Positions 1 through 64,000 of a stretch of 64,000 bases of DNA are shown piece after piece. Source of the DNA: Candidatus Gottesmanbacteria bacterium UBA5942. Lineage in GTDB: Bacteria > Patescibacteriota > Microgenomatia > UBA10105 > UBA927. Made by a program: the position numbers and the translations under genes. Numbering within the stretch: the first letter of the stretch is position 1; each line of letters opens with the position of its first letter. The notes under the pieces were generated by a model. It was not told where the DNA came from, did no database searches, and saw nothing but the letters and a program-made list of their open reading frames with translations. The stretch is from contig DJCU01000008.1 in NCBI GenBank assembly GCA_002430725.1, forward strand, positions 393-64,392, given 5' to 3'.

Positions 1-2
1 TT

Positions 3-3000
3 AGATATGCGATAGAGTTTTCTAATCTTCCGTATGTCAGTCTTACGGATGCAAAAAAAGACGTACTTACACTCGAGCAGAAATATCCAGGACAGCCAAT
101 GGTAAGTCGTGAATATGTACTGCGCAATAAAGATACAGCTGGAAAGCGGCCATATAGGGTTGTCACCGTTCCGTTTGATGTGTATGTCAATGACATATAT
201 TTGGCGAATAAAGTATCTGCAGGTATTACCGATCTTGAAATAGATATATTCCAGTTGGGTGTGGGGCGGTTATTCGTTCCAATATCTGAAATATCAGGTA
301 CACAACTAGCGGATTACGCCAGATACCTAGAGTACGCAAGAAATCCGACTGCGTGGAGATTCATGATTGAGCAAATGTGGAAAAAAGATGTGTTTGATAT
401 CCGCAGTAGCACCAGGCAAGTTGTTGAATTTACCCGTTCATTGAACGTAAAAAATGTTGGTCCATTGTTGGGTAGAGCGTGGAAGCAAACTAGCGCTGGT
501 ATTACTGCTGCAAGTAGCCGCATTTCACAGCGATTTAATACATTAGGAATTCGTATCCTTCCATTGCCCCGAGTGCAGGTTGTCGACAGCATCGGAACGA
601 ATGGAAGAACTGTGCAGTCATCAGTACGCTTTGATAAAGGTGCGCAGGACGCTTTGGTGGCTGACTTGCAGAGAACATATCAAACAGAATTTGGATTTAT
701 TGAGTCGGTAGAAAAGGCTCGAATTCAGAGCGCAGAGGTTACTACAGACTCGCTTATAAACAGTGTTATAGTTGAAGCAAGAACGGTGATGGCCTCGGGA
801 ACGAGTAAAGAAATTGAAGAGTTGGCTCTTCATACAGTGATAGCATTTGAGCGGCTGCTATCAGACAAAAAACAAATATCTTCATTTACTGATGCACAAC
901 TGTTGGCTATACGAAAAGCGATATTTAGCAAATCTATTGCAATAGAATTACCGACTGGCACAGGAAAAACATATGCCACCGCATGTGTCGCGCTCATTCG
1001 TGCGCTTATGGGGCAACCGGTGTTGGTTAGTTCAGCTAATGCTGATTTGGCACAGCGAGATTTAGCAGATGTTGGCGAGTTATTTAGACCGTTCCGCATA
1101 TCTTCAGGGTTCGCAGCAAAGGGAAAGTCATTAAATCCATCAATTCGTATTACGTACGGTAAACTTTCTGACATTGTGGCAGCATCGGGACGAGCACTTC
1201 GGACAGGTGTCGACATAGATATTAATGCATATACGTTGTTGCCTGATGAAGGAGATAAAAGTTTGTTGCAGGAAGCGTTAACTCCTATTGTTGAAGTAGA
1301 AGCGGCACAGGGTGAAAGTGCTGGCCTTACATCTGAAGAGGAGCTATTGATTGTAACAATGGCGCGCAACACACAGCAAATGGTTACTGAAGGAGGGTAT
1401 GTAATACCGGACGAACAACAAGAAATACTTTCTTTACTAACACCAGAAGCGAACGAAAAATTAGATACATACAAACCTGATGCAATGTCCGAAGAGAAGT
1501 TTATTGAGTACAAGGAGTTTGCGAGGCGCGCCGCGTTTATGCGAGAAGGAAAAGATTATCTTTATGATCAATATACCGGTGAGATCACATTACTCGATAA
1601 CGAGCAGTTGGCCGATCTCGATAAGAAATTCCAGTCGGGTATCCAGTGGGCGTTGGAGGCAAAACATGGGAGAACGTCAGGGTTTAGCGTTGTTAACGAT
1701 GAAGTGCGGGACAAACACACCACAATGGCATTTGTTCGTCAGGTTGGAAGCGTTATCGTGTTTACGGGAACTGCTTATGAAGAAATTGATGAATTAGAAA
1801 CATATTACGATTTAGAATACGCATCGATTCCACAACCGCTTTGGATATCTATCGCTAGACAACCTCAGGGTACTGATAGGCTGCGTTTAGTTGAGTATTT
1901 TGATCAGGCCAGCGGTATATGGCTTAACGCGATTATAGAAAATCAACAAGGTCAGTGGGTGATTATAGAAAAAGACAGAATTGATTACGAACCTCGATTG
2001 TTCGTTACTGAAGATGCTAAGTTGCATGCCATCCAATCAGACGCAGAGGTTTTGCGAAATTCTGGTCGTGCAGTTCTAGTTGCTTCACAAAATGAAGCGA
2101 GCATGGATAATATTGCATCACTTATTCCTAATGCAATCTCGATTTCTGAGCGTGAACGAGACGAAAAGCGTCAGAATATAGAAATCTCAGGGCACTCCGG
2201 AAATGTAGCAATCGGAAGCGCAAATATTGGAAGAGGTGTTAATTTCCAGCCGGACGAGCAAGTGCAACAAGCTGGCGGTTTTTACGAGATGATCACGGGC
2301 ATCATGAAGCCAAGCACACTTTCTCAGGTGCGCGGTCGTGTAGCGAGGTTGTCTCCGGTGAGGCAAGGCGCATATCAAGCAAGAGCGTGGGGAGCTACGA
2401 GACAATATTTATCTCTCTCGGACATTGCGTCTATATTAGGCTCTACAGATGCGCGAGTGAGAGAACTTGCATATCCTTCTGGTGAAATTACGAAAAACGA
2501 TCCCCGCTATCCAAAGATGGTGAAGCTGATTAGAGAGGCGGAATTAAAGATACAAGAACGTGAAAAGGTTGCGAGAGCTGCACAATTTTATGCAGATCAT
2601 GCTACAGATGAGATTGGTCATGTGCAAAGGCATTTGGCTTTATCAGGATTTGGTGCCGCAAGGCAAACTATTGATTGGTTACTGCGCAGGATAGCTCATG
2701 AAACAAATAGTGCTCTCAAGAAATCATATTTACATAGTGCTGAAGAAGTGTGGAAGCAATATCTAGCAGAGCTAGAAGTGCTAAAGACTACTGCATGGGC
2801 AGGTGCTCAAAGCGAAAAGATTGATCCGGAAATATATTACCAACGAGAATCTTCAACGCTCCTTCGGAATATGATTGCTGTTCTTGCTGATGTTGTTCCT
2901 GCAACAGTTATTGCCCCAACAATACCTATTTTGTCTGATGACGTATGCATGGGTAGTAAAGCAAACTGTGTGGTTGAGGCGGTTATTACTGAGCGGGTAA

Positions 3001-6000
3001 TAGACGCAATCCAGTCGAATAATATGACAGATACAGAAAAAATACAGGCACTGCAGGCATATAAACTTACTGAAAGAGATTTACCGGCACATCAGCTTGC
3101 TATTCATGATGCAACTATAGCGATAGCGTTGGCAGAGTTAGATGTGGCACAGGGTGCAAGCGCAAGAAGTGCGATAAATAGAGCGTTACAATCGCTCAAT
3201 GCGCGTCTTCAAGCACGTCCTGCTCCAGACGATGCAGCTTTGTTAGAGCGAACCAGGGAGGTACTTGAACAAATAAGAGGCGCGATGCCAGAAGGATCAT
3301 CACTTATGGACAGAGTGCGCGATTGGATGCCTGCACCAACAACTATTTTGCAAAGTAACCCAATCCTTGCTCAATTTGCAAAGTACTTTACGTTCGGTTC
3401 AAACATAATCGATACAGACGTAACCACTGTTTCATCGATTCAAGCTGAAGTTACTCTTGTCGCCACAACCCGCGCTGAAGCAGATCGGTATCGGAGCACA
3501 CTCAAGGCTACATACCCACGTTTCCTTCTCGAAACATTACCAACGGGTGACGACAATCAGTTTTTCTTTGTACGGAATGCATCGGGGGAGACAGTTGGAT
3601 TTATCGTTTACCAGACAGCAAATGAAGTGGTTGAGCTTCGTAACCTCATTATCGATCCTCAGTATCAGAACCAGTCGTATGGCACGAATGTGCTTGCTGT
3701 TCTTAAAGAACAATTTAATGAAATTCGATTAACCCCTGTTCCTCATTATGTCGCTGAAGGGGTTGAAGTAGACGATGCGTATGACGCGCTTGTTCGATTT
3801 TATGAACGGGCAGGGTTTATCAAGCAGACGGTGATTGAAAACAGATTTGAGGTAGAAAAATATGTGTGGCGATCTCCATCGGTTCAACGGTTAACAGATA
3901 TGCGTCCGGCTACGGGACGTGAGCGGGTACTGGATGGTGCGCGGGCACTGGAGAGGACATATAGCCCACTCACAAGATCCGCGAAACAAGCCGTACGAAG
4001 TGCTGCAACTTGGATAAATGATCGTATGTGTGGAGGTGCCGCATTTAGATTTATTCGTCCGGTGTTTGCACAGCTAGGTTCTCCGTCTGGAAACACCTCC
4101 TGTCCTGCGGGAAGCGTGGTGAATACGATAGCACCAGTGGCTGAAGCAGCGATGGATGCTCCGGTGGTAACCATGATGAATGCATTAGGTTTTGAAGAAC
4201 CAATTGCACAAATTCCGACTACTCGAGGAGTTGGTTTCTTTACTAGGACCATGCGTTATCAGGGGAGCATTGCTTCAGAGGAAAGTGTGTTCGGGGTCAT
4301 CATGGAAAAGACAATCGATGGTGTGCCCACCGGGAAATGGATATTGAATGTAATGGCAACTGATGAGCTGAGTCTGCCGCCAGTGAATGGCGAAAAAACA
4401 AAAGCGCTTGATGCGTGGTATTTGACTGATGGCTCTGAGTTTCGCGTAGGAACAAATGAGTATAGAGTGCGGGTAATCGATGGCATGTTGTATGTGTATC
4501 ACACCAATCCGCGAAATCCTCAAGGGGCTGAAGGGGATGCGATGGTGGTCGTAGCTGATCTCTATGGTATAAATCCGTTTGTCGAGTTAGCAGATCGCCC
4601 AGTCGCGAGGGACTGGTTCGAAGGGTTTGTAAAAAACAGAGTTATAGATGCTGGATTAGCGCGTATCCTTCCTGTGCCAGTTATTTCTGATGATATTAAG
4701 ATTGGCGAAAATCAAAACACTAATGTCGTTTCTCCAGGGAGACGCGAAGAAATTGTTGCGTCATTACGGAGAACTCGCGATCCGCTTCAAGTATTATCCT
4801 CTTTCTTGTTTATCCGCATGGTGAAAGCTGGATATCACATTTTGATTGCTGATATCGATAGTCTTTATCGGGCAAATCAAACCGGTGTTACCCCATACGG
4901 AGTAACAGGCGACATACTGCTTCATGATATTGCTGAGGCGTTGGGCGAGCTTAATCGTGAGTTTGGAATAGATATAGAGCTTCGGGTTGCAGGAGATACG
5001 TTTGCGTTAGTTTCCAAAGAACCGTTGCCTTCTGATATGGCTGATCGGGTGAAAAACCGTATACAGCAGGTGCGCGGTTTATATGGCGGACGGGGAGACA
5101 TCATTTCGTATGAGCCGGCACGCGTAAAAGTGTTAAGCACTCGCGGAGATGAGTGGATAGGTTTTTCAGAGCGTGATCCAAGCATACCCCATACGGTCAG
5201 AAGAGAGCGATTAGTGCGAATACATCCGGAAGTCGGCATGTTTTTTGACGAACTCGATGCATCATCCGTTTCTCAAGGTCAAAAAGAAGCGTACTTACAA
5301 TTTATTGAAGAAGCGTTGCTCGATCCTGTGCTCTTTACGGGAGCGCAAGACGCGGGGGTAGAGTCGTTTGTCCACCGGAATGACTATTTGGATCATTTAG
5401 TGCCTCACATGATAGACACGTTTGGAAAATCTGAATCGGATGGGAAAAATGCATATCTGGTGCGCATCAGTGTATCTGGTGTTCTTAAGCTCCTCAACGA
5501 TCGGTTTGGTGATGCCGCTGGTAATGTGTTTATCCGACACCTTTTTGATCGAATTATCGCGGTGAATAAACAGTTAGAGGTAGGTGATCTTGCGTGGTAT
5601 GACTTGTATCGGAAAGGCGGGGATTTTGAGTTGACGATAGTAGGAGATGAAGCGCAGGCGCAAGCGCTGATAAACGCGTTGACACAGGCACTCGCGGGGA
5701 CATATACCGAAGGTGGTCACGTGTATAATTTGCAGCCAACAGTCGTTTCTAAAATTATTGATATGCAAACGATAGACGGGCAAACAGTGGTTGATAAAGC
5801 GGAGCTTGAAGCAAGGTTTGGTGCTGTCGAAAGTGATTTGGCGCAGGCGGAATGGTATGAAACCGTCAGAAGGCAAACAAATCTCATGTTTGTCGATGAC
5901 AGCGAGCTTCAAACTGCGCTTTCATACTATGATCCATACGATAAGCGAGGTGCGGTGAGATTGTGGAAGTTGGGTTTGGTAGAAGATGCGGATGTAGAAG

Positions 6001-9000
6001 TGTTCAAACAGATGTACGTTGATCCTGCGAGTCAGAAACGATGGTATTCCGGTCTGTTTGAATGGGTGTATTGGAAATTACCTCCCGGATTTCGTTCGCG
6101 ATTTGCGAGTACGCTAATGCCTGCTCGTGAGCGGATACGTGCTGGTATGCTGCCTCGTGCAAAGGCGTTTCTTACCGATTATCTTGTACGATATGTCGCG
6201 GGATATGATCGCTCTGACAGTGTGTTAATCGCAGACCGTGCAGAGCACACCATGCTTAATTTCCGTTTGGAATTAGAGCGTTTGGTTGCCGAAGGGGAAG
6301 CGTTACAGCGCACGATCACCCCGTCAACGGATGATGTAATAATGCGCGCAATTCAGAGTGAAATTACGGAAATTTCTCGACAAATAGATGCGCATATTCG
6401 GACTATTTTCACTGACTTTACGGATGAACAGCTCCGTCAGTACAAGATTGACCGGAATATCCAACAACGTTTGATGGGCCCCGCAAGCGGAACGCTGGTA
6501 ACACCGCCTACTAACCAACAATTCAATGTTCGGGGCACACTGAGAAATCCTGCCGCCGCCGATGCAAAGCGGGTGCTTGTCGATGAGTTGGGAGTGCTTA
6601 CGGAGGAGCAGTTACGGGAAAGGACGCAAAAGTTGGTTACTGTGTCGCCCCTGACAATCATCAAAGACTCTATGTTTCCGAGCCAGGAAAATAGAAATAC
6701 GTATATGAAGTCATTAGGCGTGACCCGTTTGAGCGCGTTTGGAGAAGTGATATTTCGGCTGGTAAATCTGTATTCAGGACTGTTTGAACGAGGACACTTT
6801 GATGATCGTACCGGCCAACAGTATGTCGTGCCGATGACGGGATTGTCAGCACTCTTTATAGCAGCAGGTGTATATGTATTGCTTCATTTAGCTGCGCCTC
6901 CATTGGCAATAGTTACTGCAATTGCCGGAGTGTTGATGTTTATATTGCCCGCATGGCAGCTTATAACGTTTCCAAATGCTTATTATCATGAGCTCACCCA
7001 TGCGCTGAATATAACGCAGGATAAGCAGTTCGTTTCATATTCAGAATCTCAGGGTTCAGATCTCGCGAACGAAATATTTACCGATTACTTTACTCGAAGG
7101 GTGACGGAACAGTCGCAAACATTTTTTGGGAAAATAGCGCACTTGAGCTATCGAATGTTTGGAAATAACTACGGAGGTAAAATGTCATGGATACCGTTAC
7201 TTTTGGATGAGTTGGACAAAGGGGAAGTGCCTGGCACGGCAGAGCGTATGTTGGCACATTCATATTTTGCGAAACCGGGCGCTGAAAATGATTTTCAAGA
7301 ATTACTCCAAAGAAAATTGGGCAATGAACGCGCAGCGAATGTAATTGCCGCCATAAAGACAGTCTATGATGCTGGCTCAATGTCAAAGGATGATTTGTTA
7401 AAAACGAATGCTATTAAAAATATTTTAGAGACGCGCGTGCAGCAAGGAAATGAGGTAGAAGCGACCGCATATTTACAGGAGCTCGAAGCGCTCGTGGCTC
7501 GGGGAGAAGCCCTTCGCACAAGTATTTTGCCCTCCATGACCTCGGAAGGGAGAGTGCCTATCGAGGAGGAAATAGCAGAAATCAGTCGTCAGATAGATAC
7601 GCTTATACGAGGCGCAAATCCAGCATTTGATGATGTGGCACTTCGTCAGTACAAGATTGACCGGAATATCCAACAGCGCTTGATGGGCCCCGCAAGCGGG
7701 ATGCTTATGGCACCAGCTACTCCGTTGGTAGATCAATATGTGGCAACACCAGTAAATAGCGTTGGAGTGGCAAAAGCGAAAGCGAGCAAAGCCGGCCTCA
7801 TGCATAACGGGGTGCGGCAACTGGCTGATGGATCGACTATGACGATAGGAGGACAGGACGTCATTATCAGAAGCACCCGAACTGCAGTGATTGTGGATGG
7901 AGTGTCCAATAGTATACGGAATGATCAGGGTGAGAATTATTTTGATCAGGAGGTGCAGGATGAAGCAATGGTGCGTGCGCTAGCCGTTTATGGAGCTGTA
8001 CTTCGGGCATTTGATGAACTTGATTTAGATGGTGCTGATCCATCAAATAGGGTTGGCGACATTGTCACACTGATAGAAAGGCATCTTTCAACTATTGTTC
8101 CCGCGTCATCGCCCACAAATAGACCAGCACAAACGACTATCAGCGTGCACCACGCGGTGCAAACACCAACAGGGTGGAAAATAGTGAGCTTCCGTATTGG
8201 CGATCAAAGTGTATTTACTGTTTCACCGGAAGAAATTGGAGAAGTGTCACCGCCAAATAATTTTCATACTGCATTAAACGAGATGAGTGGGGCAGAAGTG
8301 CAGTTAGTTGACGTGCTTGAGGCTTGGAAAGCGTTGCCGCTGGAGATGAAGCGTTTATATCAGACGAGAACGACAAATTTGCCTCAGATGATCGAAGAAG
8401 GATACGCTGGAACTGTAGATATTTCAGCAATTCCTGTTGGTGGATTTGTGATTGTTGGCTCAGATGCGTTGCGGTCGCTTTTTGCTGATCGTCCTTCACT
8501 CGTGGGTGCATTACATAGTGAACTTAAAGGAGTGATAAGTGCACAGGAAGCAGAATCTCGCATCGTGGCATTTCTTGATCGGTATAGTAATTTATATGAC
8601 CAGATAGATGATGACGTGTCGTTTATCGTTTTTGCGCAAACGCCAGAAGGCGTGTTGGATAACGGTGTTTCCATAGCGGCTTCACCGAGAACGCTTGAGA
8701 CCTCTGTAGGCATTACGTCAGAACGCCCAGTGTTAGGAGAAGTGAAAGTAGACGGATTAACACTCGGATACTTTTCAGTAACGGATACACAGGCATATTT
8801 AACTGGCAATACCATCCCAATTTGGGTCAATAATAAGCGATATGATCCACATACGGAAACGCACGCTGGTATGGCATCTATAGAGGTGGGCGATACAGTG
8901 ACCTTTGTTCCCAAGACAACCAAAAATGTCATTTTATATGTTGTCGATGTTGACACACAGGGGCACATGATCCTTCGACACGCCAATCAGCGACCGGGTA

Positions 9001-12000
9001 AAAACGGAGATAATATCGACTTTTCTACTGAATCTCTTCGGGTTGTTCCCGCAGGATCGCGGTATAATTACGAACGGGCATTTGCGGCATGGAATGTGAC
9101 GAGTAACGAAGATAAAACTGCATTTCTTACTGCAGTGGCAACGCTTATCGATACGTTGCCAGAAAAAACAATATTTCCTGATGGAGACGACCAGATTTTC
9201 CGTGTCACAGGGTCGATAAATAGGACATTTGCGCAATTGGAGTTTGATGGGGTAATGAGAGAGATCCTTTCTCAGTTGCGCCCGGGAGAATCGGTAAGCC
9301 TTCGCGTGATACACCCCGATGGTGTTGTCATTGGTGATACCGCTATTGTGAAAGAGTCGGTAGACGTGGAACTTGGCACTATTACGCTTCGTGATGATGG
9401 GATAGCTGAGTTTCAAATGGGTAAAATAAAGCGATTGTCATCGCGGTTCCGAACAGAAAATGTGGCGGTGCCTGAAGCGTTGTCGTATAGCCCTGAACAA
9501 GTATTAGCGGTCATGATAGCGGCATTAGTAAAGCCCAGTTGTTATGTTGATGTAGGCGTACAACACAAAGTATATGCACAGTCGAAAAACCCCGAAACTG
9601 TAGGGAGCGTATGTCTCCTTGCTGCCCGCTCACTCATGAGTGCGGTGCGAAGCGCGGAACGTGGGCAATTTTGGCGTTCTATGCAGCAGTGGTGGCATGA
9701 ACAGCAAGTGATGTGGAATGTACTCCTTGGGAGACAGCGTGAACCGGTTTCGTTTCAAGATACATTAGATGTAGAACCAGCCATTGAATTGGAGGCAACG
9801 AGCGAAGCGCGCGAAGCAGTTATACGACTTTCAGAAATAACCGAGACCACGAGAGATGCTGAATTTATGGACATAATAAATCTTCCCGAGCTCTCGGTGC
9901 GAGATGCATTTCGTAGGCAGTTCGATACCGATATGACTGCATTTTTAGGATATATGTGGTTGTACGGACAACAAGAAGGAATGCTTACTGCCATAGAGAA
10001 ACAGACTGCCACTATCAATTTTCTCACTATGCTTCGTGATAGATATTCAGTCACATTACAGGCAGCACAACCATTCTTTTATCGTGAGTTAACTGAGGGT
10101 CATGAGCAGGATGCAAATCCTGCAGATTTTCTCATTTCCGATGCATTAGTAACGCTTATTGCAAGTAGTCCGACCGCGAGAGATGTGTATGCTGTGTGGC
10201 AAGAAATGGCGAAGGACACAAATCAGGACGTGCGATCACTTCAAGAAAATGAATGGCTCGTGCCGCATCCGTTTGATGACGGAAAAGAAATTCGTGTAAC
10301 ACACGAAGAAACATACGTGGAAGTGACGAATGGCGATGCTGTAGTACGACTTCCTATCGATAATACATATCATCCTTCGATACAAGAAGTTGCAGATAGT
10401 GTTGATGTGCTTGAGCCCGGTATTCGTGTATCGCTGCATACAGATGGTACTGCTGCTCTATTTGTGATGGCATATCAACACAGCATCGTTTGGGATGATG
10501 AGTATGAAATTAGATTTTCTACTGATAGACGGGGAAATTTGTATAAGAAAGGGGCAAAGCAAGCAGGCAAAATTACGGTATGGCCCAGATATACCGAAGA
10601 GTTTGCTGAGATTATCACCCCACCGCTTGCATTTGACGTGGCACATATAAACGGGACATATTTTGTGCAGAAAATGCCTAGCATTCGATTACACGAGGGT
10701 TTCGAGGTGATGAAACCAGATGGATCTCTGTATTCATTACAGGTGGGGGATGAAGTAAGTGAGATGGGTGTTTCGGATACGTATACGATCACCGATGCGC
10801 CCTTTGATTGGAAAGCGATAGGTGATGCTAACAAGTGGGTGTCGATATATGTAAGCCCGTTACGAGAAAGGGGTTTTGAGGGTCGTATTTGGGTAGATGC
10901 GGCAAATCCGGTGATACGTCATGTATCTAGCCCTGTCGATCCGTCCACAGAAAATATGAGTAGTGTGGTGCAGTCGATCCGCATACGTATTCCGGCAATT
11001 GTGGAGAAAAATAAAGCAATATCCCAAGCGCAAGCGACAACCACTACAGATGCGCTGAATAATGTCACACAAGCCATAACCGGAGTGTTTACGAATCCAG
11101 ATTGTTATGCCATGAGGAGTGAATACGTAGCGTACGCTGCCGAGACGACCCGCGATGGTACGTGTCCCACATGGGGAAAGTCGCCACGAAGGGTAGTGCG
11201 CGGCATGAGAAACAGAAGTGAACGGGAGCGGATGGATGCCGATGCTCGCAGTTATGTGCGGATGCTCATATTAGCAGTGCCTCCGATCGGATTTCTTGTA
11301 GACGGGGCGATTAAGGCAGGAATTTGGTATGTAACCGCTCCGCCTCCGCCACCAGTGACTCCACAGTGTACCTTGGGTTCATGTGCGGTGAATGGGCTGT
11401 GTCCCGCGGGTCAACAATGTAGCGCAACCGGTTGTTGTACACAGCTTTCTGCGTACGAAGATTTTGTTTGCTCGGTGGATAAACAGTATCTGTTGAAGCG
11501 CACCATGATAGCACCAGGTGGGTTTTCAATCGATATAAATGCGTCATTTAGATGTCTTGATGGGTGTGTCAATAATGATTGTGCGCAAAAAGCACAGATG
11601 ACGTTCCCTGAGCAGTGTACTGACGCGATGAAAAGGACACCGCTTCTTTATGGATTTGATAGTAATTATGGCGCTATGAATTCATGTCTTGCCATAGATG
11701 ATCTTGCGACCATGTCGTATTATCGTGAGTTTACTTGTAGTACAGATGGCTTGTCGGTCATAGAGCGTGCGACTGGAAATGTCGTGCGGACGTGCTTAGG
11801 CAACCAAACATGCAAACAATCTGGGGATATTGCTGATTGTTTGGGTCCGGTGGGGTACGTGCGACCGCAAAACGCAATTATCGATATGGTCTGTCAGGGA
11901 AATGACGTGTATTTGTTTGACTCTGATACACAGACATTTACCCAACACGTTGCCTCCTGTCCAGTGCGTGGTTGCCAGCAGGGCGCATGTATTGCATATG

Positions 12001-12740
12001 AAGGTGACCGATGCGATAGCTATGCAGTCGCGGGAGCAACAAATATTAATGCACATGTGAGTGTCGATGGCATGCCGATTAGCTGTAATGCAGAGGGAAA
12101 TGTGGTCGTTGCTGATGGGCTTAATAAACGCGTAAATGTCATTACAGGTGTCAATAATATTAAAAATCAGGTATATGACGCGTTAGCATTACTTCCTCCA
12201 GGGTTGATGAAAAAAGATTTTGAGATAGTGGTGTATCCTTCTGGCATTCTTTATGGGGATGACTTAAGTTGGCAATCACTTTGGCAGCGGGTGCTTGGTA
12301 GTGGACGAGACAATATAGGTGGTGTTGATAATCAAACGTTTCCATATCATCGGCGTATATTGCTTACCGAGCAGCAGCCAGAGTTGATGTCGTATGCAGT
12401 GATACATGAGGTAATGCACGCGTATGCGGTTGATCAGCTCACCATACCAGCGTTTGTGCCGCTTGCCGGATTTTATAATATGTTTTCAGTAGGGCAGCAT
12501 AGCAATACTCCAGTCGGATTTCACACAATGATAGGGTGTAAACCAGATGGTTCGTATGATGGTGTACCGTTTAGCGATTATCCCAATCCTGACTGCGCAG
12601 AGGAGTTTGCTGAAGAGGGTGCAGGGTACGTGTTTAAGGCGTGCGAGCTTAAGGCATACAACGAAGATCGGTATAACTACTTCAAAAACGAAGTTTTTGA
12701 TGGTCGAGAGTACCTTCCACCTCAGGGCTGCGTGAATTGA
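3..12740 (+). CDS. Giant multidomain protein, 5'-partial; contains a SecA-family motor ATPase core fused to GNAT, two GGDEF-like domains, a TM/HExxH segment and a Cys-rich C-terminal domain
   Basis: The ORF is uninterrupted from 99 to 12740 (4213 aa). I translated positions 3-98 in the same frame and found no stop, so the ORF is open to the window edge and its N-terminus lies outside the window. A 12.6 kb open frame cannot arise by chance. Domain calls are listed as separate 'other' features. The last 19 nt overlap the convergent gene 12722-13555. Confidence 0.85.
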   Translation, partial: RYAIEFSNLPYVSLTDAKKDVLTLEQKYPGQPMVSREYVLRNKDTAGKRPYRVVTVPFDVYVNDIYLANKVSAGITDLEIDIFQLGVGRLFVPISEISGTQLADYARYLEYARNPTAWRFMIEQMWKKDVFDIRSSTRQVVEFTRSLNVKNVGPLLGRAWKQTSAGITAASSRISQRFNTLGIRILPLPRVQVVDSIGTNGRTVQSSVRFDKGAQDALVADLQRTYQTEFGFIESVEKARIQSAEVTTDSLINSVIVEARTVMASGTSKEIEELALHTVIAFERLLSDKKQISSFTDAQLLAIRKAIFSKSIAIELPTGTGKTYATACVALIRALMGQPVLVSSANADLAQRDLADVGELFRPFRISSGFAAKGKSLNPSIRITYGKLSDIVAASGRALRTGVDIDINAYTLLPDEGDKSLLQEALTPIVEVEAAQGESAGLTSEEELLIVTMARNTQQMVTEGGYVIPDEQQEILSLLTPEANEKLDTYKPDAMSEEKFIEYKEFARRAAFMREGKDYLYDQYTGEITLLDNEQLADLDKKFQSGIQWALEAKHGRTSGFSVVNDEVRDKHTTMAFVRQVGSVIVFTGTAYEEIDELETYYDLEYASIPQPLWISIARQPQGTDRLRLVEYFDQASGIWLNAIIENQQGQWVIIEKDRIDYEPRLFVTEDAKLHAIQSDAEVLRNSGRAVLVASQNEASMDNIASLIPNAISISERERDEKRQNIEISGHSGNVAIGSANIGRGVNFQPDEQVQQAGGFYEMITGIMKPSTLSQVRGRVARLSPVRQGAYQARAWGATRQYLSLSDIASILGSTDARVRELAYPSGEITKNDPRYPKMVKLIREAELKIQEREKVARAAQFYADHATDEIGHVQRHLALSGFGAARQTIDWLLRRIAHETNSALKKSYLHSAEEVWKQYLAELEVLKTTAWAGAQSEKIDPEIYYQRESSTLLRNMIAVLADVVPATVIAPTIPILSDDVCMGSKANCVVEAVITERVIDAIQSNNMTDTEKIQALQAYKLTERDLPAHQLAIHDATIAIALAELDVAQGASARSAINRALQSLNARLQARPAPDDAALLERTREVLEQIRGAMPEGSSLMDRVRDWMPAPTTILQSNPILAQFAKYFTFGSNIIDTDVTTVSSIQAEVTLVATTRAEADRYRSTLKATYPRFLLETLPTGDDNQFFFVRNASGETVGFIVYQTANEVVELRNLIIDPQYQNQSYGTNVLAVLKEQFNEIRLTPVPHYVAEGVEVDDAYDALVRFYERAGFIKQTVIENRFEVEKYVWRSPSVQRLTDMRPATGRERVLDGARALERTYSPLTRSAKQAVRSAATWINDRMCGGAAFRFIRPVFAQLGSPSGNTSCPAGSVVNTIAPVAEAAMDAPVVTMMNALGFEEPIAQIPTTRGVGFFTRTMRYQGSIASEESVFGVIMEKTIDGVPTGKWILNVMATDELSLPPVNGEKTKALDAWYLTDGSEFRVGTNEYRVRVIDGMLYVYHTNPRNPQGAEGDAMVVVADLYGINPFVELADRPVARDWFEGFVKNRVIDAGLARILPVPVISDDIKIGENQNTNVVSPGRREEIVASLRRTRDPLQVLSSFLFIRMVKAGYHILIADIDSLYRANQTGVTPYGVTGDILLHDIAEALGELNREFGIDIELRVAGDTFALVSKEPLPSDMADRVKNRIQQVRGLYGGRGDIISYEPARVKVLSTRGDEWIGFSERDPSIPHTVRRERLVRIHPEVGMFFDELDASSVSQGQKEAYLQFIEEALLDPVLFTGAQDAGVESFVHRNDYLDHLVPHMIDTFGKSESDGKNAYLVRISVSGVLKLLNDRFGDAAGNVFIRHLFDRIIAVNKQLEVGDLAWYDLYRKGGDFELTIVGDEAQAQALINALTQALAGTYTEGGHVYNLQPTVVSKIIDMQTIDGQTVVDKAELEARFGAVESDLAQAEWYETVRRQTNLMFVDDSELQTALSYYDPYDKRGAVRLWKLGLVEDADVEVFKQMYVDPASQKRWYSGLFEWVYWKLPPGFRSRFASTLMPARERIRAGMLPRAKAFLTDYLVRYVAGYDRSDSVLIADRAEHTMLNFRLELERLVAEGEALQRTITPSTDDVIMRAIQSEITEISRQIDAHIRTIFTDFTDEQLRQYKIDRNIQQRLMGPASGTLVTPPTNQQFNVRGTLRNPAAADAKRVLVDELGVLTEEQLRERTQKLVTVSPLTIIKDSMFPSQENRNTYMKSLGVTRLSAFGEVIFRLVNLYSGLFERGHFDDRTGQQYVVPMTGLSALFIAAGVYVLLHLAAPPLAIVTAIAGVLMFILPAWQLITFPNAYYHELTHALNITQDKQFVSYSESQGSDLANEIFTDYFTRRVTEQSQTFFGKIAHLSYRMFGNNYGGKMSWIPLLLDELDKGEVPGTAERMLAHSYFAKPGAENDFQELLQRKLGNERAANVIAAIKTVYDAGSMSKDDLLKTNAIKNILETRVQQGNEVEATAYLQELEALVARGEALRTSILPSMTSEGRVPIEEEIAEISRQIDTLIRGANPAFDDVALRQYKIDRNIQQRLMGPASGMLMAPATPLVDQYVATPVNSVGVAKAKASKAGLMHNGVRQLADGSTMTIGGQDVIIRSTRTAVIVDGVSNSIRNDQGENYFDQEVQDEAMVRALAVYGAVLRAFDELDLDGADPSNRVGDIVTLIERHLSTIVPASSPTNRPAQTTISVHHAVQTPTGWKIVSFRIGDQSVFTVSPEEIGEVSPPNNFHTALNEMSGAEVQLVDVLEAWKALPLEMKRLYQTRTTNLPQMIEEGYAGTVDISAIPVGGFVIVGSDALRSLFADRPSLVGALHSELKGVISAQEAESRIVAFLDRYSNLYDQIDDDVSFIVFAQTPEGVLDNGVSIAASPRTLETSVGITSERPVLGEVKVDGLTLGYFSVTDTQAYLTGNTIPIWVNNKRYDPHTETHAGMASIEVGDTVTFVPKTTKNVILYVVDVDTQGHMILRHANQRPGKNGDNIDFSTESLRVVPAGSRYNYERAFAAWNVTSNEDKTAFLTAVATLIDTLPEKTIFPDGDDQIFRVTGSINRTFAQLEFDGVMREILSQLRPGESVSLRVIHPDGVVIGDTAIVKESVDVELGTITLRDDGIAEFQMGKIKRLSSRFRTENVAVPEALSYSPEQVLAVMIAALVKPSCYVDVGVQHKVYAQSKNPETVGSVCLLAARSLMSAVRSAERGQFWRSMQQWWHEQQVMWNVLLGRQREPVSFQDTLDVEPAIELEATSEAREAVIRLSEITETTRDAEFMDIINLPELSVRDAFRRQFDTDMTAFLGYMWLYGQQEGMLTAIEKQTATINFLTMLRDRYSVTLQAAQPFFYRELTEGHEQDANPADFLISDALVTLIASSPTARDVYAVWQEMAKDTNQDVRSLQENEWLVPHPFDDGKEIRVTHEETYVEVTNGDAVVRLPIDNTYHPSIQEVADSVDVLEPGIRVSLHTDGTAALFVMAYQHSIVWDDEYEIRFSTDRRGNLYKKGAKQAGKITVWPRYTEEFAEIITPPLAFDVAHINGTYFVQKMPSIRLHEGFEVMKPDGSLYSLQVGDEVSEMGVSDTYTITDAPFDWKAIGDANKWVSIYVSPLRERGFEGRIWVDAANPVIRHVSSPVDPSTENMSSVVQSIRIRIPAIVEKNKAISQAQATTTTDALNNVTQAITGVFTNPDCYAMRSEYVAYAAETTRDGTCPTWGKSPRRVVRGMRNRSERERMDADARSYVRMLILAVPPIGFLVDGAIKAGIWYVTAPPPPPVTPQCTLGSCAVNGLCPAGQQCSATGCCTQLSAYEDFVCSVDKQYLLKRTMIAPGGFSIDINASFRCLDGCVNNDCAQKAQMTFPEQCTDAMKRTPLLYGFDSNYGAMNSCLAIDDLATMSYYREFTCSTDGLSVIERATGNVVRTCLGNQTCKQSGDIADCLGPVGYVRPQNAIIDMVCQGNDVYLFDSDTQTFTQHVASCPVRGCQQGACIAYEGDRCDSYAVAGATNINAHVSVDGMPISCNAEGNVVVADGLNKRVNVITGVNNIKNQVYDALALLPPGLMKKDFEIVVYPSGILYGDDLSWQSLWQRVLGSGRDNIGGVDNQTFPYHRRILLTEQQPELMSYAVIHEVMHAYAVDQLTIPAFVPLAGFYNMFSVGQHSNTPVGFHTMIGCKPDGSYDGVPFSDYPNPDCAEEFAEEGAGYVFKACELKAYNEDRYNYFKNEVFDGREYLPPQGCVN
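800..2450 (+). other. SecA-family (DEAD motor, NBD1-PPXD-NBD2) ATPase core inside the giant ORF
   Basis: I matched motifs against E. coli and B. subtilis SecA from memory. FTDAQLLAI..IAIELPTGTGKT at nt 951-971 matches HFDVQLLGG..IAEMRTGEGKT (Walker A). GTGKTYATACVALIRALMGQPVLVSSANADLAQRD matches [35 protein letters not shown]. ITYGK matches ITYGTN. DEGDKSLLQEALTPIVEV at nt 1245 onward matches DEVDSILIDEARTPLIIS (Walker B). WALEAKHG matches QAVEAKEG. FTGTA at nt 1761-1775 matches GMTGTA. IGRGVNF at nt 2229 onward matches AGRGTDI. QVRGRVARL matches QLRGRSGRQ. Motif order and spacings (Walker A to DE about 98 aa, DE to TGTA about 172 aa) fit SecA. Confidence 0.7.
3540..3840 (+). other. GNAT-fold acetyltransferase-like domain inside the giant ORF
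   Basis: The segment VGFIVYQTANEVVELRNLIIDPQYQNQSYGTNVLAVL...YDALVRFYERAGFIKQ has a motif A-like Q-x-x-G-x-G/N and the typical C-terminal F-Y-E-R/K-x-G-F. Confidence 0.5.
4800..5080 (+). other. GGDEF-like nucleotidyl-cyclase palm domain 1 (degenerate: DID retained, GGDEF replaced by AGDTF)
   Basis: HILIADIDSLYRANQTGVTPYGVTGDILLHDIAEAL...IDIELRVAGDTFALVS aligns to the GGDEF consensus llDiDhFKxiNDtyGHxxGDxvL...RyGGDEFavl. Confidence 0.5.
5440..5720 (+). other. GGDEF-like palm domain 2 (degenerate: DxD replaced by SVS, signature reads GGDFE)
   Basis: LVRISVSGVLKLLNDRFGDAAGNVFIRHLFDRI...DLYRKGGDFELTIVGDEAQAQAL aligns to the same consensus. NDxxGxxxGN and RxGGD are retained, but the metal-binding DxD is lost. 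Confidence 0.5.
6435..6490 (+). repeat. Intragenic direct repeat copy A (56 nt)
   Basis: cgtcagtacaagattgaccggaatatccaacaacgtttgatgggccccgcaagcgg encodes RQYKIDRNIQQRLMGPASG. Copy A and copy B are 54/56 nt identical and the repeat unit is in frame (offset 1209 nt). The flanking roughly 80 aa are also similar at the protein level (..ISRQID..IR..F.D..LRQYKIDRNIQQRLMGPASG). Confidence 0.9.
6850..7010 (+). other. Predicted TM hairpin followed by HExxH motif (YYHELTHAL) in the giant ORF
   Basis: Two hydrophobic stretches, LSALFIAAGVYVLLHLAAPPLAIVTAIAGVLMFILPAW, are followed immediately by HELTH at nt 6985-6999. This resembles membrane-associated zincin signatures (M48 HELGH) and the DUF4157-type HELTHVvQ motif. 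Confidence 0.4.
7644..7699 (+). repeat. Intragenic direct repeat copy B (56 nt)
   Basis: cgtcagtacaagattgaccggaatatccaacagcgcttgatgggccccgcaagcgg has 2 mismatches to copy A. Confidence 0.9.
11340..12737 (+). other. Poly-Pro linker plus Cys-rich C-terminal domain carrying a second HExxH (IHEVMHAY at nt 12405-12419)
   Basis: A hydrophobic stretch (MLILAVPPIGFLV) is followed by APPPPPVTPQC and about 430 aa with roughly 40 Cys (for example CTLGSCAVNGLCPAGQQCSATGCC). HEVMH sits in a zincin-like context. The Cys richness suggests an extracytoplasmic, disulfide-bonded domain. Confidence 0.5.
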
Positions 12741-13555
12741 GCAAATATTTCCTCATTGTTAGCAAATGAGAATACATATTCAGGTTCGATAGCATGTTGC
12801 GTTCGATAAGTGGTTATCGCTTTCAATTTCTTGCGTTTTTCGAGTTTGTTTAGGTGTATGCGCATGAGCGGGGTATCGTTTGCAAACAAAGGCGCTGCGT
12901 CATTATGGATGACGTAGGTGAGTAATTGTCCCTGGTAGGCGATATGCTCCATAGCATCATCGACAAATTTTCGGGCGATGATGTGATCGAGTGCAGTGTC
13001 ACCTGTATCAGGTACGACAATAAGCGTTGGTTTTGTGCGTGTTATGGTAGTCGCAATATCGTTAGTCATTGCAGCATTGGCATAGGGCATACCTGTTTCC
13101 GGAGATGCTGAAAGACCGGTGTACCGGCTAGAAAAGGGGCTACCATCGTGGGTATTGTACACTTCTTCAAGTAGGCCATCCGGATACCCTAAAAATGTGA
13201 TATTGTGCCGAGAAAGTCCGAGGATATGTGTCGCACGGTATTCTTCTTTTTTACGAGCGTTACCAAGACGTAGATAGTCATCTGTTGTGAGCGATGTTGC
13301 GGGTTTTTTAGATAGATATGCTGCAGCATCTGTGTATGCTTCACCATGAGTTAGCTCGAGAATATGTATAGATTGTCCTTTGGTAATGGCTTGTTGTATG
13401 AAGCCAGCACAGCAAAGCACCGCATCATCAGGATGGGGGGCAATTATGAGAATATCAGCGCGTTGTGAAGTCGCCTGGGAAGATAAAAAGAGTGGGAAAA
13501 TACTAGCGAAGAATAGTGCTACAGAAAGCCATAAATATCGCGTATCGTAAAGCAT
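12722..13555 (-). CDS. LmbE/PIG-L family N-acetylglucosaminyl deacetylase-like protein with an N-terminal signal or TM segment
   Basis: IIAPHPDDAVLCCAGFIQQA..HGEAYTD matches the AHPDDE/zinc-binding motif of the PIG-L (LmbE) deacetylase family. The N-terminus is hydrophobic. Confidence 0.65.
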   Translation of the reverse strand: MLYDTRYLWLSVALFFASIFPLFLSSQATSQRADILIIAPHPDDAVLCCAGFIQQAITKGQSIHILELTHGEAYTDAAAYLSKKPATSLTTDDYLRLGNARKKEEYRATHILGLSRHNITFLGYPDGLLEEVYNTHDGSPFSSRYTGLSASPETGMPYANAAMTNDIATTITRTKPTLIVVPDTGDTALDHIIARKFVDDAMEHIAYQGQLLTYVIHNDAAPLFANDTPLMRIHLNKLEKRKKLKAITTYRTQHAIEPEYVFSFANNEEIFAQFTQP

Positions 13556-13564
13556 AGCATGTCG

Positions 13565-15952
13565 TTATTGCTGTTTTTTTCGTAGTGCAAAAATAAGCAA
13601 GAAAAGTGTAACGATGCCAACAACAAAAAGTAATTTTTTGGTGACTGTTGGCTGATAGGTAAATGTGATGGTGTGTTCTCCTTGTTCCTCAACCATTACC
13701 GCGGTGTAAAACGGAAATACTGCAAACGATTGCGCCTGTTTTCCGTTCACCGTTATGTGCCACGAAGGGTGAAATGACTGCCGGAGGATGACGATACAGG
13801 ATGGACAAGGTGTCGTGTTTACGATGGTCGCATGAAATTCCATGTCAGTGCTGTAGCCTTGGTTGGTAATGCGTGGTATAGCACTCGGTGTTCCTTGCGG
13901 GTTTGCGTAGCGGGGCGTTTCTGCAAATAGATTGTGGAGTGAACCGTCTGGTACTTTGTAAGTAGCCTCATCGAGCATGCGGAAGTTAGGGAGTCCTGTG
14001 GGGCGTGGATAGTTTCGGTCAAAGGTAAGTTCGGGATAGAGAAAAGCTTTCGGAGCATCTGAATGCATCCAAAGCCGTATGAGGCTTCGATAATTTGATT
14101 TATCAGCAGAAACTATCGCTGGTTTTATTCCGGTGGTGATATAGCCCATCGAGGAGTTGTATGATTGCCCGCCTGCTATGGAGTCAGGTTGTATTGTTTT
14201 ATTATTATTTTCGTTGTTTTCATTAACCGTCACCTCATAGAATTTCCATGTTGCACCGGTTTCTATAAGCTTCCAGAAGGGCTGGATTGCGTCAGATGGG
14301 AGATTAGCCGGTGTTACGACATATCGGACGTTGTAGAGCGAGTAGTGAGCGATATTTTGTTCGGAAAAGTATTGTTCGGTGTCGGAGTTAGGTGACCATG
14401 TTTCCGGCAGCCAAAGGATAACTGGAATACCATAGGTTGATAGGTGCATATATAGAGGAGTTTCTGCAATCCGGAACTCCTTGCCCCAGTTGCCCCCGCG
14501 ACCTGCAAATACTCGACCTGGTTTTTCTACCATTTTTTGAGTGAGTATGGAGAATAAACGGTCGGTATCAGCGGCATTCTTGACGTAGTTTTCGTTGGCG
14601 CGTGAGATGAGAATGTCATTGTGTGACGCGTACCGGAGGCTTTGGGGGAAAACGAAAATAACGAAAATAACGAGTATGACTAAATACGAGAACAACGAAA
14701 GTGACAGCATACGAGAGCGATATAGGCGTGAAAAATAAGAGGAGGTTGTTTGGATAAGCCAATCTATACCAGTAGCGATAAGGAAAAGTCCTGCGGTATG
14801 AACACCGACAATAAATCGAGAAATATGAAAATCATCCATGCCCGGGATAATGCTCATGAGGCTTCCCCATGTTGTACGGCCAAAATACATAAGAAGCCAG
14901 AAAGCAAAGAGAAACGCAAATGGCGTATAGCGTGAGGTAATAAGAGCGGAAAATAAGCCAACAAATACCCCAATGGTAAGAATAGGGAAGCGACCAAAAT
15001 CGAAAAGATCACCGTTTAGTAGATTTTTGAGCACTTCGCGATAGCCGAAAGAATTAAATTTCCATATACCGTCCCATACAGAAATGTTGTGATAATTACC
15101 ATCTTTCAGGATGGGAAGTATCCAGTAGCCGAGGAGCAGTCCAACAATGCCAAAAATTATTAATACACGTGTGAGCGTAGTAACAAGTTTTCTTGTTGTT
15201 TCTTTGTTCCATTCATGAGTGAGTAGAGATTGTAAAGATGGGCTAATAGCGATGATGCCTACGCTAAGAAAAGCGATGATGCCTAAGCCCAAATGTCCTG
15301 CGGTGGTAAAGCTGAGGAACAGGGTTGTATAGATATAATCTCTCCGCGTTACATTGCTCGTACATAATCGAAATGCATAAGAAAGCGCCAGAGGAAGCCA
15401 TAACATGGCAAATAGTTGGCTGGTAAGTCCGTACCCTCGCCACAGAAATGATGGGGTGTCTAAGCCATACAGTCCATCGGTTGAAAGGTGCGAGGCTATT
15501 ATTGCACCTATGCCTGCAGTGGCCATGGGAAGCCCCGCAACCCGAAGGGTTATAAATATTGAAAGGGGAAATAGAGAGAGGAGTAAATAGATGACCCAGT
15601 GATAATAGGTAAACAGTGATACCGATAGACCAATCGCTGAAAGCAGTCGGTATGTTGCTACGATGGTGATTTGGGGTATATGAGAGTAGTAGTAAGGGAG
15701 GTTATATCCCTGTGCCCAGTTTGGCACCCAGTGATCTATAAGGTAAAACGTCATGCAAAAAGGCGCAGTAATGCCAGAACACTTTTGTTGTGCATAAGAC
15801 CATATTTGGTTTGTTCTATCAACTAAAGCGAACTGGAACGTATTATCGTTTGGGTCGATGAGCGCGGTGGGTTCAGTTCGGTAAACCCAAAGGTTAAACC
15901 CTATGGCAAAGAGAACGAAGCATAGGCCAATTATTTTTTCGTAGGACTTCAT
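13565..15952 (-). CDS. YfhO-like polytopic membrane protein (GT-C-type glycosyltransferase candidate)
   Basis: It has about 12 or more predicted TM helices in the N-terminal 450 aa and a soluble C-terminal domain. The C-terminal FHPSWHITVNGKQAQSF...GEHTITFTYQP parallels YfhO-family C-termini (W.PgW.a.vdGk...G.H.v...Y.P) and also the C-terminus of ORF 24028-26058. Confidence 0.55.
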   Translation of the reverse strand: MKSYEKIIGLCFVLFAIGFNLWVYRTEPTALIDPNDNTFQFALVDRTNQIWSYAQQKCSGITAPFCMTFYLIDHWVPNWAQGYNLPYYYSHIPQITIVATYRLLSAIGLSVSLFTYYHWVIYLLLSLFPLSIFITLRVAGLPMATAGIGAIIASHLSTDGLYGLDTPSFLWRGYGLTSQLFAMLWLPLALSYAFRLCTSNVTRRDYIYTTLFLSFTTAGHLGLGIIAFLSVGIIAISPSLQSLLTHEWNKETTRKLVTTLTRVLIIFGIVGLLLGYWILPILKDGNYHNISVWDGIWKFNSFGYREVLKNLLNGDLFDFGRFPILTIGVFVGLFSALITSRYTPFAFLFAFWLLMYFGRTTWGSLMSIIPGMDDFHISRFIVGVHTAGLFLIATGIDWLIQTTSSYFSRLYRSRMLSLSLFSYLVILVIFVIFVFPQSLRYASHNDILISRANENYVKNAADTDRLFSILTQKMVEKPGRVFAGRGGNWGKEFRIAETPLYMHLSTYGIPVILWLPETWSPNSDTEQYFSEQNIAHYSLYNVRYVVTPANLPSDAIQPFWKLIETGATWKFYEVTVNENNENNNKTIQPDSIAGGQSYNSSMGYITTGIKPAIVSADKSNYRSLIRLWMHSDAPKAFLYPELTFDRNYPRPTGLPNFRMLDEATYKVPDGSLHNLFAETPRYANPQGTPSAIPRITNQGYSTDMEFHATIVNTTPCPSCIVILRQSFHPSWHITVNGKQAQSFAVFPFYTAVMVEEQGEHTITFTYQPTVTKKLLFVVGIVTLFLLIFALRKKQQ

Positions 15953-16005
15953 ATATTTACCATTAACAATTTACTATTTACCAGATACCCCAAAACTTTC
16001 ATAAT

Positions 16006-17856
16006 TTATGGCCAGAGCATTGGGTTTAGCCAATCTGTATGGTCATCATAGTTATTATCTCCTGCGTCTTTTGTGACAAGCCACAAATGGCGTACGCCTT
16101 TGATATCTACCTCAGCATGCTTGGGGAGGTCAAATCGCCCCATGATAGGCGACCGATGGAGAAGTTTGCCGTCTCCATAGATTTCAAATACTGCTGAGGC
16201 TTTTGTCCCTGCTTCAGTGTCTATACCGTAATCTACCGTAAATCGAGTAAATTTTCCCGCGATGTCAAATACATATTTTGAGTTTGCATGCGTCCCGATG
16301 CCATGGGTATAGAAAAGATATTGAACCGAAAGACGTGTCCATTTGTAAGGGCCGCCAAACGAGCTCTGGACAGACCTGTTTATCTGACGAGTTCCGTATG
16401 CCTGCTCGCTGATAAATGGCGAGAAAAATGTGAGTGACACCGGCTTTTTTTGGATTATTGGCATATTCATGCCAACAATTGCAGTTGTCCAAATAAGAGC
16501 TACAAGGATTAATATTTTTCTACTCGTTATTGATTGTTTTACAAGTGAAAAGAGAAATAATCCAAATAAGCCAATGAGAATCCAAGCAGTTATGAGCGTT
16601 GCCATCGGGTGTGTGAGGAGCGAGAGTAATGGAAGACCGTTTTGCGGATAATTTACGACAAGTGCAGTATGAAGGTTATAAAAATAAAATACTGAAAAGC
16701 CAGCGTATAAACTACCTAACAGTTGAATTCGTTTTGTGACGTATCGTGATCCTCCCTGGGTGACAAAAAAAGGCGACCACAAAAGGAGAAATACCGAAAG
16801 TGGGAATGCGTAGCGGTCGTGGGATTGCGTCTGGAAAAGAAAAAATGCGGCATTAGCAATAATGAGACTTTCAATGAATGTTTGGAGTATGGATGATGTG
16901 TGTGTTTTGGCTTTATCAAACAACTGGCGAACTACCGCAAAAAGGTATAGTGAGCTAAATATAGTGAGCCCTACTGTTTTTGCATTGAGTATGCCCAGCA
17001 CAGTGAGTTTATCTGAGGTGATCAGACCTCGGGCCCCTGACACAATCCACCACAGGTTGTATGCCATGAGGCTCATCCATGGGAAGTAATCGTAATTTTC
17101 GGTGAGGGAGGCAAGTACGCGATCAGCGTTTTTCGTCAGTATAAATTCTGCGTTGAGACCAAAAAATCCCAAAGCGGCACCACTTATTGCTGTCATAAGT
17201 CCGGTGTATCCCAAATGTTGCCATAGAAAGAGGAAAAAAATAGGAGCGTAAATCATGTTTTGGAGCTTGGTCATCATAGCGAGCATAAATACGACCCCCG
17301 CCCATAATGGTTGTTTTTTGAGTGCCAACATAACTGCGCCCAAAAAAATGCACACACCGAGCGAATCTACCTGTCCCCACCACGCACCATCCATAATGGA
17401 GATGGGATTAAGTAAATAAACAACCGCCAGTAATTCGTAGAATGAGAGGCCCAAGAGCGAAAAATTAACGTCAGGAAACCCAAAGCGCCCGGTTGTCGAT
17501 TTACTGCGCCTGCCGATAGAAAGGATAAACGCTGCAATGCCAAAGTCCGCGAGAATAGGCAGCATTTTACTGACGGTCAAAAATAATACGTTGGTATTGC
17601 TCCAAAACTCTTGAAAATTATGCGGGTCAGCAAAGAGTCCGTATGTCCACACTATTGCGCCTAATGTATAGGTAAATGGAGTCGGATAGTTGTTGTTGGT
17701 GAGCTTTAGTCCTTCGACCGCACCGTAGTCTACGGTTGCTAGCCCCCATGATTTCCAAAACGAAACATCAGCTTCAAATCCCGGATTAGGGATAAGGATA
17801 ATCCTGACAATTAGGGCAAGCCCAATAAACAGCAATAATCGGGTTTTGTGTGACAC
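16006..17856 (-). CDS. Polytopic GT-C-like membrane protein with C-terminal NPCBM-type carbohydrate-binding domain
   Basis: The N-terminal 450 aa are multi-TM. The C-terminal HGIGTHANSKYVFDIAGKFTRFTVDYGIDTEAG..SAVFEIYGDGKLLHRSPIMGRFD..EVDIKGVRHLWLVTKDAGDNNYDDHTDWLNPML matches the NPCBM (GH98-associated) consensus GvHAnS...F...vGvDde....V.FeVyaDGk.ly.Sgvm......v.v.v.Ga.eL.LvvtdagDg...DhadWa.a.l. Confidence 0.6.
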   Translation of the reverse strand: MSHKTRLLLFIGLALIVRIILIPNPGFEADVSFWKSWGLATVDYGAVEGLKLTNNNYPTPFTYTLGAIVWTYGLFADPHNFQEFWSNTNVLFLTVSKMLPILADFGIAAFILSIGRRSKSTTGRFGFPDVNFSLLGLSFYELLAVVYLLNPISIMDGAWWGQVDSLGVCIFLGAVMLALKKQPLWAGVVFMLAMMTKLQNMIYAPIFFLFLWQHLGYTGLMTAISGAALGFFGLNAEFILTKNADRVLASLTENYDYFPWMSLMAYNLWWIVSGARGLITSDKLTVLGILNAKTVGLTIFSSLYLFAVVRQLFDKAKTHTSSILQTFIESLIIANAAFFLFQTQSHDRYAFPLSVFLLLWSPFFVTQGGSRYVTKRIQLLGSLYAGFSVFYFYNLHTALVVNYPQNGLPLLSLLTHPMATLITAWILIGLFGLFLFSLVKQSITSRKILILVALIWTTAIVGMNMPIIQKKPVSLTFFSPFISEQAYGTRQINRSVQSSFGGPYKWTRLSVQYLFYTHGIGTHANSKYVFDIAGKFTRFTVDYGIDTEAGTKASAVFEIYGDGKLLHRSPIMGRFDLPKHAEVDIKGVRHLWLVTKDAGDNNYDDHTDWLNPMLWP

Positions 17857-17891
17857 CTTCTTATCATACGGGAAAACGAGGAGTTATGAAA

Positions 17892-18719
17892 TTACTTTGA
17901 CTGGTCTTTGGGGAGAACAGGATTTTTTTCCCATTCGTATTCTTGACGAAGTTGCTCAAGGCGAGTATTTAAGAGTGTTTGGACTTCAGCTAATGTGTGG
18001 AATGTTCGTTGGAATTGGGATTCGCTCGGTACTGGGAAAAGAGGTTTCCCATCTGGCCCTGTTTTTGCCAGTACTTTGTTGATCAGTTCGTTCTCTATGC
18101 CGATATTTTTTTGTGATTTTCCTTGTCCGAGTCTGAAATTATATTTATAGACAGCGATAGTGAGTAATTGATCTAGATCATATCCCAACGACCCCGCGAT
18201 GCGCTTGAGGTATTCGTTGTATTCTTCCCAGAAGTATTCATCGAGTGTAAGGAGGTGCGAAATGTTATATACGACATCAGCAATTTCAGAAAGAGGAGCA
18301 ACAGGGGAAGGTGGAAGCGTGTTGTTTTCCTTGCTTTGGATAGTCATATCAAACCAATGAGAAATTGAGCTTAGTGCTTCTGGGATTTCCGCAAACATTG
18401 GGCGCGGATGATCCAAATGCCTTGTGTGAATAAGGTTGCCGTCAAAATCACGAGCTTCAGTCACGTCTGATTTTGGACCACCGGTGAGAAACATGATTTT
18501 TGCTTCTGCACGGATTTGTGGCATATTGTATGGTTCGCGGAGGAGTCGGTGTTCTTCTTTGAGGATTTGATCTGAAAGCCAGTAACGCTTATCGTCAGGC
18601 GTCATCGCGTCTATTCTGACGTGATAGTGCAGCTCACTGAAGTTAGGAGCGTGCGGATTAATGATGTCGGGTCCCGGTCGAAACTCGGCAGTTGTCATTT
18701 CAATATGAAAGTGTACCAT
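17892..18719 (-). CDS. Hypothetical cytoplasmic protein (possible all-alpha NTP-pyrophosphohydrolase-like C-terminal region, weak)
   Basis: Clean 275-aa ORF packed inside the minus-strand operon. It has no TM helices. LSEIADVVYNISHLLTLDEYFWEEY is loosely MazG/dUTPase-like. Confidence 0.45.
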   Translation of the reverse strand: MVHFHIEMTTAEFRPGPDIINPHAPNFSELHYHVRIDAMTPDDKRYWLSDQILKEEHRLLREPYNMPQIRAEAKIMFLTGGPKSDVTEARDFDGNLIHTRHLDHPRPMFAEIPEALSSISHWFDMTIQSKENNTLPPSPVAPLSEIADVVYNISHLLTLDEYFWEEYNEYLKRIAGSLGYDLDQLLTIAVYKYNFRLGQGKSQKNIGIENELINKVLAKTGPDGKPLFPVPSESQFQRTFHTLAEVQTLLNTRLEQLRQEYEWEKNPVLPKDQSK

Positions 18720-18754
18720 ACTATAGGATTATAAATCAAGTAGGCAAGAATTGC

Positions 18755-20302
18755 TTAGTGCACCTCATATAAAACCAGGCTATGTGAAGCTGTTGTACGG
18801 GTAAGAAAGGAGAGGGTAGATAGGTGAGTGTTTCCTCGTGAGGCAATAACATGGGTAATTTCGTTTTTTGCCAAGAATGATTGAAGTTCTGTGTCTGTTA
18901 GAGCGCCCGTAAATACCATATTTGCGTTCGTCTCCTTCTTGTCAGCATCAATAGTGAGAAGTGGGTGTCCATGATAGCTTCGTTTACCGGAAAGCGCTGG
19001 AAACACGAGATTATAGGGCGGTATCACTAAAAATATGTCGCGGGATGAGTGCGTTGCGCTGATTTCTCGAAAAAACTGATATTCACTGGTTGGGAGATAG
19101 TGGTACACGTTGTTGGTGTCATACATGGTGACGAGTGAGATCGTTTTTTGGTGGTTAGGAAGGAGAATGAGCGACAGCCCTGCAATGAGCGATATGCCGA
19201 GTATTCGAACAATTATTTTTTTAGTGAGCAGAAAACTGTCTATGCCCGATGCAGCAATAATAGAAAGGAGGAGAATGGTGAGCGTGGAGAGAGTTCGTGC
19301 ATTGGATATGCCGATATATGCCGGGATGGGCGAAAGAAAAATAACGATAGGAAAAAACGCGAGGATGACACTTAACCCTCTGCTATATGTTTTGGGCGCG
19401 GTAAAAAATGGCACTGCAAATAACGAAAGAAGCAGGATTGGCCCGCTTGCCAAGATAAAGTGTTCTATGGTGAGCACGTTCTGCTGTGTTAATTCCCACA
19501 TTTTAAGTTGAATAAACGGTAACGTACGGAAAAGTGATGTGACGTAAAGAAGTGGTATAGCGCCCGAAGCTATAAGAAGCACGAAAAGTGTACGAATAGA
19601 TATTTTGCGATATACCGCAGCGCCTACGGCAGCAGCTGCTATGATGCCCCATAATACCGGTTGCAGGCTAGCAAGCACGAAGCTTGCAATACTTATGACG
19701 AGCCCCATTTTCCACGAATGTTTTTTGTATTGCGTCCACTGAATAAGTCCATATACAAGTGCTATGGAGGCCGTATGGAGGAGTAATTGGTGTGGTACTC
19801 CGCCAAAGCGCACGCGAGGAACGGCAAAGTTGTTCCAATAGTCACCGTACGAGGGTTTACCATCGCGGAGTACCGGAAATGCATGAAAGAGCGCAAAAAA
19901 ATACAACGCGATGGTGGCAGCCCTGCGGCTTCGAAGGATAGTGAGTGCCAGTATATATGCCATGATAAGCAGAGCTATCCCAAGAATTGCGATGCTTGCC
20001 TGATACGCGACAATTGGCGATAGGTTGAGTATATGAAATATTTTTCCAATGAGTACGTTGCTCCAACCTATAAATGACGGAGACATATGTTCGCTAGTAA
20101 AAAGATCAATGGTGGTAAGCCATCTGTTTTCGCCTTGGGTAAATTGTGAAAGATAATAAAAATAGTCGCCGGGATGGTGCACGTTGCCCAAAAACACCAT
20201 GTCTTTCGGGGTATTGGTAAACCCAATGATCGAAGGAGCTGTATTTTCGAGGGTGGCAAGAAAAATGATGATTGTAACAAACAAGGTATACACGATTACC
20301 AT
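18755..20302 (-). CDS. Polytopic membrane protein, member of a paralog family with ORFs 22371-24044 and 27672-29285
   Basis: It has more than 10 predicted TM helices. The three ORFs share a C-terminal soluble motif: HGHPLL..ANMVFTGALTDTELQSFL..THVIASRG versus TGHPVH..NKFFYGNMNETQALQFM..SHVLVSSK versus AGHDNT..REFFSGNMSEAQARDFM. Confidence 0.55.
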   Translation of the reverse strand: MVIVYTLFVTIIIFLATLENTAPSIIGFTNTPKDMVFLGNVHHPGDYFYYLSQFTQGENRWLTTIDLFTSEHMSPSFIGWSNVLIGKIFHILNLSPIVAYQASIAILGIALLIMAYILALTILRSRRAATIALYFFALFHAFPVLRDGKPSYGDYWNNFAVPRVRFGGVPHQLLLHTASIALVYGLIQWTQYKKHSWKMGLVISIASFVLASLQPVLWGIIAAAAVGAAVYRKISIRTLFVLLIASGAIPLLYVTSLFRTLPFIQLKMWELTQQNVLTIEHFILASGPILLLSLFAVPFFTAPKTYSRGLSVILAFFPIVIFLSPIPAYIGISNARTLSTLTILLLSIIAASGIDSFLLTKKIIVRILGISLIAGLSLILLPNHQKTISLVTMYDTNNVYHYLPTSEYQFFREISATHSSRDIFLVIPPYNLVFPALSGKRSYHGHPLLTIDADKKETNANMVFTGALTDTELQSFLAKNEITHVIASRGNTHLSTLSFLTRTTASHSLVLYEVH

Positions 20303-20306
20303 CGTA

Positions 20307-20984
20307 TCATTTACCTAAATACGTTGGATGCTGGGGAAACAGTAAGGACATGTTGCCTCCGTTCTTCGGATGAGCGTATATTGCGCCTAAATATGAAAGC
20401 GTATCTATATTCTGCATGCGCTGCATGCTGATGCCATGGGTCAGGTGATGAAGCGTATTGCTTACCCAATCGACAATAGCGTCTTTTTTCCATGATTTCG
20501 GCGCGATAGCATATACCTGACCGGTGAGCTCTATTTGGACACAGCTTGCACCGCGGTTGCCGACATAGTTGGGTAAATCTCGTCTTTTTCCAAAACTAAG
20601 GGAGATGCCGGAGGGTTCTAACGGAAGATTTCGGGTGATGGAAGCACTGACCGCAGTGCCAGATTTTTCAGATTGTATGATAAATGCATAGCGCTGCTTT
20701 GCTCCGGTTATCAGGTTAAATGACTGCAGGTGAGTTTCTGTACCAGTACGGTTACGGGCGAGAAGAACAGCTGGGTAGTGGTAGCGGTCGCGGAGGTGGA
20801 GCACCCGGATTTTTTCCAGAGGAAACGAGCGGAGCTGGGGAGATTCTGCGGCGAAATCACGCGCTTTTTCATACGACATATGGCGTATATGGGAGAGATC
20901 ATTGCCGGTTGCCATACTCCACGCAACAAAGTCTCGCGCTTGTTTTCCGAGTGCCTCAGATTGTAGACATCGCTCAACAAACAT
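20307..20984 (-). CDS. Hypothetical protein
   Basis: 225-aa ORF immediately upstream of 18755-20302 with a 4-nt gap. It is preceded by a near-consensus promoter. Confidence 0.5.
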   Translation of the reverse strand: MFVERCLQSEALGKQARDFVAWSMATGNDLSHIRHMSYEKARDFAAESPQLRSFPLEKIRVLHLRDRYHYPAVLLARNRTGTETHLQSFNLITGAKQRYAFIIQSEKSGTAVSASITRNLPLEPSGISLSFGKRRDLPNYVGNRGASCVQIELTGQVYAIAPKSWKKDAIVDWVSNTLHHLTHGISMQRMQNIDTLSYLGAIYAHPKNGGNMSLLFPQHPTYLGK

Positions 20985-20993
20985 AAGAAAAAG

Positions 20994-21022
20994 ATTATAT
21001 ACTATAGGACATAGAAAGTCAA
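20994..21022 (-). promoter_or_regulatory. Sigma70-type promoter, TTGACT-N17-TATAAT, leaderless-type, for the minus-strand operon starting at 20984
   Basis: The minus strand reads TTGACT ttctatgtcctatagta TATAAT ctttttctt ATG. The -35 element is complement of 21017-21022 and the -10 element is complement of 20994-20999. The -10 ends 9 nt before the ATG, implying a 5'UTR of about 2-3 nt. Confidence 0.45.
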
Positions 21023-21038
21023 GAAGAGGTAGGGGGCA

Positions 21039-21707
21039 TTAGGGGGTTGTTGACCACGAAACTGAGTTTGCCATGCGGTCAAAAACATCGGGTGCAAATA
21101 GCCTGCCACTCATCCATATAATAAGGTGATTTTTCCCTGGTACTTCCAAAAATATGTGATCGTAGGGGGTGTTTCCCTGGCTATCCCTATAGGTGGCACG
21201 ATATCCCTTCAGTCCTGAACTATTCGTAAATGCACTTACTTTTTCTACACCTTCCCAGCTGTAATCCTGCCACCATGTGGAGGCGTATTCCATGGGCTTT
21301 CCTATATATTGCTGTTTCTTGAGCGTGGTAAGATTTTCGACTCGAAAAAATATATTCGCGTTTGCATCTGTGTTGTTGTAGAAAACAGTAACAGCATCGT
21401 ACGGATCATTGGGAAACACTCCGAGTGATAATGTTTCGGGATACATAAATGAGTAGGGGAATATAGCTCCTGTCCGCGACTTCCATGTGGCATCTGCCGG
21501 TATATAAATTTTGCCGTCAGCTTGGGGAGTTTTTTCAGCTTTTTGTGTGCTGGTGGGGGTAGGTCCAAGGTAGGTAACCCCACCCGGTAATACAACAGTG
21601 CCTGTTTTTTGACGAGCAGTGACGTACGAGAAAAATACACCGACAAAAAGTACTGAACTTATGATGATAGCGGGTAAGATGAACTGCTTGTCTGATGAGT
21701 GTTCCAT
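21039..21707 (-). CDS. Hypothetical N-terminally anchored or secreted protein
   Basis: The N-terminal hydrophobic helix AIIISSVLFVGVFFSYV is followed by a Pro/Thr-rich soluble domain. Confidence 0.5.
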   Translation of the reverse strand: MEHSSDKQFILPAIIISSVLFVGVFFSYVTARQKTGTVVLPGGVTYLGPTPTSTQKAEKTPQADGKIYIPADATWKSRTGAIFPYSFMYPETLSLGVFPNDPYDAVTVFYNNTDANANIFFRVENLTTLKKQQYIGKPMEYASTWWQDYSWEGVEKVSAFTNSSGLKGYRATYRDSQGNTPYDHIFLEVPGKNHLIIWMSGRLFAPDVFDRMANSVSWSTTP

Positions 21708-21765
21708 ATAGCACCAAGAAAGGTATTGTTATCGGTTTTCGTGACTCACTGATAGTATAAGGGCG

Positions 21766-22353
21766 TTATTCTTTGGGAGCTTCCCAAAATTCTTTACCGG
21801 CCGCATCCCAGGGGAGACGATGTTCATCGGGTTCGTTTGGATTGAACTGATTATTCACAAAATAATAGACGTTTGCCTTTTTTCCTGAAAAATTGGCAGC
21901 ACCATGTGCCACACCACGCGGAATATATACACCTATAGAGTTGCCACCACCTAATGGAATTTTTTGTAATGTTCCTTTGGTGGCTGATCCTTCTCGTACG
22001 TCCCACAGGCCAAGAAGCAAGTGTTCATCCGGAGGAACATACCACATTTCATCCTGTTTATAGTGCAAATGCCATGCTTTAATTGCCTTGTGATACTGCT
22101 TGCTCCGGTTAATTTGGCGCAGTCGAAAGCCCGGGATAAGTTCGGATTCTCCATGTTCGTCTAGTCGCATGAGTTCGGAAAAATCACCGTTTTCACCGAC
22201 AAAATTGCGAATTTTGACAATAACAACGCCTTCGATCGTGGGTTTGGGGGAGTAATCCTGTTCGTACACTTTTTCGCGGACTTTCGTATCGATAGCGCCA
22301 TCAGTGAGATTGTTCATAGTAGGATTATCCCAAGCATAAGGGTATAAAGTCAA
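21766..22353 (-). CDS. Cupin-fold sugar-nucleotide epimerase/isomerase-like protein (RmlC dTDP-4-dehydrorhamnose 3,5-epimerase or FdtA-type)
   Basis: KAWHLHYKQDEMWYV resembles the RmlC (R)GlHyQ region. YIPRGVAHGAANFSGKKANVYYFVNNQFNPNEPDEHRLPWDA resembles RmlC IPpGfAHGF...Y.p..e.girw.D. Confidence 0.5.
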   Translation of the reverse strand: MTLYPYAWDNPTMNNLTDGAIDTKVREKVYEQDYSPKPTIEGVVIVKIRNFVGENGDFSELMRLDEHGESELIPGFRLRQINRSKQYHKAIKAWHLHYKQDEMWYVPPDEHLLLGLWDVREGSATKGTLQKIPLGGGNSIGVYIPRGVAHGAANFSGKKANVYYFVNNQFNPNEPDEHRLPWDAAGKEFWEAPKE

Positions 22354-22370
22354 ACATGGTTTAGGTTAGA

Positions 22371-24044
22371 ATGAGAAATATGCAGCTTAGGAAATATGTG
22401 CTTCATTTTGCGATTGTAGGATTTGTGTTGTTTTCTTTTGTTCCAACTTTTTATGAGTTGTCGCGTGCGGACAATCTTCATTCAAATAGACAATTTGAGC
22501 TCGTCCATAATTTTCCCACCGATTACAATTTTTATCTTTCACGAATACGTCAGGGATTAGAGGGACGGTGGACTGTTATTGAGCGATATACATCTGAGCC
22601 GCATCATGGGTCACTGATCCATGAATTTTATTTACTGTTGGGTCAGGCTGGTAAATTTTCAGGAGTACCACTCCATCGATCAGGTGATATATACCATATT
22701 GCACGATTTGTGCTTGCTGTCGCCATGCTTCTAGGTATTGCTGTGTTTGCGAAAAAATCATTTGATGGATTTCGACTGACGAAGCAATTTTGGATAGTGT
22801 TGTCATTTTTTCTTGCAGTGACCGCTTCATCATGGCCGAAGTTGTTAGCGGTAGTCGATACTGCTATTGTTCCCGCAACGATTGCGAATATACATAGCTG
22901 GAGACTGGGGGGGTATATGGCGTGGTGGTCGGTTATGGATAGCTTGCAGCGCATTACGTTTATTCCACACTTGTTGGCGGGTCAAGCGCTTATTATCGCC
23001 ATAATACTATTGGTTACCCAGAAACATATTGTGAGAAGGAGTCACAACGCTGTATTTATAGGATTGCTTGCATTCTTGCTTGGGATGATATTCCCGCCCG
23101 GCCTCCTGTTTGTGTATGTCGTGATGGGTGTATGGGTAGCGCTTATGGGGTGGAAAAGAGAGTGGATAGTGCCGTATGGCGCAATAGTTATGATGAGTAT
23201 CGCTTCGTTGGTGTACCTAGCGCTGATGACGGGAGTATACCCTTGGAAGCGCCTAGCAGAGGTGGACATTATCAGGCCACTTCCGTTTGATTATCTGGAA
23301 TATGGAAAAGCAATGGGGCCTGTATTGCCATTGGGGTTGTTGGGACTTATTGTTGCGTTACTTCGTTGGGAAATTGCACTTTTTCCTGCGGTGTCGTGGG
23401 TATTAGGGTGGGGATTGCTGTTGGGTGTATTTGCTTTTGTGCCGCAACAGAGCCCGCTTCGATTTTCAGAAATGATACCTCATGTGCCGTTGGGCGTACT
23501 CACTGCGTATTTTTTCTATATTTTTCGGAAATATGTGCCCCATGCAGTTGCATTTCTTATTCCTTCTCTGTTGGTGGCTGTTGGGCTGTTTCATATGTAT
23601 TCTTCGTATCTTTGGCAGCGGGATTTTGTTGATCACAAGATGAGAGCGACATTACCACTTGTTCCGACAGGGAGCTACGTCATGTATCCATTGAAAGATT
23701 TTGTATCCGGTATGCAGTTTATATATGATCATGGACGAGGGAAAGGTGTCGTGCTGAGTGAAACAACCGCCGCCAACTACATACCGGCATATATAGGCCA
23801 TGTCGTATACGCAGGACACGACAATACGGTAGCTTTTGAAGGAAAAAAAGAAAAAGTACGCGAGTTTTTTTCAGGCAACATGAGTGAAGCGCAAGCGCGT
23901 GATTTTATGTCTTTAACCGGCGCAGCATACGTATTTTTTGGTCCGCAGGAAAGAGAAGATGGTGGAGTAGGCGATCTCAATATGAAATATCCGTTTTTGA
24001 AAGAAGTGTATCGAAACAATCAGGTCGTTGTGTATATTCCATGA
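22371..24044 (+). CDS. Polytopic membrane protein (paralog of 18755-20302 and 27672-29285)
   Basis: It has multiple TM helices and shares the C-terminal motif with the paralog family. It overlaps the next gene by 17 nt. Confidence 0.55.
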   Translation: MRNMQLRKYVLHFAIVGFVLFSFVPTFYELSRADNLHSNRQFELVHNFPTDYNFYLSRIRQGLEGRWTVIERYTSEPHHGSLIHEFYLLLGQAGKFSGVPLHRSGDIYHIARFVLAVAMLLGIAVFAKKSFDGFRLTKQFWIVLSFFLAVTASSWPKLLAVVDTAIVPATIANIHSWRLGGYMAWWSVMDSLQRITFIPHLLAGQALIIAIILLVTQKHIVRRSHNAVFIGLLAFLLGMIFPPGLLFVYVVMGVWVALMGWKREWIVPYGAIVMMSIASLVYLALMTGVYPWKRLAEVDIIRPLPFDYLEYGKAMGPVLPLGLLGLIVALLRWEIALFPAVSWVLGWGLLLGVFAFVPQQSPLRFSEMIPHVPLGVLTAYFFYIFRKYVPHAVAFLIPSLLVAVGLFHMYSSYLWQRDFVDHKMRATLPLVPTGSYVMYPLKDFVSGMQFIYDHGRGKGVVLSETTAANYIPAYIGHVVYAGHDNTVAFEGKKEKVREFFSGNMSEAQARDFMSLTGAAYVFFGPQEREDGGVGDLNMKYPFLKEVYRNNQVVVYIP

Positions 24045-26058
24045 GCGTATGATGATTCCTGTTATTGGTTTTATCCTCGTGACGATGATTGTATTTGGGA
24101 AAGCGCTATTTCCTGCAGCTGACTTCATGATTTATGGCGATGATATCCACAGGTCATATTATTTTTTCCGTGAGTTTTTTAATTATTGGATACGCCAGGG
24201 AGTATTTCCGTGGTGGAATCCGTACATTTTTGGAGGTCAGCCGTTTATTGCTGACCCAATCGTCAATATTTGGTATCCAATAAATTGGCTATTCATGTTG
24301 ATCCCCTTAAATATCGCGTATGCGTGGCATATTGCGCTACATATTGTGTGGGCGATGACTGGGATGTACATGCTAACAGTTAATAGTAAACAGTTAACTG
24401 TTAACAGTAAGTTGGCGGCGTGGGTGAGTGGGGTAGTATTTGGGTTGTCAGGATTTTTTGCAGCGCGCACCTGGTCAGGGCACGTTGATGTCATTGCTGC
24501 CGCAAGCTGGATGCCTTGGGTGGTGTGGGCAATCGATAGAGCTATGATGTTGGGCGATAAAAAACGAATTATCGTGGCTTCGGGGATTTTTGCTCTTCAG
24601 TTGTTTTCAGGGTATCAAACCATGGCATTTATGACGGTCATCGTTGTCGGATTTGTCGCATTGGCTCGAAGCTATGGAGCAAAAAGCGTGAAGCCCATGT
24701 TGTTGGCAATACAGACGGGAGCTATCGGCATTGGACTAGCGGCTTTTCATCTGGTGCCGGTTTCAGAGTTTTTTCATGCGAGCATCCGTACGTTTCGTTT
24801 GCCGTATTCATGGGCTTCGTATGGTGCTTGGGGTTGGCAAAGTCTTATACAAATGCTCAACCCGTTTTTTTTCGGAGACCAGTATACCTATCGTGGTTTA
24901 GCGCCTAATTTTGGGGAGCACAGTGCGTTTGTGGGGGTTATTGGGTTGTTGCTCGCCATGATAGGCGTGGTGGTGAGTGTTAAAAATAAACGGGCGATCG
25001 TGGGAATAGCGTTTGTTGTGCTTGCTTTTTTTGGTGTATGGGTGTCTTTGGCATCCAATGCGCCGATCGACATACAGCGTGTGATGTGGGAGATCATACC
25101 GATGTATCGGTATATACGAATACCAGCGCGCCATCTTATCTTAGTGGTTTTTAGTTTATCTTTTTTGAGTGGTGTTGGATGTCTCTATCTCCTCATGCAT
25201 AGTAAAAAATGGCGTAAGTGGGTAAGCGCACTGATTGTCGGGCTTGTTGCTATCGAAATGGTTTTGTTTTCTCGTCATTTTATCGAACTTCAACCGATAC
25301 CTGAACGCCGTCATGACCACGAGCTAGTTGAGAGACTCGTCCAGGATGAGCAACCGTACCGGACTCTCCAGAACTTTGGAGTGTGGCTGTCCGCACGCGA
25401 TGCGTTGGATTTTGATAGCAGCATGTCTTATGGGATTTATTCTGCCACAGGATACAGTCCTTCTATATTGCGATCGTATTTTGAATATATTGCTCGTGCT
25501 ACCGGCAAAAGCGGGGAGCAGGCGATGCTGTCACATGACGTGCAAGTGCCATATATGTCCGCAGCAAATGCAGGGAGCATCGATTTTTTGAATATTAAAT
25601 ATATTATCGTTCCTCCAGAGCATGATCCTTTTTCTGGTAACGAACGATATAAGCTCGTGTGGGATGATGATCGCAATAAGTATCGGTTGTATGAGAATAC
25701 GAGTGTATTACCCCGATTTTTCTTGAGCGATTCGTCATGTGGAAGTGTCAACGTGTCTTCGTATACTCCCAATAAAGTCGTGTTGTCAGTTTCCAGTACG
25801 TGTGCAGCAACGTTACGAAGTTCGGAGGTTTGGTATCCCGGATGGACTGCTACCATCGATGGTAAAAAAACAAGTATTAATAAGGAAAACGATACGTTTC
25901 GAACACTTTTTATTCAACCCGGTAATCACACCATCGTTTATGAATTTCGCCCGACAATATTTCTTTTTGGCGGAATTATCAGTTTGTTTACGGGAAGCAT
26001 GCTTGCGTTATGGTGGAAAAAGCCGATTATGGACGTTGTTCCCGCCAGTAAGGGATGA
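24028..26058 (+). CDS. YfhO-family membrane protein (GT-C glycosyltransferase candidate)
   Basis: The N-terminal IYGDDIHRSYYFFREFFNYWIRQGVFPWWNPYIFGGQPFIAD matches the YfhO N-terminal signature (GDD, hydrophobic stretch, lPlWnP..f.G.P). It has more than 12 TM helices. The C-terminal WYPGWTATIDGKKTSI..FRTLFIQPGNHTIVYEFRP matches the YfhO C-terminus. Confidence 0.65.
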   Translation: MCIFHERMMIPVIGFILVTMIVFGKALFPAADFMIYGDDIHRSYYFFREFFNYWIRQGVFPWWNPYIFGGQPFIADPIVNIWYPINWLFMLIPLNIAYAWHIALHIVWAMTGMYMLTVNSKQLTVNSKLAAWVSGVVFGLSGFFAARTWSGHVDVIAAASWMPWVVWAIDRAMMLGDKKRIIVASGIFALQLFSGYQTMAFMTVIVVGFVALARSYGAKSVKPMLLAIQTGAIGIGLAAFHLVPVSEFFHASIRTFRLPYSWASYGAWGWQSLIQMLNPFFFGDQYTYRGLAPNFGEHSAFVGVIGLLLAMIGVVVSVKNKRAIVGIAFVVLAFFGVWVSLASNAPIDIQRVMWEIIPMYRYIRIPARHLILVVFSLSFLSGVGCLYLLMHSKKWRKWVSALIVGLVAIEMVLFSRHFIELQPIPERRHDHELVERLVQDEQPYRTLQNFGVWLSARDALDFDSSMSYGIYSATGYSPSILRSYFEYIARATGKSGEQAMLSHDVQVPYMSAANAGSIDFLNIKYIIVPPEHDPFSGNERYKLVWDDDRNKYRLYENTSVLPRFFLSDSSCGSVNVSSYTPNKVVLSVSSTCAATLRSSEVWYPGWTATIDGKKTSINKENDTFRTLFIQPGNHTIVYEFRPTIFLFGGIISLFTGSMLALWWKKPIMDVVPASKG

Positions 26059-27700
26059 TGCAGGGATCTTCACCTTGCCACCATGGTTGTTGGCGAGACG
26101 TTTGATTGTTTGTGCGGTTATCAAATATCCATGTAAGCGGAGCGCCTCTCGTAGAAATCGTATGCACAGGTGTATGGTGGAGTAGATATTCATACGCATA
26201 AAAGAACCGGTAAAAGAATGATTGACGATTTAATACAATAACAAAATCAGATTCGTCATAACCGTATCGGTTAAGTTGTGGCAGGAGGTCAGGACGGAGG
26301 TATTGAGCGGCTACCGCAGCGGACATGACGATGTGCACTTTTGCGTTTTGTGGCGCGTGTTTATTTACCCAGAGAACAGCTGCTTTTTGGCTAGTGCCCC
26401 AGTAATCAAGATCGTATTTACCCATCGCGCCCCTTATCCCTCCGATGAGTTCGTTAAAGTAACTTATTTGGTACGGATGATGTTGGTATATCGCAAGCAA
26501 TAAATACAGTACTGCGGATATAAGAACGAAGAGTCCGATGTGTCGGTTGACGCGTTTTTTGAACCAAAGGTATATTTCATTCATGCCAATGCTTGCAAGC
26601 GCTGCGATGGGAAAAAGCACTTCTTCAAAATGACGGATGCCATCTATCACCCCAATACTCGGCACAATATACCGGAGAAGGGGAATACATAGCCAAAGAA
26701 CGAAAAGTAGCCCAATACGATGGTATTTTTTTTGCGCGATAACACAACACGAGCCTGCTATCCCAGAAAAAAGTATGACAAGTGGCGTGGTAATAGTGAG
26801 ATACCAGAGCGGATAATACCAGGGAACAGTAGAGCCAGAACAGTACCACGTACCGTTTAACAATACTTCTATATTATTTGTTCCTACACCAAAGGTGAGG
26901 AATGCGTGCCGGAGTTGGTCAATTGGATTTGGCCAAAATACCCACCAGAGAAGAAACGCAGCAATCGGAGAAAAGATGAAATACAAAAGAATTCTTTTGT
27001 AGTTAATAGTTGTCTTGTGTCGTTGAAATAGCCATAGGAAGCCTAGCCACGAGGCAAAAACAATGGGAATAAATACACTGTTTATTTTCACATTAAATGC
27101 CACTGCAAAGGCCGTCACAGCCCAAAACATATCGATTATTCGTTGATGTGTCACAAGACGCCATAAGAGCCATATATTGATGGCAAATATGACTGCAGAA
27201 GGAATGTCTTTCATGTTATTGTGGAGGTCTCCAAAAAATCGGGGAGTGAGCCCGAGAAGTAGCGCACTTATAAGCGCGACACGAGGGTGTATTGCCTCTT
27301 TTATAAACGTAAAAATTACAAAAATTCCCATAACTCCCCATACGATAATTGGGAGGTGATAGGCGCTGTCAGCAGGAAGGATTGCGAGTGATTTGTGTAG
27401 TAAGAGGTAGGTGGCGACAGGGGGAATACTCATGAGCGCGCCATAGGGAAGCGTCCATGCGCGTCTCGGGTCTGGTTCGACAAATGGTAGGTTGCGCGGT
27501 TCAAGTTGTTGTGGCTCAAAGCCTAAGAGCTTTCCGCCTCCAAAAAAGTGAAAGTGAAAATCCCACGTAAAACCGTAATGGTTGATTGTGAGGAGATGGA
27601 CAACAAGGAATACGAGCGTCATGAAAATGCCCGCGTGTTGGCGTATCCAGGAGAATGCCCGCGTGAGTATTTTATTTTTTGATAGCATAAACGTCTGCAA
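26027..27700 (-). CDS. ArnT/PMT-like (GT39/GT83-type) polytopic membrane glycosyltransferase candidate
   Basis: It has about 12 TM helices and an acidic/aromatic first loop (TWDFHFHFFGG...EPDPRRAW). Its overall architecture parallels ORFs 29311-30837 and 37413-39005. Confidence 0.5.
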   Translation of the reverse strand: MQTFMLSKNKILTRAFSWIRQHAGIFMTLVFLVVHLLTINHYGFTWDFHFHFFGGGKLLGFEPQQLEPRNLPFVEPDPRRAWTLPYGALMSIPPVATYLLLHKSLAILPADSAYHLPIIVWGVMGIFVIFTFIKEAIHPRVALISALLLGLTPRFFGDLHNNMKDIPSAVIFAINIWLLWRLVTHQRIIDMFWAVTAFAVAFNVKINSVFIPIVFASWLGFLWLFQRHKTTINYKRILLYFIFSPIAAFLLWWVFWPNPIDQLRHAFLTFGVGTNNIEVLLNGTWYCSGSTVPWYYPLWYLTITTPLVILFSGIAGSCCVIAQKKYHRIGLLFVLWLCIPLLRYIVPSIGVIDGIRHFEEVLFPIAALASIGMNEIYLWFKKRVNRHIGLFVLISAVLYLLLAIYQHHPYQISYFNELIGGIRGAMGKYDLDYWGTSQKAAVLWVNKHAPQNAKVHIVMSAAVAAQYLRPDLLPQLNRYGYDESDFVIVLNRQSFFYRFFYAYEYLLHHTPVHTISTRGAPLTWIFDNRTNNQTSRQQPWWQGEDPCIIPYWREQRP

Positions 27701-29285
27701 TTTCGCCGTGAAATGCCAGCGATAAAAAGGAATAGTGTGAGATGGCTGCTGAAGATTTTGATGAGACTAATACGTGGGAAATTGAGTGATCCTTCATAAA
27801 TTGTAGCGCTTGGGTTTCGTTCATGTTCCCATAAAAAAATTTATTTCGTAAATCTTGTTTTGTTTGTGTATAGAGCGTATGGACAGGATGTCCGGTAAAT
27901 GATCGTAGTCCTGTGAGGATGGGTATGATGACGTCATACGGCAGTGTCGGGTCTGTGATGACGAGATGGTTTTTGTCGTTTCGGGTGTGTTGGAGAAACA
28001 TAAACGTTTCCATCATTGAATAAGGTACGTGGTTAAGCTGCCTTATCGCTGTGTCAGTTTGAAGAGGACGTGTTCGTGCTTCTACCTGCGTGAAGATAGC
28101 TGGAAGAGTAAAAGAAAGGTACAGGACGAGCAGGAGCATACTGATCGGTAGCTTAGAAAGAGGTTGGGGGACATGTGTTTGTAGGGTGCGTGTTATGTAT
28201 GAGTATCCGATTGAAGCAACAATCGGAAGAATTGCGATTGATGCAGGCGAGAGCCATCGAACAGGTGTCGTTCCAAGAAGTTTAGGTATTGGGCTAAAAA
28301 ACACCACGAGAGAAAGAAGTCCAAATATACCCAATAGACCGCCTAGCGGGGTAATCTTATGAAAAAATAATCGTATGCCAAATGGGATAAATAAAACGAT
28401 TGGTCCGACAGCCAGTATAAATTGCCATATGCTGACTGAGACGAGCTGACCATCTTCCCACAGTTTTGCACTCACGAGTATTGGTTGACGCGCAAATTCT
28501 GCATTTGTAAGGAGTGCTCCGATAAGTGATGGTAACGCAAGAGCGAAACCAATCACTCCATATTGTGCCAATTTTTCTTTTCGTATGTGGGTAAGAAGGT
28601 AGAGAAGTGCAGTACTGTTTACAAGGAGCATTTGTGGTGGGGTTGCAATAGACGCGAGAAATGAATAGATCGCCAGAGCTATCAGTCGTATAGCAAGCGG
28701 GAGGATAGGTTTTTTGCGAAACGAGGTAATAAGCGTGGAAAATATCCATAGTACTGCAATCACAAGCAGTGTTTGTAATACTTGATGCGGGACGCCTCCA
28801 AGACGATTGAGCGCGGGTGTGGGGGAAAACCAAAATTCTCCTAACCCCGGAAAATTTGATGCGGTAATGATAAATATAAAGGTGATAAGACGAATGTGAA
28901 GTTGTCCAGGTATTATGGTCGGAATAAGTCGCCACCAGAAAGCGAGGAGTAGTGCGGTAAGGAAAAATAGACTCCCGTTATATACGATAAACGGATCAAT
29001 TCCCGCGCTACTTATTTTTCCCAGTATCGTATAAAACCAGTATATCCACGTTGGTGGCAAAGGCTCGTTGGTGTACATGTGATTGGTAAAAAACCACGCG
29101 CCATTTGCTCCCTGAAATATATGAGAAACATAAAGGAAATAATCTGCAAAATAGTGTGCGATGCCTGTAAATAATTCTCCGGGTTTGTTGTTGGCGGCTT
29201 CAGTGATGACATGCCATGAATTTGCGATAAGCATCGCAAATCCTATACCAATGGCGGCGAGGGACTCTCGAGATATTTTTTTCAT
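27672..29285 (-). CDS. Polytopic membrane protein (paralog family, GT-C-like)
   Basis: Multi-TM protein that shares the C-terminal soluble motif with ORFs 18755-20302 and 22371-24044. Confidence 0.55.
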   Translation of the reverse strand: MKKISRESLAAIGIGFAMLIANSWHVITEAANNKPGELFTGIAHYFADYFLYVSHIFQGANGAWFFTNHMYTNEPLPPTWIYWFYTILGKISSAGIDPFIVYNGSLFFLTALLLAFWWRLIPTIIPGQLHIRLITFIFIITASNFPGLGEFWFSPTPALNRLGGVPHQVLQTLLVIAVLWIFSTLITSFRKKPILPLAIRLIALAIYSFLASIATPPQMLLVNSTALLYLLTHIRKEKLAQYGVIGFALALPSLIGALLTNAEFARQPILVSAKLWEDGQLVSVSIWQFILAVGPIVLFIPFGIRLFFHKITPLGGLLGIFGLLSLVVFFSPIPKLLGTTPVRWLSPASIAILPIVASIGYSYITRTLQTHVPQPLSKLPISMLLLVLYLSFTLPAIFTQVEARTRPLQTDTAIRQLNHVPYSMMETFMFLQHTRNDKNHLVITDPTLPYDVIIPILTGLRSFTGHPVHTLYTQTKQDLRNKFFYGNMNETQALQFMKDHSISHVLVSSKSSAAISHYSFLSLAFHGEIADVYAIKK

Positions 29286-29310
29286 TGTGTCACAATGGTG
29301 TCATTATCCC

Positions 29311-30837
29311 ATGCAACTAAAACAATTTCGAGTGTCGCTTCCAGCTCTTCTTAGCTTGTTTTCTATTAGCGTGCTTATATGGTTACTTTGGACGACACTT
29401 CAGGTGTCAATTGTACGATACTTTGATGCGGATGAACTTGCATATCTTCATTGGGCGCATAACGTGTATAGTGGTGCGCTACCGTATCGGGATTTTTTGT
29501 TCTTTGTGCCACCCGGGTTTTTATATGCCTTGGCTGTGCTTTATGTTTTTGTAAACGGTACCGCTGTGCTTGTTGCAGGGAGAGTATTTTCATTCCTCAT
29601 ACTGATAGGTATAGTCGTTGTGACGTGCTGGATGTTTTGGCGTATGCGTAAAAGTTGGGCTGCATGGCTTGTGGGAGTAGTGTTGATTGCCTTGCCGCTG
29701 CCTGCAGATAAATTGTTGGAAATCAGACCGGATAATTTGGCGATGCTCCTGTCGTTATTAGGGTTAGCGTGCATTCTCGAAGGATTTTCTCACAAAAAGC
29801 ATGTATTTGTTTGGGGAGCAGGCGGATTATTGTATGGCTTGTCATTGTTAACTCTTCCGAAAACATTACCTCAGGTTGTCGTGTCGGGAATACTTATCGT
29901 GGTGTGGGCATATTGGGAAAAAGAACACAAGTCGGATCGTATTCGATCGCTCATGTGGTTTATTGGGGGTCTCCTTATTCCAATAGGAGTATTTGGAATG
30001 TTGTATGCAATGCTTTTGGGTAACAGTGAGCATCTTACTACCATGTGGTATTCGCTCACCACGTTGCCATTTGAGGTAGGACGTCTCGGAGAAATGTTTG
30101 GGATGCGACCAGACTTATTTTTTTACCCCAATAGTATTTATTACGGTACTGAAGGCTGGAATACTGCAATACTCGTCAATCATTTGTTATGGCTTACCGG
30201 GTTGCTGACTGGATGTGTGCGATTGGTTGCTCCAGCATTACTTCAGGGAAAAAGAGGGATATTTCCAGAATTATTGATAGCAGGAACATGGTTTTTTTAT
30301 TTGTTGATGTTTATGTACGGATATCCGCTACGTCACGCGCAATATTTAATCCCGATAGCGATATTTGTCGCATGGTTTGTGGCAGATTTCGTTAACTCGA
30401 TGTGGGTATACGCTTCCCGGACGAGAACAGGAAGCAGAGTGTTTGCTGTTTTCTTCATGGCAGGGCTTGCAGGGTTATCATTGGTGCAAAGTGAGGTAGC
30501 CGCATCGAAATTGCTTATGACAAATCGTGAGGATAAGGCGGTGGTTGAACGCGTGCTTCACATTGTTCCTAAAGATGCGTTTGTGTTTGATCTGGTCGGG
30601 TCGACACTTTATTACAAAGATCCATATTATGTGTGTTGTATGCCATACGGTCAATGGAGCACCTATCAATCCAGGCCGCTTCCAAGCCTTCCTGAAGCGT
30701 TGGAACGAACCAATACTCAGTTTATTTATCAGGGGAGACTTATGCGAACGACGACCTTGCCGGAGGCAGATCAAGCGTATATTCGTACGCATTATATTCC
30801 GTATCAGACAGATCCGAGTTTGCTTATTCGTAAGTAA
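29311..30837 (+). CDS. ArnT/PMT-like polytopic membrane glycosyltransferase candidate
   Basis: The ORF track begins at 29161, but the first 50 codons overlap the divergent gene. I moved the start to the ATG at 29311 (MQLKQFRVSLPALLSLFSISVLIWLLW), which gives a 25-nt divergent intergenic gap. ADELAYLHWAHNV..YRDFLFFVPPGF is a GT-C-like loop 1. Confidence 0.5.
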   Translation: MQLKQFRVSLPALLSLFSISVLIWLLWTTLQVSIVRYFDADELAYLHWAHNVYSGALPYRDFLFFVPPGFLYALAVLYVFVNGTAVLVAGRVFSFLILIGIVVVTCWMFWRMRKSWAAWLVGVVLIALPLPADKLLEIRPDNLAMLLSLLGLACILEGFSHKKHVFVWGAGGLLYGLSLLTLPKTLPQVVVSGILIVVWAYWEKEHKSDRIRSLMWFIGGLLIPIGVFGMLYAMLLGNSEHLTTMWYSLTTLPFEVGRLGEMFGMRPDLFFYPNSIYYGTEGWNTAILVNHLLWLTGLLTGCVRLVAPALLQGKRGIFPELLIAGTWFFYLLMFMYGYPLRHAQYLIPIAIFVAWFVADFVNSMWVYASRTRTGSRVFAVFFMAGLAGLSLVQSEVAASKLLMTNREDKAVVERVLHIVPKDAFVFDLVGSTLYYKDPYYVCCMPYGQWSTYQSRPLPSLPEALERTNTQFIYQGRLMRTTTLPEADQAYIRTHYIPYQTDPSLLIRK

Positions 30838-30873
30838 AAAGACTCCGGTTGCGTCCATTATCACGAGCCTGAT

Positions 30874-31611
30874 ATGATGAGCGGCAGAGTGAAGCATTTA
30901 TCGCCTCAATTATCTCTCGTGTTGCCTTGTTACAACGAAGAAGGGTTGTTTCGTGAAAGTGTCGCCCGTATACGGGAAGTATTGGAAAATAGCCGATATC
31001 CCTACGAAATTATATTTGTCGACGACCATAGTAAAGATGGCACTGCGAAGCTCATCCATTCATATTGCGAGAAGTATCCTAATATGCGTGCGATCTATCA
31101 CACCAAGAACCTTGGGAGGGGTCAGACGGTAGCTGACGGGCTCAAAGCATCGCGCGGCACCGTTTCGGGGTATATAGATATCGATTGTGAAGTATCACCT
31201 GTTTATATTCCTCTCATGGCGTCACTCATTTTTAAGAAACAGGCAGATGTCGTTATTGGGAGGCGATTTTATCGCACAAGTCCTCGGGCAATGGTGCGCG
31301 AAGTGCTCAGTCGTGGATATCAATGGTTGTCGAATAAATTGATTGGTACGGGGGGGATGGATACAGAGACGGGATATAAATTTTTCCACCGTAAAAAAAT
31401 TCTTCCTGTGCTACGCTCGGTGCAGCATAAGGGCTGGTTTTGGGATACGGAAATCATGGTGTACGCCTTGCGAAACGGGCTTCGTATTGTTGAAGAGCCA
31501 GTATTATTTTTGAGGCGTTTTGACAAGGTTTCTTCTGTAAATATCATTAAGGACACCGTTGATTATATGATACAGTTATGGGCATTGAGAGGGCGGTTTA
31601 TTCGTTCGTAA
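30874..31611 (+). CDS. GT2 polyprenyl-phosphate glycosyltransferase (DPM1/ArnC/GtrB-like)
   Basis: LSLVLPCYNEEG, FVDDHSKDGT, YIDIDCE and a 245-aa size are typical of Dpm1-like GT-A enzymes. Confidence 0.7.
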   Translation: MMSGRVKHLSPQLSLVLPCYNEEGLFRESVARIREVLENSRYPYEIIFVDDHSKDGTAKLIHSYCEKYPNMRAIYHTKNLGRGQTVADGLKASRGTVSGYIDIDCEVSPVYIPLMASLIFKKQADVVIGRRFYRTSPRAMVREVLSRGYQWLSNKLIGTGGMDTETGYKFFHRKKILPVLRSVQHKGWFWDTEIMVYALRNGLRIVEEPVLFLRRFDKVSSVNIIKDTVDYMIQLWALRGRFIRS

Positions 31612-31612
31612 T

Positions 31613-32146
31613 ATGAAAGCATTACAGTCTATCGGTATTATGAAAGCTACTAAATTTGTGCTGTATGGTTTGTATGCGTGGCTGTTACATATATCACTTC
31701 CTCCAGTGCGGGTCTGGCTGCTACGGCTAGCAGGGGCATCGGTTGGTCGTGATACGGTGCTATTTGACGTACAGTTTGTGAATGTATATCACTATGGATT
31801 TTCGCGGCTACATATAGGAAACCGGTGTTTTTTGGGTGACGGAGTTATGATCGATGTACGCGGCGGAGTGACGATAAAAGACGATGTCACCATTTCCAAC
31901 AGAACAACTATTGTGTCTCATATAAACGTAGGGTTTGCGGATCATCCGCTGCAAGCGGCCTATCCAACCCGCGAAGCGCCAGTGATGTGCAAACGAGGAG
32001 TATACGTGGGTACAGGTGCAATTCTATTACCCGGGATAACGGTTGGCGAAGGAAGTGTCGTAGGTGCGGGGGCGGTTGTTACCAAAGATGTTGCTAAAGG
32101 AACTGTGGTCGTTGGAGTGCCTGCAAAAATACTAAAGAACGTGTGA
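31613..32146 (+). CDS. Left-handed beta-helix (hexapeptide repeat) sugar N-/O-acetyltransferase
   Basis: Hexapeptide repeats VGTGAILLPGITVGEGSVVGAGAVVTKDVAKGTVVVGVPAKIL resemble PglD/WbbJ/FdtC. Confidence 0.7.
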   Translation: MKALQSIGIMKATKFVLYGLYAWLLHISLPPVRVWLLRLAGASVGRDTVLFDVQFVNVYHYGFSRLHIGNRCFLGDGVMIDVRGGVTIKDDVTISNRTTIVSHINVGFADHPLQAAYPTREAPVMCKRGVYVGTGAILLPGITVGEGSVVGAGAVVTKDVAKGTVVVGVPAKILKNV

Positions 32147-32156
32147 CGCCTCGTGT

Positions 32157-32636
32157 TTATTTATTCCCTTTTTTGGTGACGATGTGTGGTTCGTGAAGTG
32201 GGCCCCGGCTGTTATCTAGGTATGGCAAAGGCGTCATGTAATCAAGGGTAAGTGGTTTACCACTCGCGAGTTGGCGTAAGATGACCCGGGCAGGCTTATT
32301 GTATTTGGCGGCGAGAGCCGCAATAGTGGCTTTATAGTCTTCTTGTCCAAGGCTCATTGCGTTTTTATTTTTTGTAAGATAGTGGGTATAGCTTTCTTTA
32401 AATGTATTGGGAACTTGTACCGCCAAGACTTTTTTATTATCCGGCCACTTCATAAGTTTTCTGATTTCTTCTGATGGTGTATCTATCCATACTTTTATGG
32501 GAATGTTTACTGGTTTGTATACCACTCTGAGATCGTGCTGTTCGGCCATATATGGTTTATAGTGAACTGACAGCGCGTCACTTGTCAAATAGAGAGCGCT
32601 TGAGTATGATTTGTGGTAATGAAAATACCGCTGCAT
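32157..32636 (-). CDS. Hypothetical protein (the only ORF covering this 480-nt stretch; antisense to the surrounding + operon)
   Basis: No + strand ORF covers 32147-32612, so this 159-aa basic ORF is probably real. Its start overlaps the DegT start by about 24 nt. Confidence 0.4.
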   Translation of the reverse strand: MQRYFHYHKSYSSALYLTSDALSVHYKPYMAEQHDLRVVYKPVNIPIKVWIDTPSEEIRKLMKWPDNKKVLAVQVPNTFKESYTHYLTKNKNAMSLGQEDYKATIAALAAKYNKPARVILRQLASGKPLTLDYMTPLPYLDNSRGPLHEPHIVTKKGNK

Positions 32637-33755
32637 AAACCGTTTTGGGGTAAAAAAGCAGAAGATGCAGTCATTGCTGCGATGCGAACCGGTTCAGGCA
32701 CCGCGGATGGCCCTTACAGCGCGCTTCTGCGGAAAAAACTTTCGGCACTAACCGGCGCCACAACCACTCTTCCCGTAACGAGTTGTACGCATGCAATGGA
32801 AGCGATTATTGCGTGTGTCGGCGCAAAAAATGGTGACGAGGTTATCGTTCCTTCGTTTACCCTTGCCTCTACCGCGACTGCAGTCATGATCAGGGGCGCG
32901 CGGCCTGTATTTGCTGATATCGATCCTGTGACGTTTTCCCTCGATCCTCATGACGTAGAGAAAATGATTACCAAAAAAACGGTGGGAATTATGACTGTTC
33001 ATTATGCAGGCATGGCTGGGCCTCATTTCGATGCACTTATGGACGTTGCAAAGCGGCGCAAATTGTGGGTCGTTGAGGATGCCGCGCATTGTATAGGATC
33101 GTACTACAAGCGGAAACATTTAGGGACATTTGGGATAGCCGGCGCATTTAGTTTTCATGGCACTAAAAATATTGCCTGTGGTGAAGGTGGCGCAATTGTT
33201 ACTGACAATGCACGTCTTGCAGAGCGAATGGAAATATTTCGTGCGATAGGCACTGACCGGCAGGCGTTTTTACAGGGAAAGGTATCTATCTATCAATGGG
33301 TAGGGGAAGGTAGTAGTTATTTCCTGTCTGATATATTTGCAAACCTTATTAATATACAAATAGATCAAATTGATAGAATAAATAAAGATAGAAATCAAAT
33401 AGCATCGCAATATACCAAATCTTTTGCTTCATTTGCTGATAAAGTGCAGTTACCTGTCGTGCCTCAGGGGATGACTCAGCCCAATTGGCATATATATGCG
33501 TTGAAGTTTCCCTCGATCGATATGAGAAAAAAATTTGTGACTTATATGCGAGAAAAAGATATTGAGGTGAGTACGCACTATGTTCCTCTTCATCTATCTC
33601 CCATGGGTGAGGCGATAGGAGGGGGGAAGCGGCGATTGTCAGTGACGGAAGATGTCGCAGCAACACTTGTGCGAATGCCGATGTATGCAGGGATGAAAGA
33701 AAGTGAAATTGCGTATATTGTCGCCACTGCCCAAAAAGCGCTCAAGACGCTGTAA
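32613..33755 (+). CDS. DegT/DnrJ/EryC1/StrS-family PLP-dependent sugar aminotransferase
   Basis: PLHKPFWGKKAEDAVIAAMRTGSGTADGPY.., DAAHCIGS and FSFHGTKNIACGEGGAIVT (with the PLP lysine) identify the family. Confidence 0.8.
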   Translation: MVMKIPLHKPFWGKKAEDAVIAAMRTGSGTADGPYSALLRKKLSALTGATTTLPVTSCTHAMEAIIACVGAKNGDEVIVPSFTLASTATAVMIRGARPVFADIDPVTFSLDPHDVEKMITKKTVGIMTVHYAGMAGPHFDALMDVAKRRKLWVVEDAAHCIGSYYKRKHLGTFGIAGAFSFHGTKNIACGEGGAIVTDNARLAERMEIFRAIGTDRQAFLQGKVSIYQWVGEGSSYFLSDIFANLINIQIDQIDRINKDRNQIASQYTKSFASFADKVQLPVVPQGMTQPNWHIYALKFPSIDMRKKFVTYMREKDIEVSTHYVPLHLSPMGEAIGGGKRRLSVTEDVAATLVRMPMYAGMKESEIAYIVATAQKALKTL

Positions 33756-33771
33756 TATCGAAGGATTTGTA

Positions 33772-34800
33772 ATGAAGCCCTATTTATCAGTTATTATTCC
33801 ATATTTTAACGCGCCCGAAAAACTGACGCGCCTCTTGGAAACAATCGGTAAAAGCAAAAAAGCGCCATTGTATGAAGTGATTGTGGTGAACGATGGGTCG
33901 TTTCTGCCGATCACGATACATAACCTCCATATATCAGGAGCGCTCAAGAAAAATATACGGGTAGTGCATTTAAAAACGAATAAAGGGCCTGCCGTTGCAC
34001 GAAACAGAGGGGCAGCAGTTGCGCGCGGGGAGTTTATTGTGTTTTTGGACGGTGATGTTGAAGTATTTCCCGATACATTGAGTGAAATAGCAAAAATATT
34101 TATTGACGACCCTGATGTGGTGGCGCTTACAGGAGTTTGGGTGAAGGAGCAGAAATCAAAGGAGTTTTTTCCTAACTTTAAAGCGCTTAGGGATTGGAGC
34201 TATTGGATAAATGAGCGAGATAAAAGCGGGTACTATTTCCTGTTTTCTACGCGGATAGCCGCAATAAAAAAAGCGGTGTTTGATCGTCTGGGGGGATTTG
34301 ACCAAGCATATCCTGCGCCACTTGTTGAAGATATAGAATTAACGTATCGGATAGCGAGGCGATACGCGATTATATTTGCACCAAAAGTGAGAGTGCGACA
34401 TGAGTTCGAGGGGTTTTTCCCTATAGCCAAGAAATATTTTCTTCGAGCGTATTATTGGACAAAGTTATATGCGAGACGGAAACGATTTGATCCAGTAGCG
34501 ACTACGCTTCAGGAGGCGCTTACAACACTTTCTGGAGTTGGCGTCTTGGCGTTTGGAAGCGTGAGTGTTGTCGCAATAATCAGCACGCTCGGGCAATTTA
34601 CGCTGCCTGTGCAGATTGTGGGGAGTTTGTTTATCGCCATACTCGTGTTGCATTTGTTTCTCACGTCTAAATTTCTGTTGTTTGTATATCATGAAAGAGG
34701 GTTGGTATTTGCAATGCGAAGTTTCGTGACGGGACTTGTTTTATATTGTTTTATTTTTGCGGGTGCCTTTTTGGGGCGGATTATCCATGGAAGATCATGA
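33772..34800 (+). CDS. GT2 glycosyltransferase with C-terminal TM helices
   Basis: LSVIIPYFNAPEKL, VVNDGS and LDGDVEV are GT-A motifs. The C-terminal third is hydrophobic. The start was moved to the ATG at 33772 (MKPYLSV) just after the upstream stop. Confidence 0.65.
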   Translation: MKPYLSVIIPYFNAPEKLTRLLETIGKSKKAPLYEVIVVNDGSFLPITIHNLHISGALKKNIRVVHLKTNKGPAVARNRGAAVARGEFIVFLDGDVEVFPDTLSEIAKIFIDDPDVVALTGVWVKEQKSKEFFPNFKALRDWSYWINERDKSGYYFLFSTRIAAIKKAVFDRLGGFDQAYPAPLVEDIELTYRIARRYAIIFAPKVRVRHEFEGFFPIAKKYFLRAYYWTKLYARRKRFDPVATTLQEALTTLSGVGVLAFGSVSVVAIISTLGQFTLPVQIVGSLFIAILVLHLFLTSKFLLFVYHERGLVFAMRSFVTGLVLYCFIFAGAFLGRIIHGRS

Positions 34801-35524
34801 GTATCAGGTCATGTACGAGGTGGAATCGTCTCACTGGTGGTTTGTGTCACGAAGGGTATTTGTTAGTACACTCCTTACGAATGCGTGGCGTAAACGGACA
34901 TCCCGCGTTATCCTCGATATAGGAGCGGGTACTGGTGGCATGGTGTCGCTTCTTTCCCGATATGGAAAAGTAATAGGTATAGAGCCAAATAAAAAAGCTC
35001 GTATGCTCGCCAAAAAGCGGGGGGTATTGCTTCGCAATGGAAAAGCAGATCACACAGGATGTGCGCCTCTGAGTGTCGATGTTGTTTGTTTTTTTGACGT
35101 GCTGTATCACAAGGGAATTGATGATGTGAAGGCATTATGTGAAGCATATAGAGTGCTTCGTCCGGGAGGGTGGTTAGTGATTACGGATTGTGCATTTCCT
35201 GCTCTTGCAGGCCCACACGATCGCGCAGTACTTGGTCGCGAGCGGTATGTATTGTCCCAGCTTTCAGACAAAGTGCAGCATGCGGGATTTCGTGTCATAA
35301 CCCAAACCTATATGTTTTTTCTCCTATTTCCTTGGGTGGCTGGCAAACGGCTTTTCGACAGAATATTTCCTGGGGGTAGGGGCTCTGACGTAGCGCCTGC
35401 ATCACCGTTGGTAAATCGGATGGGTATTGCTATTAATCAATTGGAGGCGTGGGGATTATCGTTTGTGTCGTATCCTTGGGGTTCTTCGCTTTTTATCCTT
35501 GCGCAAAAGAAGGGGGGAGTATAA
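34787..35524 (+). CDS. Class I SAM-dependent methyltransferase
   Basis: VILDIGAGTGGM is motif I. The 14-nt overlap with the upstream gene suggests translational coupling. Confidence 0.65.
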   Translation: MEDHEYQVMYEVESSHWWFVSRRVFVSTLLTNAWRKRTSRVILDIGAGTGGMVSLLSRYGKVIGIEPNKKARMLAKKRGVLLRNGKADHTGCAPLSVDVVCFFDVLYHKGIDDVKALCEAYRVLRPGGWLVITDCAFPALAGPHDRAVLGRERYVLSQLSDKVQHAGFRVITQTYMFFLLFPWVAGKRLFDRIFPGGRGSDVAPASPLVNRMGIAINQLEAWGLSFVSYPWGSSLFILAQKKGGV

Positions 35525-36225
35525 CAAGACGAGTTTCTATCATTTTGCCTTCATATAATGAACGCGAAAATCTCACGGTGCTTATCCCGAAGATTTTTGA
35601 TGTTATGAGGCGGCTTCGAGCATACACGACTGAAATAATCGTTGTTGATGATGATAGTCCGGATCATACTGCAAGCGCGATACAAAAACGTTTTGGCAAA
35701 AGGGTACGTGTTATCGTGCGGAAACGGGTGCGGGGTTTAGCAACAGCAATCCGAACGGGGATTGCCCATTCACATGGAGACATTATTGTCGGCATGGACG
35801 CTGACGGAAATCATAATCCTATAAGCATCCCTTCATTGCTTCGCGCCTTATCAGTATCTGATCTTGTTGTGGGGTCGCGATTTATTCATGGTGGAGGCAT
35901 GCATGATCGTGTGCGTTATATTGCGAGCTGGCTATTTAATGCTGTGTTGCGGTATGTGTTGTTGTTTCCCGTTTGGGACAACACCAGCGGGTACTATGTT
36001 ATCCGTAAAAAGACGCTGTTTCAGATGAAGCCAGACCGTATATACCAAGGCTACGGAGACTACCATTTACGCCTGGTGTATGCAGCAAAAACGTTGGGAT
36101 TTCGTGTGCGTGAAGTGCCGGTATTTTATGAGGATAGGCGTTATGGACAAAGCAAATCGAGATTATTTATAATGGCGGTGAGTTATCTTCGCACTGCCAT
36201 CAATTTGTGTTTCGATAAGCGATAA
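35449..36225 (+). CDS. GT2 polyprenyl-phosphate glycosyltransferase (DPM1/ArnC-like), second copy
   Basis: VSIILPSYNERENL, IVVDDDSPD and VGMDADGNH match the family. The listed ATG start overlaps the methyltransferase by 76 nt, so the true start may be downstream (for example TTG at 35545). Confidence 0.65.
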   Translation: MGIIVCVVSLGFFAFYPCAKEGGSITRRVSIILPSYNERENLTVLIPKIFDVMRRLRAYTTEIIVVDDDSPDHTASAIQKRFGKRVRVIVRKRVRGLATAIRTGIAHSHGDIIVGMDADGNHNPISIPSLLRALSVSDLVVGSRFIHGGGMHDRVRYIASWLFNAVLRYVLLFPVWDNTSGYYVIRKKTLFQMKPDRIYQGYGDYHLRLVYAAKTLGFRVREVPVFYEDRRYGQSKSRLFIMAVSYLRTAINLCFDKR

Positions 36226-36232
36226 TTGCCAG

Positions 36233-37435
36233 ATGAAAACATTGCTACAACCATTTCATTTATCCCGAACAGCAAAAAAAAGTATACAAAAGCATTTACC
36301 AAGGTTAAAAACCGAACACATACATCCATATCGTATTCCGGTCAGTTGCCCTGATATTTCTGAAAAAGAAGAGCGTTATGTTCGGCTCGCTATGGAATCA
36401 AAATGGATATCGGGAAAAGGTCCGTATGTAGAAAAATTTGAACAACTGTTTGCTTCTCAGGTGTCCCATACCAAATACGCGATAGCGGTAAATAGTGGTA
36501 CGAGTGCGCTTCATTTGTCGTTACTCGCCTGTAATATCGGTCCTGGCGATGAGGTGATTATTCCAACATTTACGATGATTGCAACAGCAAATGCGGTGAG
36601 ATATACCGGTGCTACTCCCGTATGTGTTGACGCTGATTTGGCTACATGGAATATGGACGTGACAAAAATTGAAGCAAGGATTACAAAACGGACAAAAGCG
36701 ATAGCGCCCGTACATATTTACGGTTTACCTGTTGATATGCATCCAATTCAAAAGCTGGCAAAAAAATATGGGCTGTGGGTCATTGAGGATGCCGCAGAAG
36801 CCCATGGAGCAGAGTATCGCGGTCATAGGGTCGGTGGGTTGGGTGATGTGGCGGCATTTTCATTTTTTGCGAACAAAATTATTACCACCGGTGAAGGCGG
36901 TATGATTACGACCAATAATAAGAAAATTGCGCATGTTGTAAGGACGCTTCGGGGACATGCGTTTACGCGTGATTATCATTTTTGGCATCAGTATGTGGGA
37001 TATAGTTATGAAATGACTAATCTTGCAGCAGGAGTAGGACTAGGGCAAACAGAGCGGTTTCGTACATTTGTCGCAAAGCGGAAAAAGCACGCGATGTTGT
37101 ACACCAAATTACTGCATGGAATTCCTGGCATTACCACCCCACCTCAATTGCGTGGATATGTTTCAGCAAATTGGATGTATGGCGTATTGGTAGATAGCAC
37201 GAAGTATGGAGTCAATAGAAATGATTTGCGGATGATCCTTGCAAAGAAAGGTATTGAAACACGACCATTTTTTGTGCCGATACACATGCAACCACCGTAT
37301 CAGTTAGCGTCTGTTGGCTCTTACCCTGTATCCGAAAAGTTGTGTTGTGACGGGCTATATTTACCGTCAGGGAGCACACTAACAGATGATGAAATTACCT
37401 ATGTCGCAACCATTATTCGGAAAACTCAGAAATAG
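36233..37435 (+). CDS. DegT/DnrJ/EryC1-family sugar aminotransferase, second copy
   Basis: IPVSCPDISEKEERYVRLAMESKWISGKGPYVEKFE, EDAAEAHGA and FSFFANKIITTGEGGMITT match the family. Confidence 0.8.
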   Translation: MKTLLQPFHLSRTAKKSIQKHLPRLKTEHIHPYRIPVSCPDISEKEERYVRLAMESKWISGKGPYVEKFEQLFASQVSHTKYAIAVNSGTSALHLSLLACNIGPGDEVIIPTFTMIATANAVRYTGATPVCVDADLATWNMDVTKIEARITKRTKAIAPVHIYGLPVDMHPIQKLAKKYGLWVIEDAAEAHGAEYRGHRVGGLGDVAAFSFFANKIITTGEGGMITTNNKKIAHVVRTLRGHAFTRDYHFWHQYVGYSYEMTNLAAGVGLGQTERFRTFVAKRKKHAMLYTKLLHGIPGITTPPQLRGYVSANWMYGVLVDSTKYGVNRNDLRMILAKKGIETRPFFVPIHMQPPYQLASVGSYPVSEKLCCDGLYLPSGSTLTDDEITYVATIIRKTQK

Positions 37436-39005
37436 GTTCTGCGACAATTGATTGATCGCGGAGGATAAAAATATACGCTCTTCCGACCTTTTTTGTTTCC
37501 AGTGTTGTGTAGCGTTTTGTGCCAATAATAGGTTTGATGCAATTAGCTTCGGCATCAGGGATGCTGGTAAACCGCTGACAGATAGCATACATATAGGTTT
37601 TTAAAATCGGAAATCGATATTCAAATTCAGGTTCGTTACCTTCGCGCTTGAGAGGAACTGAGATGGTGTGATTTTCAATAAGCCAATAAAGCACTCGGTA
37701 TATCGCATACGAGCTGTTATCAGGGTTTAACGGAACTTTATGAAAAAATCCGGTGTTATGTTGGGTAAGTCTGCGTTCGTCCATGGAGTGTTTGATAAAT
37801 TGGGCAATAGCGATAGTCTCTGATGTCTCATTAATGATGCGTCCGGTGATATACGGAGAAAATCCGCTGATATTGAGCAAGCTGTAGATGAATATGATTA
37901 TGACTGCAAGTGTTTTTTGGAAACCTTTTGCGTTGAGCGCCTGTTGAACGCTCATCCCAGTTATAAGAAACATAAATGGAAGATATGCCCACATGCGGTG
38001 GTCGTGCACATCCTGCTGGTAAAGCAATAAAAACACTAACCCCATGGCAAGCATCTCAGGAGCCAAAAATGCGCGGGTTGTTTTGGAAAATGTATGCCAT
38101 TTTATCATCGCGGTAAACAGGATAATGGTAAATGCGGTGATATAAAAAGCCTCGTTGGGAAAATATATGTGAGCGGAGAGAAAGGAAGAGAAAAAAAAGA
38201 AAATATTTTCACTTATTCCGGTAATAATGGTGTGAAGGTTAACATGTGCGGAAAGTGACCCCGTAAACGTGAACGATGGCAACTCGTGATTGATTTCAAA
38301 AATAATCTGAGGTGTATAGATGGCTATAAAGGTAATAATGAGGGTGGCACCTGAAAAAAGTAATGACTGAAACGCTGATCGTTTACCGATGTTTCTATAC
38401 CAACGGGTGATTTGATACCCCATGTAAGGAAGTAGCAGTATGGGCGATGGGTACACCGAAAGGGCAATCATATAGCTCGTTGTAGAAATCCATAACGCGG
38501 TGAGATTTTTGCGATTGAATGCGCGCCAAAGGCACAGGAGGCTTATGATAATAAAAAGTTGCATGGGAAACGGCTGCCAGAATTGCCTGCTGTGGTCTAT
38601 CATGATAAGCGATATAGCAAAAAGTCCTCCCACAATAAAGGCTAATCGCTTCCCACCCATATTCCAGGCAAGTTTCATAAGAAGAATAAGAGATATGATA
38701 TTCATGAAAAAATAGCCAATAACGATACCGCTTACTGATTGCGTCAGGTGGTATAAGAACCATGTGAGGTAGTAGTATGTCGGAGGTGTGTAGAAATCTT
38801 TTAGGCTCAAAAATGGTCCGACAAGTGGCAAATGCCCCATGTGTTCCATGTGCCAGATGACAATAAGATCCATGCCCTGATCTCCGCGAAAGCGTATGGT
38901 TTCTGTAATTCGATAAAGTCGAACGATAATGGCGATCAAGACAGGAAATGCCATGAGGAGCAGCTCATGGAAGCGAAGTGTTTTTCTGAGGATTTGTTTT
39001 TTCAT
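37413..39005 (-). CDS. ArnT/PMT-like polytopic membrane glycosyltransferase candidate
   Basis: It has at least 12 TM helices. It overlaps the convergent DegT gene by 23 nt and the next minus gene by 4 nt. Confidence 0.5.
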   Translation of the reverse strand: MKKQILRKTLRFHELLLMAFPVLIAIIVRLYRITETIRFRGDQGMDLIVIWHMEHMGHLPLVGPFLSLKDFYTPPTYYYLTWFLYHLTQSVSGIVIGYFFMNIISLILLMKLAWNMGGKRLAFIVGGLFAISLIMIDHSRQFWQPFPMQLFIIISLLCLWRAFNRKNLTALWISTTSYMIALSVYPSPILLLPYMGYQITRWYRNIGKRSAFQSLLFSGATLIITFIAIYTPQIIFEINHELPSFTFTGSLSAHVNLHTIITGISENIFFFFSSFLSAHIYFPNEAFYITAFTIILFTAMIKWHTFSKTTRAFLAPEMLAMGLVFLLLYQQDVHDHRMWAYLPFMFLITGMSVQQALNAKGFQKTLAVIIIFIYSLLNISGFSPYITGRIINETSETIAIAQFIKHSMDERRLTQHNTGFFHKVPLNPDNSSYAIYRVLYWLIENHTISVPLKREGNEPEFEYRFPILKTYMYAICQRFTSIPDAEANCIKPIIGTKRYTTLETKKVGRAYIFILRDQSIVAEPISEFSE

Positions 39006-40204
39006 GTATGGTGATATGATTTTTGCTTGGTATGTAAAATACCGAGGTAGGCAAGTTCATCTTGTATCGATCTGATCTTTTTTTCCCATGTGTTTTCTTT
39101 CGCAATATGTTTCATTTGTCGGAAATGATGTGAGGAGGGCGGGTGTCGAAGTGCTTGCTGTATGGCGCGAGTCCAATCGGTATTGTTTCGTGCCACGCGA
39201 ATAAGAGGAGTGAGCCTCATGAGTTCATAAATTGGGGCAGTCACGATTGGTTTTTGTGCGTAAAAATATTCCATAATTTTCATAGGATATGCATAGCGAC
39301 TGAGCGGAACACTCATGTCATATGGAATAACGGCAACGGAGAATTGAGAAAGAATAGAGGGAATATGTCGCGGGTTGACTTGCGTGTGATACACATTGGG
39401 GAGAGCGAGGAGATTTGTCATTAATGTTCGTAATGACGGGGTAAAGTGGTCATAAAACAGAGGGCCAATGAGCGCAAATTGCCATGAGGGATGATGTGTT
39501 GCGAGATTATGTAATAATCTAAAATTAACGCGGTAGTCGATAGATCCGATAAATCCGATAATCGGGCGATCTTTAGAAAGTGGAAGTGAATATTTCGAAG
39601 GGCGAGTGAACATATCAATCCGAAAGCCTAGTGGCACGCGGATGACATCTGGGCGAACAGGCTTGAGTTTTCGAACGAGTGTGTGTGAATTCGTAACTAC
39701 CAGTGAGGCATGAGAGAGTAATGACTTTTCCGCCTTTTTAAGGTAGTGGGCGAGCGATGGGTGAGGGTTTGTCGCGATATCCACGCAGTCATAAATAGTT
39801 GTATGCAATCGAAAGAGGGGGGGGAGGAGGAGAAAGACAGGGTCAAAATAACCAAAAAACCAGAAAATTATTGTTCTTTTTTGATAAATAGAAATTATTG
39901 AACAAATAATATACGCAACAAGAGCGTTAAGAAAAAGATTGATATATTGTATCCATTGAATTCGTTTGCCCGGGATAAGATACAGTGGTTGCATTTTCCA
40001 TAGATTGCCCCTTTTTATCAGTGGGCGATACTGTTGTGTCCGGGTTACTAATTCTTTTATCGAAACGCTATCACCCCAAAGAAAGCAAAATACCATGTGG
40101 CTTTTTGACAATATGCGGGCGGTTTGATTGGCATAGTCTGTATGCCAATTCCACGGGTTATGAAAAGGAATGAATATCAAGGATGTTGCTTGCTGTTTCC
40201 CCAT
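39002..40204 (-). CDS. GT-B fold glycosyltransferase (GT4-like)
   Basis: The C-terminal IGFIGSIDYRVNF...YPMKIMEYFYAQKPIVTAPIYEL resembles the GT4 E-x7-E region. Confidence 0.5.
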   Translation of the reverse strand: MGKQQATSLIFIPFHNPWNWHTDYANQTARILSKSHMVFCFLWGDSVSIKELVTRTQQYRPLIKRGNLWKMQPLYLIPGKRIQWIQYINLFLNALVAYIICSIISIYQKRTIIFWFFGYFDPVFLLLPPLFRLHTTIYDCVDIATNPHPSLAHYLKKAEKSLLSHASLVVTNSHTLVRKLKPVRPDVIRVPLGFRIDMFTRPSKYSLPLSKDRPIIGFIGSIDYRVNFRLLHNLATHHPSWQFALIGPLFYDHFTPSLRTLMTNLLALPNVYHTQVNPRHIPSILSQFSVAVIPYDMSVPLSRYAYPMKIMEYFYAQKPIVTAPIYELMRLTPLIRVARNNTDWTRAIQQALRHPPSSHHFRQMKHIAKENTWEKKIRSIQDELAYLGILHTKQKSYHHT

Positions 40205-40265
40205 ATGTTTTTTCGCACCTTATTCTAAGCGAGAAACTTCTGGGCGTAAAGCGCTGGGGTAGCGA

Positions 40266-41063
40266 TTAATAAAATATATCTTCACCATTGGGGATCGTTG
40301 TTTTGTGCAGTTCTTTAACCGGTATACGGTTTCCTCCGATGTATAAAATTTTTAGATTTGGCGGAAGTACACGAGGAAATTCGCGTAGACGGTTGCCCGT
40401 AAGATCAAGTTCGGTGAGATTAGTGAGATATTGCATGCTGGCAGGTAATTCTTCAAGTTTGTTGTATGCCAAGCTAAGCGTCGTCAGATTGGTCAGGTTG
40501 CCGATTGATTCTGGTAGTCGGGAAATGCGGTTGCCTTCGAGATTAAGTATTTCGAGCGTTGAAATATCACCGATTTGCGTAGGAACTTCGGTAACCCGGG
40601 TATTTCTGATGGTTATTTGTTTAACATTTGTAAAAAGATTTATATTTGTAGGAAGTGATTCAAGTGGCGTATCTTCAATCAGAAGTAAGGTTACCCATGG
40701 CATGGGTTTTTGTAATGGTAATGTGCGTAATAGGTCGGTGCCGTCGAATATAAGTTCTTCTGTGGACGTTTTGGTGAGGTCGGGGTGATTATCTAATATA
40801 CGGAGAAAAAATGTTTGCGGTGAATATACTGCTTGCTGGTGAATTATCCGCTCCGGAAGTATATGTGCAAGATAAAAAAGTTGGGTAAACACCGCCAGCC
40901 ACATGTATACACTGATAGTCGCGATAACACATCCCACCAGTGACCACAATGCTATTTGGCGTATGTTAATGAGGCGATGAGTTTTGGGTTTTGCCGTGGG
41001 GACTATTGCTGCCGTGGAAGGCGCAAATGCGGTGGGTGATGGGGGGACAGGTTGCTCTTGCAT
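40266..41063 (-). CDS. Membrane-anchored leucine-rich-repeat protein
   Basis: The N-terminal TM helix WSLVGCVIATISVYMWLAVF is followed by LRR units: ISTLEILNLEGNRISRLPESIGNLTNLTTLSLAYNKLEELPASMQYLTNLTELDLTGNRLREFP. Confidence 0.7.
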   Translation of the reverse strand: MQEQPVPPSPTAFAPSTAAIVPTAKPKTHRLINIRQIALWSLVGCVIATISVYMWLAVFTQLFYLAHILPERIIHQQAVYSPQTFFLRILDNHPDLTKTSTEELIFDGTDLLRTLPLQKPMPWVTLLLIEDTPLESLPTNINLFTNVKQITIRNTRVTEVPTQIGDISTLEILNLEGNRISRLPESIGNLTNLTTLSLAYNKLEELPASMQYLTNLTELDLTGNRLREFPRVLPPNLKILYIGGNRIPVKELHKTTIPNGEDIFY

Positions 41064-41066
41064 GAT

Positions 41067-41096
41067 TTGTTATACGTTGTAACTCTACGTTACAAT
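41067..41096 (+). promoter_or_regulatory. Putative promoter TTGTTA-N18-TACAAT for 41105 (+), leaderless-type
   Basis: TTGTTA is at 41067-41072 and TACAAT at 41091-41096. The ATG is 8 nt downstream. The whole divergent intergenic region is only 41 nt. Confidence 0.35.
41077..41095. promoter_or_regulatory. Perfect 7-bp inverted repeat TTGTAAC-N5-GTTACAA (candidate operator) in the divergent promoter region
   Basis: TTGTAAC sits at 41077-41083 and GTTACAA at 41089-41095, read directly from the sequence. They overlap the predicted -10 and -35 elements of both divergent genes. Confidence 0.35.
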
Positions 41097-41104
41097 AGTA
41101 TTGT

Positions 41105-41674
41105 ATGGATTCTGCCCCACAACATGCAAATGCGTTATCTGTGCCCGTAACAGAGTTAACAAAACCCCGGAAACAATTTTCAGCGGTGATTACCCAGGGA
41201 TTTAGCGTAATCCTTATAGGATTGATAGTAGGTGGAGTTATTACTGCTGCATTGTGGTTTTTGCCATACACTCGCGTTGTCATTAACAGTCAGCCAGCGA
41301 GTCCTACAATTCTCGTGCAGTCAGCTCGTTTGGCAAAAGATGGATTTATTGTGTTGTATGCAATCACCGAATCAGGATCACAGATTGTCGGGCTTTCAAC
41401 TCGTTTGCAGTCTGGGTACTATCGTAATTTTATCATTCCAATTTCAAGAGAATCTGTTTATCCTGAGGGCGTGAGATCATTTGTAATGAGGGTGTTTGTG
41501 GATGATGGAGATTTGGTATTTGATGAAATCATTGATACCCCTGTGAAAACGTGGAGTGGTGTTATATACCAAAAGCGTTTTTGGTTTTTATATCCCGACC
41601 GATCATTTCGTCAATGGTATCGTATTTTTATAAGTAACCCTCTGTCAGTGTTGGGAGATATGATTATCCCATGA
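41105..41674 (+). CDS. Hypothetical N-terminally anchored protein
   Basis: A TM helix FSVILIGLIVGGVITAALWFL is followed by a beta-rich soluble domain. Confidence 0.5.
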   Translation: MDSAPQHANALSVPVTELTKPRKQFSAVITQGFSVILIGLIVGGVITAALWFLPYTRVVINSQPASPTILVQSARLAKDGFIVLYAITESGSQIVGLSTRLQSGYYRNFIIPISRESVYPEGVRSFVMRVFVDDGDLVFDEIIDTPVKTWSGVIYQKRFWFLYPDRSFRQWYRIFISNPLSVLGDMIIP

Positions 41675-41710
41675 CGCATCTTTTATGATTTCTTCGGGAA
41701 TAATTTTGAT

Positions 41711-43192
41711 GTGATAGAATCAACCCAGATGAAACCGGCTTCGCGCACGCTTATTTTTGCTACGCTGTTGTTTTATGGGTCGCTTGTTATCGCACCGCAT
41801 AAAATTGCTGTTTTTTTATTTACTTTCTGTTATTTTTTCATCCTCTGGCGGCTCATGAGGCATTTTCGACTTGCTCTTATGACGCTGTACCTTACGCTGA
41901 TTCCCATTCTTGTCGGGAAGCTGTTTGATATTGATTTGATTTCTGGAAAGGAGCTTGGAATCCCTGGGAGGGATTTCGGCATAGCCGCGGATATCGTTAT
42001 TACAATATCTGACATCACAGTCGCCCTAATGGGGGTATTGCTGGTAGGTGCCTCCTTACGGAAGGAGTCTTTCAATCGCCAGTATCCTTTTTTGGAGCTT
42101 ATATTGTTTTTGTATGCTGTAGGCACGGTGGTCGCGACACTTATGGGGTCGGTGCGGCCAGATATCTCCATTGTGCATAGCGTATTTGCATTAAAACCGT
42201 TGATTCTGTATTACTTTTTTTCGCTGCAGCCCACGTTGCGTCCCGCAGTAGTCATTTCGGTGTTTACCGCCGGACTTTTTTTCGAACTTGGTATTGTGAT
42301 GGGGCAGGTGCTGAAGGGTGGGTCCATAGGGCTTGTCATCGAAACAATCGGTAATTATATCGTCATCGATCGGTCGCTTGATGCCGCTGGGCTGCTTCGG
42401 TACGGGGGAACCTATATGCACGCCAATGCGTTGGCGCATGCGATGCTTATTCCGTTTTGTTTTTCTGTGTCTGCGTTGTTTTATTCGTACGGGAAAAAAG
42501 ACCGGCTGATTTTTTCGGGATTTTTTGCCGGCCTTATTGTGGTTATTTTGACGATGAGCAGATCGGTATGGTTGAGTGTGGTATTTGGGCTCAGTGTTTT
42601 TTTTATTTTCACCCGATTCGTATGGCGCTATAAATTAAAGCTAATTATCGTGCTTACACTGGCACAGCGTAGTGTCCTGGTTGGTGTCATAGTCGTATTA
42701 GGAATACTCATGATGCCGCGTCTTGTCAGTACCTTATATTCCGGTGGGCTATATGGAAGTATAGAAACTCGCTCAATGCTTCTTAAGGAGTACACACAGT
42801 CGCTATCAACAAATTTGATGGCAGGAGTCGGACTGGAAATGGATGTGTATATGCAGTATCTACGGGCGAGTCATTTTGGAAGCCGCAATATTGATGCACC
42901 GAACCGTTCTGTGCTGCTTTATTTCCCGGAACCCGTTCACAATGGTTTTTTACGACTGCTTATTCAGGTGGGGTTGATAGGGGCAGTTCCTTATTATCTC
43001 CTTGTGTTTTCGTTGGGGTACGTGCTTTATAGAAAGTTGCTGAGGGTTACATCAGTAATGCACCGGTTTTTTGGTGCGTCTTTGATGGCGGCTTACATTG
43101 CCATGATTGTCAACGGATTTATGCAGCCGATTCTTCCTGATATGCCCGTTTTGACCGCGCTTGTTATGATATACTTATCAGATTCGGTATGA
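41711..43192 (+). CDS. O-antigen ligase / Wzy_C-family polytopic membrane protein
   Basis: It has about 12 TM helices. LIVVILTMSRSVWLSVVFGL resembles the Wzy_C signature (TgSRga.l). Confidence 0.55.
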   Translation: MIESTQMKPASRTLIFATLLFYGSLVIAPHKIAVFLFTFCYFFILWRLMRHFRLALMTLYLTLIPILVGKLFDIDLISGKELGIPGRDFGIAADIVITISDITVALMGVLLVGASLRKESFNRQYPFLELILFLYAVGTVVATLMGSVRPDISIVHSVFALKPLILYYFFSLQPTLRPAVVISVFTAGLFFELGIVMGQVLKGGSIGLVIETIGNYIVIDRSLDAAGLLRYGGTYMHANALAHAMLIPFCFSVSALFYSYGKKDRLIFSGFFAGLIVVILTMSRSVWLSVVFGLSVFFIFTRFVWRYKLKLIIVLTLAQRSVLVGVIVVLGILMMPRLVSTLYSGGLYGSIETRSMLLKEYTQSLSTNLMAGVGLEMDVYMQYLRASHFGSRNIDAPNRSVLLYFPEPVHNGFLRLLIQVGLIGAVPYYLLVFSLGYVLYRKLLRVTSVMHRFFGASLMAAYIAMIVNGFMQPILPDMPVLTALVMIYLSDSV

Positions 43193-44061
43193 AAAAACCT
43201 TTCCGGTGGCGCAAAGTAGGATTTATTGAATATTTTGGTATTGTCTTGTTTCTGTTGGTTGCGGCATTTGTCTACGTTTATGTGTCTCCGAAATCGAGTG
43301 ATATTTTGGTTACCCTGCGTGTCGCTGAAAAAGATTTAATCTGGTTGGATAACGGGTCGCCGCGGGGGATACGGGCAAGCACGATTAAAGAAGGGATGAA
43401 AGAGGTGGATGTATTCGGGAGAGTTATTGCGGAGGTTGTGAAGGTTCGATCGTTCAGTCAGCCCCAGACCGAATCGGTATATCTGAATAAAAAAACCGTC
43501 TATGTCACGCTGAGACTCCGCGCGCAATATAACAAACAAAAAAAACAATACCGGTTTCAAGGAACCGTTTTACAGGCAAGCGATTGGCTGCGCGTAACGA
43601 TCCAGTCAACTATTGTGAACGGTGTTTTGGTGATGGTGCCTGCAAAAGAATCACCTCCTCCTTATTATGTGACCCTGAAGACACAAGTAAAGCTGGAGAA
43701 CCCGTTTCTCTACGAGCCCTTCAACGAAACGACCGGTGTTGATCCGTACGTAGCAGACGCGATAACTGTCGGGGAAAAAGCTACGGATTCTGACGGTTTT
43801 GTACTCGCGGAGGTGTTGGAGAAAACAGTGCGTCCTGCCTCGATTATTGTCGGCGATCAATACGGAAATATTTTTGAGCGGCAGCACCCTCGGAAAGTTG
43901 ATATTTTTCTTACTATCCGTGTCGCAGCACAGGAGATTGATGGTCAGCTGTATTATTTGGATACCATTCCTTTGCAGGTAAACTTGCCAGTGCCACTTTT
44001 TCTCAAAAACATTACCGTAGAGCCGAGGATTGTAGAGATTGTCTCCGTTGAGTCGCCTTAA
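43189..44061 (+). CDS. Hypothetical N-terminally anchored protein
   Basis: TM helix IEYFGIVLFLLVAAFVYVYV. It overlaps the upstream gene by 4 nt. Confidence 0.5.
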   Translation: MKKPFRWRKVGFIEYFGIVLFLLVAAFVYVYVSPKSSDILVTLRVAEKDLIWLDNGSPRGIRASTIKEGMKEVDVFGRVIAEVVKVRSFSQPQTESVYLNKKTVYVTLRLRAQYNKQKKQYRFQGTVLQASDWLRVTIQSTIVNGVLVMVPAKESPPPYYVTLKTQVKLENPFLYEPFNETTGVDPYVADAITVGEKATDSDGFVLAEVLEKTVRPASIIVGDQYGNIFERQHPRKVDIFLTIRVAAQEIDGQLYYLDTIPLQVNLPVPLFLKNITVEPRIVEIVSVESP

Positions 44062-44072
44062 TTCGCAGAATT

Positions 44073-44103
44073 ACACATACGCCGCTCATTCGAGTTTATG
44101 TGT
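44073..44103. terminator. Weak bidirectional terminator candidate between convergent genes (ACACATA-N17-TATGTGT)
   Basis: A 7-bp AT-rich inverted repeat at 44073-44079 / 44097-44103. The right arm overlaps the stop codon of the minus gene. There is no clear U-tract. Confidence 0.2.
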
Positions 44104-45208
44104 GAGGTGTATTAGGGGAGTGTTTTGCGCGCTGATTTTTTATCGCTGCCTGGATGTAAGTGGCAAGCCTCTTGCGAAATACTTGTTTGCTGTATTGTTT
44201 CGCATGCCGATATAGTCGCGTTGATGAAAACTGCATGTGCGATATCCGTTGTATGGCGGTCATCAGGCTTTTTACTGTGTGCTTACGAAAAAATACTCCG
44301 GTAACTCCATCTTTCAGTGTCTCTTTCGGGCCGCCGCCATAGTAAGCGATCACTGGAACACCATGTGCTAATGCTTCCAGTGGTGCAATGCCGAAATCCT
44401 CCTTTTTTGATGGAAAAAGAAATGCGATGGTGCTTTGATACAGTGTTCTGATTTCTTTATCGGATTTGAAACCAAGAAACTGAACGGTCGGGCCAGCAAT
44501 CTCCCGCAGGAATTGTTCGTATCTGGGCTCATTGGTGACACCCACAATGCGAAGCGGGACACCAAGCTTTGTACACGCTTTTACTGCGAGTTCTAGGTGT
44601 TTATCGCGGTCTAGCCGAGATACACAGAGGAAAAACTCCGGTTTACTGCGCTTGGGTAATACCGTAGGGATTTGTACAGGGGGAGGGAGGATGTGCGCGT
44701 GAATACCAAATAGTCTCCGTATCGTTTGTTGCATGTGTCGGGAGCTCGTCAGAATAAACGGAGTATTGGTAATTGCCTGGCGATATTTAGGTGCGATGTA
44801 TTGGTCATAATGAGTCAATCGCATCAAGGGAGTCTTTGGTAGTAGTCCAAATAGTGATTTGGGAATTGTATGGATATACTGAATATGTACACTATGAGGG
44901 GCATTGATCATGTTACACATCAGGGTGCAGGCACTGGAAAGGACCAAATCATAGCGAGATAAGTCTATTTTCCCCCACAGATATGGAGCCATAACCTGCA
45001 TCAGGGAACGGTGGGTAGAGATCAGTGATAGAATTTGCCATCGTGTCTGAAGCACAAATGTTTGTCTGGCTAAAAAATTCTGCACCACCCATTTTTCCGC
45101 AAATGACGTGATGCAAACCGCCTTGGGGAACATTTCAAGCATGGTGAGCGTTACTCGTTCTGCTCCACCGAAATCGTCAAATGTGTCATTTATGATGGCG
45201 ATATTCAT
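44096..45208 (-). CDS. GT4-family GT-B glycosyltransferase
   Basis: EDFGIAPLEALAHGVPVIAYYGGGPKETLKDGVTGVFF is the canonical GT4 E-x7-E/nucleotide-sugar motif. The ORF track starts at 45280; I prefer the internal ATG at 45208 (MNIAIINDTFDDFGGAER), which reduces the overlap with the GT2 gene to 23 nt. Confidence 0.75.
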   Translation of the reverse strand: MNIAIINDTFDDFGGAERVTLTMLEMFPKAVCITSFAEKWVVQNFLARQTFVLQTRWQILSLISTHRSLMQVMAPYLWGKIDLSRYDLVLSSACTLMCNMINAPHSVHIQYIHTIPKSLFGLLPKTPLMRLTHYDQYIAPKYRQAITNTPFILTSSRHMQQTIRRLFGIHAHILPPPVQIPTVLPKRSKPEFFLCVSRLDRDKHLELAVKACTKLGVPLRIVGVTNEPRYEQFLREIAGPTVQFLGFKSDKEIRTLYQSTIAFLFPSKKEDFGIAPLEALAHGVPVIAYYGGGPKETLKDGVTGVFFRKHTVKSLMTAIQRISHMQFSSTRLYRHAKQYSKQVFRKRLATYIQAAIKNQRAKHSPNTPHT

Positions 45209-46106
45209 AGAATTTGACCACATGATACCAAAGTTTACCGATGCGTGAAACGGTAGGAAAGATGATGAGAAGTAGCCCATAATAGAACTGCTGGAGTATA
45301 GGAAATCTCTGTGCCGAGCAAATCTCCTTGATAAACCATACAGGGAAAAATGTTGGGTATGGGGATGCCCGTAAATCTACTTTATACTCATCTATGGTAC
45401 ATGCATCAGAATACCCATTCCAGAACGCTGCAGTCCATAGTGGGCCAAACGAAACTCTTGGGGTTGCATGCGCGATAATGGTAGGGTCAAAATAAATTGT
45501 TTTTCCTGCTTGTACGAGACGAAGGCCGAGCTCTACATCGTCATTTCGGTATCTACGGTGTCGTTCGGGAAATCCAAAGGAAAGAAGGGTAGATCGTCTG
45601 ATACCCATGACTTCACAATCGAGTATTCTACCCCAGAGAAGGGGAACGGCTCGTTTTAGTCCGGGAAAAAAATGATTTAATCCTCGCTGGTAGTAGGCAA
45701 ATTGAGTTGCCGCGTATATATTGTCTTCGTGTGAGTTTGTTATGCGCCCAATAACCGCAGTAAGAGTAGGGTCTCTTTGGAAATGTTTTTGAAACTTTGC
45801 TAGGTACTTGCGGTCTGCAACGCAGTCATCATCCAAGTAAACGACAATATCTCCATGTGCTGTTTTTGCCCCAAGTGTACGTCCATAAGGAATAGAGTGT
45901 TTCGTATTTCTTTTGATGATATGGAGTGTGTTGGTGTGTGACTTGATGACCGCAACCGTTTGTTTGTGAAGTTGGGTTGATCCGTCTACTATGACGACTT
46001 CAATAGGTTGTGTTTTCTGTTTGTGAATTGAGGTAAGTGCCTTTTCTAATAGGTGTGGGCGATCGCTGGTAAGGATAATAACACTGATAGTTGGCGGTTT
46101 ATTCAT
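45186..46106 (-). CDS. GT2 glycosyltransferase
   Basis: ISVIILTSDRPHLLEKALTSIHKQ and VYLDDDCV match the family. Confidence 0.7.
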   Translation of the reverse strand: MNKPPTISVIILTSDRPHLLEKALTSIHKQKTQPIEVVIVDGSTQLHKQTVAVIKSHTNTLHIIKRNTKHSIPYGRTLGAKTAHGDIVVYLDDDCVADRKYLAKFQKHFQRDPTLTAVIGRITNSHEDNIYAATQFAYYQRGLNHFFPGLKRAVPLLWGRILDCEVMGIRRSTLLSFGFPERHRRYRNDDVELGLRLVQAGKTIYFDPTIIAHATPRVSFGPLWTAAFWNGYSDACTIDEYKVDLRASPYPTFFPVWFIKEICSAQRFPILQQFYYGLLLIIFPTVSRIGKLWYHVVKFYEYRHHK

Positions 46107-47116
46107 GGCTCTCGAGCTGATAACAGGGGTTTACCGGTGGTAATAAGCGACACAATATCTGCTCCAACTTTGAGTTTATTTTTTTTGATAGCGTCTTTTG
46201 CGGTGCACACTATCCAACAGTCATTACAGGCATGCGCTGCCGGGAGAAATTGTTGTTTAGGTTTTGAATACCATATTTGTTCAAATGATTGTTTTCGTAA
46301 GTTGCCAATTGGCCAATTTTTAATTTGACACATAAATATATTGGCAAATGGATCCATGTAGAAGAAATTTTCTCCTGCACCACAAGGGAGTGGGCGGCGA
46401 TGGTGTAGCATATATTCATACGAATACCGATTAAACCATGCCTTGCCCCAATTTTTGGGATTGATACTTTTCATCTGTTCAGAAAATAAATAATCAAACT
46501 CTTTTTTGACACTGCGGGGTTTTGGCTGCAACGATACTTTTCCTTTGCCAAAATAGATAGGCGAATCGTGAACGACATTGAGTGAAAAGGCGAGGTTTTC
46601 TTTTTTACAGTGGGCATAGACAGCTTTAAGTTCGTGTTGGTTGATACCCATGAGAGTAAACGTAAGGCCAATATCTTTTACCCCTGCTTCCTTGAGGATT
46701 GCCACTGATTGCATAACTTTTTCAAACGCTTGCGGTATGCCTCGAACTTTTTCATGGGTAGCCCCCCAACCATCGAGAGAAAGTCGAAATGCGATGGCAG
46801 GATCGTTTTTTACGATAGCCGGCGCATATTTTTTGATTTTTGAAGGTAAGAAGCCATTAGTGGTAATAAGTATTCTCGCTTTGGGACAACGTTTTCGGAT
46901 TATTCCGACAATTTCAGGAATATCGTTTCGTAAAAATGGTTCGCCACCGGTGATATCGACCATTTCGAGTGATGTGGGCAATTTTTTATATATTGTCACT
47001 GGCAAAAAATCGAGTCCACGATTTTTCCAGATGTCACAGTGGATACAACGAGAATTACAAAGGAGGGTGACGGAAATAAATGCGCTTTTGGGTAATGGAG
47101 ATTTCGTGTTAACCAT
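46103..47116 (-). CDS. Radical SAM enzyme with a C-terminal Cys-rich (SPASM/twitch-like) auxiliary cluster region
   Basis: The N-terminal CNSRCIHCDIW is a CxxxCxxC motif. GGEPFLRND resembles the SAM-binding GGEP motif. The C-terminal CGAGENFFYMDPFANIFMC ... CNDCWIVC resembles C-x-G-x14-C ... C-x2-C-x4-C. Confidence 0.7.
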   Translation of the reverse strand: MVNTKSPLPKSAFISVTLLCNSRCIHCDIWKNRGLDFLPVTIYKKLPTSLEMVDITGGEPFLRNDIPEIVGIIRKRCPKARILITTNGFLPSKIKKYAPAIVKNDPAIAFRLSLDGWGATHEKVRGIPQAFEKVMQSVAILKEAGVKDIGLTFTLMGINQHELKAVYAHCKKENLAFSLNVVHDSPIYFGKGKVSLQPKPRSVKKEFDYLFSEQMKSINPKNWGKAWFNRYSYEYMLHHRRPLPCGAGENFFYMDPFANIFMCQIKNWPIGNLRKQSFEQIWYSKPKQQFLPAAHACNDCWIVCTAKDAIKKNKLKVGADIVSLITTGKPLLSAREP

Positions 47117-47206
47117 AATAACGCTGGAACGAGAATAGCAGGCTCATTCCCGCCTGACAATTGAGTATATCATCTGTTTGTTGCCAAGGGAGTGCGATAG
47201 AGGAGG

Positions 47207-47689
47207 CTATCCGCTCTGACGAGCTAATATGTCGAGATAGCGAATGAGTGCCGGATTTTTCTTTTGTATCGGGTCGATGCTGCTTGTGGCTGTCATAATT
47301 TTTATAAGCGGTGTTTTGGGGGTGACGATGCGGATAAGGTGGTGATTTGCCATAAATGTCGCAAAATCAACCTGATGGTCATTAAGGTGTTCTCCGTAGT
47401 GCTTTTGTCGTGGGAGCACCCAGGGAATTTTTCCAAATGAAAGCGCTTGGTATATTGTTGCTGGTCCACCATGGCAAATAATCACTCGTGCGAGCTTCAT
47501 GTATTGCATAAGTTTTCGATGCGGTATGAACGCGTGGGGTTCTATTTCAGGATCGAGAAAGTGTGGTGGTGTATGTCCGTATTGAAATATGATTTTTTCA
47601 TTTGTCGGGCGAATATGAATAAGATGCTCGACCAAAGTCGTCATCCGTTGGAATGGAAATAGTGTGGAGCCAACTGTTATTAGTATCAT
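47207..47689 (-). CDS. Alg13-like (Glyco_tran_28_C) catalytic subunit of a split glycosyltransferase (PssE/EpsF/Cps14G-like)
   Basis: MILITVGSTLFPFQRM...ARVIICHGGPATIYQALSFGKIPWVLPR...HLNDHQVDFA matches the Alg13 consensus vfVTvGtt.Fd...l.vQ.G...AdlvIsHaGaGsile.l..gKp.ivvpr...NHQ.ela. Confidence 0.6.
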   Translation of the reverse strand: MILITVGSTLFPFQRMTTLVEHLIHIRPTNEKIIFQYGHTPPHFLDPEIEPHAFIPHRKLMQYMKLARVIICHGGPATIYQALSFGKIPWVLPRQKHYGEHLNDHQVDFATFMANHHLIRIVTPKTPLIKIMTATSSIDPIQKKNPALIRYLDILARQSG

Positions 47690-48141
47690 AATATCGCTCC
47701 TTTGTACTTCGCGCGCGGATAGAATTTTTTTTGGGTAGGATGCTGCACAAGTATATGATCGACAAATGGTGATACAAGGCGACCAGTAAGGCTTGAAGTT
47801 TTTACGAGGTCAAACACTTCGATAAATACGGTTTTTATGCCAAGGAGTTTACCGATAATAAAAAATGGAGGCGCTATACCGGCGCCGCAGCTAATAAGGA
47901 GCGTTGGGCGTTCGGCTCTCAGGATTTGCCATGCAAGCCTGATGTGACGGATAGCATTATAGATATGCCTCGTTTCCGGGTAATAACCATAATAAACCCG
48001 TTCTTTTTTGAGCAGTGAGGCAACATCTTCACCGGAAAACGTTACCCAAAAATGGTCATACTTACTCCACCAGGGCTTTAGCCGATACATCTGGTATACG
48101 TGACCGCCTTTTGACGTAATAATACCAATGACTGGCTTCAT
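47686..48141 (-). CDS. Alg14-like membrane-associated partner subunit (PssD/EpsE/Cps14F-like)
   Basis: IGIITSKGGHVYQMYRL.., LLISCGAGIAPPFFIIGKLLGIKTVFIEVFDLVKTSSLTGRLV...YPRAKYKG matches the Alg14 consensus (SGGHt.em; NGpG.cvp...iyvES.aRv..lSltGkl; yp.a.y.G). It overlaps its Alg13-like partner by 4 nt. Confidence 0.6.
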   Translation of the reverse strand: MKPVIGIITSKGGHVYQMYRLKPWWSKYDHFWVTFSGEDVASLLKKERVYYGYYPETRHIYNAIRHIRLAWQILRAERPTLLISCGAGIAPPFFIIGKLLGIKTVFIEVFDLVKTSSLTGRLVSPFVDHILVQHPTQKKFYPRAKYKGAIL

Positions 48142-49010
48142 CGATGCCTAGCGTACCCCCAAATTCTGATACATGCAAGTGCTATGTAGAGAAATATATG
48201 ACCAAATGCCTCTTTCCACTTACCATGACGTATAAATCGTATTTCTCTTTGGGAAAAACTTTGTATATGGAGCAGAAGTTTTTTGGCGGGAATAACGCCA
48301 AGGCGTTCTCCGCGGGGGAGAATGTTGTCGAGATAGCCTTCGCTTTCAGCAAACCGCTGATGCTGCCTAAGAAAGCTTTGGAGTGTCGTTCGCTCGTGGT
48401 GGGACGCGATAATAGATCGGTCGAGATAGATGGTAATTCCTGCTCTCCGAAGCCGCAGTCCGAGTTCAATATCTTCGCTTCCACGGTGCATGCGAGGCGA
48501 TAGTCCGCGGTGTTTCCAAAACAATGCCCTTGGCATGGAGGCGTTTTTGCTATCAAAAGATTTGAGCGTGTTTTTTGAAAGCGACATAGCCGCAAGCCAA
48601 TTTTTGTAGTGATCACCCATAATATCAACGTAGACGTTACCGCGGGGGATACTGTGTGTAAACCCTTGAATAACTGCGTTAGGGTGTTTCATGTGTGCGC
48701 GTCTTATACGAGCAAGGAATGTTTTTGAGGCTTTGCAGTCATCGTCAAAAAATACCAGAATATCACCCTTGGCGCGTCTGGCTGCTTCATTATAAAAGGC
48801 TGGATACCCTTTTTTGAGATAGCGGACATATACAATAGGAAGTTTTTTAGCGAGTTTTGCGACAATGTGAGGCGTGTCATCAGTTGAGGCGTCTACGACA
48901 ATTATTTCATCATTCGTTCTACATTGACCAATAAGTGACGTAAGTGCAATTTTAAGAAGCGCTGATCTATTTTTGGTAACGGTAATAATGGAAAGTGTAG
49001 GGAGTTTCAT
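48138..49010 (-). CDS. GT2 glycosyltransferase
   Basis: LSIITVTKNRSALLKIALTSLIGQ and VFFDDDC match the family. Confidence 0.65.
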   Translation of the reverse strand: MKLPTLSIITVTKNRSALLKIALTSLIGQCRTNDEIIVVDASTDDTPHIVAKLAKKLPIVYVRYLKKGYPAFYNEAARRAKGDILVFFDDDCKASKTFLARIRRAHMKHPNAVIQGFTHSIPRGNVYVDIMGDHYKNWLAAMSLSKNTLKSFDSKNASMPRALFWKHRGLSPRMHRGSEDIELGLRLRRAGITIYLDRSIIASHHERTTLQSFLRQHQRFAESEGYLDNILPRGERLGVIPAKKLLLHIQSFSQREIRFIRHGKWKEAFGHIFLYIALACIRIWGYARHR

Positions 49011-51040
49011 TGGGGAAGTATTGTTGGAATTGCGATAATGTCAGGCGCGCGCAGCCCGGGTTCGATGAGATCGGTAAGATCGGATACCGCATTCCTGCAT
49101 CCTATTTTTGCATACGCATTTTGTTCGCATACCGCGAGCGCAGCATTTGCCCTCGCTTCATCCTTGTACCAGAAATAATACGCGCTGGCGAGTTCAAGGT
49201 GATAGAAACCCCATTCGGGAGCGATATTGCGCGCAGTTTCCCATAGGAGAGTAGTGCCTGCTATGTCTTTTTGTACTCTATATACCGAAAGCCCTAAGAA
49301 AAAATAAAATTTTGCTTTACCATCCGTTCCTTCGAGGTGATCAAGCACTGAATAAAGCGCGCCAGTGTTCGTGTAGCGAGAAAACGCATCACTTTGAAGA
49401 TACGGACAGAGTTTGTCCGGTAATAGTGCATGGTCTGATTGAGAAAATTTGCATATTGTGACGCCAATGTGATCTTTTTCATTATTATTCATTAATAGCA
49501 TGAGATATTCTTTGAGATATCCATTGTTATACGGGTGATAGGTGAGTGCTTTCTCATAGTATTTTTTAGCAGCAAGAGAACCGTCTGAATGAGCGAGGGC
49601 GTAATATATATCAGGATCCTGATCATACCACCCAAGAATGATGGGAGTAATTTTTTTCGTTTCTTGAGGGGTAGCTTCATTGATCGCTCGTAAGATATTG
49701 TTTTTGAAATACGGGGCAATCCGAATTGATTGGGTGAGAGTGAGGTTGCCCGAGAATAGGTGTACAGTCGCATAGCTGATTACAAAAGCCGCTAATAGAA
49801 GACAAACAATGATAGACACTATCTCTCTTAACTTTTGCGTTGCTCGTGTCGTATGCGGGATTACATGACCGCTCATTGCCCAGAATAACATCCACATAGA
49901 GAGATTGTTGAGGGCTGTTTCTATTGTGCTGTAGCCAAGAAGGAGTATGCTCGCCCAAGCAAGCGCAACGTGTGACATATTTTTTGATGTTTGTGAGACA
50001 GAAAGTAAAGAAAAAAAGACGGTGCTAAATAGTATTGCGATGGGAAGTGAGCCGATGATACCGTTTTCTGCTAGCGTTTCAAAAGGGAGTGAGTGAGTAT
50101 AGCTCGTGTACGTGTCTTGTGATATCGCATACTGTCGGGAGATAAGATGAAACGTACCAGGCCCATGTCCTAGTATTGGCCTGTCTTGTAGTGCGTTTAT
50201 CGCATCCTCTATATAGGAAAACCGTAATGAATGATTGCTTTCTTTGAGAAAAAAGCGAAGTTGCGGATACCCGCTTGTTAGCTCTAGTTTTTGTTCGTAT
50301 GGTAATAACGACAGCCAAAACATGGCGGAAAAAGAGGTGATACATATTCCGAGTAGCACAAAGGTAAAAAACTGATGAGAGAAGTGTTTTATTTGCGTGG
50401 CGCGAAATATAAAAAATGCTGTTGCAACAATCCAAGATCCTCTTGCCGCACTGAGGATAAGCGCAATAAATACAAGAAGGTTTTGCATATACATTTTGAT
50501 TGTTTTTGGGTGGGCGAGTAGCAGCATTACAGGGAGTAGGGCGATCAGGAGGTATGCGACAGGATGGTGTCCGCTTGTCGCAAGTATTCCGTTATATACA
50601 GGAAGATACTGTGAAAAAACAGGGAATATGAGGAGCAGGAGAAAAATAATGAGTATCGCATTTCCTGCGGTACGTAATCCGTGAGTAAATGTGGGCGTGC
50701 TTTTGTGGTACGAGCGGTCATCTATAGCAAGGAAAAATATGACTGATCCTTCGATAAATCGAACAATAGAAACAAGTGAACTTGCAATACTTCGTGAATT
50801 CGCGGCCGTTATAAGGAATGCAAGTATTGTTGCACCCCACAGCAGTAGTAATGTGCGGGGTAGTACGAAAGCTTTTTTGTTGGTAACTATGCGAAAACCT
50901 ACAAGAAAAAGTAGCGCGATTGCCCAATAAAATTCAAGGAAAAGTGTTTTATCGTGAGGCAAGAAAAATGAAAGAAAGAAGAAAACGAAAAAGGGGCTCA
51001 TAGTGATCGAATTATGATAATTATGTGCGTAGTGTACCAT
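49007..51040 (-). CDS. Wzy_C/O-antigen-ligase-family membrane protein with C-terminal TPR-like repeats (PglL/PilO-type O-oligosaccharyltransferase candidate)
   Basis: The N-terminal 400 aa are multi-TM. VFIALILSAARGSWIVATAFFIF is a Wzy_C-like signature. The C-terminal 250 aa are soluble with TPR-like helical pairs (YYEKALTYHPYNNGYL; LELASAYYFWYKDEARANAALAVCEQ). The gene is divergent from the pilin genes with a 65-nt gap. Confidence 0.6.
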   Translation of the reverse strand: MVHYAHNYHNSITMSPFFVFFFLSFFLPHDKTLFLEFYWAIALLFLVGFRIVTNKKAFVLPRTLLLLWGATILAFLITAANSRSIASSLVSIVRFIEGSVIFFLAIDDRSYHKSTPTFTHGLRTAGNAILIIFLLLLIFPVFSQYLPVYNGILATSGHHPVAYLLIALLPVMLLLAHPKTIKMYMQNLLVFIALILSAARGSWIVATAFFIFRATQIKHFSHQFFTFVLLGICITSFSAMFWLSLLPYEQKLELTSGYPQLRFFLKESNHSLRFSYIEDAINALQDRPILGHGPGTFHLISRQYAISQDTYTSYTHSLPFETLAENGIIGSLPIAILFSTVFFSLLSVSQTSKNMSHVALAWASILLLGYSTIETALNNLSMWMLFWAMSGHVIPHTTRATQKLREIVSIIVCLLLAAFVISYATVHLFSGNLTLTQSIRIAPYFKNNILRAINEATPQETKKITPIILGWYDQDPDIYYALAHSDGSLAAKKYYEKALTYHPYNNGYLKEYLMLLMNNNEKDHIGVTICKFSQSDHALLPDKLCPYLQSDAFSRYTNTGALYSVLDHLEGTDGKAKFYFFLGLSVYRVQKDIAGTTLLWETARNIAPEWGFYHLELASAYYFWYKDEARANAALAVCEQNAYAKIGCRNAVSDLTDLIEPGLRAPDIIAIPTILPQ

Positions 51041-51058
51041 AAGTGAGTGTGTGTCTCA

Positions 51059-51100
51059 TTGTGTTTGTCTTGTTGTTTTGCCATACTAGTTGACGAAAGG
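51059..51100 (+). promoter_or_regulatory. Low-confidence promoter/RBS region for pilin gene 1 (TTGTGT-N17-CATACT; GAAAGG RBS-like)
   Basis: The hexamers are weak (4/6 each). GAAAGG sits at 51095-51100, 8 nt before the ATG at 51109. Confidence 0.25.
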
Positions 51101-51108
51101 TATTTGTG

Positions 51109-51831
51109 ATGAAACGGATGTTGTCTGCCCATCTCGTAAAGTTATCCCGCCGATCACCTCAGGCAGGATGGACACTTGCGGAGCTACTCATAGTAGTTGT
51201 CATTATCGCAATCCTTGCGATTATGTTTTTATTGATAAATTGGAAGCGAAATGTTTTTCGTGCGCAGGATGCACAGCGAAAAACTGATGTTGCTAATATA
51301 CGGCGTGCATTTGAGGAGTACTACAATGACAACAATTGTTATCCCTCTGTTGAGGTGCTCAATAATTGCGAAGGAAATGAACTAAGTCCGTATTTAGAAA
51401 AAATTCCCTGCGATCCCACGACACAGGAGCCATACTTATATCAACCTGACAGTGAAACAAATGTGTGTTTAGGAAATCGTGTGTGTACGAAGCTACAAGA
51501 TTGGGCTGATCCCGATATTACAACCCTTGGTTGTCACGCAGAGGAAGGGTGCGGATGGGGCGCGTATTGGAATTACTGCCTTGCGACTGGCACTACCGTA
51601 ACAGCTCCTGGATTTATTCCTGGCACGACGCCAACACCATCGTTAACTCCTACGCCTGCGTATGATGGGCCGTATGCTTGTCGTCCGGGCACGTTGTCGG
51701 GTGGTCAAGTTGTTAGCTCAGGGACATGTAATAATGTTGGTGATCCAGCTTCTTATGGATGTCCACGATCATTTGCAGAGTCTGATTGTCAGGGGTTATG
51801 CGGAAGCGTCAGTTATTGGTGTGCGCAATAA
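51109..51831 (+). CDS. Type IV pilin/pseudopilin-like protein 1 (prepilin-type N-terminal cleavage/methylation domain)
   Basis: RRSPQAG|WTLAELLIVVVIIAILA has Gly at -1, an aromatic residue at +1, Glu at +5 and a hydrophobic alpha1 helix. The C-terminal region contains Cys pairs. The track start at 51106 is a GTG, and the ATGs at 51109 and 51118 are in frame. Confidence 0.75.
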   Translation: MKRMLSAHLVKLSRRSPQAGWTLAELLIVVVIIAILAIMFLLINWKRNVFRAQDAQRKTDVANIRRAFEEYYNDNNCYPSVEVLNNCEGNELSPYLEKIPCDPTTQEPYLYQPDSETNVCLGNRVCTKLQDWADPDITTLGCHAEEGCGWGAYWNYCLATGTTVTAPGFIPGTTPTPSLTPTPAYDGPYACRPGTLSGGQVVSSGTCNNVGDPASYGCPRSFAESDCQGLCGSVSYWCAQ

Positions 51832-51859
51832 CATGATAATTGGTTATACTATAAAAGAT

Positions 51860-52381
51860 ATGATGAAAAAATTTCGTAACCGCGAAGGGTTTACCCTCAT
51901 GGAGCTTCTGATTGTTATGGTGATATTGTCAGTGCTTGTGGCTATCGCAACAGGTACATACGCATCAAGCTCACGTAGAGGTCGCGACAATCGGAGAAAA
52001 AATGACTTGCGTAATATTACGACCGCTCTCGAGACGTATTATAGTGATAAAGGTCGATATCCTTCCAGTAATGCCGCAGGTGAGATGGTGGGCTGTTGTG
52101 CGAGCCCAGGATGCGGTGATATTCAGGTGTGTAGTTGGGGTGGGCAATTCAAAGACACCAACGGAACACTGTATATGGTGCTTATTCCAGAAGACCCATT
52201 AAGTAGTCAGACATATTATTATCAGGCAGGAACTGATACGTACAGAATTTATGCTAAACTAGAAAATACACTGGATGAAGGTGATTATGTGAACCAGTCA
52301 GGGTACTCGGGTACTGATTGTTCAGTTGATAGTACGGTAGCATGCACGTATGGCATAAGTAGCGGCAATACAACTCCCTAA
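51860..52381 (+). CDS. Type IV pilin-like protein 2
   Basis: MMKKFRNREG|FTLMELLIVMVILSVLVAIA is a classic type IVa prepilin N-terminus. The track ORF 51662-52381 carries a spurious N-terminal extension overlapping pilin 1, so I used the ATG at 51860. Confidence 0.8.
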   Translation: MMKKFRNREGFTLMELLIVMVILSVLVAIATGTYASSSRRGRDNRRKNDLRNITTALETYYSDKGRYPSSNAAGEMVGCCASPGCGDIQVCSWGGQFKDTNGTLYMVLIPEDPLSSQTYYYQAGTDTYRIYAKLENTLDEGDYVNQSGYSGTDCSVDSTVACTYGISSGNTTP

Positions 52382-52392
52382 ATATATCAAAC

Positions 52393-52935
52393 ATGAAATC
52401 AATGATGCTTAATAGTAAACAAAGTAACAAACCATACGGTTTTAGCCTCATAGAATTGTTAGTGGCCATCGCGGTGATTGCGACCATTATTGGGCTTGCC
52501 TTGCCAAACTTCTTGGGAGCGAGAACTCGGGCAAGAGATGCGCGAAGGAAAGGTGAGTTGAGCCAGTTAAAAACAGCGGTGCAACTTTATTACAATGACT
52601 ACAAAGTATTTCCTCCGGCAGCCAATGGCACAGGGGTAACAAATTATATAGCTGGTTGCGGTACTGATGGTGAAACACTTTGTCCTGCTGGGTGTAGTGT
52701 TGATTTTGCCGCGGGTGCGACTACCGGATGCGATACAGTATATATGACAAATTTTCCGGGAGAGTTGGGGACAGGCATGTCGTATTATTCAAGTAGCGCA
52801 GATTTTTGTATCAAAGTGTCATTAGAAAACGTATCTGATGGAGACATAACGTCTTCGCAGGGTCGCTGCAGCGCTGCGTGTGTGAGGGCAGGAAGTGTGT
52901 TGTCCGGAGCAGATTACGCGGTGTGTTCAGAATAA
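52393..52935 (+). CDS. Type IV pilin-like protein 3
   Basis: MKSMMLNSKQSNKPYG|FSLIELLVAIAVIATIIGLALP, with C-terminal Cys pairs (CPAGCSVD...C; CSAAC). Confidence 0.8.
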   Translation: MKSMMLNSKQSNKPYGFSLIELLVAIAVIATIIGLALPNFLGARTRARDARRKGELSQLKTAVQLYYNDYKVFPPAANGTGVTNYIAGCGTDGETLCPAGCSVDFAAGATTGCDTVYMTNFPGELGTGMSYYSSSADFCIKVSLENVSDGDITSSQGRCSAACVRAGSVLSGADYAVCSE

Positions 52936-53168
52936 TACTCTAAGCATGTAAAGGAGGGGGGCGTTTATTCCGTACTAATGTACGTGAGGCAGCATCATTA
53001 CTACTGCCCTCATCGCTTCTTCTACGTACTCCATATGTGACTCACCACTAGCTTAACGTACGTGTTTGTAAGTCTTTTGCTTCGTATAGTGAATGCCTAT
53101 GCCATGAAAGGGGTACATGATTATGCACATCGAACATAGGTAACTTCACTCGGGAATAAGTGGTTGTA

Positions 53169-54011
53169 TTAGCGGCACGTTTGGGTAAGCGCTGCGGTGG
53201 TTACCGATGTAGAGCAGTTTGCCACTGCCGGATCTCTACACGTAAGGTTGGTGACGGTATAGCGGGTAGCTGAAACATTGCAATCGGGGATGGTGGTGAG
53301 CCATCCTGTATTTGCCGGATCCTGATTAGTTGAGCCTGATACGCCAGCCTGATAGCTTGCATATCCACTTCCATTAGTACAAGCGGTGCAGGTATAGAGA
53401 CGAGTGTATGCCTTGGTTTCGACTCCATCACAGTTCCAGTCATTGTCGAGGCTTGCATTGATAACATTGGTAAATGAACCGGGAAGATACGATGTTTGTC
53501 CGGGTTTCGCGTTGGCATTGCCATCAGAGCAGTCGGGGGTTGTTGATGTCAGTTTGTTTTTTCGGATATATCCAGTTCCACCGGTTGTGTTACACGCATT
53601 AGGGTTTACGGCATATGTATCACCATCACCGTCATAGACATAGCATTTTGTGTTTGCCCGTATGGTGACATTGCTTTGACTTGCAACAATTATACCGGTC
53701 CCTTCCTGCCCCTGTGTTTCTGGAGTAGAGATACTACCGATAAAAAGTGTGGTAGGCGTTTCAGTTGCGCCACCATTTAATGTCACAGTGACACCTGCCG
53801 GTACGGTAAGTGTTGTACCATTTGTCGCATCATCTGCGCCGACTGAGTAGTCGTATGCTTCAGTTGATTGACCATCAATGCCGCAGGTGGTTGCGGTAAT
53901 TGCTCCGCTTCCCAAAGTCCAATTACACGCTGCTGATACGTGGCCTGCAGTTATATGCAATGATACAAGAAAAAGAACTATTGCACTGATTGTATACGTC
54001 ATTTTTTTCAT
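53169..54011 (-). CDS. Secreted Cys-containing, Thr/Gly-rich protein (signal peptide)
   Basis: MKKMTYTISAIVLFLVSLHITAGHVSA|ACNW is a signal peptide with an AxA site. Last gene of the minus-strand surface operon. Confidence 0.55.
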   Translation of the reverse strand: MKKMTYTISAIVLFLVSLHITAGHVSAACNWTLGSGAITATTCGIDGQSTEAYDYSVGADDATNGTTLTVPAGVTVTLNGGATETPTTLFIGSISTPETQGQEGTGIIVASQSNVTIRANTKCYVYDGDGDTYAVNPNACNTTGGTGYIRKNKLTSTTPDCSDGNANAKPGQTSYLPGSFTNVINASLDNDWNCDGVETKAYTRLYTCTACTNGSGYASYQAGVSGSTNQDPANTGWLTTIPDCNVSATRYTVTNLTCRDPAVANCSTSVTTAALTQTCR

Positions 54012-54565
54012 TTTCTTTCCCTTATAGTAATCGGTATGCTTGTTTCACCTCTATCAGATGTTGCGACTACTGTCGGAATATAGTTATAAAGATATGATTC
54101 CGGAATAACCCATCGTCCTTCCCATATACCACCTAAATCTGTTCCACTTATTCGAGTAAGTTTTACCGGTGTTGTTTTGGTATCAGTACGTACATTTACT
54201 TGCGCGGATGTAACCGGAGAGGTATCTGATATTTTGACAGTAATAATCTGTGTTCCACCAATTGCCGGATCAAGTGGGTCAAAGCTGACCTCGGATATCG
54301 AAGGCCCCGTGCTGCCACCACCACCGACAGAGTAAGTATCTTTACCATGGATTAATTTGGTTGGCGTTGGTGTCGGTGTTGGGATTGGTGTGGGCTCGCC
54401 CTGAGATAGTTCCTGCGTTTGCGTTTCTTGTTGAAGGGTAGATTTATTTTCTATCCAGTACCATGCAAAAGCGGTGGCGCCGATAATAACTGCGATAGCA
54501 ATAATTGCTGAGGTAACTTGACCGTTAGTAGCCTTTTTCGAAGATGATTTCATGGCAGGAAACAC
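54008..54565 (-). CDS. N-terminally anchored protein with Pro-Thr linker and beta-rich domain
   Basis: TM helix AIIAIAVIIGATAFAWYWI, then PTPIPTPTPTPTK, then a C-terminal domain. It overlaps the downstream gene by 4 nt. Confidence 0.55.
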   Translation of the reverse strand: MFPAMKSSSKKATNGQVTSAIIAIAVIIGATAFAWYWIENKSTLQQETQTQELSQGEPTPIPTPTPTPTKLIHGKDTYSVGGGGSTGPSISEVSFDPLDPAIGGTQIITVKISDTSPVTSAQVNVRTDTKTTPVKLTRISGTDLGGIWEGRWVIPESYLYNYIPTVVATSDRGETSIPITIRERK

Positions 54566-54611
54566 TCAATACTTTTTAAGTACATCACTGTGGAGTGTGT
54601 TTGTCAATAGA

Positions 54612-57600
54612 TTAATTTATGTTTATCCCTTCTAGATTGATACCCTCGAGATTAAAATTGGTAGTTCCATCCGTTGTTGTGAATGAAAAGGGAGTGCCCT
54701 GGGTAGGAGACCACGTGTTTGTGCCCGCTGGATCAATACTGTAGCTACGCCAATAATATGTGGTGCTCACCGTAAGCGGTGTCTGGATAGTGTAGGTTGC
54801 TTGAGTGCCTGATGTATAAGCAGTGCTGGTTTGTGTATTTTGACCGCTCCAGCCAGTTTGCGAGCTGGTTTGATCAAAAGTTTGGCAGTTAGCGGTCATG
54901 CCAACGTTGGTGCATAGCTCAATTTTGTAGCGGAGGTAATCGCCATCTGCGTCTGTTCCTGTTGTTTTGAGATTAAGGGTAAGCGTTCGATTTGTTGCTT
55001 CGTCAGTAGGACTGTCTAACGTTGGGGCTGCTTGTGCTGCGTTCATGGTAAATGATGCGGTTTCCGATGACCATTCTCCTTCAGTGTTGTCGTCATCCCA
55101 AAATGCGAACCGGACATAATAGGTCGTTCCTTGTGACAGTGCACTTCCGGCATAGGAAATATCTGCGCATCGGTTGCCAGCAGTGCAATCGGTAATACTG
55201 GTTCCCGAAGCACCCGAATCCCATAAGACTGATGAAAAATTACTGTTGTCATCGACCTGTATGCGGTATTTGTTCGCGATGTCACCGCTGTCGGTGTCTA
55301 CATATATCGCGGAAAATTCAGGAGTTGTATCGATGACCCCTGTCGGATTTGTTGCCCCTTCAGTAAGAATAGTTGTCGGCACTGACGGTGCGACATTGGT
55401 GCGGTAGTCGAGGGTTACCGATGTTAGTTGTGAAGAAACTGCTTCATCGGAAGAGTGGAGGATAGCGCGGTACTGAAAGTAACGGTTGCCAGTTGAACTG
55501 GTGATCGTGGAATTGCCAGGGGTGGTGAGATAATCACCTGCGCTGCGTAGATCATCTATCCAGATAGTGCGACCCTCCGTATTGTCAGTAAGCCTCAATG
55601 TCATCAGTGTTGTTGCATTGAGGTGTGATACAAGCGGCTCGGTAATATTCCAGTATTCGCGTTGCCACTTAAATACCGATGCGTTTGCGGTAAATCCACC
55701 AGAGGGGAAGGTGCTTCCCGTGTCCCACGATGCGACAGTTGTAGCTCCGGTGCTTGTTGTCATTGCTGTTACTGTACCCTGTGCGATGTACTCAGTGCCG
55801 TCATAGTTTTCGCGGACGATGACTTTGTCACCGAGATAGAGTCCGCTTCCTTTACTCGTGAGACCGTAGCTTGTTGCATCAACAGTGAAGCTGGTATCAT
55901 CGCTGTCAGCAATCAGGTTTCCGCTATCTAGAAGAGCTGCAAAATCGATGGTAATGGGATGTGTTCGTAGTCCCGCTTCGTACGCTTGACGGATTTCATC
56001 TGCGGAGCGGGCAACATTGCTTAATCGTACTTCATCGATATTGCCCGACCAATTTTGGGAGATGCCGTCATAGGTACCGATATAGGTCGTATTACTATTG
56101 GTTGCCATGGTAGCAGGTGCCCCAGTGCCGGATTTGACGAGAACACCATTAATATAGATGTAGTAGGAGGTGCCGGACTTTACCCATGCGACATGACTCC
56201 ATTGATTAAGGGGGAGCGCACCACCGGTAACATCGGATATTGTCCATGCGGCTCCTGATCCAATATAGAACGATACTTGAGCGCCATACTGACCCACATA
56301 GAGAACGTGTTGTTTACTGAATACCCGATAGTGAGTTGAAGCCGCTTGTGCAGTTGGGTATACCCATGCGTCTGCGGTCATATCCGTAAGGTTGTCGACT
56401 TGCGTGATAGATCCGAGGTTTATACTATCGTATGCGCCATTAAATGCTTTTGCGCCTCCGATTTTCCCTGCAGTATGAGTGACTCCCACCGTTATTGCGT
56501 TTCGGTTGTTTCCTGTGGCATCCTGGAGCGAATACGCGGGGATGACGGAAATTTCTTCGAATGTGCCGGTGTGCTGATATTGGGCTACCTGGACGCGCAT
56601 CGGGGTATTGGAAACAGACGAATCAGCGGCAAGAAGCGTTGTCCAGTTGGTGTACGCGCCGCCTCGGATAGAATAGCTTGCGGTGTTAGCGGTGGTGAGG
56701 GTTATTTTAATCTCATATCGAGTATTTGCGGCATAACCGGAACCGTATGGTCCTCCGGTTTGAGCTCCATTTTGGTAGACATAGAACGATCCCGCGTTAA
56801 AATACAACGCGTGGTTTATATTCGTATAAGAGGGTGTTGCAGTTGTGTCTGTCGCAAAGCCGATCATCATGTGGTTGGGGGCAGCGACACTTGCACCGGT
56901 AAGAAACCGGGCATAAATTGTCTGACCTATTGTTCTGGTGTACCGCGCCTGAGACACTATTGCAGAATCCCATGCCGCAGCTGCACCTGCAGTGAGGACA
57001 ATACCGTTATTTTGGGCGATTTTGTTTGCATTGGGATCGGTTTCCGCCCATTTTTGGGCATTAATCGTTGTGCCGGGAAATGTATCATCAGCAATCGGAT
57101 GTTGCTCGTCCAGGTGCCATAAAGCGACTGTATTGTTATCGGGCTGATAGTTTGCAAATCCGGATTCGCCCATGGTAGCAGACATATATGTGCCAGGTTT
57201 GTCTGCAGCAATTGCAAACGGGAGACTCGTTTTGGTGGAAAGGTCGGTAGACGATAGAGTTGTAGATATTGTGTGATCGCGTCCTGCCCGGTATGCTTCG
57301 GCGGCTTCCAGAGCGGTTCCTGCGACATTTCGTATCACCACTTCATCGATTCTGCCGTCAAAAAAGAGTTCCGATGCATAGTTGCTGGCACCGATTTTGA
57401 GGGTGGTCGTCGTGTTTTGTACGTTCGTAAAAGATGTGCTTGCGAATTGACCCTCCAGTCGACCGTTGACATAGAGGTAACACGTATCGCTCGTGTCGAA
57501 CGTGGCATAGATATGAGTCCAAGTACCGGCATTTGGGAGAAAACCTGCGTCACAGCTAATTTGGTTATTGGAAGCATCCCGTACGGCAAATCGGATTCCT

Positions 57601-60600
57601 TCTCCTCCGTTCAAGCGAATAAAGAATGCATTGCCCGCAGCGGTGTAATCAGCTTTTGCCACAATACTATTGTGATCTGAGGCGCTCGGAAGCGTATCGG
57701 GATTGATCCAGACTGATATGGTTCCTTGCGTTGCCCCATCAAGGATTGTGACATCTCCGATATCGACCACGTCGTCCGTCCCGTCAAAATTTCGTGCGGT
57801 TTTTACCGCTCCTTTACCACTCGTTGTGCCGGTTGGAGTCCCATGATTGGCATTGGTACTCAGATCATGGATGTACGCCCCAGTCCCATCCGTTTCATCC
57901 ATCGGCCAGTAGCCTACCGTTGCCGCATCGATGGGGAGCTGACCGGTTTGTATTTTCTGTGCGGCTGTTCCCTCTGTTTTTATCACCGTATCCGTTGATG
58001 GGTGCATCGTATTTGGGTTGGTAGAACCGGCAAGATATTTTTCCCGGATAGTATTTGCCGATAGCGCTGTATCATATATCCTCACTTCATCAATAGAGCC
58101 ACCAAAATAGTTGCCGCGTCCCACCGGACCGACATATGGCGGACAGGCGCCGATATCGAGTTCACCATTGGGAGCAATTTGCGTGCCGGTAATTGTCCCC
58201 GATGCATGGAATTCACCATCAAGATAGGTTGAAACTGTTGTTCCCAATATCGTCATAACACCATGATGCCATTGGTTGTCGGTAACAACGCTGGTGCTTA
58301 CTGGTGCTATGTTGGAAGTTGTGTTGTAGTATTGGCCAACAAACTTTCCATTGGTATCCACACCGATCGAATACAGGGCTCTCGTGCCAGTTGCCGTATC
58401 TTTCCGCACAAGACATTGAAATGCAGATGGTATTGCCGCGATTTTAAACCACGCCTCTACGGTAAGCGGGTCGGCAAGCTGGAGCGATGCATCATCTGCA
58501 ACACTTATGTAACTGCTCGTACCGTTGAATTGTCGTCCGTTGCCAAAAGCGCCATCGGTAATTATTGCGTTGCTTGCAGCTCCATCGTTTACTCCCGTTT
58601 GGTCGCAAGTGTCGTTGGTGCCGCCAGTGCAGGTATTGTCGGCAGTTTCATCCATTGGCCAGTAGGAGACAAGATTGGCTTCTGCAGTGTCAGAAAGATA
58701 CGTGCTGTCGTAGGCGTTGATTGCTGTCTCTCCGGTAATTGGTCGCCATGCTTCCCAGCTGCCGTCATCAGGGGAGCTGTCGGCACCCACCCGGGTTTGC
58801 AGCTCGACATTGCCGGCGTTGTAGTTAGAAAGGATTTCAGATGCCGTAAGAGCGCGTGCGTACACCGACACTGCATCAATCGTTCCGTTCCAATAGAGGC
58901 TCGACCCTCTATTGCCGATATAAAATGGGCCGGTTGAATCGGTTACCTGAGTACCTGTTTTGGTTGTTGATGAGCCCGATAATACGCCATCAACATAAAG
59001 ACTGATAGTTGTGCCGTCATACGTTCCCGTTAGATAATGCCACAGACCGTCATTAACCGGTTTATTACTTTGGGCAACCATATACCCGGTATCCGAAGTG
59101 TTAAGGAGGATAAAGTTTGCGTATCCGGCAACATTAAGCCCCGTTTCAAAGCTATATGAATACTGTCCTGTCGCAGCACCTTTCGCAAGGATCATTTGCC
59201 GTGCAGTATTAGTTGTTTTGACCCACGCGCTGACAGACCAATTTCGTGATCCTATATCCAAATTACTTGTTCCTCCGCATGTTCCGTCTGCGCAGGTTAT
59301 ATAATCTGAAGAGCCGTTAAACATCACTGCTCCCGCTCCCCATCGTTTATTGGCTGCAGTCCAACCTGATCCTGCTGCGGCATCCTGGCTTCCTGTTTCA
59401 CTGAAGCCGGTGAGTGTCCCATCGCACGATGCTCCGCAGGAGCCTGCCGCGTTGTCTGCAGTCGTTCCGCTTGTTTCATTGAAATTCCACTGGGCAACAA
59501 GGCTCGTTGTATCATTGAGCGTTTCACCATCACCGGTGGCGACACCCAGCTCATTCCAAGAGAATGAATTCCATTGCATAAGGGTTGACGTGCCACTGGT
59601 GAGATCAATGACATCAGACGTGTAGGTGCTATATGGTCGTCTACTTGCTGCGAGCATAATTTCTTCGGGCGACTTGGCCACTCCGCTTATGCGGATTTCA
59701 TCAATTTCTCCGTCAAACCAGTTGCCAAGCGTCCCGTTACAGGTTGTATCAGCGTCCGTACCAATGAGTAATCCGCACGTACTGAAGCTCATGGGTGCCG
59801 CATCATTTCCTACGACCGTATCAACAATGCCATTGATGTAGAGTAATATGACGGAGCCTGATCGTGTTACCGCAATATGTTGCCAGTCTGTGGTAATTGT
59901 GCGAGTTGATGCAAGCCGGACGAGGGCGTTGGTTGCAACGTTGATGACGTTGGATGTGATATGAATATAGAGTTCGTTACCTCCACTGCCGTCTGTTGCC
60001 ATGAAGATCATCTCGTCCGTTGTCGTGTCAGGCTTGACCCAGGCTTCGTAGGTAAAGTCGCCTGTGGGAAGCGATGGGCTGCTTACCTCGATGTAATCAC
60101 TTGTGCCATTAAATGTGCGCGATGCTGATCCCACTTTCGGAGTGCTGGTGTCGATGGTTGTGCCGGTTGCCACTCCGTGGCGTCCGTTGCCGCTTGTATC
60201 ACACATGTCTTGACCTCCAGAGCAACTATTGTCAGCCGATTCATCAAGGTGCCAAAGCGCAATAGTATTGCTGTCTGCAACGTGCGGTTGGTTGGGGGTT
60301 TCTAAAACAGGTGACGACCCTGAACCTGTGTCTTTTAGTCTGTTCATTTGTCCGGTCGCAAATTCGCTCGATGTATCGTGGACAACCGTGGGGTCTATGG
60401 TAATGGGGTACGCTCGTGCAGGATCAGATAGCCATGATGGATCCATGTCGAGCACGAGCATATAGGAGCGCTCCGCTATTCCTGATCCTGCTGGTTTTGT
60501 GACAGGTCCGAGAAGTTGTTGTGATATATAAGTATACTTATTTATATCTTTTGATATTTTTTTGTAGGCACTCGCATTGTCTGTCAGGCGGTATCTGATG

Positions 60601-61181
60601 TTTCGCGTAACCGCGCCATTTGCGTCTACAGCGAATGGCTGCATGACATGAAATTGATACTCTCCATGTTGATCGACAAACACGATTTGTCCTTCTGGAG
60701 TGACAACTGGTCGTGCGTTGGTGACCGACAGCGTAGAAAGAAACGTATTTCTCCCTTGAGGTTTACTGAGGATAATTTCTTCTTTGATACCGTTTGGAAG
60801 TGATTGGTATCGTATACCTAACCCTTCTTCTGTGGTGTAGTTTACTTCTTTCGCATTATGTTTTGTGTCCGCAGCGGTAACTGCCATAGCAAATGTTGCT
60901 TTTGATACTCCTCGAGATACTGAAAGAGAGACTGCTTGTTTTTTCGCTTCCAGCTGGGTGGTAAGACCTTCGTTGTGCCGGATAGTAAATTGATCAGAGA
61001 GTAACGATTTTTTTACGACCGAGTTGGGAGAATGAGTGAATGACCGGATAAAGGGAAAAGCCACGAGTGGGATTGCGATAACAGCGATGATATATACCAA
61101 CACATGACGTTTTGTCATCATGTGCTTCACCCATTTAAGCATTTTTACTGATGTGTGGCGTATATGATGTGAATGTTTCAT
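54612..61181 (-). CDS. Giant (2189 aa) N-terminally anchored surface protein with at least 5 LamG/ConA-like lectin domains and C-terminal FN3-like modules
   Basis: N-terminal TM helix VLVYIIAVIAIPLVAFPF. Five repeats of the Laminin_G_3 pattern F(N/D)G(T/S)xDY(I/V)x(V/I)..<20 aa>..(E/S)AW(V/F)K..<~60 aa>..W(H/Q)H(I/V)..(L/Y)Y(V/I)(N/D)G: FNGTSDYIEVS..FTYEAWVKPD..WQHIAVTRSGS..LYINGI; FNGSSDYITCA..SVSAWVKTT..WHYLTGTYDG..LYVDGV; FNGTSSYISVA..TVEAWFKIA..WHHGVMT; FDGTDDVVDIG..ISVWINPD..WTHIYATF..LYVNGR; FNGAYDSINLG..TADAWVYPT..WSHVAWVKSG..IYINGV. C-terminal FN3-like units (YYVRFAFWDDDNTEGEWS; YYWRSYSIDPAGTNTWS). Confidence 0.85.
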   Translation of the reverse strand: MKHSHHIRHTSVKMLKWVKHMMTKRHVLVYIIAVIAIPLVAFPFIRSFTHSPNSVVKKSLLSDQFTIRHNEGLTTQLEAKKQAVSLSVSRGVSKATFAMAVTAADTKHNAKEVNYTTEEGLGIRYQSLPNGIKEEIILSKPQGRNTFLSTLSVTNARPVVTPEGQIVFVDQHGEYQFHVMQPFAVDANGAVTRNIRYRLTDNASAYKKISKDINKYTYISQQLLGPVTKPAGSGIAERSYMLVLDMDPSWLSDPARAYPITIDPTVVHDTSSEFATGQMNRLKDTGSGSSPVLETPNQPHVADSNTIALWHLDESADNSCSGGQDMCDTSGNGRHGVATGTTIDTSTPKVGSASRTFNGTSDYIEVSSPSLPTGDFTYEAWVKPDTTTDEMIFMATDGSGGNELYIHITSNVINVATNALVRLASTRTITTDWQHIAVTRSGSVILLYINGIVDTVVGNDAAPMSFSTCGLLIGTDADTTCNGTLGNWFDGEIDEIRISGVAKSPEEIMLAASRRPYSTYTSDVIDLTSGTSTLMQWNSFSWNELGVATGDGETLNDTTSLVAQWNFNETSGTTADNAAGSCGASCDGTLTGFSETGSQDAAAGSGWTAANKRWGAGAVMFNGSSDYITCADGTCGGTSNLDIGSRNWSVSAWVKTTNTARQMILAKGAATGQYSYSFETGLNVAGYANFILLNTSDTGYMVAQSNKPVNDGLWHYLTGTYDGTTISLYVDGVLSGSSTTKTGTQVTDSTGPFYIGNRGSSLYWNGTIDAVSVYARALTASEILSNYNAGNVELQTRVGADSSPDDGSWEAWRPITGETAINAYDSTYLSDTAEANLVSYWPMDETADNTCTGGTNDTCDQTGVNDGAASNAIITDGAFGNGRQFNGTSSYISVADDASLQLADPLTVEAWFKIAAIPSAFQCLVRKDTATGTRALYSIGVDTNGKFVGQYYNTTSNIAPVSTSVVTDNQWHHGVMTILGTTVSTYLDGEFHASGTITGTQIAPNGELDIGACPPYVGPVGRGNYFGGSIDEVRIYDTALSANTIREKYLAGSTNPNTMHPSTDTVIKTEGTAAQKIQTGQLPIDAATVGYWPMDETDGTGAYIHDLSTNANHGTPTGTTSGKGAVKTARNFDGTDDVVDIGDVTILDGATQGTISVWINPDTLPSASDHNSIVAKADYTAAGNAFFIRLNGGEGIRFAVRDASNNQISCDAGFLPNAGTWTHIYATFDTSDTCYLYVNGRLEGQFASTSFTNVQNTTTTLKIGASNYASELFFDGRIDEVVIRNVAGTALEAAEAYRAGRDHTISTTLSSTDLSTKTSLPFAIAADKPGTYMSATMGESGFANYQPDNNTVALWHLDEQHPIADDTFPGTTINAQKWAETDPNANKIAQNNGIVLTAGAAAAWDSAIVSQARYTRTIGQTIYARFLTGASVAAPNHMMIGFATDTTATPSYTNINHALYFNAGSFYVYQNGAQTGGPYGSGYAANTRYEIKITLTTANTASYSIRGGAYTNWTTLLAADSSVSNTPMRVQVAQYQHTGTFEEISVIPAYSLQDATGNNRNAITVGVTHTAGKIGGAKAFNGAYDSINLGSITQVDNLTDMTADAWVYPTAQAASTHYRVFSKQHVLYVGQYGAQVSFYIGSGAAWTISDVTGGALPLNQWSHVAWVKSGTSYYIYINGVLVKSGTGAPATMATNSNTTYIGTYDGISQNWSGNIDEVRLSNVARSADEIRQAYEAGLRTHPITIDFAALLDSGNLIADSDDTSFTVDATSYGLTSKGSGLYLGDKVIVRENYDGTEYIAQGTVTAMTTSTGATTVASWDTGSTFPSGGFTANASVFKWQREYWNITEPLVSHLNATTLMTLRLTDNTEGRTIWIDDLRSAGDYLTTPGNSTITSSTGNRYFQYRAILHSSDEAVSSQLTSVTLDYRTNVAPSVPTTILTEGATNPTGVIDTTPEFSAIYVDTDSGDIANKYRIQVDDNSNFSSVLWDSGASGTSITDCTAGNRCADISYAGSALSQGTTYYVRFAFWDDDNTEGEWSSETASFTMNAAQAAPTLDSPTDEATNRTLTLNLKTTGTDADGDYLRYKIELCTNVGMTANCQTFDQTSSQTGWSGQNTQTSTAYTSGTQATYTIQTPLTVSTTYYWRSYSIDPAGTNTWSPTQGTPFSFTTTDGTTNFNLEGINLEGININ
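56100..60270 (-). other. LamG/ConA-like domain array (5 copies) within the giant surface protein
   Basis: See the parent CDS. The first copy begins just after ALWHLDE (about nt 60250-60270). The fifth copy (AKAFNGAYDSINLGS) maps to about 56410-56460 and extends to about 56100. Confidence 0.75.
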
Positions 61182-61182
61182 A

Positions 61183-64000
61183 TTAGTTAATAATCCACCA
61201 GTTAAAGTTTATAGGTGTTGTGAGCGCAGTGTCTATGGCGACAATAAACCCAACCCCTGGCAGTTTTTCTTTGACATACAATACCTGATTGCCAGTGCTT
61301 GAAAGTGGGGTGAGGTAGACGAGCGAGTCAGCTGCAACCTGACTTGAAAGTACGGTGACCTCGCTGAAATTGGCCGGAAGTATGTTCGAGCCAACTGTGT
61401 TGGTCGGTATCGCAGACTCACTTGATGAAGTAGTGGTGTCGAGGCTGATATTAAGTTTATTTACCGTTGCTGATCCGGATGCGATGAGGCTATTTGCAGC
61501 AACACTCCCTGCAAATGTCGCGCTGCCTGAAGCATCGATGACAGCAACGGTTTCGTTGTTTACTCCTTTGATGACCAGATCAGCAAAGCTGGATGAGGGG
61601 GTAGCCTGTTCTTCCAAGAATGGGTTGGGGATTTCGTTACTCAGGTTAATTGTCAGATCGCCTCCAGTTACTGGAGAAATAGTGCCGATTCCTAATACAC
61701 CGCCAACGGTGGTATCACCTGAGACTGCGAGGTTGCCCCGCATAAATATGCGGTTGTAGATATCGACAAGGATAGTGCCATTGAGGATATCAACATTTGC
61801 CAGTTTGTTTTTCTGGATATAGAGGGTTTCGCCAATTGTTTCGATAACGTTTTCTGCAAATCGTATGATGCCGTCAATTAAGAGCGAGCCGGTGATTGCG
61901 GTACTTGAAAGTAATGTGTCTCCGAGGACAAATAAGTCAGTATTGACGGTCACATTTCCGTCATTAACGATTACTGCATTCCCAAGGGAAGGTGATGAGG
62001 ATGGCGGGGGAGTTAGTTGACCTGATGATGTACCAAGGGTTGAGAGTGAGTTCTCAAGTGACTGGAAGCGAGTATCGAGATCGCCAAAGCTCGTGACAAT
62101 GCGATCAGCAAATAGTTGACCAGCAATCGTTGCATCCTGCGTGGTGATAGTGTCGCTGGTAAGATCACCGGTAATAGTTGCGTCTCCTGTGACATCGATG
62201 TTTTCTGCGGTAAGCGTGCCAGATAGTGTTGCGTTTCCGAGGGCATCGAAGGAGGTTACCACTTCATTGGTTTGAGTATTTTGTATTGTTACTTCTTGTG
62301 ACTCGTTAAGGTCAAAGCTAATCGTACCCGACTCCGTTGCGATTGGCGAAATACTATTTGTCCGTAATGAGGTAATGTCAGCTACCGGTGAGGTGATTGA
62401 TTCTGTCACGACGACCCGACCAAAGAGACCGTTTATGCTTTGAATAAGCCCTGTCTGTAGGTTGGCAATCATGAGGCGTGCAAATGCAGCAGAGTCCTCA
62501 ATGATTTCGTTTGATATAGAATTATGTATTCTGTAAGCTGATGCCGATGCATCAATTGGTTCAATAGCAAGATCAGCAAGCGGATCGATAATTTCGGCAT
62601 CTGGGCCTGATGACGACCACCAGCCATTATCATAATCCACGATAAATCCATCCGGGTCATCATTAGATCGGGTAGTAGACCAGTTTTCCCAGTCATAGCG
62701 GGGAGCAGTGAGACGGTATGAAACCTCTGATGGTCGAGATGTATAGATAGATAGCTTGAGTGTATTTCGATCAAATCCATACCATGCTCTCGTGTTGCTG
62801 CTCGGCGAGAGCAGGACGACAAACTGGTCTGCATTTCTTTTAAGATCTGTAGTGCGTGAGAACAACCAGAGATCGGTGCCTTCTGGTTCAGTGGTAAAGT
62901 CGATAACTGCGCGGTAGCCAACACCGGCAACATAATCATTGGTGGTAATTGTGCCGGTTGTTTCTTCTTTAACACCGGTCATGCCCGCAAGATAGGTGGC
63001 GTAGTTGTTGCCATTTATTGTATATGGAGGATCGTACGTACCTGCATTAATACGTCCAGTACAGGTGCTACCGTCTACGCTTATACAGACTTCTGCGCTG
63101 TCACCTGCGCTGCGATCACCATTTCCGAGAATAATGAGGCCGGTGCCCGCACCTATGGTGATGTTGTTGTTACCATTTGACGTGATGCTAAATGCTCCGT
63201 CACTAATGATATTCCCGTCTACCATGATGGATGTCGTACCATTTGCCGGGTCTATATAGTACGTTCCTGCAGCGTTTCCGAGGTCAACAAACCGTTCACC
63301 AGTGACGTCACCGTCATTTTCTACTCTGAATTTGGTAACACCTGAAGCAGATGCAGAAATAATATCTTGGTTTTCGAATTGGTCAAATATGGCAGCTGCG
63401 CGACCAGTCGTGTAGAGCGAGGGGAGCGGGTTTGATATAACATGGAGCTTCGCAACCGGTGTGACTTGATTGCCAATGCCGATGTTCCCGTTTCCTAACA
63501 TGGTAAAGCTTGGTGTGTCATCGTTGTTGGCAATTTGAAATACCGTTTCGGCATTAGTACCGCCTTGGGTAGAATCCACATCGAGGTCGCCAATACTTGT
63601 TCCATTTGCCTTGCCTCCAATTATTTTGATTGCTGGAGTTGAGTTTGCGGGAGTGGTCGAGCCGATTACACCACGAATACTTAATGCCTGTGCATCACTT
63701 TCGGTAATAGCAGTAAGCTGCGCACCTCCGGCGCTTGACGACAGGGGAGCAACATGGAGAATGACGTCTGTTTGTGCAAGCGTTGTTAATCCATGGGCTA
63801 TGTCTCCATCTGAAAGTGCAAATGACGGATCGCTAGAGGCGGCTGACGAAATCTCAATGTCATAGTCGGGTGTCGCATCGTTGACACCAAAATTTCCTAC
63901 AATATCTATATTAGTGATATCCGTAAGACTATCGGCGGAGAAGTCAACGATGTCAGAGGCGGCGTCTATCGTGATATCTCCTGTGGTATTAGAGATAACA
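61183..64000 (-). CDS. Fibrous Gly/Thr/Asn/Ile-rich surface protein, 5'-partial (open to window edge)
   Basis: The ORF track lists 61183-63579 starting at a GTG. I translated the same frame upstream (63580-63999) and found no stop, so the gene continues beyond the right edge (at least 939 codons). The sequence is low-complexity and repetitive (GNGNIGIGNQ; NGTILVDIYNRIFMRGNLAVSGDTTVGGVLGIGT), typical of beta-helical fibre or adhesin proteins. Its stop is 2 nt from the LamG gene start. Confidence 0.7.
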   Translation of the reverse strand, partial: VISNTTGDITIDAASDIVDFSADSLTDITNIDIVGNFGVNDATPDYDIEISSAASSDPSFALSDGDIAHGLTTLAQTDVILHVAPLSSSAGGAQLTAITESDAQALSIRGVIGSTTPANSTPAIKIIGGKANGTSIGDLDVDSTQGGTNAETVFQIANNDDTPSFTMLGNGNIGIGNQVTPVAKLHVISNPLPSLYTTGRAAAIFDQFENQDIISASASGVTKFRVENDGDVTGERFVDLGNAAGTYYIDPANGTTSIMVDGNIISDGAFSITSNGNNNITIGAGTGLIILGNGDRSAGDSAEVCISVDGSTCTGRINAGTYDPPYTINGNNYATYLAGMTGVKEETTGTITTNDYVAGVGYRAVIDFTTEPEGTDLWLFSRTTDLKRNADQFVVLLSPSSNTRAWYGFDRNTLKLSIYTSRPSEVSYRLTAPRYDWENWSTTRSNDDPDGFIVDYDNGWWSSSGPDAEIIDPLADLAIEPIDASASAYRIHNSISNEIIEDSAAFARLMIANLQTGLIQSINGLFGRVVVTESITSPVADITSLRTNSISPIATESGTISFDLNESQEVTIQNTQTNEVVTSFDALGNATLSGTLTAENIDVTGDATITGDLTSDTITTQDATIAGQLFADRIVTSFGDLDTRFQSLENSLSTLGTSSGQLTPPPSSSPSLGNAVIVNDGNVTVNTDLFVLGDTLLSSTAITGSLLIDGIIRFAENVIETIGETLYIQKNKLANVDILNGTILVDIYNRIFMRGNLAVSGDTTVGGVLGIGTISPVTGGDLTINLSNEIPNPFLEEQATPSSSFADLVIKGVNNETVAVIDASGSATFAGSVAANSLIASGSATVNKLNISLDTTTSSSESAIPTNTVGSNILPANFSEVTVLSSQVAADSLVYLTPLSSTGNQVLYVKEKLPGVGFIVAIDTALTTPINFNWWIIN

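Follow-up and report, generated by a model that had tools for sequence, protein, structure and literature searches.

A rare tandem GGDEF module with altered catalytic motifs in a SecA_DEAD-type giant protein of Candidatus Gottesmanbacteria

Introduction

Control of GGDEF cyclases is believed to act chiefly through regulated homodimerization. The enzymes work only with two nucleotide-loaded domains facing each other, and the fourth residue of the GGDEF signature (Glu) is held to be essential for metal coordination in characterized cyclases. Degenerate GGDEF domains often turn into receptors. PelD, FimX, LapD, and PopA are degenerate GGDEF receptors or adaptors for c-di-GMP, and the GGDEF domain of C. 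crescentus PdeA senses GTP.

GGDEF is also listed as a Pfam annotation of giant proteins with a SecA_DEAD domain (the 'Archaeovorins' of Omnitrophota, and actinobacterial giants), whose genes are followed by PilZ genes (West-Roberts et al., bioRxiv 10.1101/2023.11.21.568195). A tandem GGDEF pair and a stand-alone family are not described in that paper.

We analyzed a stretch of 64,000 nucleotides (the window) from a Candidatus Gottesmanbacteria genome, in which a giant gene had been predicted to encode two tandem, degenerate GGDEF-like domains. The GGDEF domain family and the presence of GGDEF on SecA_DEAD giants are already known; the rare tandem module is defined here from sequence comparisons. 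Our preferred reading, to which we assign a probability of roughly 0.55, is that the pair is a single-chain GGDEF pseudo-dimer, catalytically dead or attenuated in this protein, with a predicted role as a nucleotide-binding or scaffold element.

Results

The window contains the C-terminal ~4,245 codons of the giant gene (nt 3..12740, + strand; ORF list), whose reading frame runs on beyond the left edge. The frame is stop-free across nt 3-98, and the ATG at nt 99 is merely the first one inside the window. In records with identical context, the product is called as 14,187-14,193 aa and the overlap with the PIG-L gene is identical to that in the window. The lack of a stop in nt 3-98 and the 14,187-aa call in records with identical neighbors together indicate that all but the last ~4,245 codons lie outside the window. 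The amino acid numbers of the original prediction were correct as window positions, but are window-relative only, as the ORF continues past the left edge; we use the same numbering below. A gene for 14,187 aa takes up ~3.6% of the ~1.17-Mb genome. The contigs of this genome also carry YfhO/PMT_2, pilins, and many glycosyltransferases; their size and this gene content hint at a reduced, CPR-like genome.

We found that the pair is located downstream of a divergent SecA-like motor ATPase (aa ~207-760; nt 717..2378, + strand), as predicted. This region matched Pfam SecA_DEAD (6.7e-10). P-loop_SecA and SecA_SW matched weakly and below threshold (SecA_SW, 16.7 bits), and NCBIfam SecA/SecA2 models matched at 6e-21 to 1e-10 but far under their equivalog cut-offs. 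A GNAT acetyltransferase domain (aa 1146-1243; nt 3534..3827, + strand) matched Acetyltransf_1 and Acetyltransf_7 above threshold (~2e-7). In nt 6825..7001 (+ strand), hydropathy (peaks of 1.98 and 2.25) predicted a transmembrane hairpin at aa 2243-2282, and a motif scan found a HELTH zincin-like motif (aa 2297) after it, a region that has no profile support. The same scans placed the last predicted transmembrane segment (aa 3720-3740) and a Cys-rich tail with HEVMH (aa 4103) in nt 11256..12419 (+ strand). The tail, with 27 Cys within aa 3601-4200, is presumed to be extracellular. The protein has the features of a SecA_DEAD-type giant: a huge ORF, a divergent SecA_DEAD domain, weak wing/scaffold matches, and transmembrane segments. 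The tandem pair probably sits in a cytoplasmic, enzyme-rich part, between the SecA-like ATPase/GNAT region and the first clear membrane hairpin, a placement that is based on the neighboring domains and on a protein of which ~9,970 upstream residues lie beyond the window.

Sequence profiles and structural models show that both segments are genuine GGDEF-fold domains. GGDEF-like domain 1 (aa 1564-1689; nt 4788..5165, + strand) was delimited by Pfam, a family profile against the PDB, and a residue table, and GGDEF-like domain 2 (aa 1756-1894; nt 5364..5780, + strand) by a profile against the PDB, AF2/Foldseek, and the residue table. Together they span nt ~4788-5780. With Pfam PF00990, domain 1 alone scored 24.0 bits (gathering score 23.8), domain 2 alone scored 12.5 bits (E 0.12; sub-threshold as a single sequence), and both together scored 30.3 bits (E 4.3e-7). 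PF00990 matched 14 of the 15 aligned family sequences scanned, the best at 8.4e-12. The two domains also matched each other by hhalign (probability 92%, E 5e-7).

The low score of domain 2 alone, and a single-sequence phmmer search of the PDB that returned one irrelevant weak match and no cyclase, could be taken to mean that the resemblance is due to chance or low complexity, or that these are domains of a different palm family (Cas10/mCpol, Thg1, or class III cyclase). Profile searches argued strongly against this. The domain-1 family profile had 31 matches in the PDB, all to GGDEF proteins (best 5.8e-10), and GGDEF proteins dominated the matches to the domain-2 profile (best 1.1e-5), a similarity far above chance. 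In Foldseek searches of the PDB, the top 50 matches were all GGDEF domains, both for the AF2 model of the module and for a model of domain 2 alone (pLDDT 87.7; TMq up to 0.71, rmsd ~3 Angstrom). The best and only structural matches were GGDEF (4urg, 4zve, 3icl, and 9g85; domain TM 0.6-0.7), and the GGDEF domains of FimX (3hva) and LapD (6pwk) were among them. The order of secondary structure elements in both modeled domains fits a beta-alpha-alpha-beta-beta-alpha-beta palm that carries the signature on its beta2-beta3 hairpin. The only matches in BFVD were diguanylate cyclases of phages and, weakly, polymerase palms.

The comparison with Cas10, Thg1, and adenylyl cyclase palms suggested in the original prediction found no counterpart in these data. 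None of these structures ranked among the 50 best Foldseek matches in the PDB with either model. The Cas10, mCpol, CD-NTase, Thg1, and class III cyclase palms had no Pfam match at E<=10. PADLOC gave no match in two stand-alone family members or within the module on the giant, and no Cas10, mCpol, or CD-NTase match and no defense system. Its only match on the giant protein was weak and DinG-like (aa 274-325). The profile E-values and the Foldseek results refute the notion of chance similarity or another palm family, to which we give almost no weight.

An exhaustive phmmer search of 1.84 billion protein representatives found 19 relatives or clusters (6e-38 to 8e-4). Most of them matched in single stretches of ~290-410 residues, and most, like the copy in the window, were co-linear from domain 1 through the helical linker and domain 2 to a C-terminal NPxDKRG motif. 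Homologue searches by word index gave nothing useful, whether the query was the window segment, a 15-sequence alignment, or P0005; the exhaustive search alone succeeded. A query of genome contigs with the window module gave no match, and the same kind of query with the P0001 segment yielded the giant-protein copy L006. We defined the tandem-GGDEF family as P0001-P0018 plus the L006 locus. The only two matches from a metagenome scan (L010 and L011) were rejected as members; when read, they proved to be ordinary MASE-GGDEF-EAL proteins. The family alignments are shallow (15-18 sequences), and the residue table compared 17 relatives. Literature searches on tandem GGDEF returned GGDEF-EAL papers only, and searches by accession found nothing.

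We found that family members are mostly stand-alone proteins of ~500 aa, and that four others are giant or fragmentary. Domain surroundings differ among the giants, with FHA and transglutaminase domains in P0001 and LytR and GDSL lipase domains in L006. With 19 clusters in the whole search, the module is rare, and its site of insertion differs among several giant multi-domain proteins. No sensory or dimerization domain is recognizable in the stand-alone members, which fits a self-contained pair.

Several results indicate that the two domains and their flanking and linking helices form one compact, conserved module of ~490 residues, rather than two independent domains. The module (aa 1495-1985; nt 4581..6053, + strand) was delimited by co-linear relatives, alignment, and AF2. 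It consists of N-terminal helices, GGDEF-like domain 1, a helical linker, GGDEF-like domain 2, and C-terminal helices. The linker (nt 5166..5363, + strand; alignments and AF2 helices) has the motifs R..RL...HPE and LLE..L.DP.L and the invariant D1742. The C-terminal helical part (nt 5781..6053, + strand; alignments and AF2) has the motif YDPYDKRG..RLWKLG and the family-invariant R1950. With module residue 1 at window aa 1495, nine residues are invariant in the family: D91, R135, G138, D139, D248, K303, D307, R344, and R456. We conclude that this is one module because most relatives match in single stretches, because the linker D248 and the C-terminal R456 are invariant, and because the 491-residue model has a pTM of 0.80 (pLDDT 81.8).

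In the window copy, none of the nine invariant residues and few of the near-invariant ones have been lost; nucleotide-contacting positions are among those retained. Its module DNA is 100% identical across six independent assemblies, so its odd residues are not sequencing errors. The four motifs named in the original prediction (DID, AGDTF, SVS, and GGDFE) were located where it had put them, at window nt 4851, 4989, 5469, and 5616, in the + strand ORF.

In domain 1, motif scan and residue table identified DID in strand 1 (aa 1585; nt 4851..4859, + strand) and the hairpin AGDTF in place of GGDEF (aa 1631; nt 4989..5003, + strand). The domain retains D1585, N1593, D1605, R1629, and D1633. D1585 is the strand-1 metal Asp (equivalent to PleD D327), and N1593 and D1605 are both guanine-reading residues (equivalent to PleD N335 and D344). 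At the fourth GGDEF position, T1634 replaces the Glu that is present in 17/17 relatives, making the window copy the sole exception. Across the family, domain 1 usually has the full set of cyclase residues. In the stand-alone proteins it always keeps the GDE core, with GGDEF in 9/14 and the variants AGDEF (P0006, P0013), GGDEI (P0010), GGDEL (P0016), and, following an insertion, EGDEF (P0018).

In domain 2, SVS is in strand 1 (aa 1791; nt 5469..5477, + strand; motif scan and residue table), where the family has [D/E]-x-P. S1791 is at the site of the strand-1 acid (PleD D327 equivalent), an acid in 16/17 relatives. The domain retains K1797, N1800, D1801, R1838, and GGD1842. N1800 is at the position of PleD N335, and N1809 is at that of PleD D344, which varies in the family (N/D/S/G). 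The hairpin reads GGDFE (aa 1840; nt 5616..5630, + strand; motif scan, HMMER, and residue table). The original prediction described it as GGDEF with E and F swapped. The HMMER gap at that site and the family hallmark RRGGDF[Y/F], one residue shorter than GGDEF, point instead to a one-residue deletion.

These comparisons also lend no support to complementary degeneracy of the two domains as a design. The first D of DID is invariant, the second (D1587) is found only in the window copy and in P0002, and the 17 relatives show that domain 2 normally has GGDF. The expectation that neither domain is a canonical diguanylate cyclase held up: neither has the canonical set of GG[D/E]EF plus a strand-1 acid. 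The loss of one metal-ligand acid from each domain (E to T in domain 1, D/E to S in domain 2) makes it most likely that the window copy is a pseudoenzyme. Both losses are specific to this copy; the fold, the nucleotide-contacting residues, and all family-invariant positions are kept.

The same residues bear on the notion that the window copy is an active, non-canonical nucleotidyl cyclase or synthase, in which D1585, D1587, and D1633 would bind the domain-1 metal, domain 2 would present the second nucleotide, and c-di-GMP, linear pppGpG, or a mixed dinucleotide could result. N1593, D1605, R1629, the third-position Asp, and all invariant residues are kept, and the second Asp of DID could offset the lost Glu. 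In addition, domain 2 is variable at the D344-equivalent, a trait shared with GGDEFs whose specificity is altered, the Hypr GGDEFs being the comparison case. However, the residue that is Thr here is a Glu deemed essential, the strand-1 acid of domain 2 is gone as well, and no PilZ, EAL, or HD-GYP gene was found within the 64-kb window. We regard activity of this kind as possible but doubtful. The phosphate binders of helix 4 (PleD K442/R446) were not detectably conserved in either domain, even where GGDEF is intact, which weakens the claim of catalysis for the family as a whole.

Catalytic motifs have decayed independently in other giant-protein copies, in domain 1 of P0015 ('ELSDEH') and in domain 2 of L006 ('RGSSF'). 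Such recurrent degeneration, set against the GDE core kept by stand-alone copies, fits the pseudoenzyme reading. Together with domain surroundings that differ in every giant relative, the decay might also mean that the pair serves only as a structural scaffold or spacer without a ligand, the decaying remnant of an inserted module. Retention of the nine invariant and nearly all near-invariant residues speaks for constraint beyond upkeep of the fold, and we consider a ligand-free remnant improbable.

A degenerate pair might also have become a c-di-GMP receptor, as such domains often do, binding through an I-site like PelD and PopA. GGDEF together with neighboring PilZ genes has been reported for other SecA_DEAD giants (bioRxiv 10.1101/2023.11.21.568195). 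However, reading the sequence directly, we found no RxxD five residues upstream of either hairpin, a check that the original prediction had proposed; FGID is there in domain 1 and LAWY in domain 2. The site is not conserved in the family alignment, and the 64-kb window has no PilZ or other c-di-GMP gene nearby. Binding through an I-site is very improbable.

Discussion

We favor a single-chain pseudo-dimer. Because GGDEF activity needs two facing, loaded domains, a covalent pair would probably provide both in one chain. In the family, domain 1 would be the catalytically complete half (strand-1 Asp, base-reading Asn and Asp, Arg, and GGDEF), and domain 2 would be a conserved partner half-site (Lys, Asn-Asp, Arg, GGD, and the strand-1 acid) with the second Glu deleted. 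The window copy would be dead or strongly attenuated, probably still binding guanine nucleotide as a regulatory or structural element. By analogy with degenerate GGDEF pseudoenzymes, a ligand-sensing or scaffolding role is likely. D1585, the extra D1587, and D1633 are kept in this copy and might still bind metal, allowing residual or altered activity.

A more far-reaching proposal, which we put forward as speculation and think rather unlikely, is that the tandem-GGDEF module is an unrecognized class of self-contained, single-chain synthase of dinucleotides or linear pppNpN that dimerizes without an input domain. It would be inherited vertically, beside genes of the pentose-phosphate pathway, in bacteria with small genomes and a probably episymbiotic life. 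SecA_DEAD giants would have captured it repeatedly, and their copies, whether active or degenerate, would link guanine-nucleotide status to the ATPase or secretion.

Two GGDEF domains covalently paired on a helical scaffold of their own, and conserved as such, would be an alternative solution to regulated homodimerization, a built-in pseudo-dimer. Because the copies grade from apparently intact ones in stand-alone proteins to degenerate ones in giant proteins, this natural series could serve to study the turn from enzyme to pseudoenzyme, and the module is a defined, testable unit in the nearly unannotated interior of SecA_DEAD giants. In practice the finding carries limited weight: GGDEF domains are a very familiar family, their presence on giants of this kind is already on record, and the function is a prediction from sequence.

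Canonical diguanylate cyclases (PleD, WspR, DgcZ, DosC, and T. maritima TM1788; PF00990) have the same fold as the pair and the same order of motifs: strand-1 Asp, 'K..ND', 'GD..L', and the 'R.GGDEF' hairpin. In contrast to them, the pair has two domains per chain and a dedicated helical scaffold, and has neither a sensory or dimerization input domain nor an RxxD I-site. Domain 2 is one residue short (GGDF), and the Lys/Arg of helix 4 are not detectably conserved. The window copy differs further in having AGDTF and in missing the strand-1 acid of domain 2.

Like the pair, degenerate GGDEF pseudoenzymes keep the fold and have lost catalytic acids. Proteins of the PelD, FimX, LapD, PopA, and PdeA type have one degenerate GGDEF domain with EAL, Rec, or GAF, often with an I-site, whereas the pair has two GGDEF domains and neither EAL nor an I-site. 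Mammalian adenylyl cyclase C1-C2 and the Cas10 palms likewise join a complete and a degenerate cyclase half in one chain, but this is an analogy only: they are different palm families, absent from the Foldseek top 50, and they form a composite shared site, whereas GGDEF enzymes bind their own nucleotide in each domain.

The giant protein itself compares most directly with the SecA_DEAD giants of West-Roberts et al. It differs from them in that no PilZ gene follows the giant gene in the window, and the host, with its genome of ~1.17 Mb, is of a different lineage. Like those giants, it is a multi-domain membrane protein of >10,000 aa whose SecA_DEAD domain is divergent and has no good match to the wing/scaffold, and it has in common with them an acetyltransferase, peptidase-like parts, and GGDEF.

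GGDEF identity and predicted fold of the two segments

We found that both segments in the giant protein are GGDEF-family domains. All four motifs of the original prediction lay exactly where it had placed them on the + strand, as seen by translation and motif scan: DID (aa 1585, nt 4851), AGDTF (aa 1631, nt 4989), SVS (aa 1791, nt 5469) and GGDFE (aa 1840, nt 5616). Amino acid numbers are window-relative and, as in that prediction, start at the first in-window ATG (nt 99). The Pfam GGDEF profile (PF00990) scored 24.0 bits on segment 1 (gathering score 23.8), 12.5 bits (E 0.12) on segment 2 alone, and 30.3 bits (E 4.3e-7) on both segments. It also matched 14 of 15 aligned family sequences scanned (best 8.4e-12).

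The profiles built from relatives were decisive. The domain 1 profile matched 31 PDB sequences at E<=1e-3, every one GGDEF (best 5.8e-10), and GGDEF proteins dominated the matches of the domain 2 profile (best 1.1e-5). The two profiles matched each other by hhalign with a probability of 92% (E 5e-7). These sequence comparisons indicate a resemblance beyond chance; they uphold the proposed tandem GGDEF-like palms and exclude the low-complexity similarity that had been considered.

Structure prediction, also suggested originally, gave the same identity. AlphaFold2 modeled the 491-residue module (nt 4581-6053, aa 1495-1985; alignment and model) with 15 aligned sequences at pLDDT 81.8 and pTM 0.80, as two beta-alpha-alpha-beta-beta-alpha-beta units with helices between and around them. 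The best 50 Foldseek matches in PDB were all GGDEF domains (4urg_B: E 1.7e-6, TM on target 0.72). Domain 2 modeled alone (pLDDT 87.7) likewise matched only GGDEF domains among its best 50 (TM on query <=0.71, rmsd ~3 Angstrom). Cas10, Thg1 and class III cyclase structures, with which a comparison had been proposed, were absent from the best 50 for both models. PADLOC gave no Cas10, mCpol or CD-NTase match for two stand-alone members or the module region of the giant protein, and a BFVD search returned phage diguanylate cyclases only, then weak polymerase palms. We therefore rejected the other palm families. Given the profile and fold matches to GGDEF, chance similarity or a different palm family is extremely improbable as an explanation.

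A rare tandem family

Exhaustive phmmer with aa 1480-1920 against 1.84 billion cluster representatives gave 19 matches (6e-38 to 8e-4), most covering both segments in a single co-linear stretch. The relatives are chiefly stand-alone proteins of ~500 aa (among P0003-P0018). The module also occurs in giant proteins P0001 (5,270 aa), P0002 (5,985 aa) and P0015 (7,844 aa), and in an ORF of at least 2,092 aa at locus L006 (CAYSOR010000008.1), the sole relative from the genome contigs searched, with 40% identity to P0001. The ten clusters looked up were all singletons or nearly so, and none had a dedicated family name. No Pfam family besides GGDEF occurred in more than one of 15 family sequences scanned, and NCBIfam had no match in the module region of the window protein.

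Conservation extended beyond the GGDEF cores. The family alignment contained an N-terminal segment (F..R.FD.G....LP ... PVLSS), linker motifs (R..RL...HPE and LLE..L.DP.L, Asp invariant) and a C-terminal motif (NPxDKRG..RL.KLG, Arg invariant). The high pTM of the multi-domain model fits a fixed arrangement of the module. That the module is purely a scaffold is unlikely in our estimate; the window copy has all nine family-invariant residues.

Conserved residues and the window copy

We compared the window copy with 17 relatives at positions given PleD residue numbers, a correspondence that we take to be established. In domain 1, the strand-1 Asp (D327), the Arg (R366) and the third-position Asp of GGDEF were present in 18/18 sequences, D344 and the fourth-position Glu in 17/18, and N335 in 16/18; an aromatic residue replaced Lys332. 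In domain 2, Lys332 and the Arg were invariant (18/18), Asn and Asp were each kept in 17/18, and a strand-1 D/E in 16/18. The D344 equivalent varied (N/D/S/G), and most sequences kept GGD with Phe immediately after. HMMER left a gap of one residue where it aligned the domain 2 hairpin with GGDEF; the family hallmark is therefore RRGGDF, not the swap of E and F originally read in GGDFE.

Only the window copy deviated at the fourth GGDEF position in domain 1, where it has Thr; at the domain 2 strand-1 acid it was one of two deviating sequences (Ser; Gly in P0016). The second Asp of DID was unconserved, seen only in the window copy and P0002. These deviant residues are real, because the module DNA was 100% identical in six independent assemblies.

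One GTP is bound per GGDEF domain, and two loaded domains must face each other for catalysis. The covalent pair probably forms a single-chain pseudo-dimer whose two sites would face each other: domain 1 would provide the complete half of the site, and domain 2, which lacks the second Glu, its conserved counterpart. Stand-alone proteins lacking an input or dimerization domain fit such a pseudo-dimer. The window copy has lost one metal-ligand acid per domain and retained everything else. From sequence, this pattern points to a nucleotide-binding pseudoenzyme, catalytically dead or attenuated (probability roughly 55%). Residual or altered catalysis, with those retained residues, is possible but doubtful. 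The module as an I-site receptor is very unlikely: RxxD is absent from the I-site position of both domains (FGID in domain 1, LAWY in domain 2), answering a check proposed originally. No conserved Lys/Arg matching PleD K442/R446 was evident in HMMER alignments, which end before helix 4.

The giant gene

The giant ORF is a single very long + strand frame ending at nt 12740. Its frame had no stop codon in nt 3-98. In six public records (L015-L020) the downstream PIG-L gene of the window was identical, with the same 19-nt overlap with the giant gene, which was annotated in five (13,838 to 14,193 residues; 14,187 in three) and left uncalled in L017. Of a gene of ~42.6 kb, only the final ~4,245 codons therefore fall within the window. 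Two of these records each consist of one ~1.17-Mb contig (largest 1,172,763 bp), so that this one gene makes up ~3.6% of that sequence in a very small genome. Assemblies of the organism occur in >50 blocks of the public collection.

The predicted secretion-ATPase fusion is borne out by a divergent SecA-like ATPase (aa ~207-760; Pfam, NCBIfam); a GNAT domain (aa 1146-1243; Pfam) and then the tandem-GGDEF module follow it. The GTP-, ATP- and acetyl-CoA-dependent domains have no strong TM segment between them, which implies a probable cytoplasmic location for the module. Between the SecA-like domain and GNAT, aa 921-944 (nt ~2859-2930) form a moderately hydrophobic, Pro-rich segment (hydropathy 1.9); should this prove a true TM helix, the inferred topology of the module would change.

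Farther along the + strand, an 81-nt direct repeat (6432-6512 and 7641-7721, 86% identity) is the core of a duplicated, coiled-coil-like segment of ~80 aa (...EISRQID...RQYKIDRNIQQRLMGPASG), with a predicted TM hairpin and HELTH lying between the two copies. Two zincin-like HExxH motifs occur: HELTH right after the hairpin (6825-7001) and HEVMH near the C-terminus (11256-12740), in a Cys-rich tail after the last predicted TM segment (27 Cys in aa 3601-4200). Pfam recognized nothing in HELTH, HEVMH or the tail.

Genomic neighborhoods

The giant genes of P0001, P0015 and the window share a neighborhood, each with YfhO-like and NPCBM genes downstream. Upstream of the P0001 and P0015 genes, in a region beyond the window's reach, lie Rho and LysM-M23 genes. 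Despite shared flanks, length and domain order are very different (5,270 aa at L002 10001-25813, GCA_040960095.1; 7,844 aa at L003 10001-33535, GCA_040960765.1): the locus evolves fast through domain shuffling. The module itself is a shuffled cassette, because its position and surrounding domains differ strongly between giant proteins (FHA and transglutaminase in P0001; LytR and GDSL lipase in L006).

Stand-alone genes (L001 2566-4965; L005 450-4833; L007 5155-9542) adjoin a transketolase or transaldolase gene in three divergent lineages. At L005 and L007 (at least one lineage), the second gene downstream encodes an HD-GYP-like protein (HD...HH....DG..IP...DGYDAL). No PilZ, EAL or HD-GYP genes and no tRNA or Rfam matches were found in the 64-kb window.

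The remaining window genes encode glycosyltransferases, aminotransferases and Wzy-like proteins. The glycosyltransferase-rich cluster contains an LRR protein (40266-41063, - strand), a radical SAM/SPASM enzyme (46103-47116, - strand) and split Alg13/Alg14-like genes (47207-48141). Three genes in a row (51106-52935) carry the N-terminal methylation motif of type IV pilins or pseudopilins. Their neighbors encode a protein of 2,189 aa that has five Laminin_G_3 domains (54612-61181, - strand) and an unknown protein of 798 aa.

Relation to known systems

GGDEF domains are a very well known family. In the family libraries and literature searched, a tandem module with this GGDF hallmark and helical scaffold seems not to have been described. 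A study of Omnitrophota and Actinobacteriota (bioRxiv 10.1101/2023.11.21.568195) described giant proteins with a divergent SecA_DEAD domain, many TM segments and GGDEF among their domains. Neither the tandem pair nor the stand-alone family was described there; GGDEF was handled as a Pfam annotation, and PilZ genes were noted downstream.

What the first reader, a model, noticed from the sequence alone, without database searches (positions are those of the whole stretch)
6850..7010. TM hairpin immediately followed by HELTH (HExxH) in the middle of the giant ORF, plus a second HEVMH in the Cys-rich C-terminal domain (12405-12419)
The two hydrophobic helices followed by YYHELTHAL resemble membrane-embedded zincins (M48 HELGH) and the DUF4157-type HELTHVvQ motif that marks polymorphic-toxin N-termini. 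The C-terminal IHEVMHAY lies in a disulfide-rich domain after a PPPPP linker, like secreted zincin effectors. Together they suggest a protein that spans the membrane (cytoplasmic ATPase, TM segment, extracellular Cys-rich metallopeptidase-like head) and is possibly autoprocessed.
Basis: partly seen in the sequence, partly recalled or inferred. Interest (0 to 1): 0.6.

Follow-up and report, generated by a model that had tools for sequence, protein, structure and literature searches.

The report
Two zinc-protease modules in giant protein
A 4,213-residue protein of an ultrasmall (Patescibacteria-type) bacterium carries two separate, conserved zinc-protease-like modules that no curated family covers: a rare one fixed to a pair of membrane helices in mid-protein, and a disulfide-rich one at the very end that many related giant proteins share.

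Summary
ORF 99-12740 (4,213 aa) has a 49-residue charge-free double hydrophobic segment (aa 2244-2292). HELTH follows 8 residues later (nt 6987-7001), and HEVMH lies at nt 12405-12419. Composition predicts 0.056 HExxH sites; two are present.

Both motifs are conserved in relatives, each with a downstream Glu.
- **Mid module (aa 2137-2460).** It was found in only four other giant proteins (three lineages). HExxH-x22-[ND]ExxTDYF is invariant and aligns in register with thermolysin's HELTH...NEAISD. There is no Pfam or PDB sequence hit, and no usable structure model.
- **C-terminal domain (aa 4014-4213).** It was found in about 28 proteins, always at the extreme C-terminus. H, E, H and the Glu of ExFA are invariant. 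The AlphaFold model has pLDDT 81, and its best fold matches are anthrax lethal factor, then MtfA. Member sequences give only sub-threshold Pfam hits, all but two of the nine families being zincins (M90, M61, M1, ATLF). Two cysteine pairs covary, as disulfides would.

Membership of M48 or DUF4157 is not supported. A two-helix hairpin returns the chain to the same side, so it cannot by itself export the head. Autoprocessing is untested. The closest relative (66-85% identical elsewhere) lacks the mid module, which is flanked here by an 81-aa direct repeat, so it behaves as a cassette. The whole protein fits the published class of giant proteins that carry a SecA_DEAD domain.

The parts
99..12740 (+). 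Giant ORF, 4,213 aa, multi-domain
   Evidence: The closest relative is P0001 (NCBI MCL4200211.1, Patescibacteria group bacterium, 7,694 aa). It is 66% identical over aa 1-1471 and 85% over aa 3639-4213.
717..1796 (+). SecA DEAD-like motor domain (aa 207-566)
   Evidence: Pfam PF07517, 39.1 bits against a cut-off of 24.6, E 6.7e-10. SecA_SW scores only 16.7 bits, below its cut-off of 26.7.
3534..3821 (+). GNAT acetyltransferase domain (aa 1146-1241)
   Evidence: Pfam PF00583 and PF13508, above their cut-offs. It is 43% identical to the L001 GNAT, which there lies directly upstream of the mid module.
4839..5075 (+). GGDEF-like domain (aa 1581-1659), borderline
   Evidence: PF00990 at 24.0 bits against a cut-off of 23.8; 28.4 bits when the segment is scanned alone.
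6270..6512 (+). Direct repeat copy 1 (aa 2058-2138), ends ...YKIDRNIQQRLMGPASGTLVTPPT
   Evidence: BLASTP of the two copies: 50/81 identical, E 1e-30. DNA identity is 60%.
6507..7478 (+). Mid cassette (aa 2137-2460): helical N-part, two hydrophobic helices, HExxH helix, Glu helix, conserved C-part
   Evidence: 56% identical to L001 aa 3333-3672; 35% to P0003 and 29% to P0021. P0034 (6,392 aa, same 90% cluster as P0003) carries it too. It is absent from P0001.
6834..6896 (+). Hydrophobic helix 1 (aa 2246-2266)
   Evidence: KD19 1.98, no charged residue. A hydrophobic segment is present in all four homologues.
6900..6962 (+). Hydrophobic helix 2 (aa 2268-2288)
   Evidence: KD19 up to 2.25. The counterparts score 2.71 in L001 and 2.59 in P0003.
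6987..7001 (+). HELTH (H2297, E2298, H2301)
   Evidence: Invariant H, E and H in the four-sequence alignment A2. Aligns with thermolysin H142, E143 and H146.
7068..7085 (+). NEIFTD (E2325 as proposed third zinc ligand, D2329)
   Evidence: E, T, D, Y and F are invariant in A2. Aligns in register with thermolysin N165-E166-A-I-S-D170.
7479..7721 (+). Direct repeat copy 2 (aa 2461-2541)
11187..11339 (+). Arg-rich stretch (aa 3697-3719) followed by a weakly hydrophobic helix (aa 3720-3747); possible but unconvincing membrane crossing
   Evidence: KD19 is 1.78 here, 1.43 in P0001 and 0.5-1.8 in the other relatives. The segment contains D and K.
11340..12086 (+). PPPPP linker (aa 3748-3752) and Cys-rich region (aa 3757-3996)
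   Evidence: A similar Cys-rich lead-in (C..GC..G.C) is present in homologues.
12138..12737 (+). C-terminal zincin-like domain (aa 4014-4213)
   Evidence: Alignment A3 of 23 sequences. AlphaFold pLDDT 80.7, pTM 0.80. The top Foldseek hits in the PDB are anthrax lethal factor. The domain is at the extreme C-terminus in all relatives but two, which have short tails after it.
12405..12419 (+). HEVMH (H4103, E4104, H4107)
   Evidence: H, E and H are present in all 24 relatives that cover these columns. The motif lies in model helix 81-101.
12600..12617 (+). EEFAEE (E4168 as proposed third zinc ligand)
   Evidence: E4168 and F4170 are invariant in 29 of 29 sequences. E4168 lies at the start of model helix 153-166.

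Best explanation
The ORF is a Patescibacteria-type member of the class of giant, multi-domain, membrane-associated proteins that carry a divergent SecA_DEAD motor. It holds two unrelated zincin-type modules.

**(1) Mid cassette, aa 2137-2460.** This is a rare, movable cassette. A two-helix hydrophobic hairpin is followed within 8 residues by a thermolysin-type (gluzincin) zinc site. H2297, H2301 and E2325 would bind zinc, E2298 would be the general base, and D2329 would support H2297 as D170 does in thermolysin. The hairpin would hold this active site at a membrane face, with both flanks of the cassette on the same side. By inference that side is cytoplasmic, because the neighbouring SecA-like, GNAT and GGDEF-like domains are cytoplasmic types. 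There it would cut membrane-proximal substrates, possibly the giant protein itself.

**(2) C-terminal domain, aa 4014-4213.** This is a new, uncurated zincin family with a lethal-factor/MtfA-like layout: a beta-sheet, then the HExxH helix, then an ExFA helix about 60 residues later. It is stabilised by two disulfides (C4147-C4166 and C4182-C4211) and sits behind a poly-Pro linker and a Cys-rich region. It is the constant C-terminal head of a set of Patescibacteria giant proteins. It most likely works outside the cytoplasm as a protease on host or prey or own surface proteins.

**Shown:** the motifs, their conservation, the hydrophobic hairpin, the cassette behaviour, and the fold resemblance of the C-terminal domain.

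**Inferred:** zinc binding, catalysis, topology and substrates.
For: **Motifs beyond chance.** 0.056 HExxH expected, 2 found.

**Mid module.**
- Present in the window, L001 (56% identical), P0003/P0034 (35%) and P0021 (29%).
- Of 39 invariant columns, H161, E162, H165, E189, T192, D193, Y194 and F195 form HExxH-x23-ExxTDYF.
- The HExxH-to-TEQS segment is the most conserved part: 42/49, 22/49 and 18/49 identical. The hairpin scores 23/45, 9/45 and 11/45. That is the pattern expected for a catalytic core next to a helix constrained only in composition.
- Compared with the verified thermolysin segment, both motifs align in register. hhalign gives P 4.8e-4 and probability 32%; BLASTP gives 14/39 identical, E 0.006, for a single hand-picked comparison.
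- aa 2244-2292 has no charged residue.

**Cassette behaviour.**
- P0001 shares aa 1-1471 and aa 3639-4213 with the window protein but not the module.
- In L001 the module directly follows a GNAT domain.
- In the window an 81-aa repeat (62% identical) brackets it.

**C-terminal domain.**
- About 28 relatives, always C-terminal, on proteins of up to 7,694 aa.
- Invariant H90, E91, H94, E155, F157 and others in 23 sequences and in 29 sequences.
- Sub-threshold Pfam hits to nine families, seven of them zincins: M90 (4 members, best 2.4e-4), M61, M1, SprT, M78, ATLF, MPTase-PolyVal. The M90 hit of P0029 spans both motifs.
- The PDB profile search finds the HExxH helix of aminopeptidase N, E 0.034.
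- AlphaFold pLDDT 80.7 and pTM 0.80, with strand 72-77, then helix 81-101 (HExxH), then helix 153-166 (Glu).
- Foldseek top hits are anthrax lethal factor (probability 0.89-0.91, TM about 0.5), with MtfA (3dl1, 3khi) further down.
- Cys4147 and Cys4166 are lost together in 3 sequences; Cys4182 and Cys4211 are lost together in L001.

**Class context.** Giant proteins with many TM segments, a divergent SecA_DEAD lacking the wing/scaffold, GGDEF, phosphatases, acetyltransferases and peptidases are described in bioRxiv 10.1101/2023.11.21.568195. P0003 ends in VanY, another extracellular-type zinc hydrolase.
Against: **Mid module.**
- No Pfam, PDB-sequence or profile hit to any peptidase family.
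- The single-sequence AlphaFold model is unusable (pLDDT 41.6), so there is no fold evidence.
- The predicted region upstream of HExxH is helical or membrane-embedded, not the beta-sheet that zincins use to bind substrate.
- Only five sequences, in four independent lineages, support the conservation argument.
- The thermolysin alignment was hand-picked and covers only 35-39 residues.

**C-terminal domain.**
- Foldseek E-values are about 0.1, none at or below 0.001. TM scores are about 0.5. All Pfam hits fall below their curated cut-offs.

**Topology.**
- No signal peptide and no convincing odd TM crossing.
- Two further Cys (C3669, C3689) lie upstream of the weak helix.
- The TM calls rest on hydropathy only.
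Confidence: 0.6

Rival explanations
1. The mid-protein HELTH/NEIFTD pair is not a peptidase site. The cassette would be a membrane-anchoring or protein-interaction module whose conserved His, Glu and Asp residues bind a metal structurally, or serve some non-proteolytic function. Only the C-terminal domain would be a zincin.
For: No family or fold support for the mid module. hhalign against the C-terminal zincin family aligns only the HExxH helix, at probability 2.8%. No beta-sheet is predicted before the motif (low confidence).
Against: The exact HExxH...[ND]Exx[ST]D signature, with the E-to-D spacing of thermolysin, is invariant down to 27% identity. It is also the most conserved segment of the cassette.
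Confidence: 0.28
2. One reading: the mid module is an M48 (Ste24/HtpX)-type or DUF4157-type zincin, and marks a polymorphic-toxin-like architecture.
For: HExxH follows TM helices, as in M48.
Against: Neither PF01435 nor PF13699 is listed at E <= 10 for any of the four module sequences. There is no Q at HExxHxxQ. The Glu ligand lies at +24 with no further TM helices. The module sits in mid-protein, not at an N-terminus. The conserved part of these proteins is the C-terminus, the opposite of polymorphic toxins.
Confidence: 0.05
3. The C-terminal zincin is a delivered toxin or effector tip, acting inside a host or prey cell as lethal factor does, rather than a surface or processing protease of the producer.
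For: The best structural neighbour is anthrax lethal factor. Relatives carry effector-like enzymes such as Fic, GNAT and phosphatases. Patescibacteria are commonly episymbionts (background knowledge; for the view that such giant proteins target prey).
Against: Disulfide-type Cys covariation fits an extracellular working site better than a cytosolic one. No translocation apparatus or immunity gene is evident next to the gene: the downstream neighbour is a convergent PIG-L deacetylase. The domain is constant while the upstream parts vary.
Confidence: 0.15
4. The two HExxH motifs are chance occurrences in a long protein.
For: HExxH is a short motif and the protein is long.
Against: 0.056 expected against 2 observed (P about 0.0015). 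Both are invariant in all homologues, together with a downstream Glu.
Confidence: 0.02
5. The TM hairpin plus HExxH is the first His box of a membrane di-iron desaturase or hydroxylase-like domain.
For: Membrane desaturases and AlkB carry an HExxH-like box just after a TM hairpin (background knowledge).
Against: Only two His residues (H161, H165) are invariant in the cassette. No second or third His box is conserved. There is no FA_desaturase hit.
Confidence: 0.01

Closest known systems
Thermolysin-type gluzincins (MEROPS clan MA(E); M4, also the M1/M13 signature HExxH + ExxxD)
   Same: The mid module has HELTHA, then 22 residues, then NEIFTD. Thermolysin has HELTHA, then 18 residues, then NEAISD. 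The His/Glu/His/Glu/Asp register is identical and is invariant in all homologues.
   Different: No detectable homology outside about 39 residues and no Pfam M4 or M4_C hit. Two hydrophobic helices precede the motif instead of the beta-rich N-domain. The module is embedded in the middle of a 4,213-aa protein. The fold is untested.
Integral-membrane gluzincins M48 (Ste24, HtpX) and M56 (BlaR1/MecR1)
   Same: A zinc site held next to TM helices; a juxtamembrane HExxH.
   Different: No sequence match. In M48 the Glu ligand comes after further TM helices, whereas here it lies 24 residues on in a soluble helix. Only one hairpin is present.
Anthrax lethal factor catalytic domain (M34, Pfam ATLF) and MtfA (M90)
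   Same: The C-terminal domain has HExxH plus a Glu in an E-x-F-A helix about 60 residues downstream. Its best fold matches are LF (probability about 0.9, TM about 0.5), then MtfA. Weak M90 and ATLF Pfam hits are found in members.
   Different: All hits are below family thresholds. There are four conserved Cys forming two covarying pairs, and a Cys-rich lead-in. The domain is always the last 200 residues of very large Patescibacteria proteins, ending in a conserved GxEY(L/I)PxxGC tail.
Giant SecA_DEAD-bearing proteins of Omnitrophota and Actinobacteriota (West-Roberts et al., bioRxiv 10.1101/2023.11.21.568195)
   Same: A divergent SecA_DEAD without the wing/scaffold, GGDEF, acetyltransferase and peptidase domains, scattered TM segments, and a mosaic domain content.
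   Different: This protein is much smaller (4.2 kaa against more than 30 kaa) and comes from Patescibacteria. The peptidases discussed in that paper are C39 and S8. Neither zincin module described here is mentioned in the passages read.

Membership tests
Peptidase M48 (PF01435) | Profile match to the family | tested here: not met
   Not listed at E <= 10 for the window segment or for any of the 4 module sequences.
Peptidase M48 (PF01435) | HExxH, with the Glu ligand after additional TM helices | tested here: not met
   HExxH is present. The conserved Glu lies 24 residues after the second His, and no hydrophobic segment follows.
DUF4157 (PF13699) | Profile match and the HExxHxxQ motif | tested here: not met
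   No hit at E <= 10. The motif reads HELTHALN, HELVHTVV or HETTHRLN.
Gluzincins, thermolysin-like signature | HExxH plus a Glu at least 18 residues downstream in an (N)ExxxD helix | tested here: met
   HExxH-x23-E-x3-D is invariant in 4 of 4 sequences and aligns in register with thermolysin.
Gluzincins, thermolysin-like signature | Zincin fold: beta-sheet with an edge strand, an active-site helix and a Glu helix converging on one metal site | tested here: inconclusive
   The single-sequence AlphaFold model has pLDDT 41.6.
Gluzincins, thermolysin-like signature | Profile match to Peptidase_M4 or M4_C | tested here: not met
Gluzincins, thermolysin-like signature | Zinc binding and proteolysis | not testable with these tools
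   Needs biochemistry.
Anthrax LF-like (PF07737 ATLF, M34) | Profile match above the gathering score | tested here: not met
   2 of 23 members match, best E 0.05. The window sequence itself gives no hit.
Anthrax LF-like (PF07737 ATLF, M34) | Fold similarity of the catalytic domain, with HExxH and a downstream Glu helix | tested here: inconclusive
MtfA / Peptidase M90 (PF06167) | Profile match above the gathering score (26.2 bits) | tested here: not met
   4 of 23 members match, best E 2.4e-4. P0029 scores 14.9 bits, spanning both motifs.
Giant SecA_DEAD proteins (West-Roberts et al. 2023) | SecA_DEAD domain present, wing/scaffold absent | tested here: met
   PF07517 at 39.1 bits, above its 24.6 cut-off. 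SecA_SW at 16.7 bits, below its 26.7 cut-off. Description of the class.
Giant SecA_DEAD proteins (West-Roberts et al. 2023) | Numerous TM regions and extreme length (>30,000 aa in the paper's focus set) | tested here: not met
   4,213 aa, with one clear hairpin plus one weak segment.
Polymorphic toxin systems | Conserved N-terminal or trafficking part, a variable C-terminal toxin, and an adjacent immunity gene | tested here: not met
   The C-terminus is the conserved part while the upstream domains vary. The downstream gene is a convergent PIG-L deacetylase.

The most novel reading that the evidence does not exclude
The hairpin-gluzincin cassette is a membrane-face self-processing protease. 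It would cut the giant protein in cis at the conserved ...YKIDRNIQQRLMGPASG... ends of the 81-aa repeats that bracket it. That would separate the cytoplasmic enzyme array (SecA-like motor, GNAT, GGDEF-like) from the C-terminal half that carries the disulfide-rich lethal-factor-like head. The logic would resemble MARTX/CPD-type polyprotein maturation, but built on a zincin, in ultrasmall episymbiotic bacteria.
Probability: 0.08. Interest if true: 0.7.

Novelty: new variant of a known kind. Interest (0 to 1): 0.45.

Why it matters
Giant proteins of ultrasmall, host-dependent bacteria are largely unannotated, and how they are matured, anchored and used against hosts is unknown. This work adds two uncurated protease-type modules to the parts list.

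- The C-terminal lethal-factor/MtfA-like head, with its disulfides, is shared by many Patescibacteria giant proteins. It is a concrete candidate for the surface-active end of these proteins.
- The membrane-hairpin gluzincin cassette is very rare. It is a candidate for membrane-proximal processing.

Both modules are small enough to express and test. The C-terminal alignment (23 or more sequences) is ready to seed a family model that would annotate many proteins now labelled hypothetical.

Tried and rejected
**Searches that failed or found nothing**
- The whole-protein homology search timed out.
- Word-indexed searches with the mid segment, the C-terminal segment and the four-sequence profile found nothing. 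They did not even recover P0003 or P0021, so the nulls reflect the word prefilter.
- Viral and metagenome locus scans with the mid-module alignment found nothing.
- My custom degenerate DNA pattern for HExxH-x22-[ND]ExxTDYF in metagenome contigs had 65 N instead of 66. Its zero result is void and the scan was wasted.
- An exact look-up of the window protein found no record.

**Structure work that failed**
- The single-sequence AlphaFold model of the mid cassette has pLDDT 41.6 and was not used for fold search.

**Ideas tested and rejected**
- hhalign of the mid module against the C-terminal family gives probability 2.8%, so the two modules are not detectably related.
- A desaturase-type His box is rejected because only two His are invariant.
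- M48 and DUF4157 membership is rejected.
- The 81-aa flanking repeat was not found in any related giant protein.
- Other HExxH sites in related giants (L001 aa 184 and 2901, P0008 aa 272, P0023 aa 2002, P0003 aa 3168) lack the hairpin and do not match the cassette profile.

**Method note**
- The exhaustive phmmer job used a concatenation of two window segments (aa 2137-2445 plus aa 3986-4213), so that one capped job covered both modules.
Full report
**1. What is at the coordinates**

The window holds one ORF from 99 to 12740 on the + strand, 4,213 aa. Pfam recognises three domains:
- a SecA DEAD-like domain at aa 207-566 (39.1 bits, above its cut-off);
- a GNAT acetyltransferase at aa 1146-1241;
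- a borderline GGDEF-like domain at aa 1581-1659.

Nothing is recognised from aa 1700 to the end, even at E <= 10 on sub-segments.

The protein has exactly two HExxH sites: HELTH at aa 2297-2301 (nt 6987-7001) and HEVMH at aa 4103-4107 (nt 12405-12419). With 1.4% His and 6.6% Glu, 0.056 sites are expected, so the Poisson P(>=2) is about 0.0015.

Directly upstream of HELTH, aa 2244-2292 (VPMTGLSALFIAAGVYVLLHLAAPPLAIVTAIAGVLMFILPAWQLITFP) has no D, E, K or R. It holds two Kyte-Doolittle-19 maxima, 1.98 and 2.25, split by HLAAPP.

**2. Relatives**

Word-indexed searches found nothing. A scan of species-representative genomes found one locus, L001 (CAYUKU010000002.1). The record title calls it an uncultured gammaproteobacterium, which I did not verify. 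It encodes a 6,186-aa ORF.

An exhaustive phmmer search of 1.84 billion representatives gave 31 hits. The query was a concatenation of the two window segments.
- Named relatives are Patescibacteria: MCL4200211.1 (P0001) is labelled Patescibacteria group, and OGV90455.1 (P0023) Microgenomates group.
- P0001 (7,694 aa) is 66% identical to window aa 1-1471 and 85% identical to aa 3639-4213. It has no counterpart of the middle.

The window's neighbourhood is an envelope-glycan gene cluster. The organism is most likely a Patescibacteria/CPR bacterium.

**3. The mid module**

It occurs in the window, L001 (56% identical), P0003 and its cluster-mate P0034 (35%), and P0021 (29%). All of these are proteins of 4,000-6,400 aa.

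In the four-sequence alignment A2, only 39 columns are invariant. They include H161, E162 and H165, and then E189, T192, D193, Y194 and F195. That is HExxH, 23 residues, then E-x-x-T-D-Y-F.

Conservation differs by segment:

| Segment | vs L001 | vs P0003 | vs P0021 |
|---|---|---|---|
| HExxH to TEQS | 42/49 | 22/49 | 18/49 |
| Two hydrophobic helices | 23/45 | 9/45 | 11/45 |

The hydrophobic helices keep their hydrophobicity, with KD19 up to 2.71 and 2.59. A sequence-constrained core beside composition-constrained helices is what a catalytic site next to membrane helices should look like.

The signature recalled thermolysin to me. I checked my remembered thermolysin segment against the PDB, and it is identical to 1KEI residues 110-248. 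I then compared it directly:
- hhalign of A2 against it aligns HELTH...NEIFTD with HELTH...NEAISD in register (35 columns, P 4.8e-4, probability 32%);
- BLASTP gives 14/39 identical, E 0.006.

H2297, E2298, H2301, E2325 and D2329 thus correspond to thermolysin H142, E143, H146, E166 and D170. This was a single hand-picked comparison over a short stretch. It shows a shared zinc-site signature, not family membership.

Against the peptidase reading:
- no Pfam or PDB-sequence hit for any of the four sequences;
- only insignificant hits to 2-TM families;
- an unusable structure model (pLDDT 41.6).

M48 and DUF4157 are not supported. A desaturase-type His box is excluded, because no further His is conserved.

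**4. Cassette behaviour**

The module is missing from the closest relative, P0001. In L001 it sits directly after a GNAT domain. In the window it is bracketed by an 81-aa direct repeat, aa 2058-2138 and aa 2461-2541. The copies are 62% identical in protein and 60% in DNA, and both end in YKIDRNIQQRLMGPASG. None of the other giants has this repeat. Whether the repeat is a recombination scar or a functional element, such as a cleavage site, is open.

**5. The C-terminal domain**

About 28 relatives carry it. In all but two it is the very C-terminus, on proteins from fragments up to 7,694 aa; P0030 and P0031 carry short tails after it.

- In 23 sequences the invariant residues are H90, E91, H94, E155, F157, Y164, C169, Y179, E191 and Y192 (domain numbering).
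- Over 29 sequences, H/E/H is present wherever the region is covered. E4168 and F4170 are universal.

Members give only sub-threshold Pfam hits, to nine families of which seven are zincins: M90, M61, M1, SprT, M78, ATLF and MPTase-PolyVal. The M90 hit of P0029 spans both motifs. A PDB profile search finds the HExxH helix of aminopeptidase N at E 0.034.

Cys4147 and Cys4166 are replaced together in three sequences. Cys4182 and Cys4211 are replaced together in L001. Two disulfides would explain this, and they argue for an extracytoplasmic working place.

I conclude that this is a new zincin family, closest in layout to M34/M90 but a member of neither.

**6. Topology and mechanism**

A hairpin with a loop of 2-6 residues returns the chain to the side it came from.

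The only candidate for an odd crossing is aa 3720-3747. An Arg-rich stretch precedes it and PPPPP follows. It scores KD 1.78 and contains D and K. In relatives its counterparts score 0.5-1.8, with 1.43 in P0001. Two more Cys also lie upstream of it. How the head gets out is unresolved. The published work on SecA_DEAD giant proteins also reports that TM predictions on such proteins are unreliable, and it proposes that the built-in SecA-like motor helps export.

My best reading has two parts:
- a juxtamembrane gluzincin in mid-protein, acting on the same side as its flanks;
- an exported, disulfide-stabilised LF/MtfA-like protease head.

P0003, which shares the cassette, ends in VanY, another extracellular-type zinc hydrolase. 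That fits a design of "hydrolytic head at the C-terminus".

**7. Novelty and score**

Zincins, membrane-tethered zincins and giant SecA_DEAD proteins are all known. What is new is two uncurated modules and their arrangement. One is very rare: only two hits among 1.84 billion cluster representatives, plus L001 and one cluster-mate. The other is a recurrent C-terminal head of Patescibacteria giants.

That makes this a new variant of a known kind. It is useful for annotation and testable, but it does not change a concept unless self-processing is shown. Interest 0.45.

Noticed in passing
window 54612-61181 (-): A second large ORF of 2,189 aa, with five Laminin_G_3 (ConA-like lectin) repeats and an Rha78A-type Ig domain. 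It is probably a surface adhesin or glycan binder.
   Followed up: no
window ~12700-53000: A dense envelope-glycan gene cluster: PIG-L deacetylase, an NPCBM protein, YfhO, PMT_2, several GT2 and GT4 glycosyltransferases, two DegT aminotransferases, two Wzy_C ligase/polymerase-like proteins, a radical SAM/SPASM enzyme and a hexapeptide transferase. A small LRR protein lies at 40266-41063.
   Followed up: partly
window 1-64000: GC skew is positive (0.08-0.25) in every 2-kb bin except 58-60 kb, whichever strand the genes are on. This suggests a strong replication-strand bias across the whole window.
   Followed up: no
window 12722-12740: The convergent PIG-L ORF (12722-13555, - strand) overlaps the 3' end of the giant ORF by 19 nt.
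   Followed up: no
window 6270-6512 and 7479-7721: An 81-aa direct repeat (62% aa identity, 60% DNA identity) brackets the hairpin-HELTH cassette. Both copies end in YKIDRNIQQRLMGPASG. It was not found in related giants.
   Followed up: partly
L001 5-18565: The 6,186-aa relative carries Fic, YkoP and GNAT domains. It has three further HExxH sites, including HEAGH...WNEGMATAF at aa 184 (an M1-like HExxH-x18-E signature) and another HELTH at aa 2901. It also has many more hydrophobic pairs than the window protein.
   Followed up: partly
L002 3001-21498 (P0003): This 6,165-aa giant shares the mid cassette. It has FHA and calcineurin-like phosphoesterase domains upstream. It ends in a VanY D-Ala-D-Ala carboxypeptidase domain instead of the LF-like head. 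Its neighbours include a PilO-like gene.
   Followed up: partly
window 4059-4490 (aa 1321-1464): A segment 30% identical to L001 aa 1509-1650 (E 4e-10) with no Pfam match. It is another shared, uncharacterised module of these giants.
   Followed up: no

Follow-up and report, generated by a model that had tools for sequence, protein, structure and literature searches.

A conserved cluster of nine GT-C-type membrane protein genes in a Gottesmanbacteria genome, with a probable role in building or decorating a cell-surface glycan

A groundwater bacterium with a tiny genome, belonging to the Gottesmanbacteria (Patescibacteria/CPR), encodes nine polytopic GT-C-type ORFs within about 26 kb. Eight of them take up 79% of positions 12722-30837 (14,307 of 18,116 bp) of the window, the whole stretch of 64,000 nucleotides that was analysed, and the ninth lies at 37413-39005. 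Since nine membrane enzymes of the same superfamily are found in 26 kb, and since their order is kept in about 20 other genomes, the arrangement is not due to chance. The original prediction, made without database searches, had read the region as a cluster of GT-C transferases; our analysis supports this reading, with corrections concerning the class of the protein encoded at 16006, the extent of a family of three paralogues, the age of the cluster and its variability. The likely joint task of the nine GT-Cs is to build a cell-surface glycan, or to decorate one, on the outer side of the membrane.

Assignment of the nine polytopic proteins to the GT-C superfamily

The coordinates of the polytopic genes were confirmed, and for the eighth the originally proposed start at 29311 is preferred over the mechanical ORF 29161-30837, since it agrees with how the gene is called in orthologous loci and leaves no overlap with 27672-29285. 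A Kyte-Doolittle scan of the nine proteins found 6-11 hydrophobic segments when the threshold was strict and 9-12 when it was relaxed, so that the number predicted, at least ten transmembrane helices in each, is approximately right and not exact. There is evidence for membership of the GT-C superfamily for all nine ORFs, although its strength is unequal between them. Above-threshold Pfam matches to GT-C families were obtained with the window proteins 24028 (YfhO) and 26027 (PMT_2), and the assignment was reached through orthologues for 13565 (YfhO), 29311 (divergent PMT_2) and 16006 (GT87/Gpi18-like); five of the nine lack an above-threshold match of their own in Pfam and NCBIfam. The families are also linked to each other by hhalign (24028 with 26027, 91.7%; the three-paralogue family with 26027, 72-79%), and alignments of orthologues revealed, in each of the nine, a near-invariant Asp directly after the first transmembrane helix. 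Profile, structure and orthologue evidence all lead to GT-C and not to transporters or to another non-GT family; no transporter family was matched by any of the nine in the Pfam and NCBIfam profile searches.

Two ORFs had been described as YfhO-like on the basis of their terminal motifs. The product of 24028..26058 (plus strand, 676 aa) belongs to the YfhO family (PF09586, 65.4 bits against a cut-off of 28.5; DUF6044 was also matched, at 27.8 bits), contains the motifs GDD, PWWNP and WYPGWTATIDGK in literal form, and keeps D39, in the GDD motif, in 17/17 sequences. The product of 13565..15952 (minus strand, 795 aa) is a YfhO-type GT-C in which a large extracytoplasmic domain is predicted to precede a C-terminal transmembrane anchor, at about residue 772. 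The window protein itself had no Pfam match; among its 120 listed orthologues, at 45-60% identity, about 40 contain PF09586; D33 and D36 are kept in 120 of 121 sequences. The relatedness of the two proteins was borne out (hhalign 96.5% with the 24028 family; BLASTP between the C-termini, E 0.002), but in 13565 the motifs are only degenerate (DPNDN, DHWVPNW, HPSWHITVNGK..GEHTITF).

The three-member paralogue family that had been proposed is real, but the homology is full-length and not limited to a C-terminal domain. Its members are F1 (18755..20302, minus strand, 515 aa), F2 (22371..24044, plus strand, 557 aa) and F3 (27672..29285, minus strand, 537 aa). In BLASTP, F1 aligned with F3 over 503 aa (27% identity, E 5e-32) and F2 with F3 at E 6e-7, and in profile-profile comparison hhalign aligned each of the three pairs over about 500 columns with a probability of 100%. 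The C-terminal pattern by which the family was first defined is literal in F2 (GH..FFSGNMSEAQARDFM) and F3 and degenerate in F1 (GHPLL..x..FTGALTDTELQSFL...THV). F2 overlaps 24028 by 17 bp, in an operon with this YfhO gene. None of the three matched a Pfam or NCBIfam model, the PDB sequence-profile search with the family found nothing, and the 108 homologues of F3 are all unnamed and all devoid of Pfam domains. In public data the family comprises about 4,458 representative clusters; as judged from these comparisons, it is a large GT-C-like family absent from curated databases. The AF2 model of F3 (pLDDT 93.2, pTM 0.92) was compared with the PDB using Foldseek, and the top 20 matches were all GT-C structures (STT3, AftA, AglB, PglB, DPY19, ArnT), with E from 3e-8 to 2e-4 and query-normalised TM of 0.40-0.59, followed by a gap to noise; transporters were confined to E >= 0.1, where TM was about 0.1. 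The predicted structure thus matches GT-C structures only. D48, Y52, R161, P166 and G465 are invariant in the F3 family alignment, and the invariant Asp of F1 is D46 (F1 numbering), within HHPGDYFYY.

The remaining proteins had been called ArnT/PMT-like, which holds for 26027 and 29311 and weakly for 37413, but not for 16006. The gene at 26027..27700 (minus strand, 557 aa) encodes a PMT_2-family (ArnT/PMT-like) GT-C (PF13231, 42.8 bits against a cut-off of 26.1), with D47 kept in 24/24 sequences. The 508-aa product of 29311..30837 (plus strand), starting at M51 of ORF 29161-30837, had no Pfam match itself; it appears to be a divergent PMT_2-like enzyme, since PMT_2 was matched by 4 of 25 orthologues (best 1.8e-7), and its RYFDADE motif is unchanged in all 25 sequences. 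The ninth protein (37413..39005, minus strand, 530 aa) is a probable PMT_2-like GT-C and the weakest of the nine assignments: its PMT_2 match is below threshold (18.9 bits against 26.1, E 0.0019, model positions 3-149 of 160), as are those of its orthologues (4/4, best 6.9e-4), and D42 and D46 are invariant among four sequences only. PDB sequence-profile searches with the 29311 and 37413 families found nothing.

The protein encoded at 16006..17856 (minus strand, 616 aa) consists of a membrane domain (approximately residues 1-465) and an extracytoplasmic NPCBM/CBM51 carbohydrate-binding module (approximately residues 484-614; NPCBM 108 bits; profile matches to the CBM51 structures 7js4, 6e-30, and 2vmg, 2e-20), a module that had escaped the first reading of the sequence. 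Its ArnT/PMT-like assignment was rejected in favour of an ALG6/PIG-M-type (GT-C_B; GT87/Gpi18/ALG6-like) enzyme. In JGI annotation its orthologues bear the name 'Gpi18-like mannosyltransferase', 4 of 120 carry PF09594, and the membrane part of the AF2 model (pLDDT 81) best matched ALG6 (6snh, 8e-4, TMt 0.59) and GPI-mannosyltransferase I (9wno, 2e-3, TMt 0.61). All 35 sequences compared keep E28 and D30.

Neighbouring genes and candidate donor synthases

Pfam confirmed the LmbE deacetylase and the cupin epimerase that had been recognised beside the cluster. The former, a PIG-L/LmbE-family de-N-acetylase (12722..13555, minus strand; PF02585, 89.2 bits), has one N-terminal transmembrane segment near residue 8; it is the last gene of a long minus-strand run and weakly matches BshB1. 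The latter (21766..22353, minus strand) belongs to the dTDP-4-dehydrorhamnose 3,5-epimerase/isomerase family (PF00908, dTDP_sugar_isom, 47 bits), scores far below the cut-off of the RmlC model and probably starts about 12 codons downstream, its orthologue being called at 183 aa. Between the cupin and F1 lie two conserved hypotheticals (20307..21707, minus strand) with no Pfam match: a soluble protein of 225 aa, found in 4 syntenic loci, and one of 222 aa with one N-terminal transmembrane segment, found in 12.

On the plus strand, 29311 is the first gene of a run with GT2a, a small soluble GT2 of 245 aa (PF00535, 90.6 bits), which together with a WcaF-family hexapeptide acetyltransferase (Hexapep) occupies 30874..32146. 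This GT2 gene (30874-31611) lies directly downstream of the GT-C gene, and such GT-A/GT-C pairing is typical of known systems (PMC8035078). The segment 32613..36225 (plus strand) encodes a WecE-like DegT aminotransferase (299.9 bits; 368 bits against the dTDP-4-amino-4,6-dideoxygalactose (dTDP-Fuc4N) transaminase model, cut-off 375), GT2b (three C-terminal hydrophobic segments, at 275, 310 and 334), a methyltransferase and GT2c. The top NCBIfam match of GT2a is PgfS (63 bits against a cut-off of 500), with PpgS, AglJ, ArnC and also non-lipid-carrier GT2 models among the others; that of GT2c is ArnC (60.9 bits), followed by AglJ and dolichyl-P-hexose-transferase. Since all these matches fall far below equivalog cut-offs, GT2a and GT2c resemble polyprenyl-phosphate sugar synthases at the family level only. 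An accessory second DegT aminotransferase, LegC/PseC-like, follows (36233..37435, plus strand; DegT 392 bits, LegC-family model 326 bits), and a GT4 (GT-B) glycosyltransferase gene (39002..40204, minus strand; Glycos_transf_1, 24.6 bits, just below the cut-off) lies upstream of 37413-39005, overlaps it, and is syntenic in the related loci L001, L003 and L004. The window encodes no GtrA-type small flippase; elsewhere it contains type IV pilin-like genes (51106-52935), two Wzy_C proteins and a 2189-aa Laminin_G surface protein.

Conservation of the cassette and the proposed pathway

Related loci were compared with at most 10 kb of flank. Gene order in the cassette is kept in about 20 Gottesmanbacteria MAGs, down to about 40% identity; seven or eight GT-C genes form a core that is passed on as a unit, and each paralogue has its own positional orthologues to the same depth. 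The synteny indicates that the paralogues are old, so that the expansion originally proposed is a real cluster but not a recent one. The suggestion that the locus might be variable was weakly borne out, as the core is conserved and variation is confined to three sites: the allele of 29311-30837 has been replaced, 36233-37435 is present in some loci and missing from others (among them the closest relatives, L001 and L003), and relatives have a slot for insertions that lies between their PMT_2 and YfhO genes.

From the gene content, the families and folds, the conserved Asp and the synteny, we infer a scheme for the donor lipid, the sugars, the topology and the acceptor, in which the nine enzymes may act in a single pathway. 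Nucleotide sugars would be tailored in the cytoplasm by the WecE-like 4-aminotransferase, the hexapeptide acetyltransferase, the cupin epimerase/isomerase, the methyltransferase and the second DegT protein; GT2a, GT2c and possibly GT2b would load single sugars onto polyprenyl phosphate, the PIG-L deacetylase may deacetylate a sugar on the lipid carrier to leave an amino sugar, and a flippase encoded outside the window would flip the lipid-linked sugars. At the outer face of the membrane, the nine GT-C-fold enzymes would then transfer them to acceptors, each probably forming a different linkage or using a different acceptor, with the conserved Asp of the first external loop as the putative catalytic or metal-binding residue. 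It seems to us fairly likely that this is a conserved locus for a cell-envelope glycan, in which a small number of lipid-linked donors supply many extracytoplasmic transferases. We favour a glycan polymer or lipoglycan, assembled or decorated step by step, over protein glycosylation because there are two or three candidate donor synthases for all nine GT-Cs, because the whole set is inherited together and because one GT-C (16006) carries a sugar-binding CBM51 module. Such a process could be likened to the stepwise assembly of mycobacterial LM, LAM and arabinogalactan, or to the decoration of teichoic acids by glycosylation in Gram-positive bacteria.

Protein O-glycosylation, in which secreted proteins would receive sugars on Ser/Thr from polyprenyl-phosphate donors through PMT_2/YfhO-type enzymes, is an unlikely alternative, for which PMT/Pmt of actinobacteria and PgfM1/PgfM2 of streptococci would be the model systems. 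PMT_2 matches are present, PgfS heads the NCBIfam matches of GT2a, and 24028 weakly matches the PgfM1/PgfM2 models (8.4e-6); however, the PgfM and PgfS scores are tiny with respect to the cut-offs (24 against 1400 bits and 63 against 500 bits), and the PMT_2 and YfhO families also include many polysaccharide- and teichoic-acid-modifying enzymes (PMC8035078). The pilin-like proteins and the Laminin_G protein would be candidate targets, and they and Wzy_C/O-antigen-ligase-like genes lie within 25 kb; the pilin genes, however, are 20 kb away, beyond the flank of 10 kb or less covered in the related loci, and, at least for 16006, the CBM51 module points to an acceptor that is a glycan.

Somewhat more doubtful is the view that the genes are independent decoration modules, each GT-C with its own GT2 placing one side-chain sugar on an envelope polymer that already exists and differs from module to module (peptidoglycan-linked or lipoteichoic-acid-like), as might be modelled on multi-component transmembrane glycosylation systems of the CsbB/GtcA/YfhO type, with module turnover generating antigenic or phage-receptor variation. 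The insertion slot, occupied by additional PMT_2 or PTPS_related genes in L004, L006, L007, L010, L013 and L014, would fit this view, as would the adjacency of 29311-30837 and 30874-31611 within the GT-A/GT-C framework (PMC8035078). So would the 29311-30837 allele, which is replaced with sharp boundaries relative to the nearest sequenced relative, L001: nucleotide identity is 53-62% inside the gene only and 70-87% in the flanks, and protein identity is 53% between the window and L001 and 61% between L001 and L004. However, two or three candidate donor GT2 genes stand against nine GT-Cs, no GtrA flippase gene is adjacent, and block inheritance of the core in about 20 genomes is unlike that of freely exchangeable modules. 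That part of the set, above all 37413-39005 and the three-paralogue family, consists of non-GT polytopic proteins resembling GT-C (transporters, lipid-carrier recycling enzymes, polymerases or ligases) is very improbable, since the missing curated matches for five proteins, the empty PDB profile searches for three families and the sub-threshold PMT_2 matches of 37413 are set against the GT-C structures matched by the F3 model, well apart from transporters, the acidic residue kept after the first transmembrane helix in every family and the profile searches, in which transporter families went unmatched.

Within the operon, the gene at 17892..18719 (minus strand) encodes a conserved soluble hypothetical protein of 275 aa, with no Pfam or PDB match, which is 97% identical to its L001 orthologue, against 73-82% for the neighbouring genes.

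Nine polytopic genes and their assignment to GT-C families

The eight long ORFs listed in the original prediction within 12722-30837, and a ninth further on, were all recovered in an ORF scan: 13565-15952 (-, 795 aa), 16006-17856 (-, 616 aa), 18755-20302 (-, 515 aa), 22371-24044 (+, 557 aa), 24028-26058 (+, 676 aa), 26027-27700 (-, 557 aa), 27672-29285 (-, 537 aa), 29161-30837 (+, 558 aa, the mechanical ORF of the eighth gene) and, beyond this interval, 37413-39005 (-, 530 aa). Genes are named here by their start coordinates; 79% of 12722-30837 is coding sequence of the eight GT-C genes. For the eighth gene the start had been placed at 29311 (Met51, 508 aa), and we kept it: orthologues are called from Met51 and the family alignment starts there. 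In the frame upstream (29161-29310) amino acids are conserved in relatives (SRDIFFIVSQWCHYP). Despite this conservation the N-terminal extension was rejected as coding because it is antisense to the conserved gene 27672-29285, which the longer ORF would overlap, and because orthologues begin at the internal Met; the conservation is probably a by-product of the position of this frame opposite the conserved N-terminus (5' end) of 27672-29285. The two divergent starts are 25 bp apart, so that the promoters of both genes must fall within coding sequence.

Membership in the GT-C superfamily is well supported, with unequal strength among the nine proteins. With a strict threshold, hydropathy analysis found 6-11 hydrophobic segments per protein; relaxing it gave 9-12, within the 8-13 TM helices of GT-C enzymes, and the AlphaFold (AF2) models of 27672 and 16006 contain about 11 and 12 TM helices respectively. 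Shortly past their first TM helix, GT-C enzymes carry a motif of DxD type with a catalytic or metal-binding role (PMC8035078). The acidic loop-1 motif anticipated in the original prediction was found in every family of the nine as a near-invariant Asp within about 20-40 residues past TM1: D33 and D36 in 13565 (120/121 sequences), E28 and D30 in 16006 (35/35), D48 within HYFADYFLY in the F family, composed of the paralogues 18755, 22371 and 27672 (F1, F2 and F3; 34/34 close and 32/32 distant sequences), D39 in 24028 (17/17), D47 in 26027 (24/24), D89, D91 and E92 within RYFDADE in 29311 (25/25), and D42 and D46 in 37413 (4/4). The topology suggests that the loop bearing this residue faces outward.

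Concerning individual families, direct Pfam and NCBIfam scans name just three or four of the nine proteins, and orthologue-transitive scans were required for the remaining ones; judged by sequence, Pfam families can be assigned above threshold to two proteins, transitively to three and below threshold to one. Scores above the Pfam gathering threshold were obtained for 24028-26058 with YfhO (PF09586, 65.4 bits, cut-off 28.5) and for 26027-27700 with PMT_2 (PF13231, 42.8 bits, cut-off 26.1). The protein encoded by 13565-15952 has no Pfam match of its own and would be a YfhO member by transitivity only: PF09586 is present in about 40 of its 120 listed orthologues (45-60% identity), two orthologues carry the source name YfhO, and profile-profile comparison with the 24028 family by hhalign gave a probability of 96.5%. 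Both proteins possess a large extracytoplasmic region followed by a last C-terminal TM, and the YfhO-type motifs predicted for them are literal in 24028 (GDD, PWWNP, WYPGWTATIDGK) and degenerate in 13565. Likewise 29311-30837, itself below the PMT_2 threshold and with no Pfam match, is putatively a divergent PMT_2 protein on account of its orthologues, PMT_2 being matched by 4 of 25 (best 1.8e-7). The weakest case among the nine assignments appears to be 37413-39005, whose PMT_2 score of 18.9 bits lies below the 26.1 cut-off, yet spans model positions 3-149 of 160; PMT_2 matches occur in all four of its orthologues, every one sub-threshold.

The description of the other proteins as ArnT/PMT-like holds for 26027, through PMT_2, putatively for 29311 and weakly for 37413, and fails for 16006-17856, whose membrane domain is of the GT-C_B class. 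In its AlphaFold model (pLDDT 81) the best Foldseek matches of this domain are ALG6 (6snh, 8e-4, TMt 0.59) and GPI-mannosyltransferase I (9wno, 2e-3, TMt 0.61), and no PimE structure is among the listed structural matches of the model. The Pfam scan of the window protein gave no GT87 match; PF09594 (GT87) was found in 4 of 120 listed orthologues, and several are named by JGI as Gpi18-like mannosyltransferase (COG5542). The C-terminal 130 residues (484-614) form an NPCBM/CBM51 domain (PF08305, 108 bits), matching CBM51 structures both by profile (7js4, 6e-30; 2vmg, 2e-20) and by Foldseek (2vmh and 2vmg, about 1e-8, TMt 0.81); in the PDB sequence-profile search with the 16006 alignment the match was confined to this part. 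This GT-C_B-CBM51 fusion is a neat example of a presumed acceptor-binding module joined to a GT-C.

The F family had been defined by a shared C-terminal motif. The family is real, and its homology extends over the full length of the proteins (BLASTP 5e-32, 6e-7 and 5e-4; hhalign 100% over about 500 columns for the pairs). The motif is literal in 22371 and 27672 (GH...FFxGNMxExQA..FM), degenerate in 18755, and is contained in a conserved C-terminal alpha/beta domain (approximately 419-537); an invariant Arg (R161) lies within NRLGGVPHQ. Direct Pfam and NCBIfam scans of F1, F2 and F3 gave no match above threshold; the one weaker match, of 18755 to Tmemb_170, scored 17.5 bits where the cut-off is 29.5. 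There were no precomputed Pfam domains among 108 close homologues; of 30 distant members, a single one matched LpxB, at a borderline E of 0.0096, and the others had no match. A search of 1.84 billion representatives with the F-family profile retrieved 4,458 representative clusters at E <= 1e-3; with the limit set at E <= 1e-30 there were 834, while a cluster look-up of ten distant members returned no names or taxonomy. As far as these searches indicate, the F family is large and fits no curated family or library. It fills a gap in curated databases and could become a profile or CAZy family, and thousands of membrane proteins now called "hypothetical" could be better annotated with such a profile.

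The AlphaFold model of 27672 (pLDDT 93.2, pTM 0.92) places a soluble C-terminal alpha/beta domain after the TM helices. Its 20 best Foldseek matches in the PDB are all GT-C_A enzymes (STT3, AftA, AglB, PglB, DPY19, ArnT), with E from 3e-8 to 2e-4 and query-normalised TM of 0.40-0.59. Assignment to transporters, one of the outcomes that would have spoken against the original prediction, was rejected: beyond these 20 matches E is at least 0.1, and the transporters and receptors found there reach a TM of about 0.1. The GT-C fold was thus seen in the predicted models of two of the nine proteins, 27672 and 16006, and covers F1 and F2 through their 100% profile-profile homology to 27672. PDB sequence-profile searches with the F, 29311 and 37413 alignments returned only noise, and profile-profile comparison left 16006, 29311 and 37413 unlinked to the other families (probabilities below 25%), the alignments of 16006 and 37413 being very shallow (3-4 sequences); for 16006 the class differs as well.

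Conservation and variable sites of the cassette

Named homologues of three proteins belong to "Candidatus Gottesmanbacteria", "Candidatus Woesebacteria" or "Patescibacteria group bacterium", and the 31 related loci in reference genomes have titles of the same kind, apart from some MAGs labelled "uncultured Gammaproteobacteria". These labels are probably wrong, since the loci concerned have identical gene order. The closest relative is a contig from another sample, 97.6% identical over 25321-31499, followed by two genomes, L001 (a 1.23-Mb contig) and L003, with 73-92% protein identity.

In order to compare gene order, ORFs from 34 related loci were labelled by their best BLAST match. A cassette recurs in about 20 genomes, down to approximately 40% protein identity, in the order GT2b - DegT - acetyltransferase - GT2a - [29311-type] - F3 - PMT_2 - (slot) - YfhO - (methyltransferase) - F2 - cupin - h222 - (h225) - F1 - h275 - [16006-type] - [13565-type], where h222, h225 and h275 are hypothetical genes, GT2a and GT2b small GT2 genes and DegT an aminotransferase. 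Its maintenance across the whole clade argues that the product is important. F1, F2 and F3 each have their own positional orthologues, so that the duplications are ancient and the proposed "expansion" is not a recent event; tandem F-F pairs are present in more distant loci.

The suggestion that the locus is variable applied only in part, as variability is confined to three sites. The first is 29311-30837. Across 17.8-36.2 kb the window and L001 are 67-87% identical in nucleotide sequence, with 70-87% in the flanks of this gene; inside 29365-30848 the identity drops with sharp edges to 53-62%, the corresponding gene of L001 being 8449-9975. The 29311 protein is 53% identical to those of L001, L004 and L006, which share 57-61% among themselves, and stands as an outgroup to these three, whereas for the other genes the window and L001 are clear sisters. 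This gene alone was either replaced by another allele or diverged sharply, and the 97.6%-identical strain shares the allele of the window. The second site is the second DegT gene (36233-37435, +, LegC/PseC-like), an accessory gene missing in the syntenic L001 and L003, which may alter the sugar that is made. The third is the slot between PMT_2 and YfhO, empty in the window and filled in eight relatives (L004, L006, L007, L010, L013, L014, L023 and L028) by one or two extra polytopic genes, several of which match PMT_2 or PTPS_related (PF10131); this indicates gain and loss of GT-C-like genes at a single site.

Candidate donor genes and likeness to known assembly systems

Between and downstream of the GT-C genes are genes for GT-A/GT-B transferases and for enzymes that tailor sugar nucleotides: a PIG-L deacetylase (starting at 12722), a cupin of the RmlC family (21766), three GT2 proteins (30874, 33703 and 35449; GT2a, GT2b and GT2c), a hexapeptide acetyltransferase (31613), two DegT aminotransferases (32613 and 36233), a methyltransferase (34736) and GT4 proteins (39002 and 44096). 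The first DegT scores 368 bits against the 375 cut-off of the dTDP-4-amino-4,6-dideoxygalactose transaminase model, and the sugars probably include a 4-amino-6-deoxyhexose derivative. The use of polyprenyl-phosphate donors is suggested by the resemblance of the neighbouring GT2 genes to PgfS (the top NCBIfam match of GT2a), ArnC (that of GT2c), PpgS and AglJ; GT2a and GT2c also match dolichyl-P-hexose transferase and GT2 models without lipid carriers, and all these scores are far below (5-10-fold) the equivalog cut-offs. GT2a (30874-31611) lies directly downstream of 29311-30837, and such GT-A/GT-C gene pairing occurs in known systems (PMC8035078). No GtrA-like flippase was found in the window, which has no ORF of 80-200 aa with at least three hydrophobic segments; one may be encoded elsewhere in the genome, and in several known systems the flippase gene is unlinked (PMC8035078).

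The best-supported interpretation is that the locus serves a glycan and that many GT-C transferases draw, on the extracytoplasmic side, on few lipid-linked donors. Nine GT-Cs for two or three candidate donor synthases, their joint inheritance and the CBM51 of 16006 favour a glycan or lipoglycan as the acceptor. The alternative, in which the locus serves O-glycosylation of proteins or pilins, we consider less likely; the Wzy_C and pilin-like genes downstream may form a pilin or polymer ligation module.

The locus can be compared with the Gram-positive multi-component systems (CsbB/GtcA/YfhO, GtlA/GtlB, YkcC/YkcB and the Csd pairs), where the C55-P-sugar product of a GT-A/GT2 enzyme is used by a polytopic GT-C (YfhO, PMT_2 or of a family with "no Pfam domain"), which transfers the sugar outside the membrane (review PMC8035078). 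Our locus shares with them YfhO-type (24028 and, by transitivity, 13565) and PMT_2-type (26027 and, putatively, 29311) proteins and adjacent GT2 and GT-C genes; unlike them it gathers nine GT-Cs in one place instead of isolated GT-A/GT-C pairs, the window lacks a GtrA-type flippase, and the host is a CPR bacterium.

It resembles also, by analogy, teichoic-acid glycosylation or the assembly of mycobacterial LM/LAM/arabinogalactan. In mycobacteria and corynebacteria, PimE and other GT87 enzymes, MptA-C, AftA-D and EmbA-C act outside the membrane with decaprenyl-P-arabinose and polyprenyl-P-mannose as donors. As proposed here, many GT-Cs are found there, building a polymer stepwise outside the membrane from one or two lipid-linked monosaccharide donors. 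AftA (8if8, E 8e-8) is one of the structures closest to the F-family model, and orthologue naming puts 16006 in the GT87/Gpi18-like group; 16006 also joins a CBM to a GT-C as does AftD, which has an attached carbohydrate-binding module (PMC8035078). Beyond the fold, however, no sequence similarity to the mycobacterial enzymes was detectable in the GT-Cs of the locus, and no arabinose or mannose donor pathway was identified in it, its tailoring genes pointing to sugars of the 4-amino-6-deoxyhexose type. The genes of the locus are clustered, while mycobacterial GT-C genes are dispersed in the genome.

The ArnT-type pathways (ArnB/ArnC/ArnD/ArnT, FlmF2/NaxD/FlmK in Francisella, LgmA-C in Bordetella) involve a DegT aminotransferase, a GT2 polyprenyl-phosphate transferase, a deacylase or deacetylase of lipid-linked sugars and a GT-C transferase. 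The locus offers comparable genes in DegT (32613), GT2c (best match ArnC), PIG-L (12722) and the PMT_2-type GT-Cs, and ArnT structures appear among the matches of the F3 model, at about 1e-4. It differs in that its deacetylase is of the PIG-L family and not ArnD/NaxD, and all scores are far below equivalog cut-offs. CPR bacteria are generally regarded as monoderm, and unlike ArnT-type systems this bacterium most likely has no lipid A acceptor.

The oligosaccharyltransferases STT3, AglB and PglB (GT66) give the best matches to the F-family model (query-normalised TM 0.50-0.59, E 3e-8 to 1.8e-5). This likeness is at the fold level only, with 10-14% identity, and the matched chains exceed the F proteins (515-557 aa) by about 100-340 residues; as the F-family profile found no OST catalytic-subunit sequences in the PDB, we did not file the family under GT66.

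Members of the CPR/Patescibacteria, whose genomes are about 1 Mb in size, live in attachment to other cells, and to our knowledge almost nothing is known of their surface chemistry. Our literature searches returned nothing specific on glycosylation or GT-C enzymes in CPR, Patescibacteria or Gottesmanbacteria, and no paper describing this locus or the F family. More than 26 kb of the window is devoted to the nine GT-Cs and the sugar-tailoring genes, with more glycosyltransferase genes downstream. This extends a known enzyme superfamily and its pathway logic to a poorly studied lineage and does not overturn current understanding; what seems most worth pursuing is the uncurated F family together with the GT-C_B-CBM51 fusion. 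Very tentatively, we propose that the F family, a distinct uncurated GT-C family whose 31 reference-genome loci are all of Patescibacteria type, could form with the co-inherited YfhO-, PMT_2- and GT87-CBM51-type enzymes a dedicated extracytoplasmic assembly line for an envelope lipoglycan or wall polymer of CPR bacteria. If so, an ultra-small, host-dependent cell would possess a functional counterpart to the synthesis of LAM/arabinogalactan in mycobacteria, and the polymer could serve in host attachment and act as a phage receptor, a role that would account for the allele replacement at 29311-30837.

Other genes and features of the window

Within the GT-C operon lies a gene for a soluble hypothetical protein of 275 aa (17892-18719, -), which is 97% identical to its L001 orthologue, while the adjoining genes are 73-82% identical; its product has no Pfam or PDB sequence match. 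With conservation this strong relative to its neighbours, the protein may well be essential to the pathway, as a partner or as an enzyme.

Downstream of the cassette, a radical SAM/SPASM gene lies at 46103-48141 (-) by a split Alg13/Alg14-like GT28 pair (Glyco_tran_28_C and Alg14), with more GT2 and GT4 genes, and on account of these genes the glycan locus reaches at least 51 kb. Two polytopic proteins similar to Wzy_C/O-antigen ligase are encoded at 41711-43192 (+) and 49007-51040 (-), adjoining pilin-like genes; three type IV pilin-like genes (N_methyl motif) occupy 51106-52935 (+). In relatives, polytopic proteins of 650-670 aa adjoin GT2b, one matching Wzy_C and several others having C-terminal TPR repeats. 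In a 2189-aa Laminin_G-repeat protein (54612-61181, -), an Ig-like Rha78A_N domain accompanies five repeats of the concanavalin-like lectin type Laminin_G_3. Next comes an ORF of 798 aa (61183-63579, -) that matches nothing in Pfam; both products are probably large surface proteins.

At the other end, a giant ORF of 4213 aa (99-12740, +) contains SecA_DEAD/DEAD helicase-like, GNAT acetyltransferase and weak GGDEF-like segments, and at its 3' end it shares 19 bp with the convergent PIG-L gene. Being of cytoplasmic type in its domains, this protein was rejected as a glycosylation target.

Scans of the 64-kb window for tRNAs and Rfam families found nothing. The GC content is about 0.42-0.50, and the GC skew is positive (approximately +0.1 to +0.25) in all 2-kb bins except 58001-60000 (-0.01), regardless of the coding strand.
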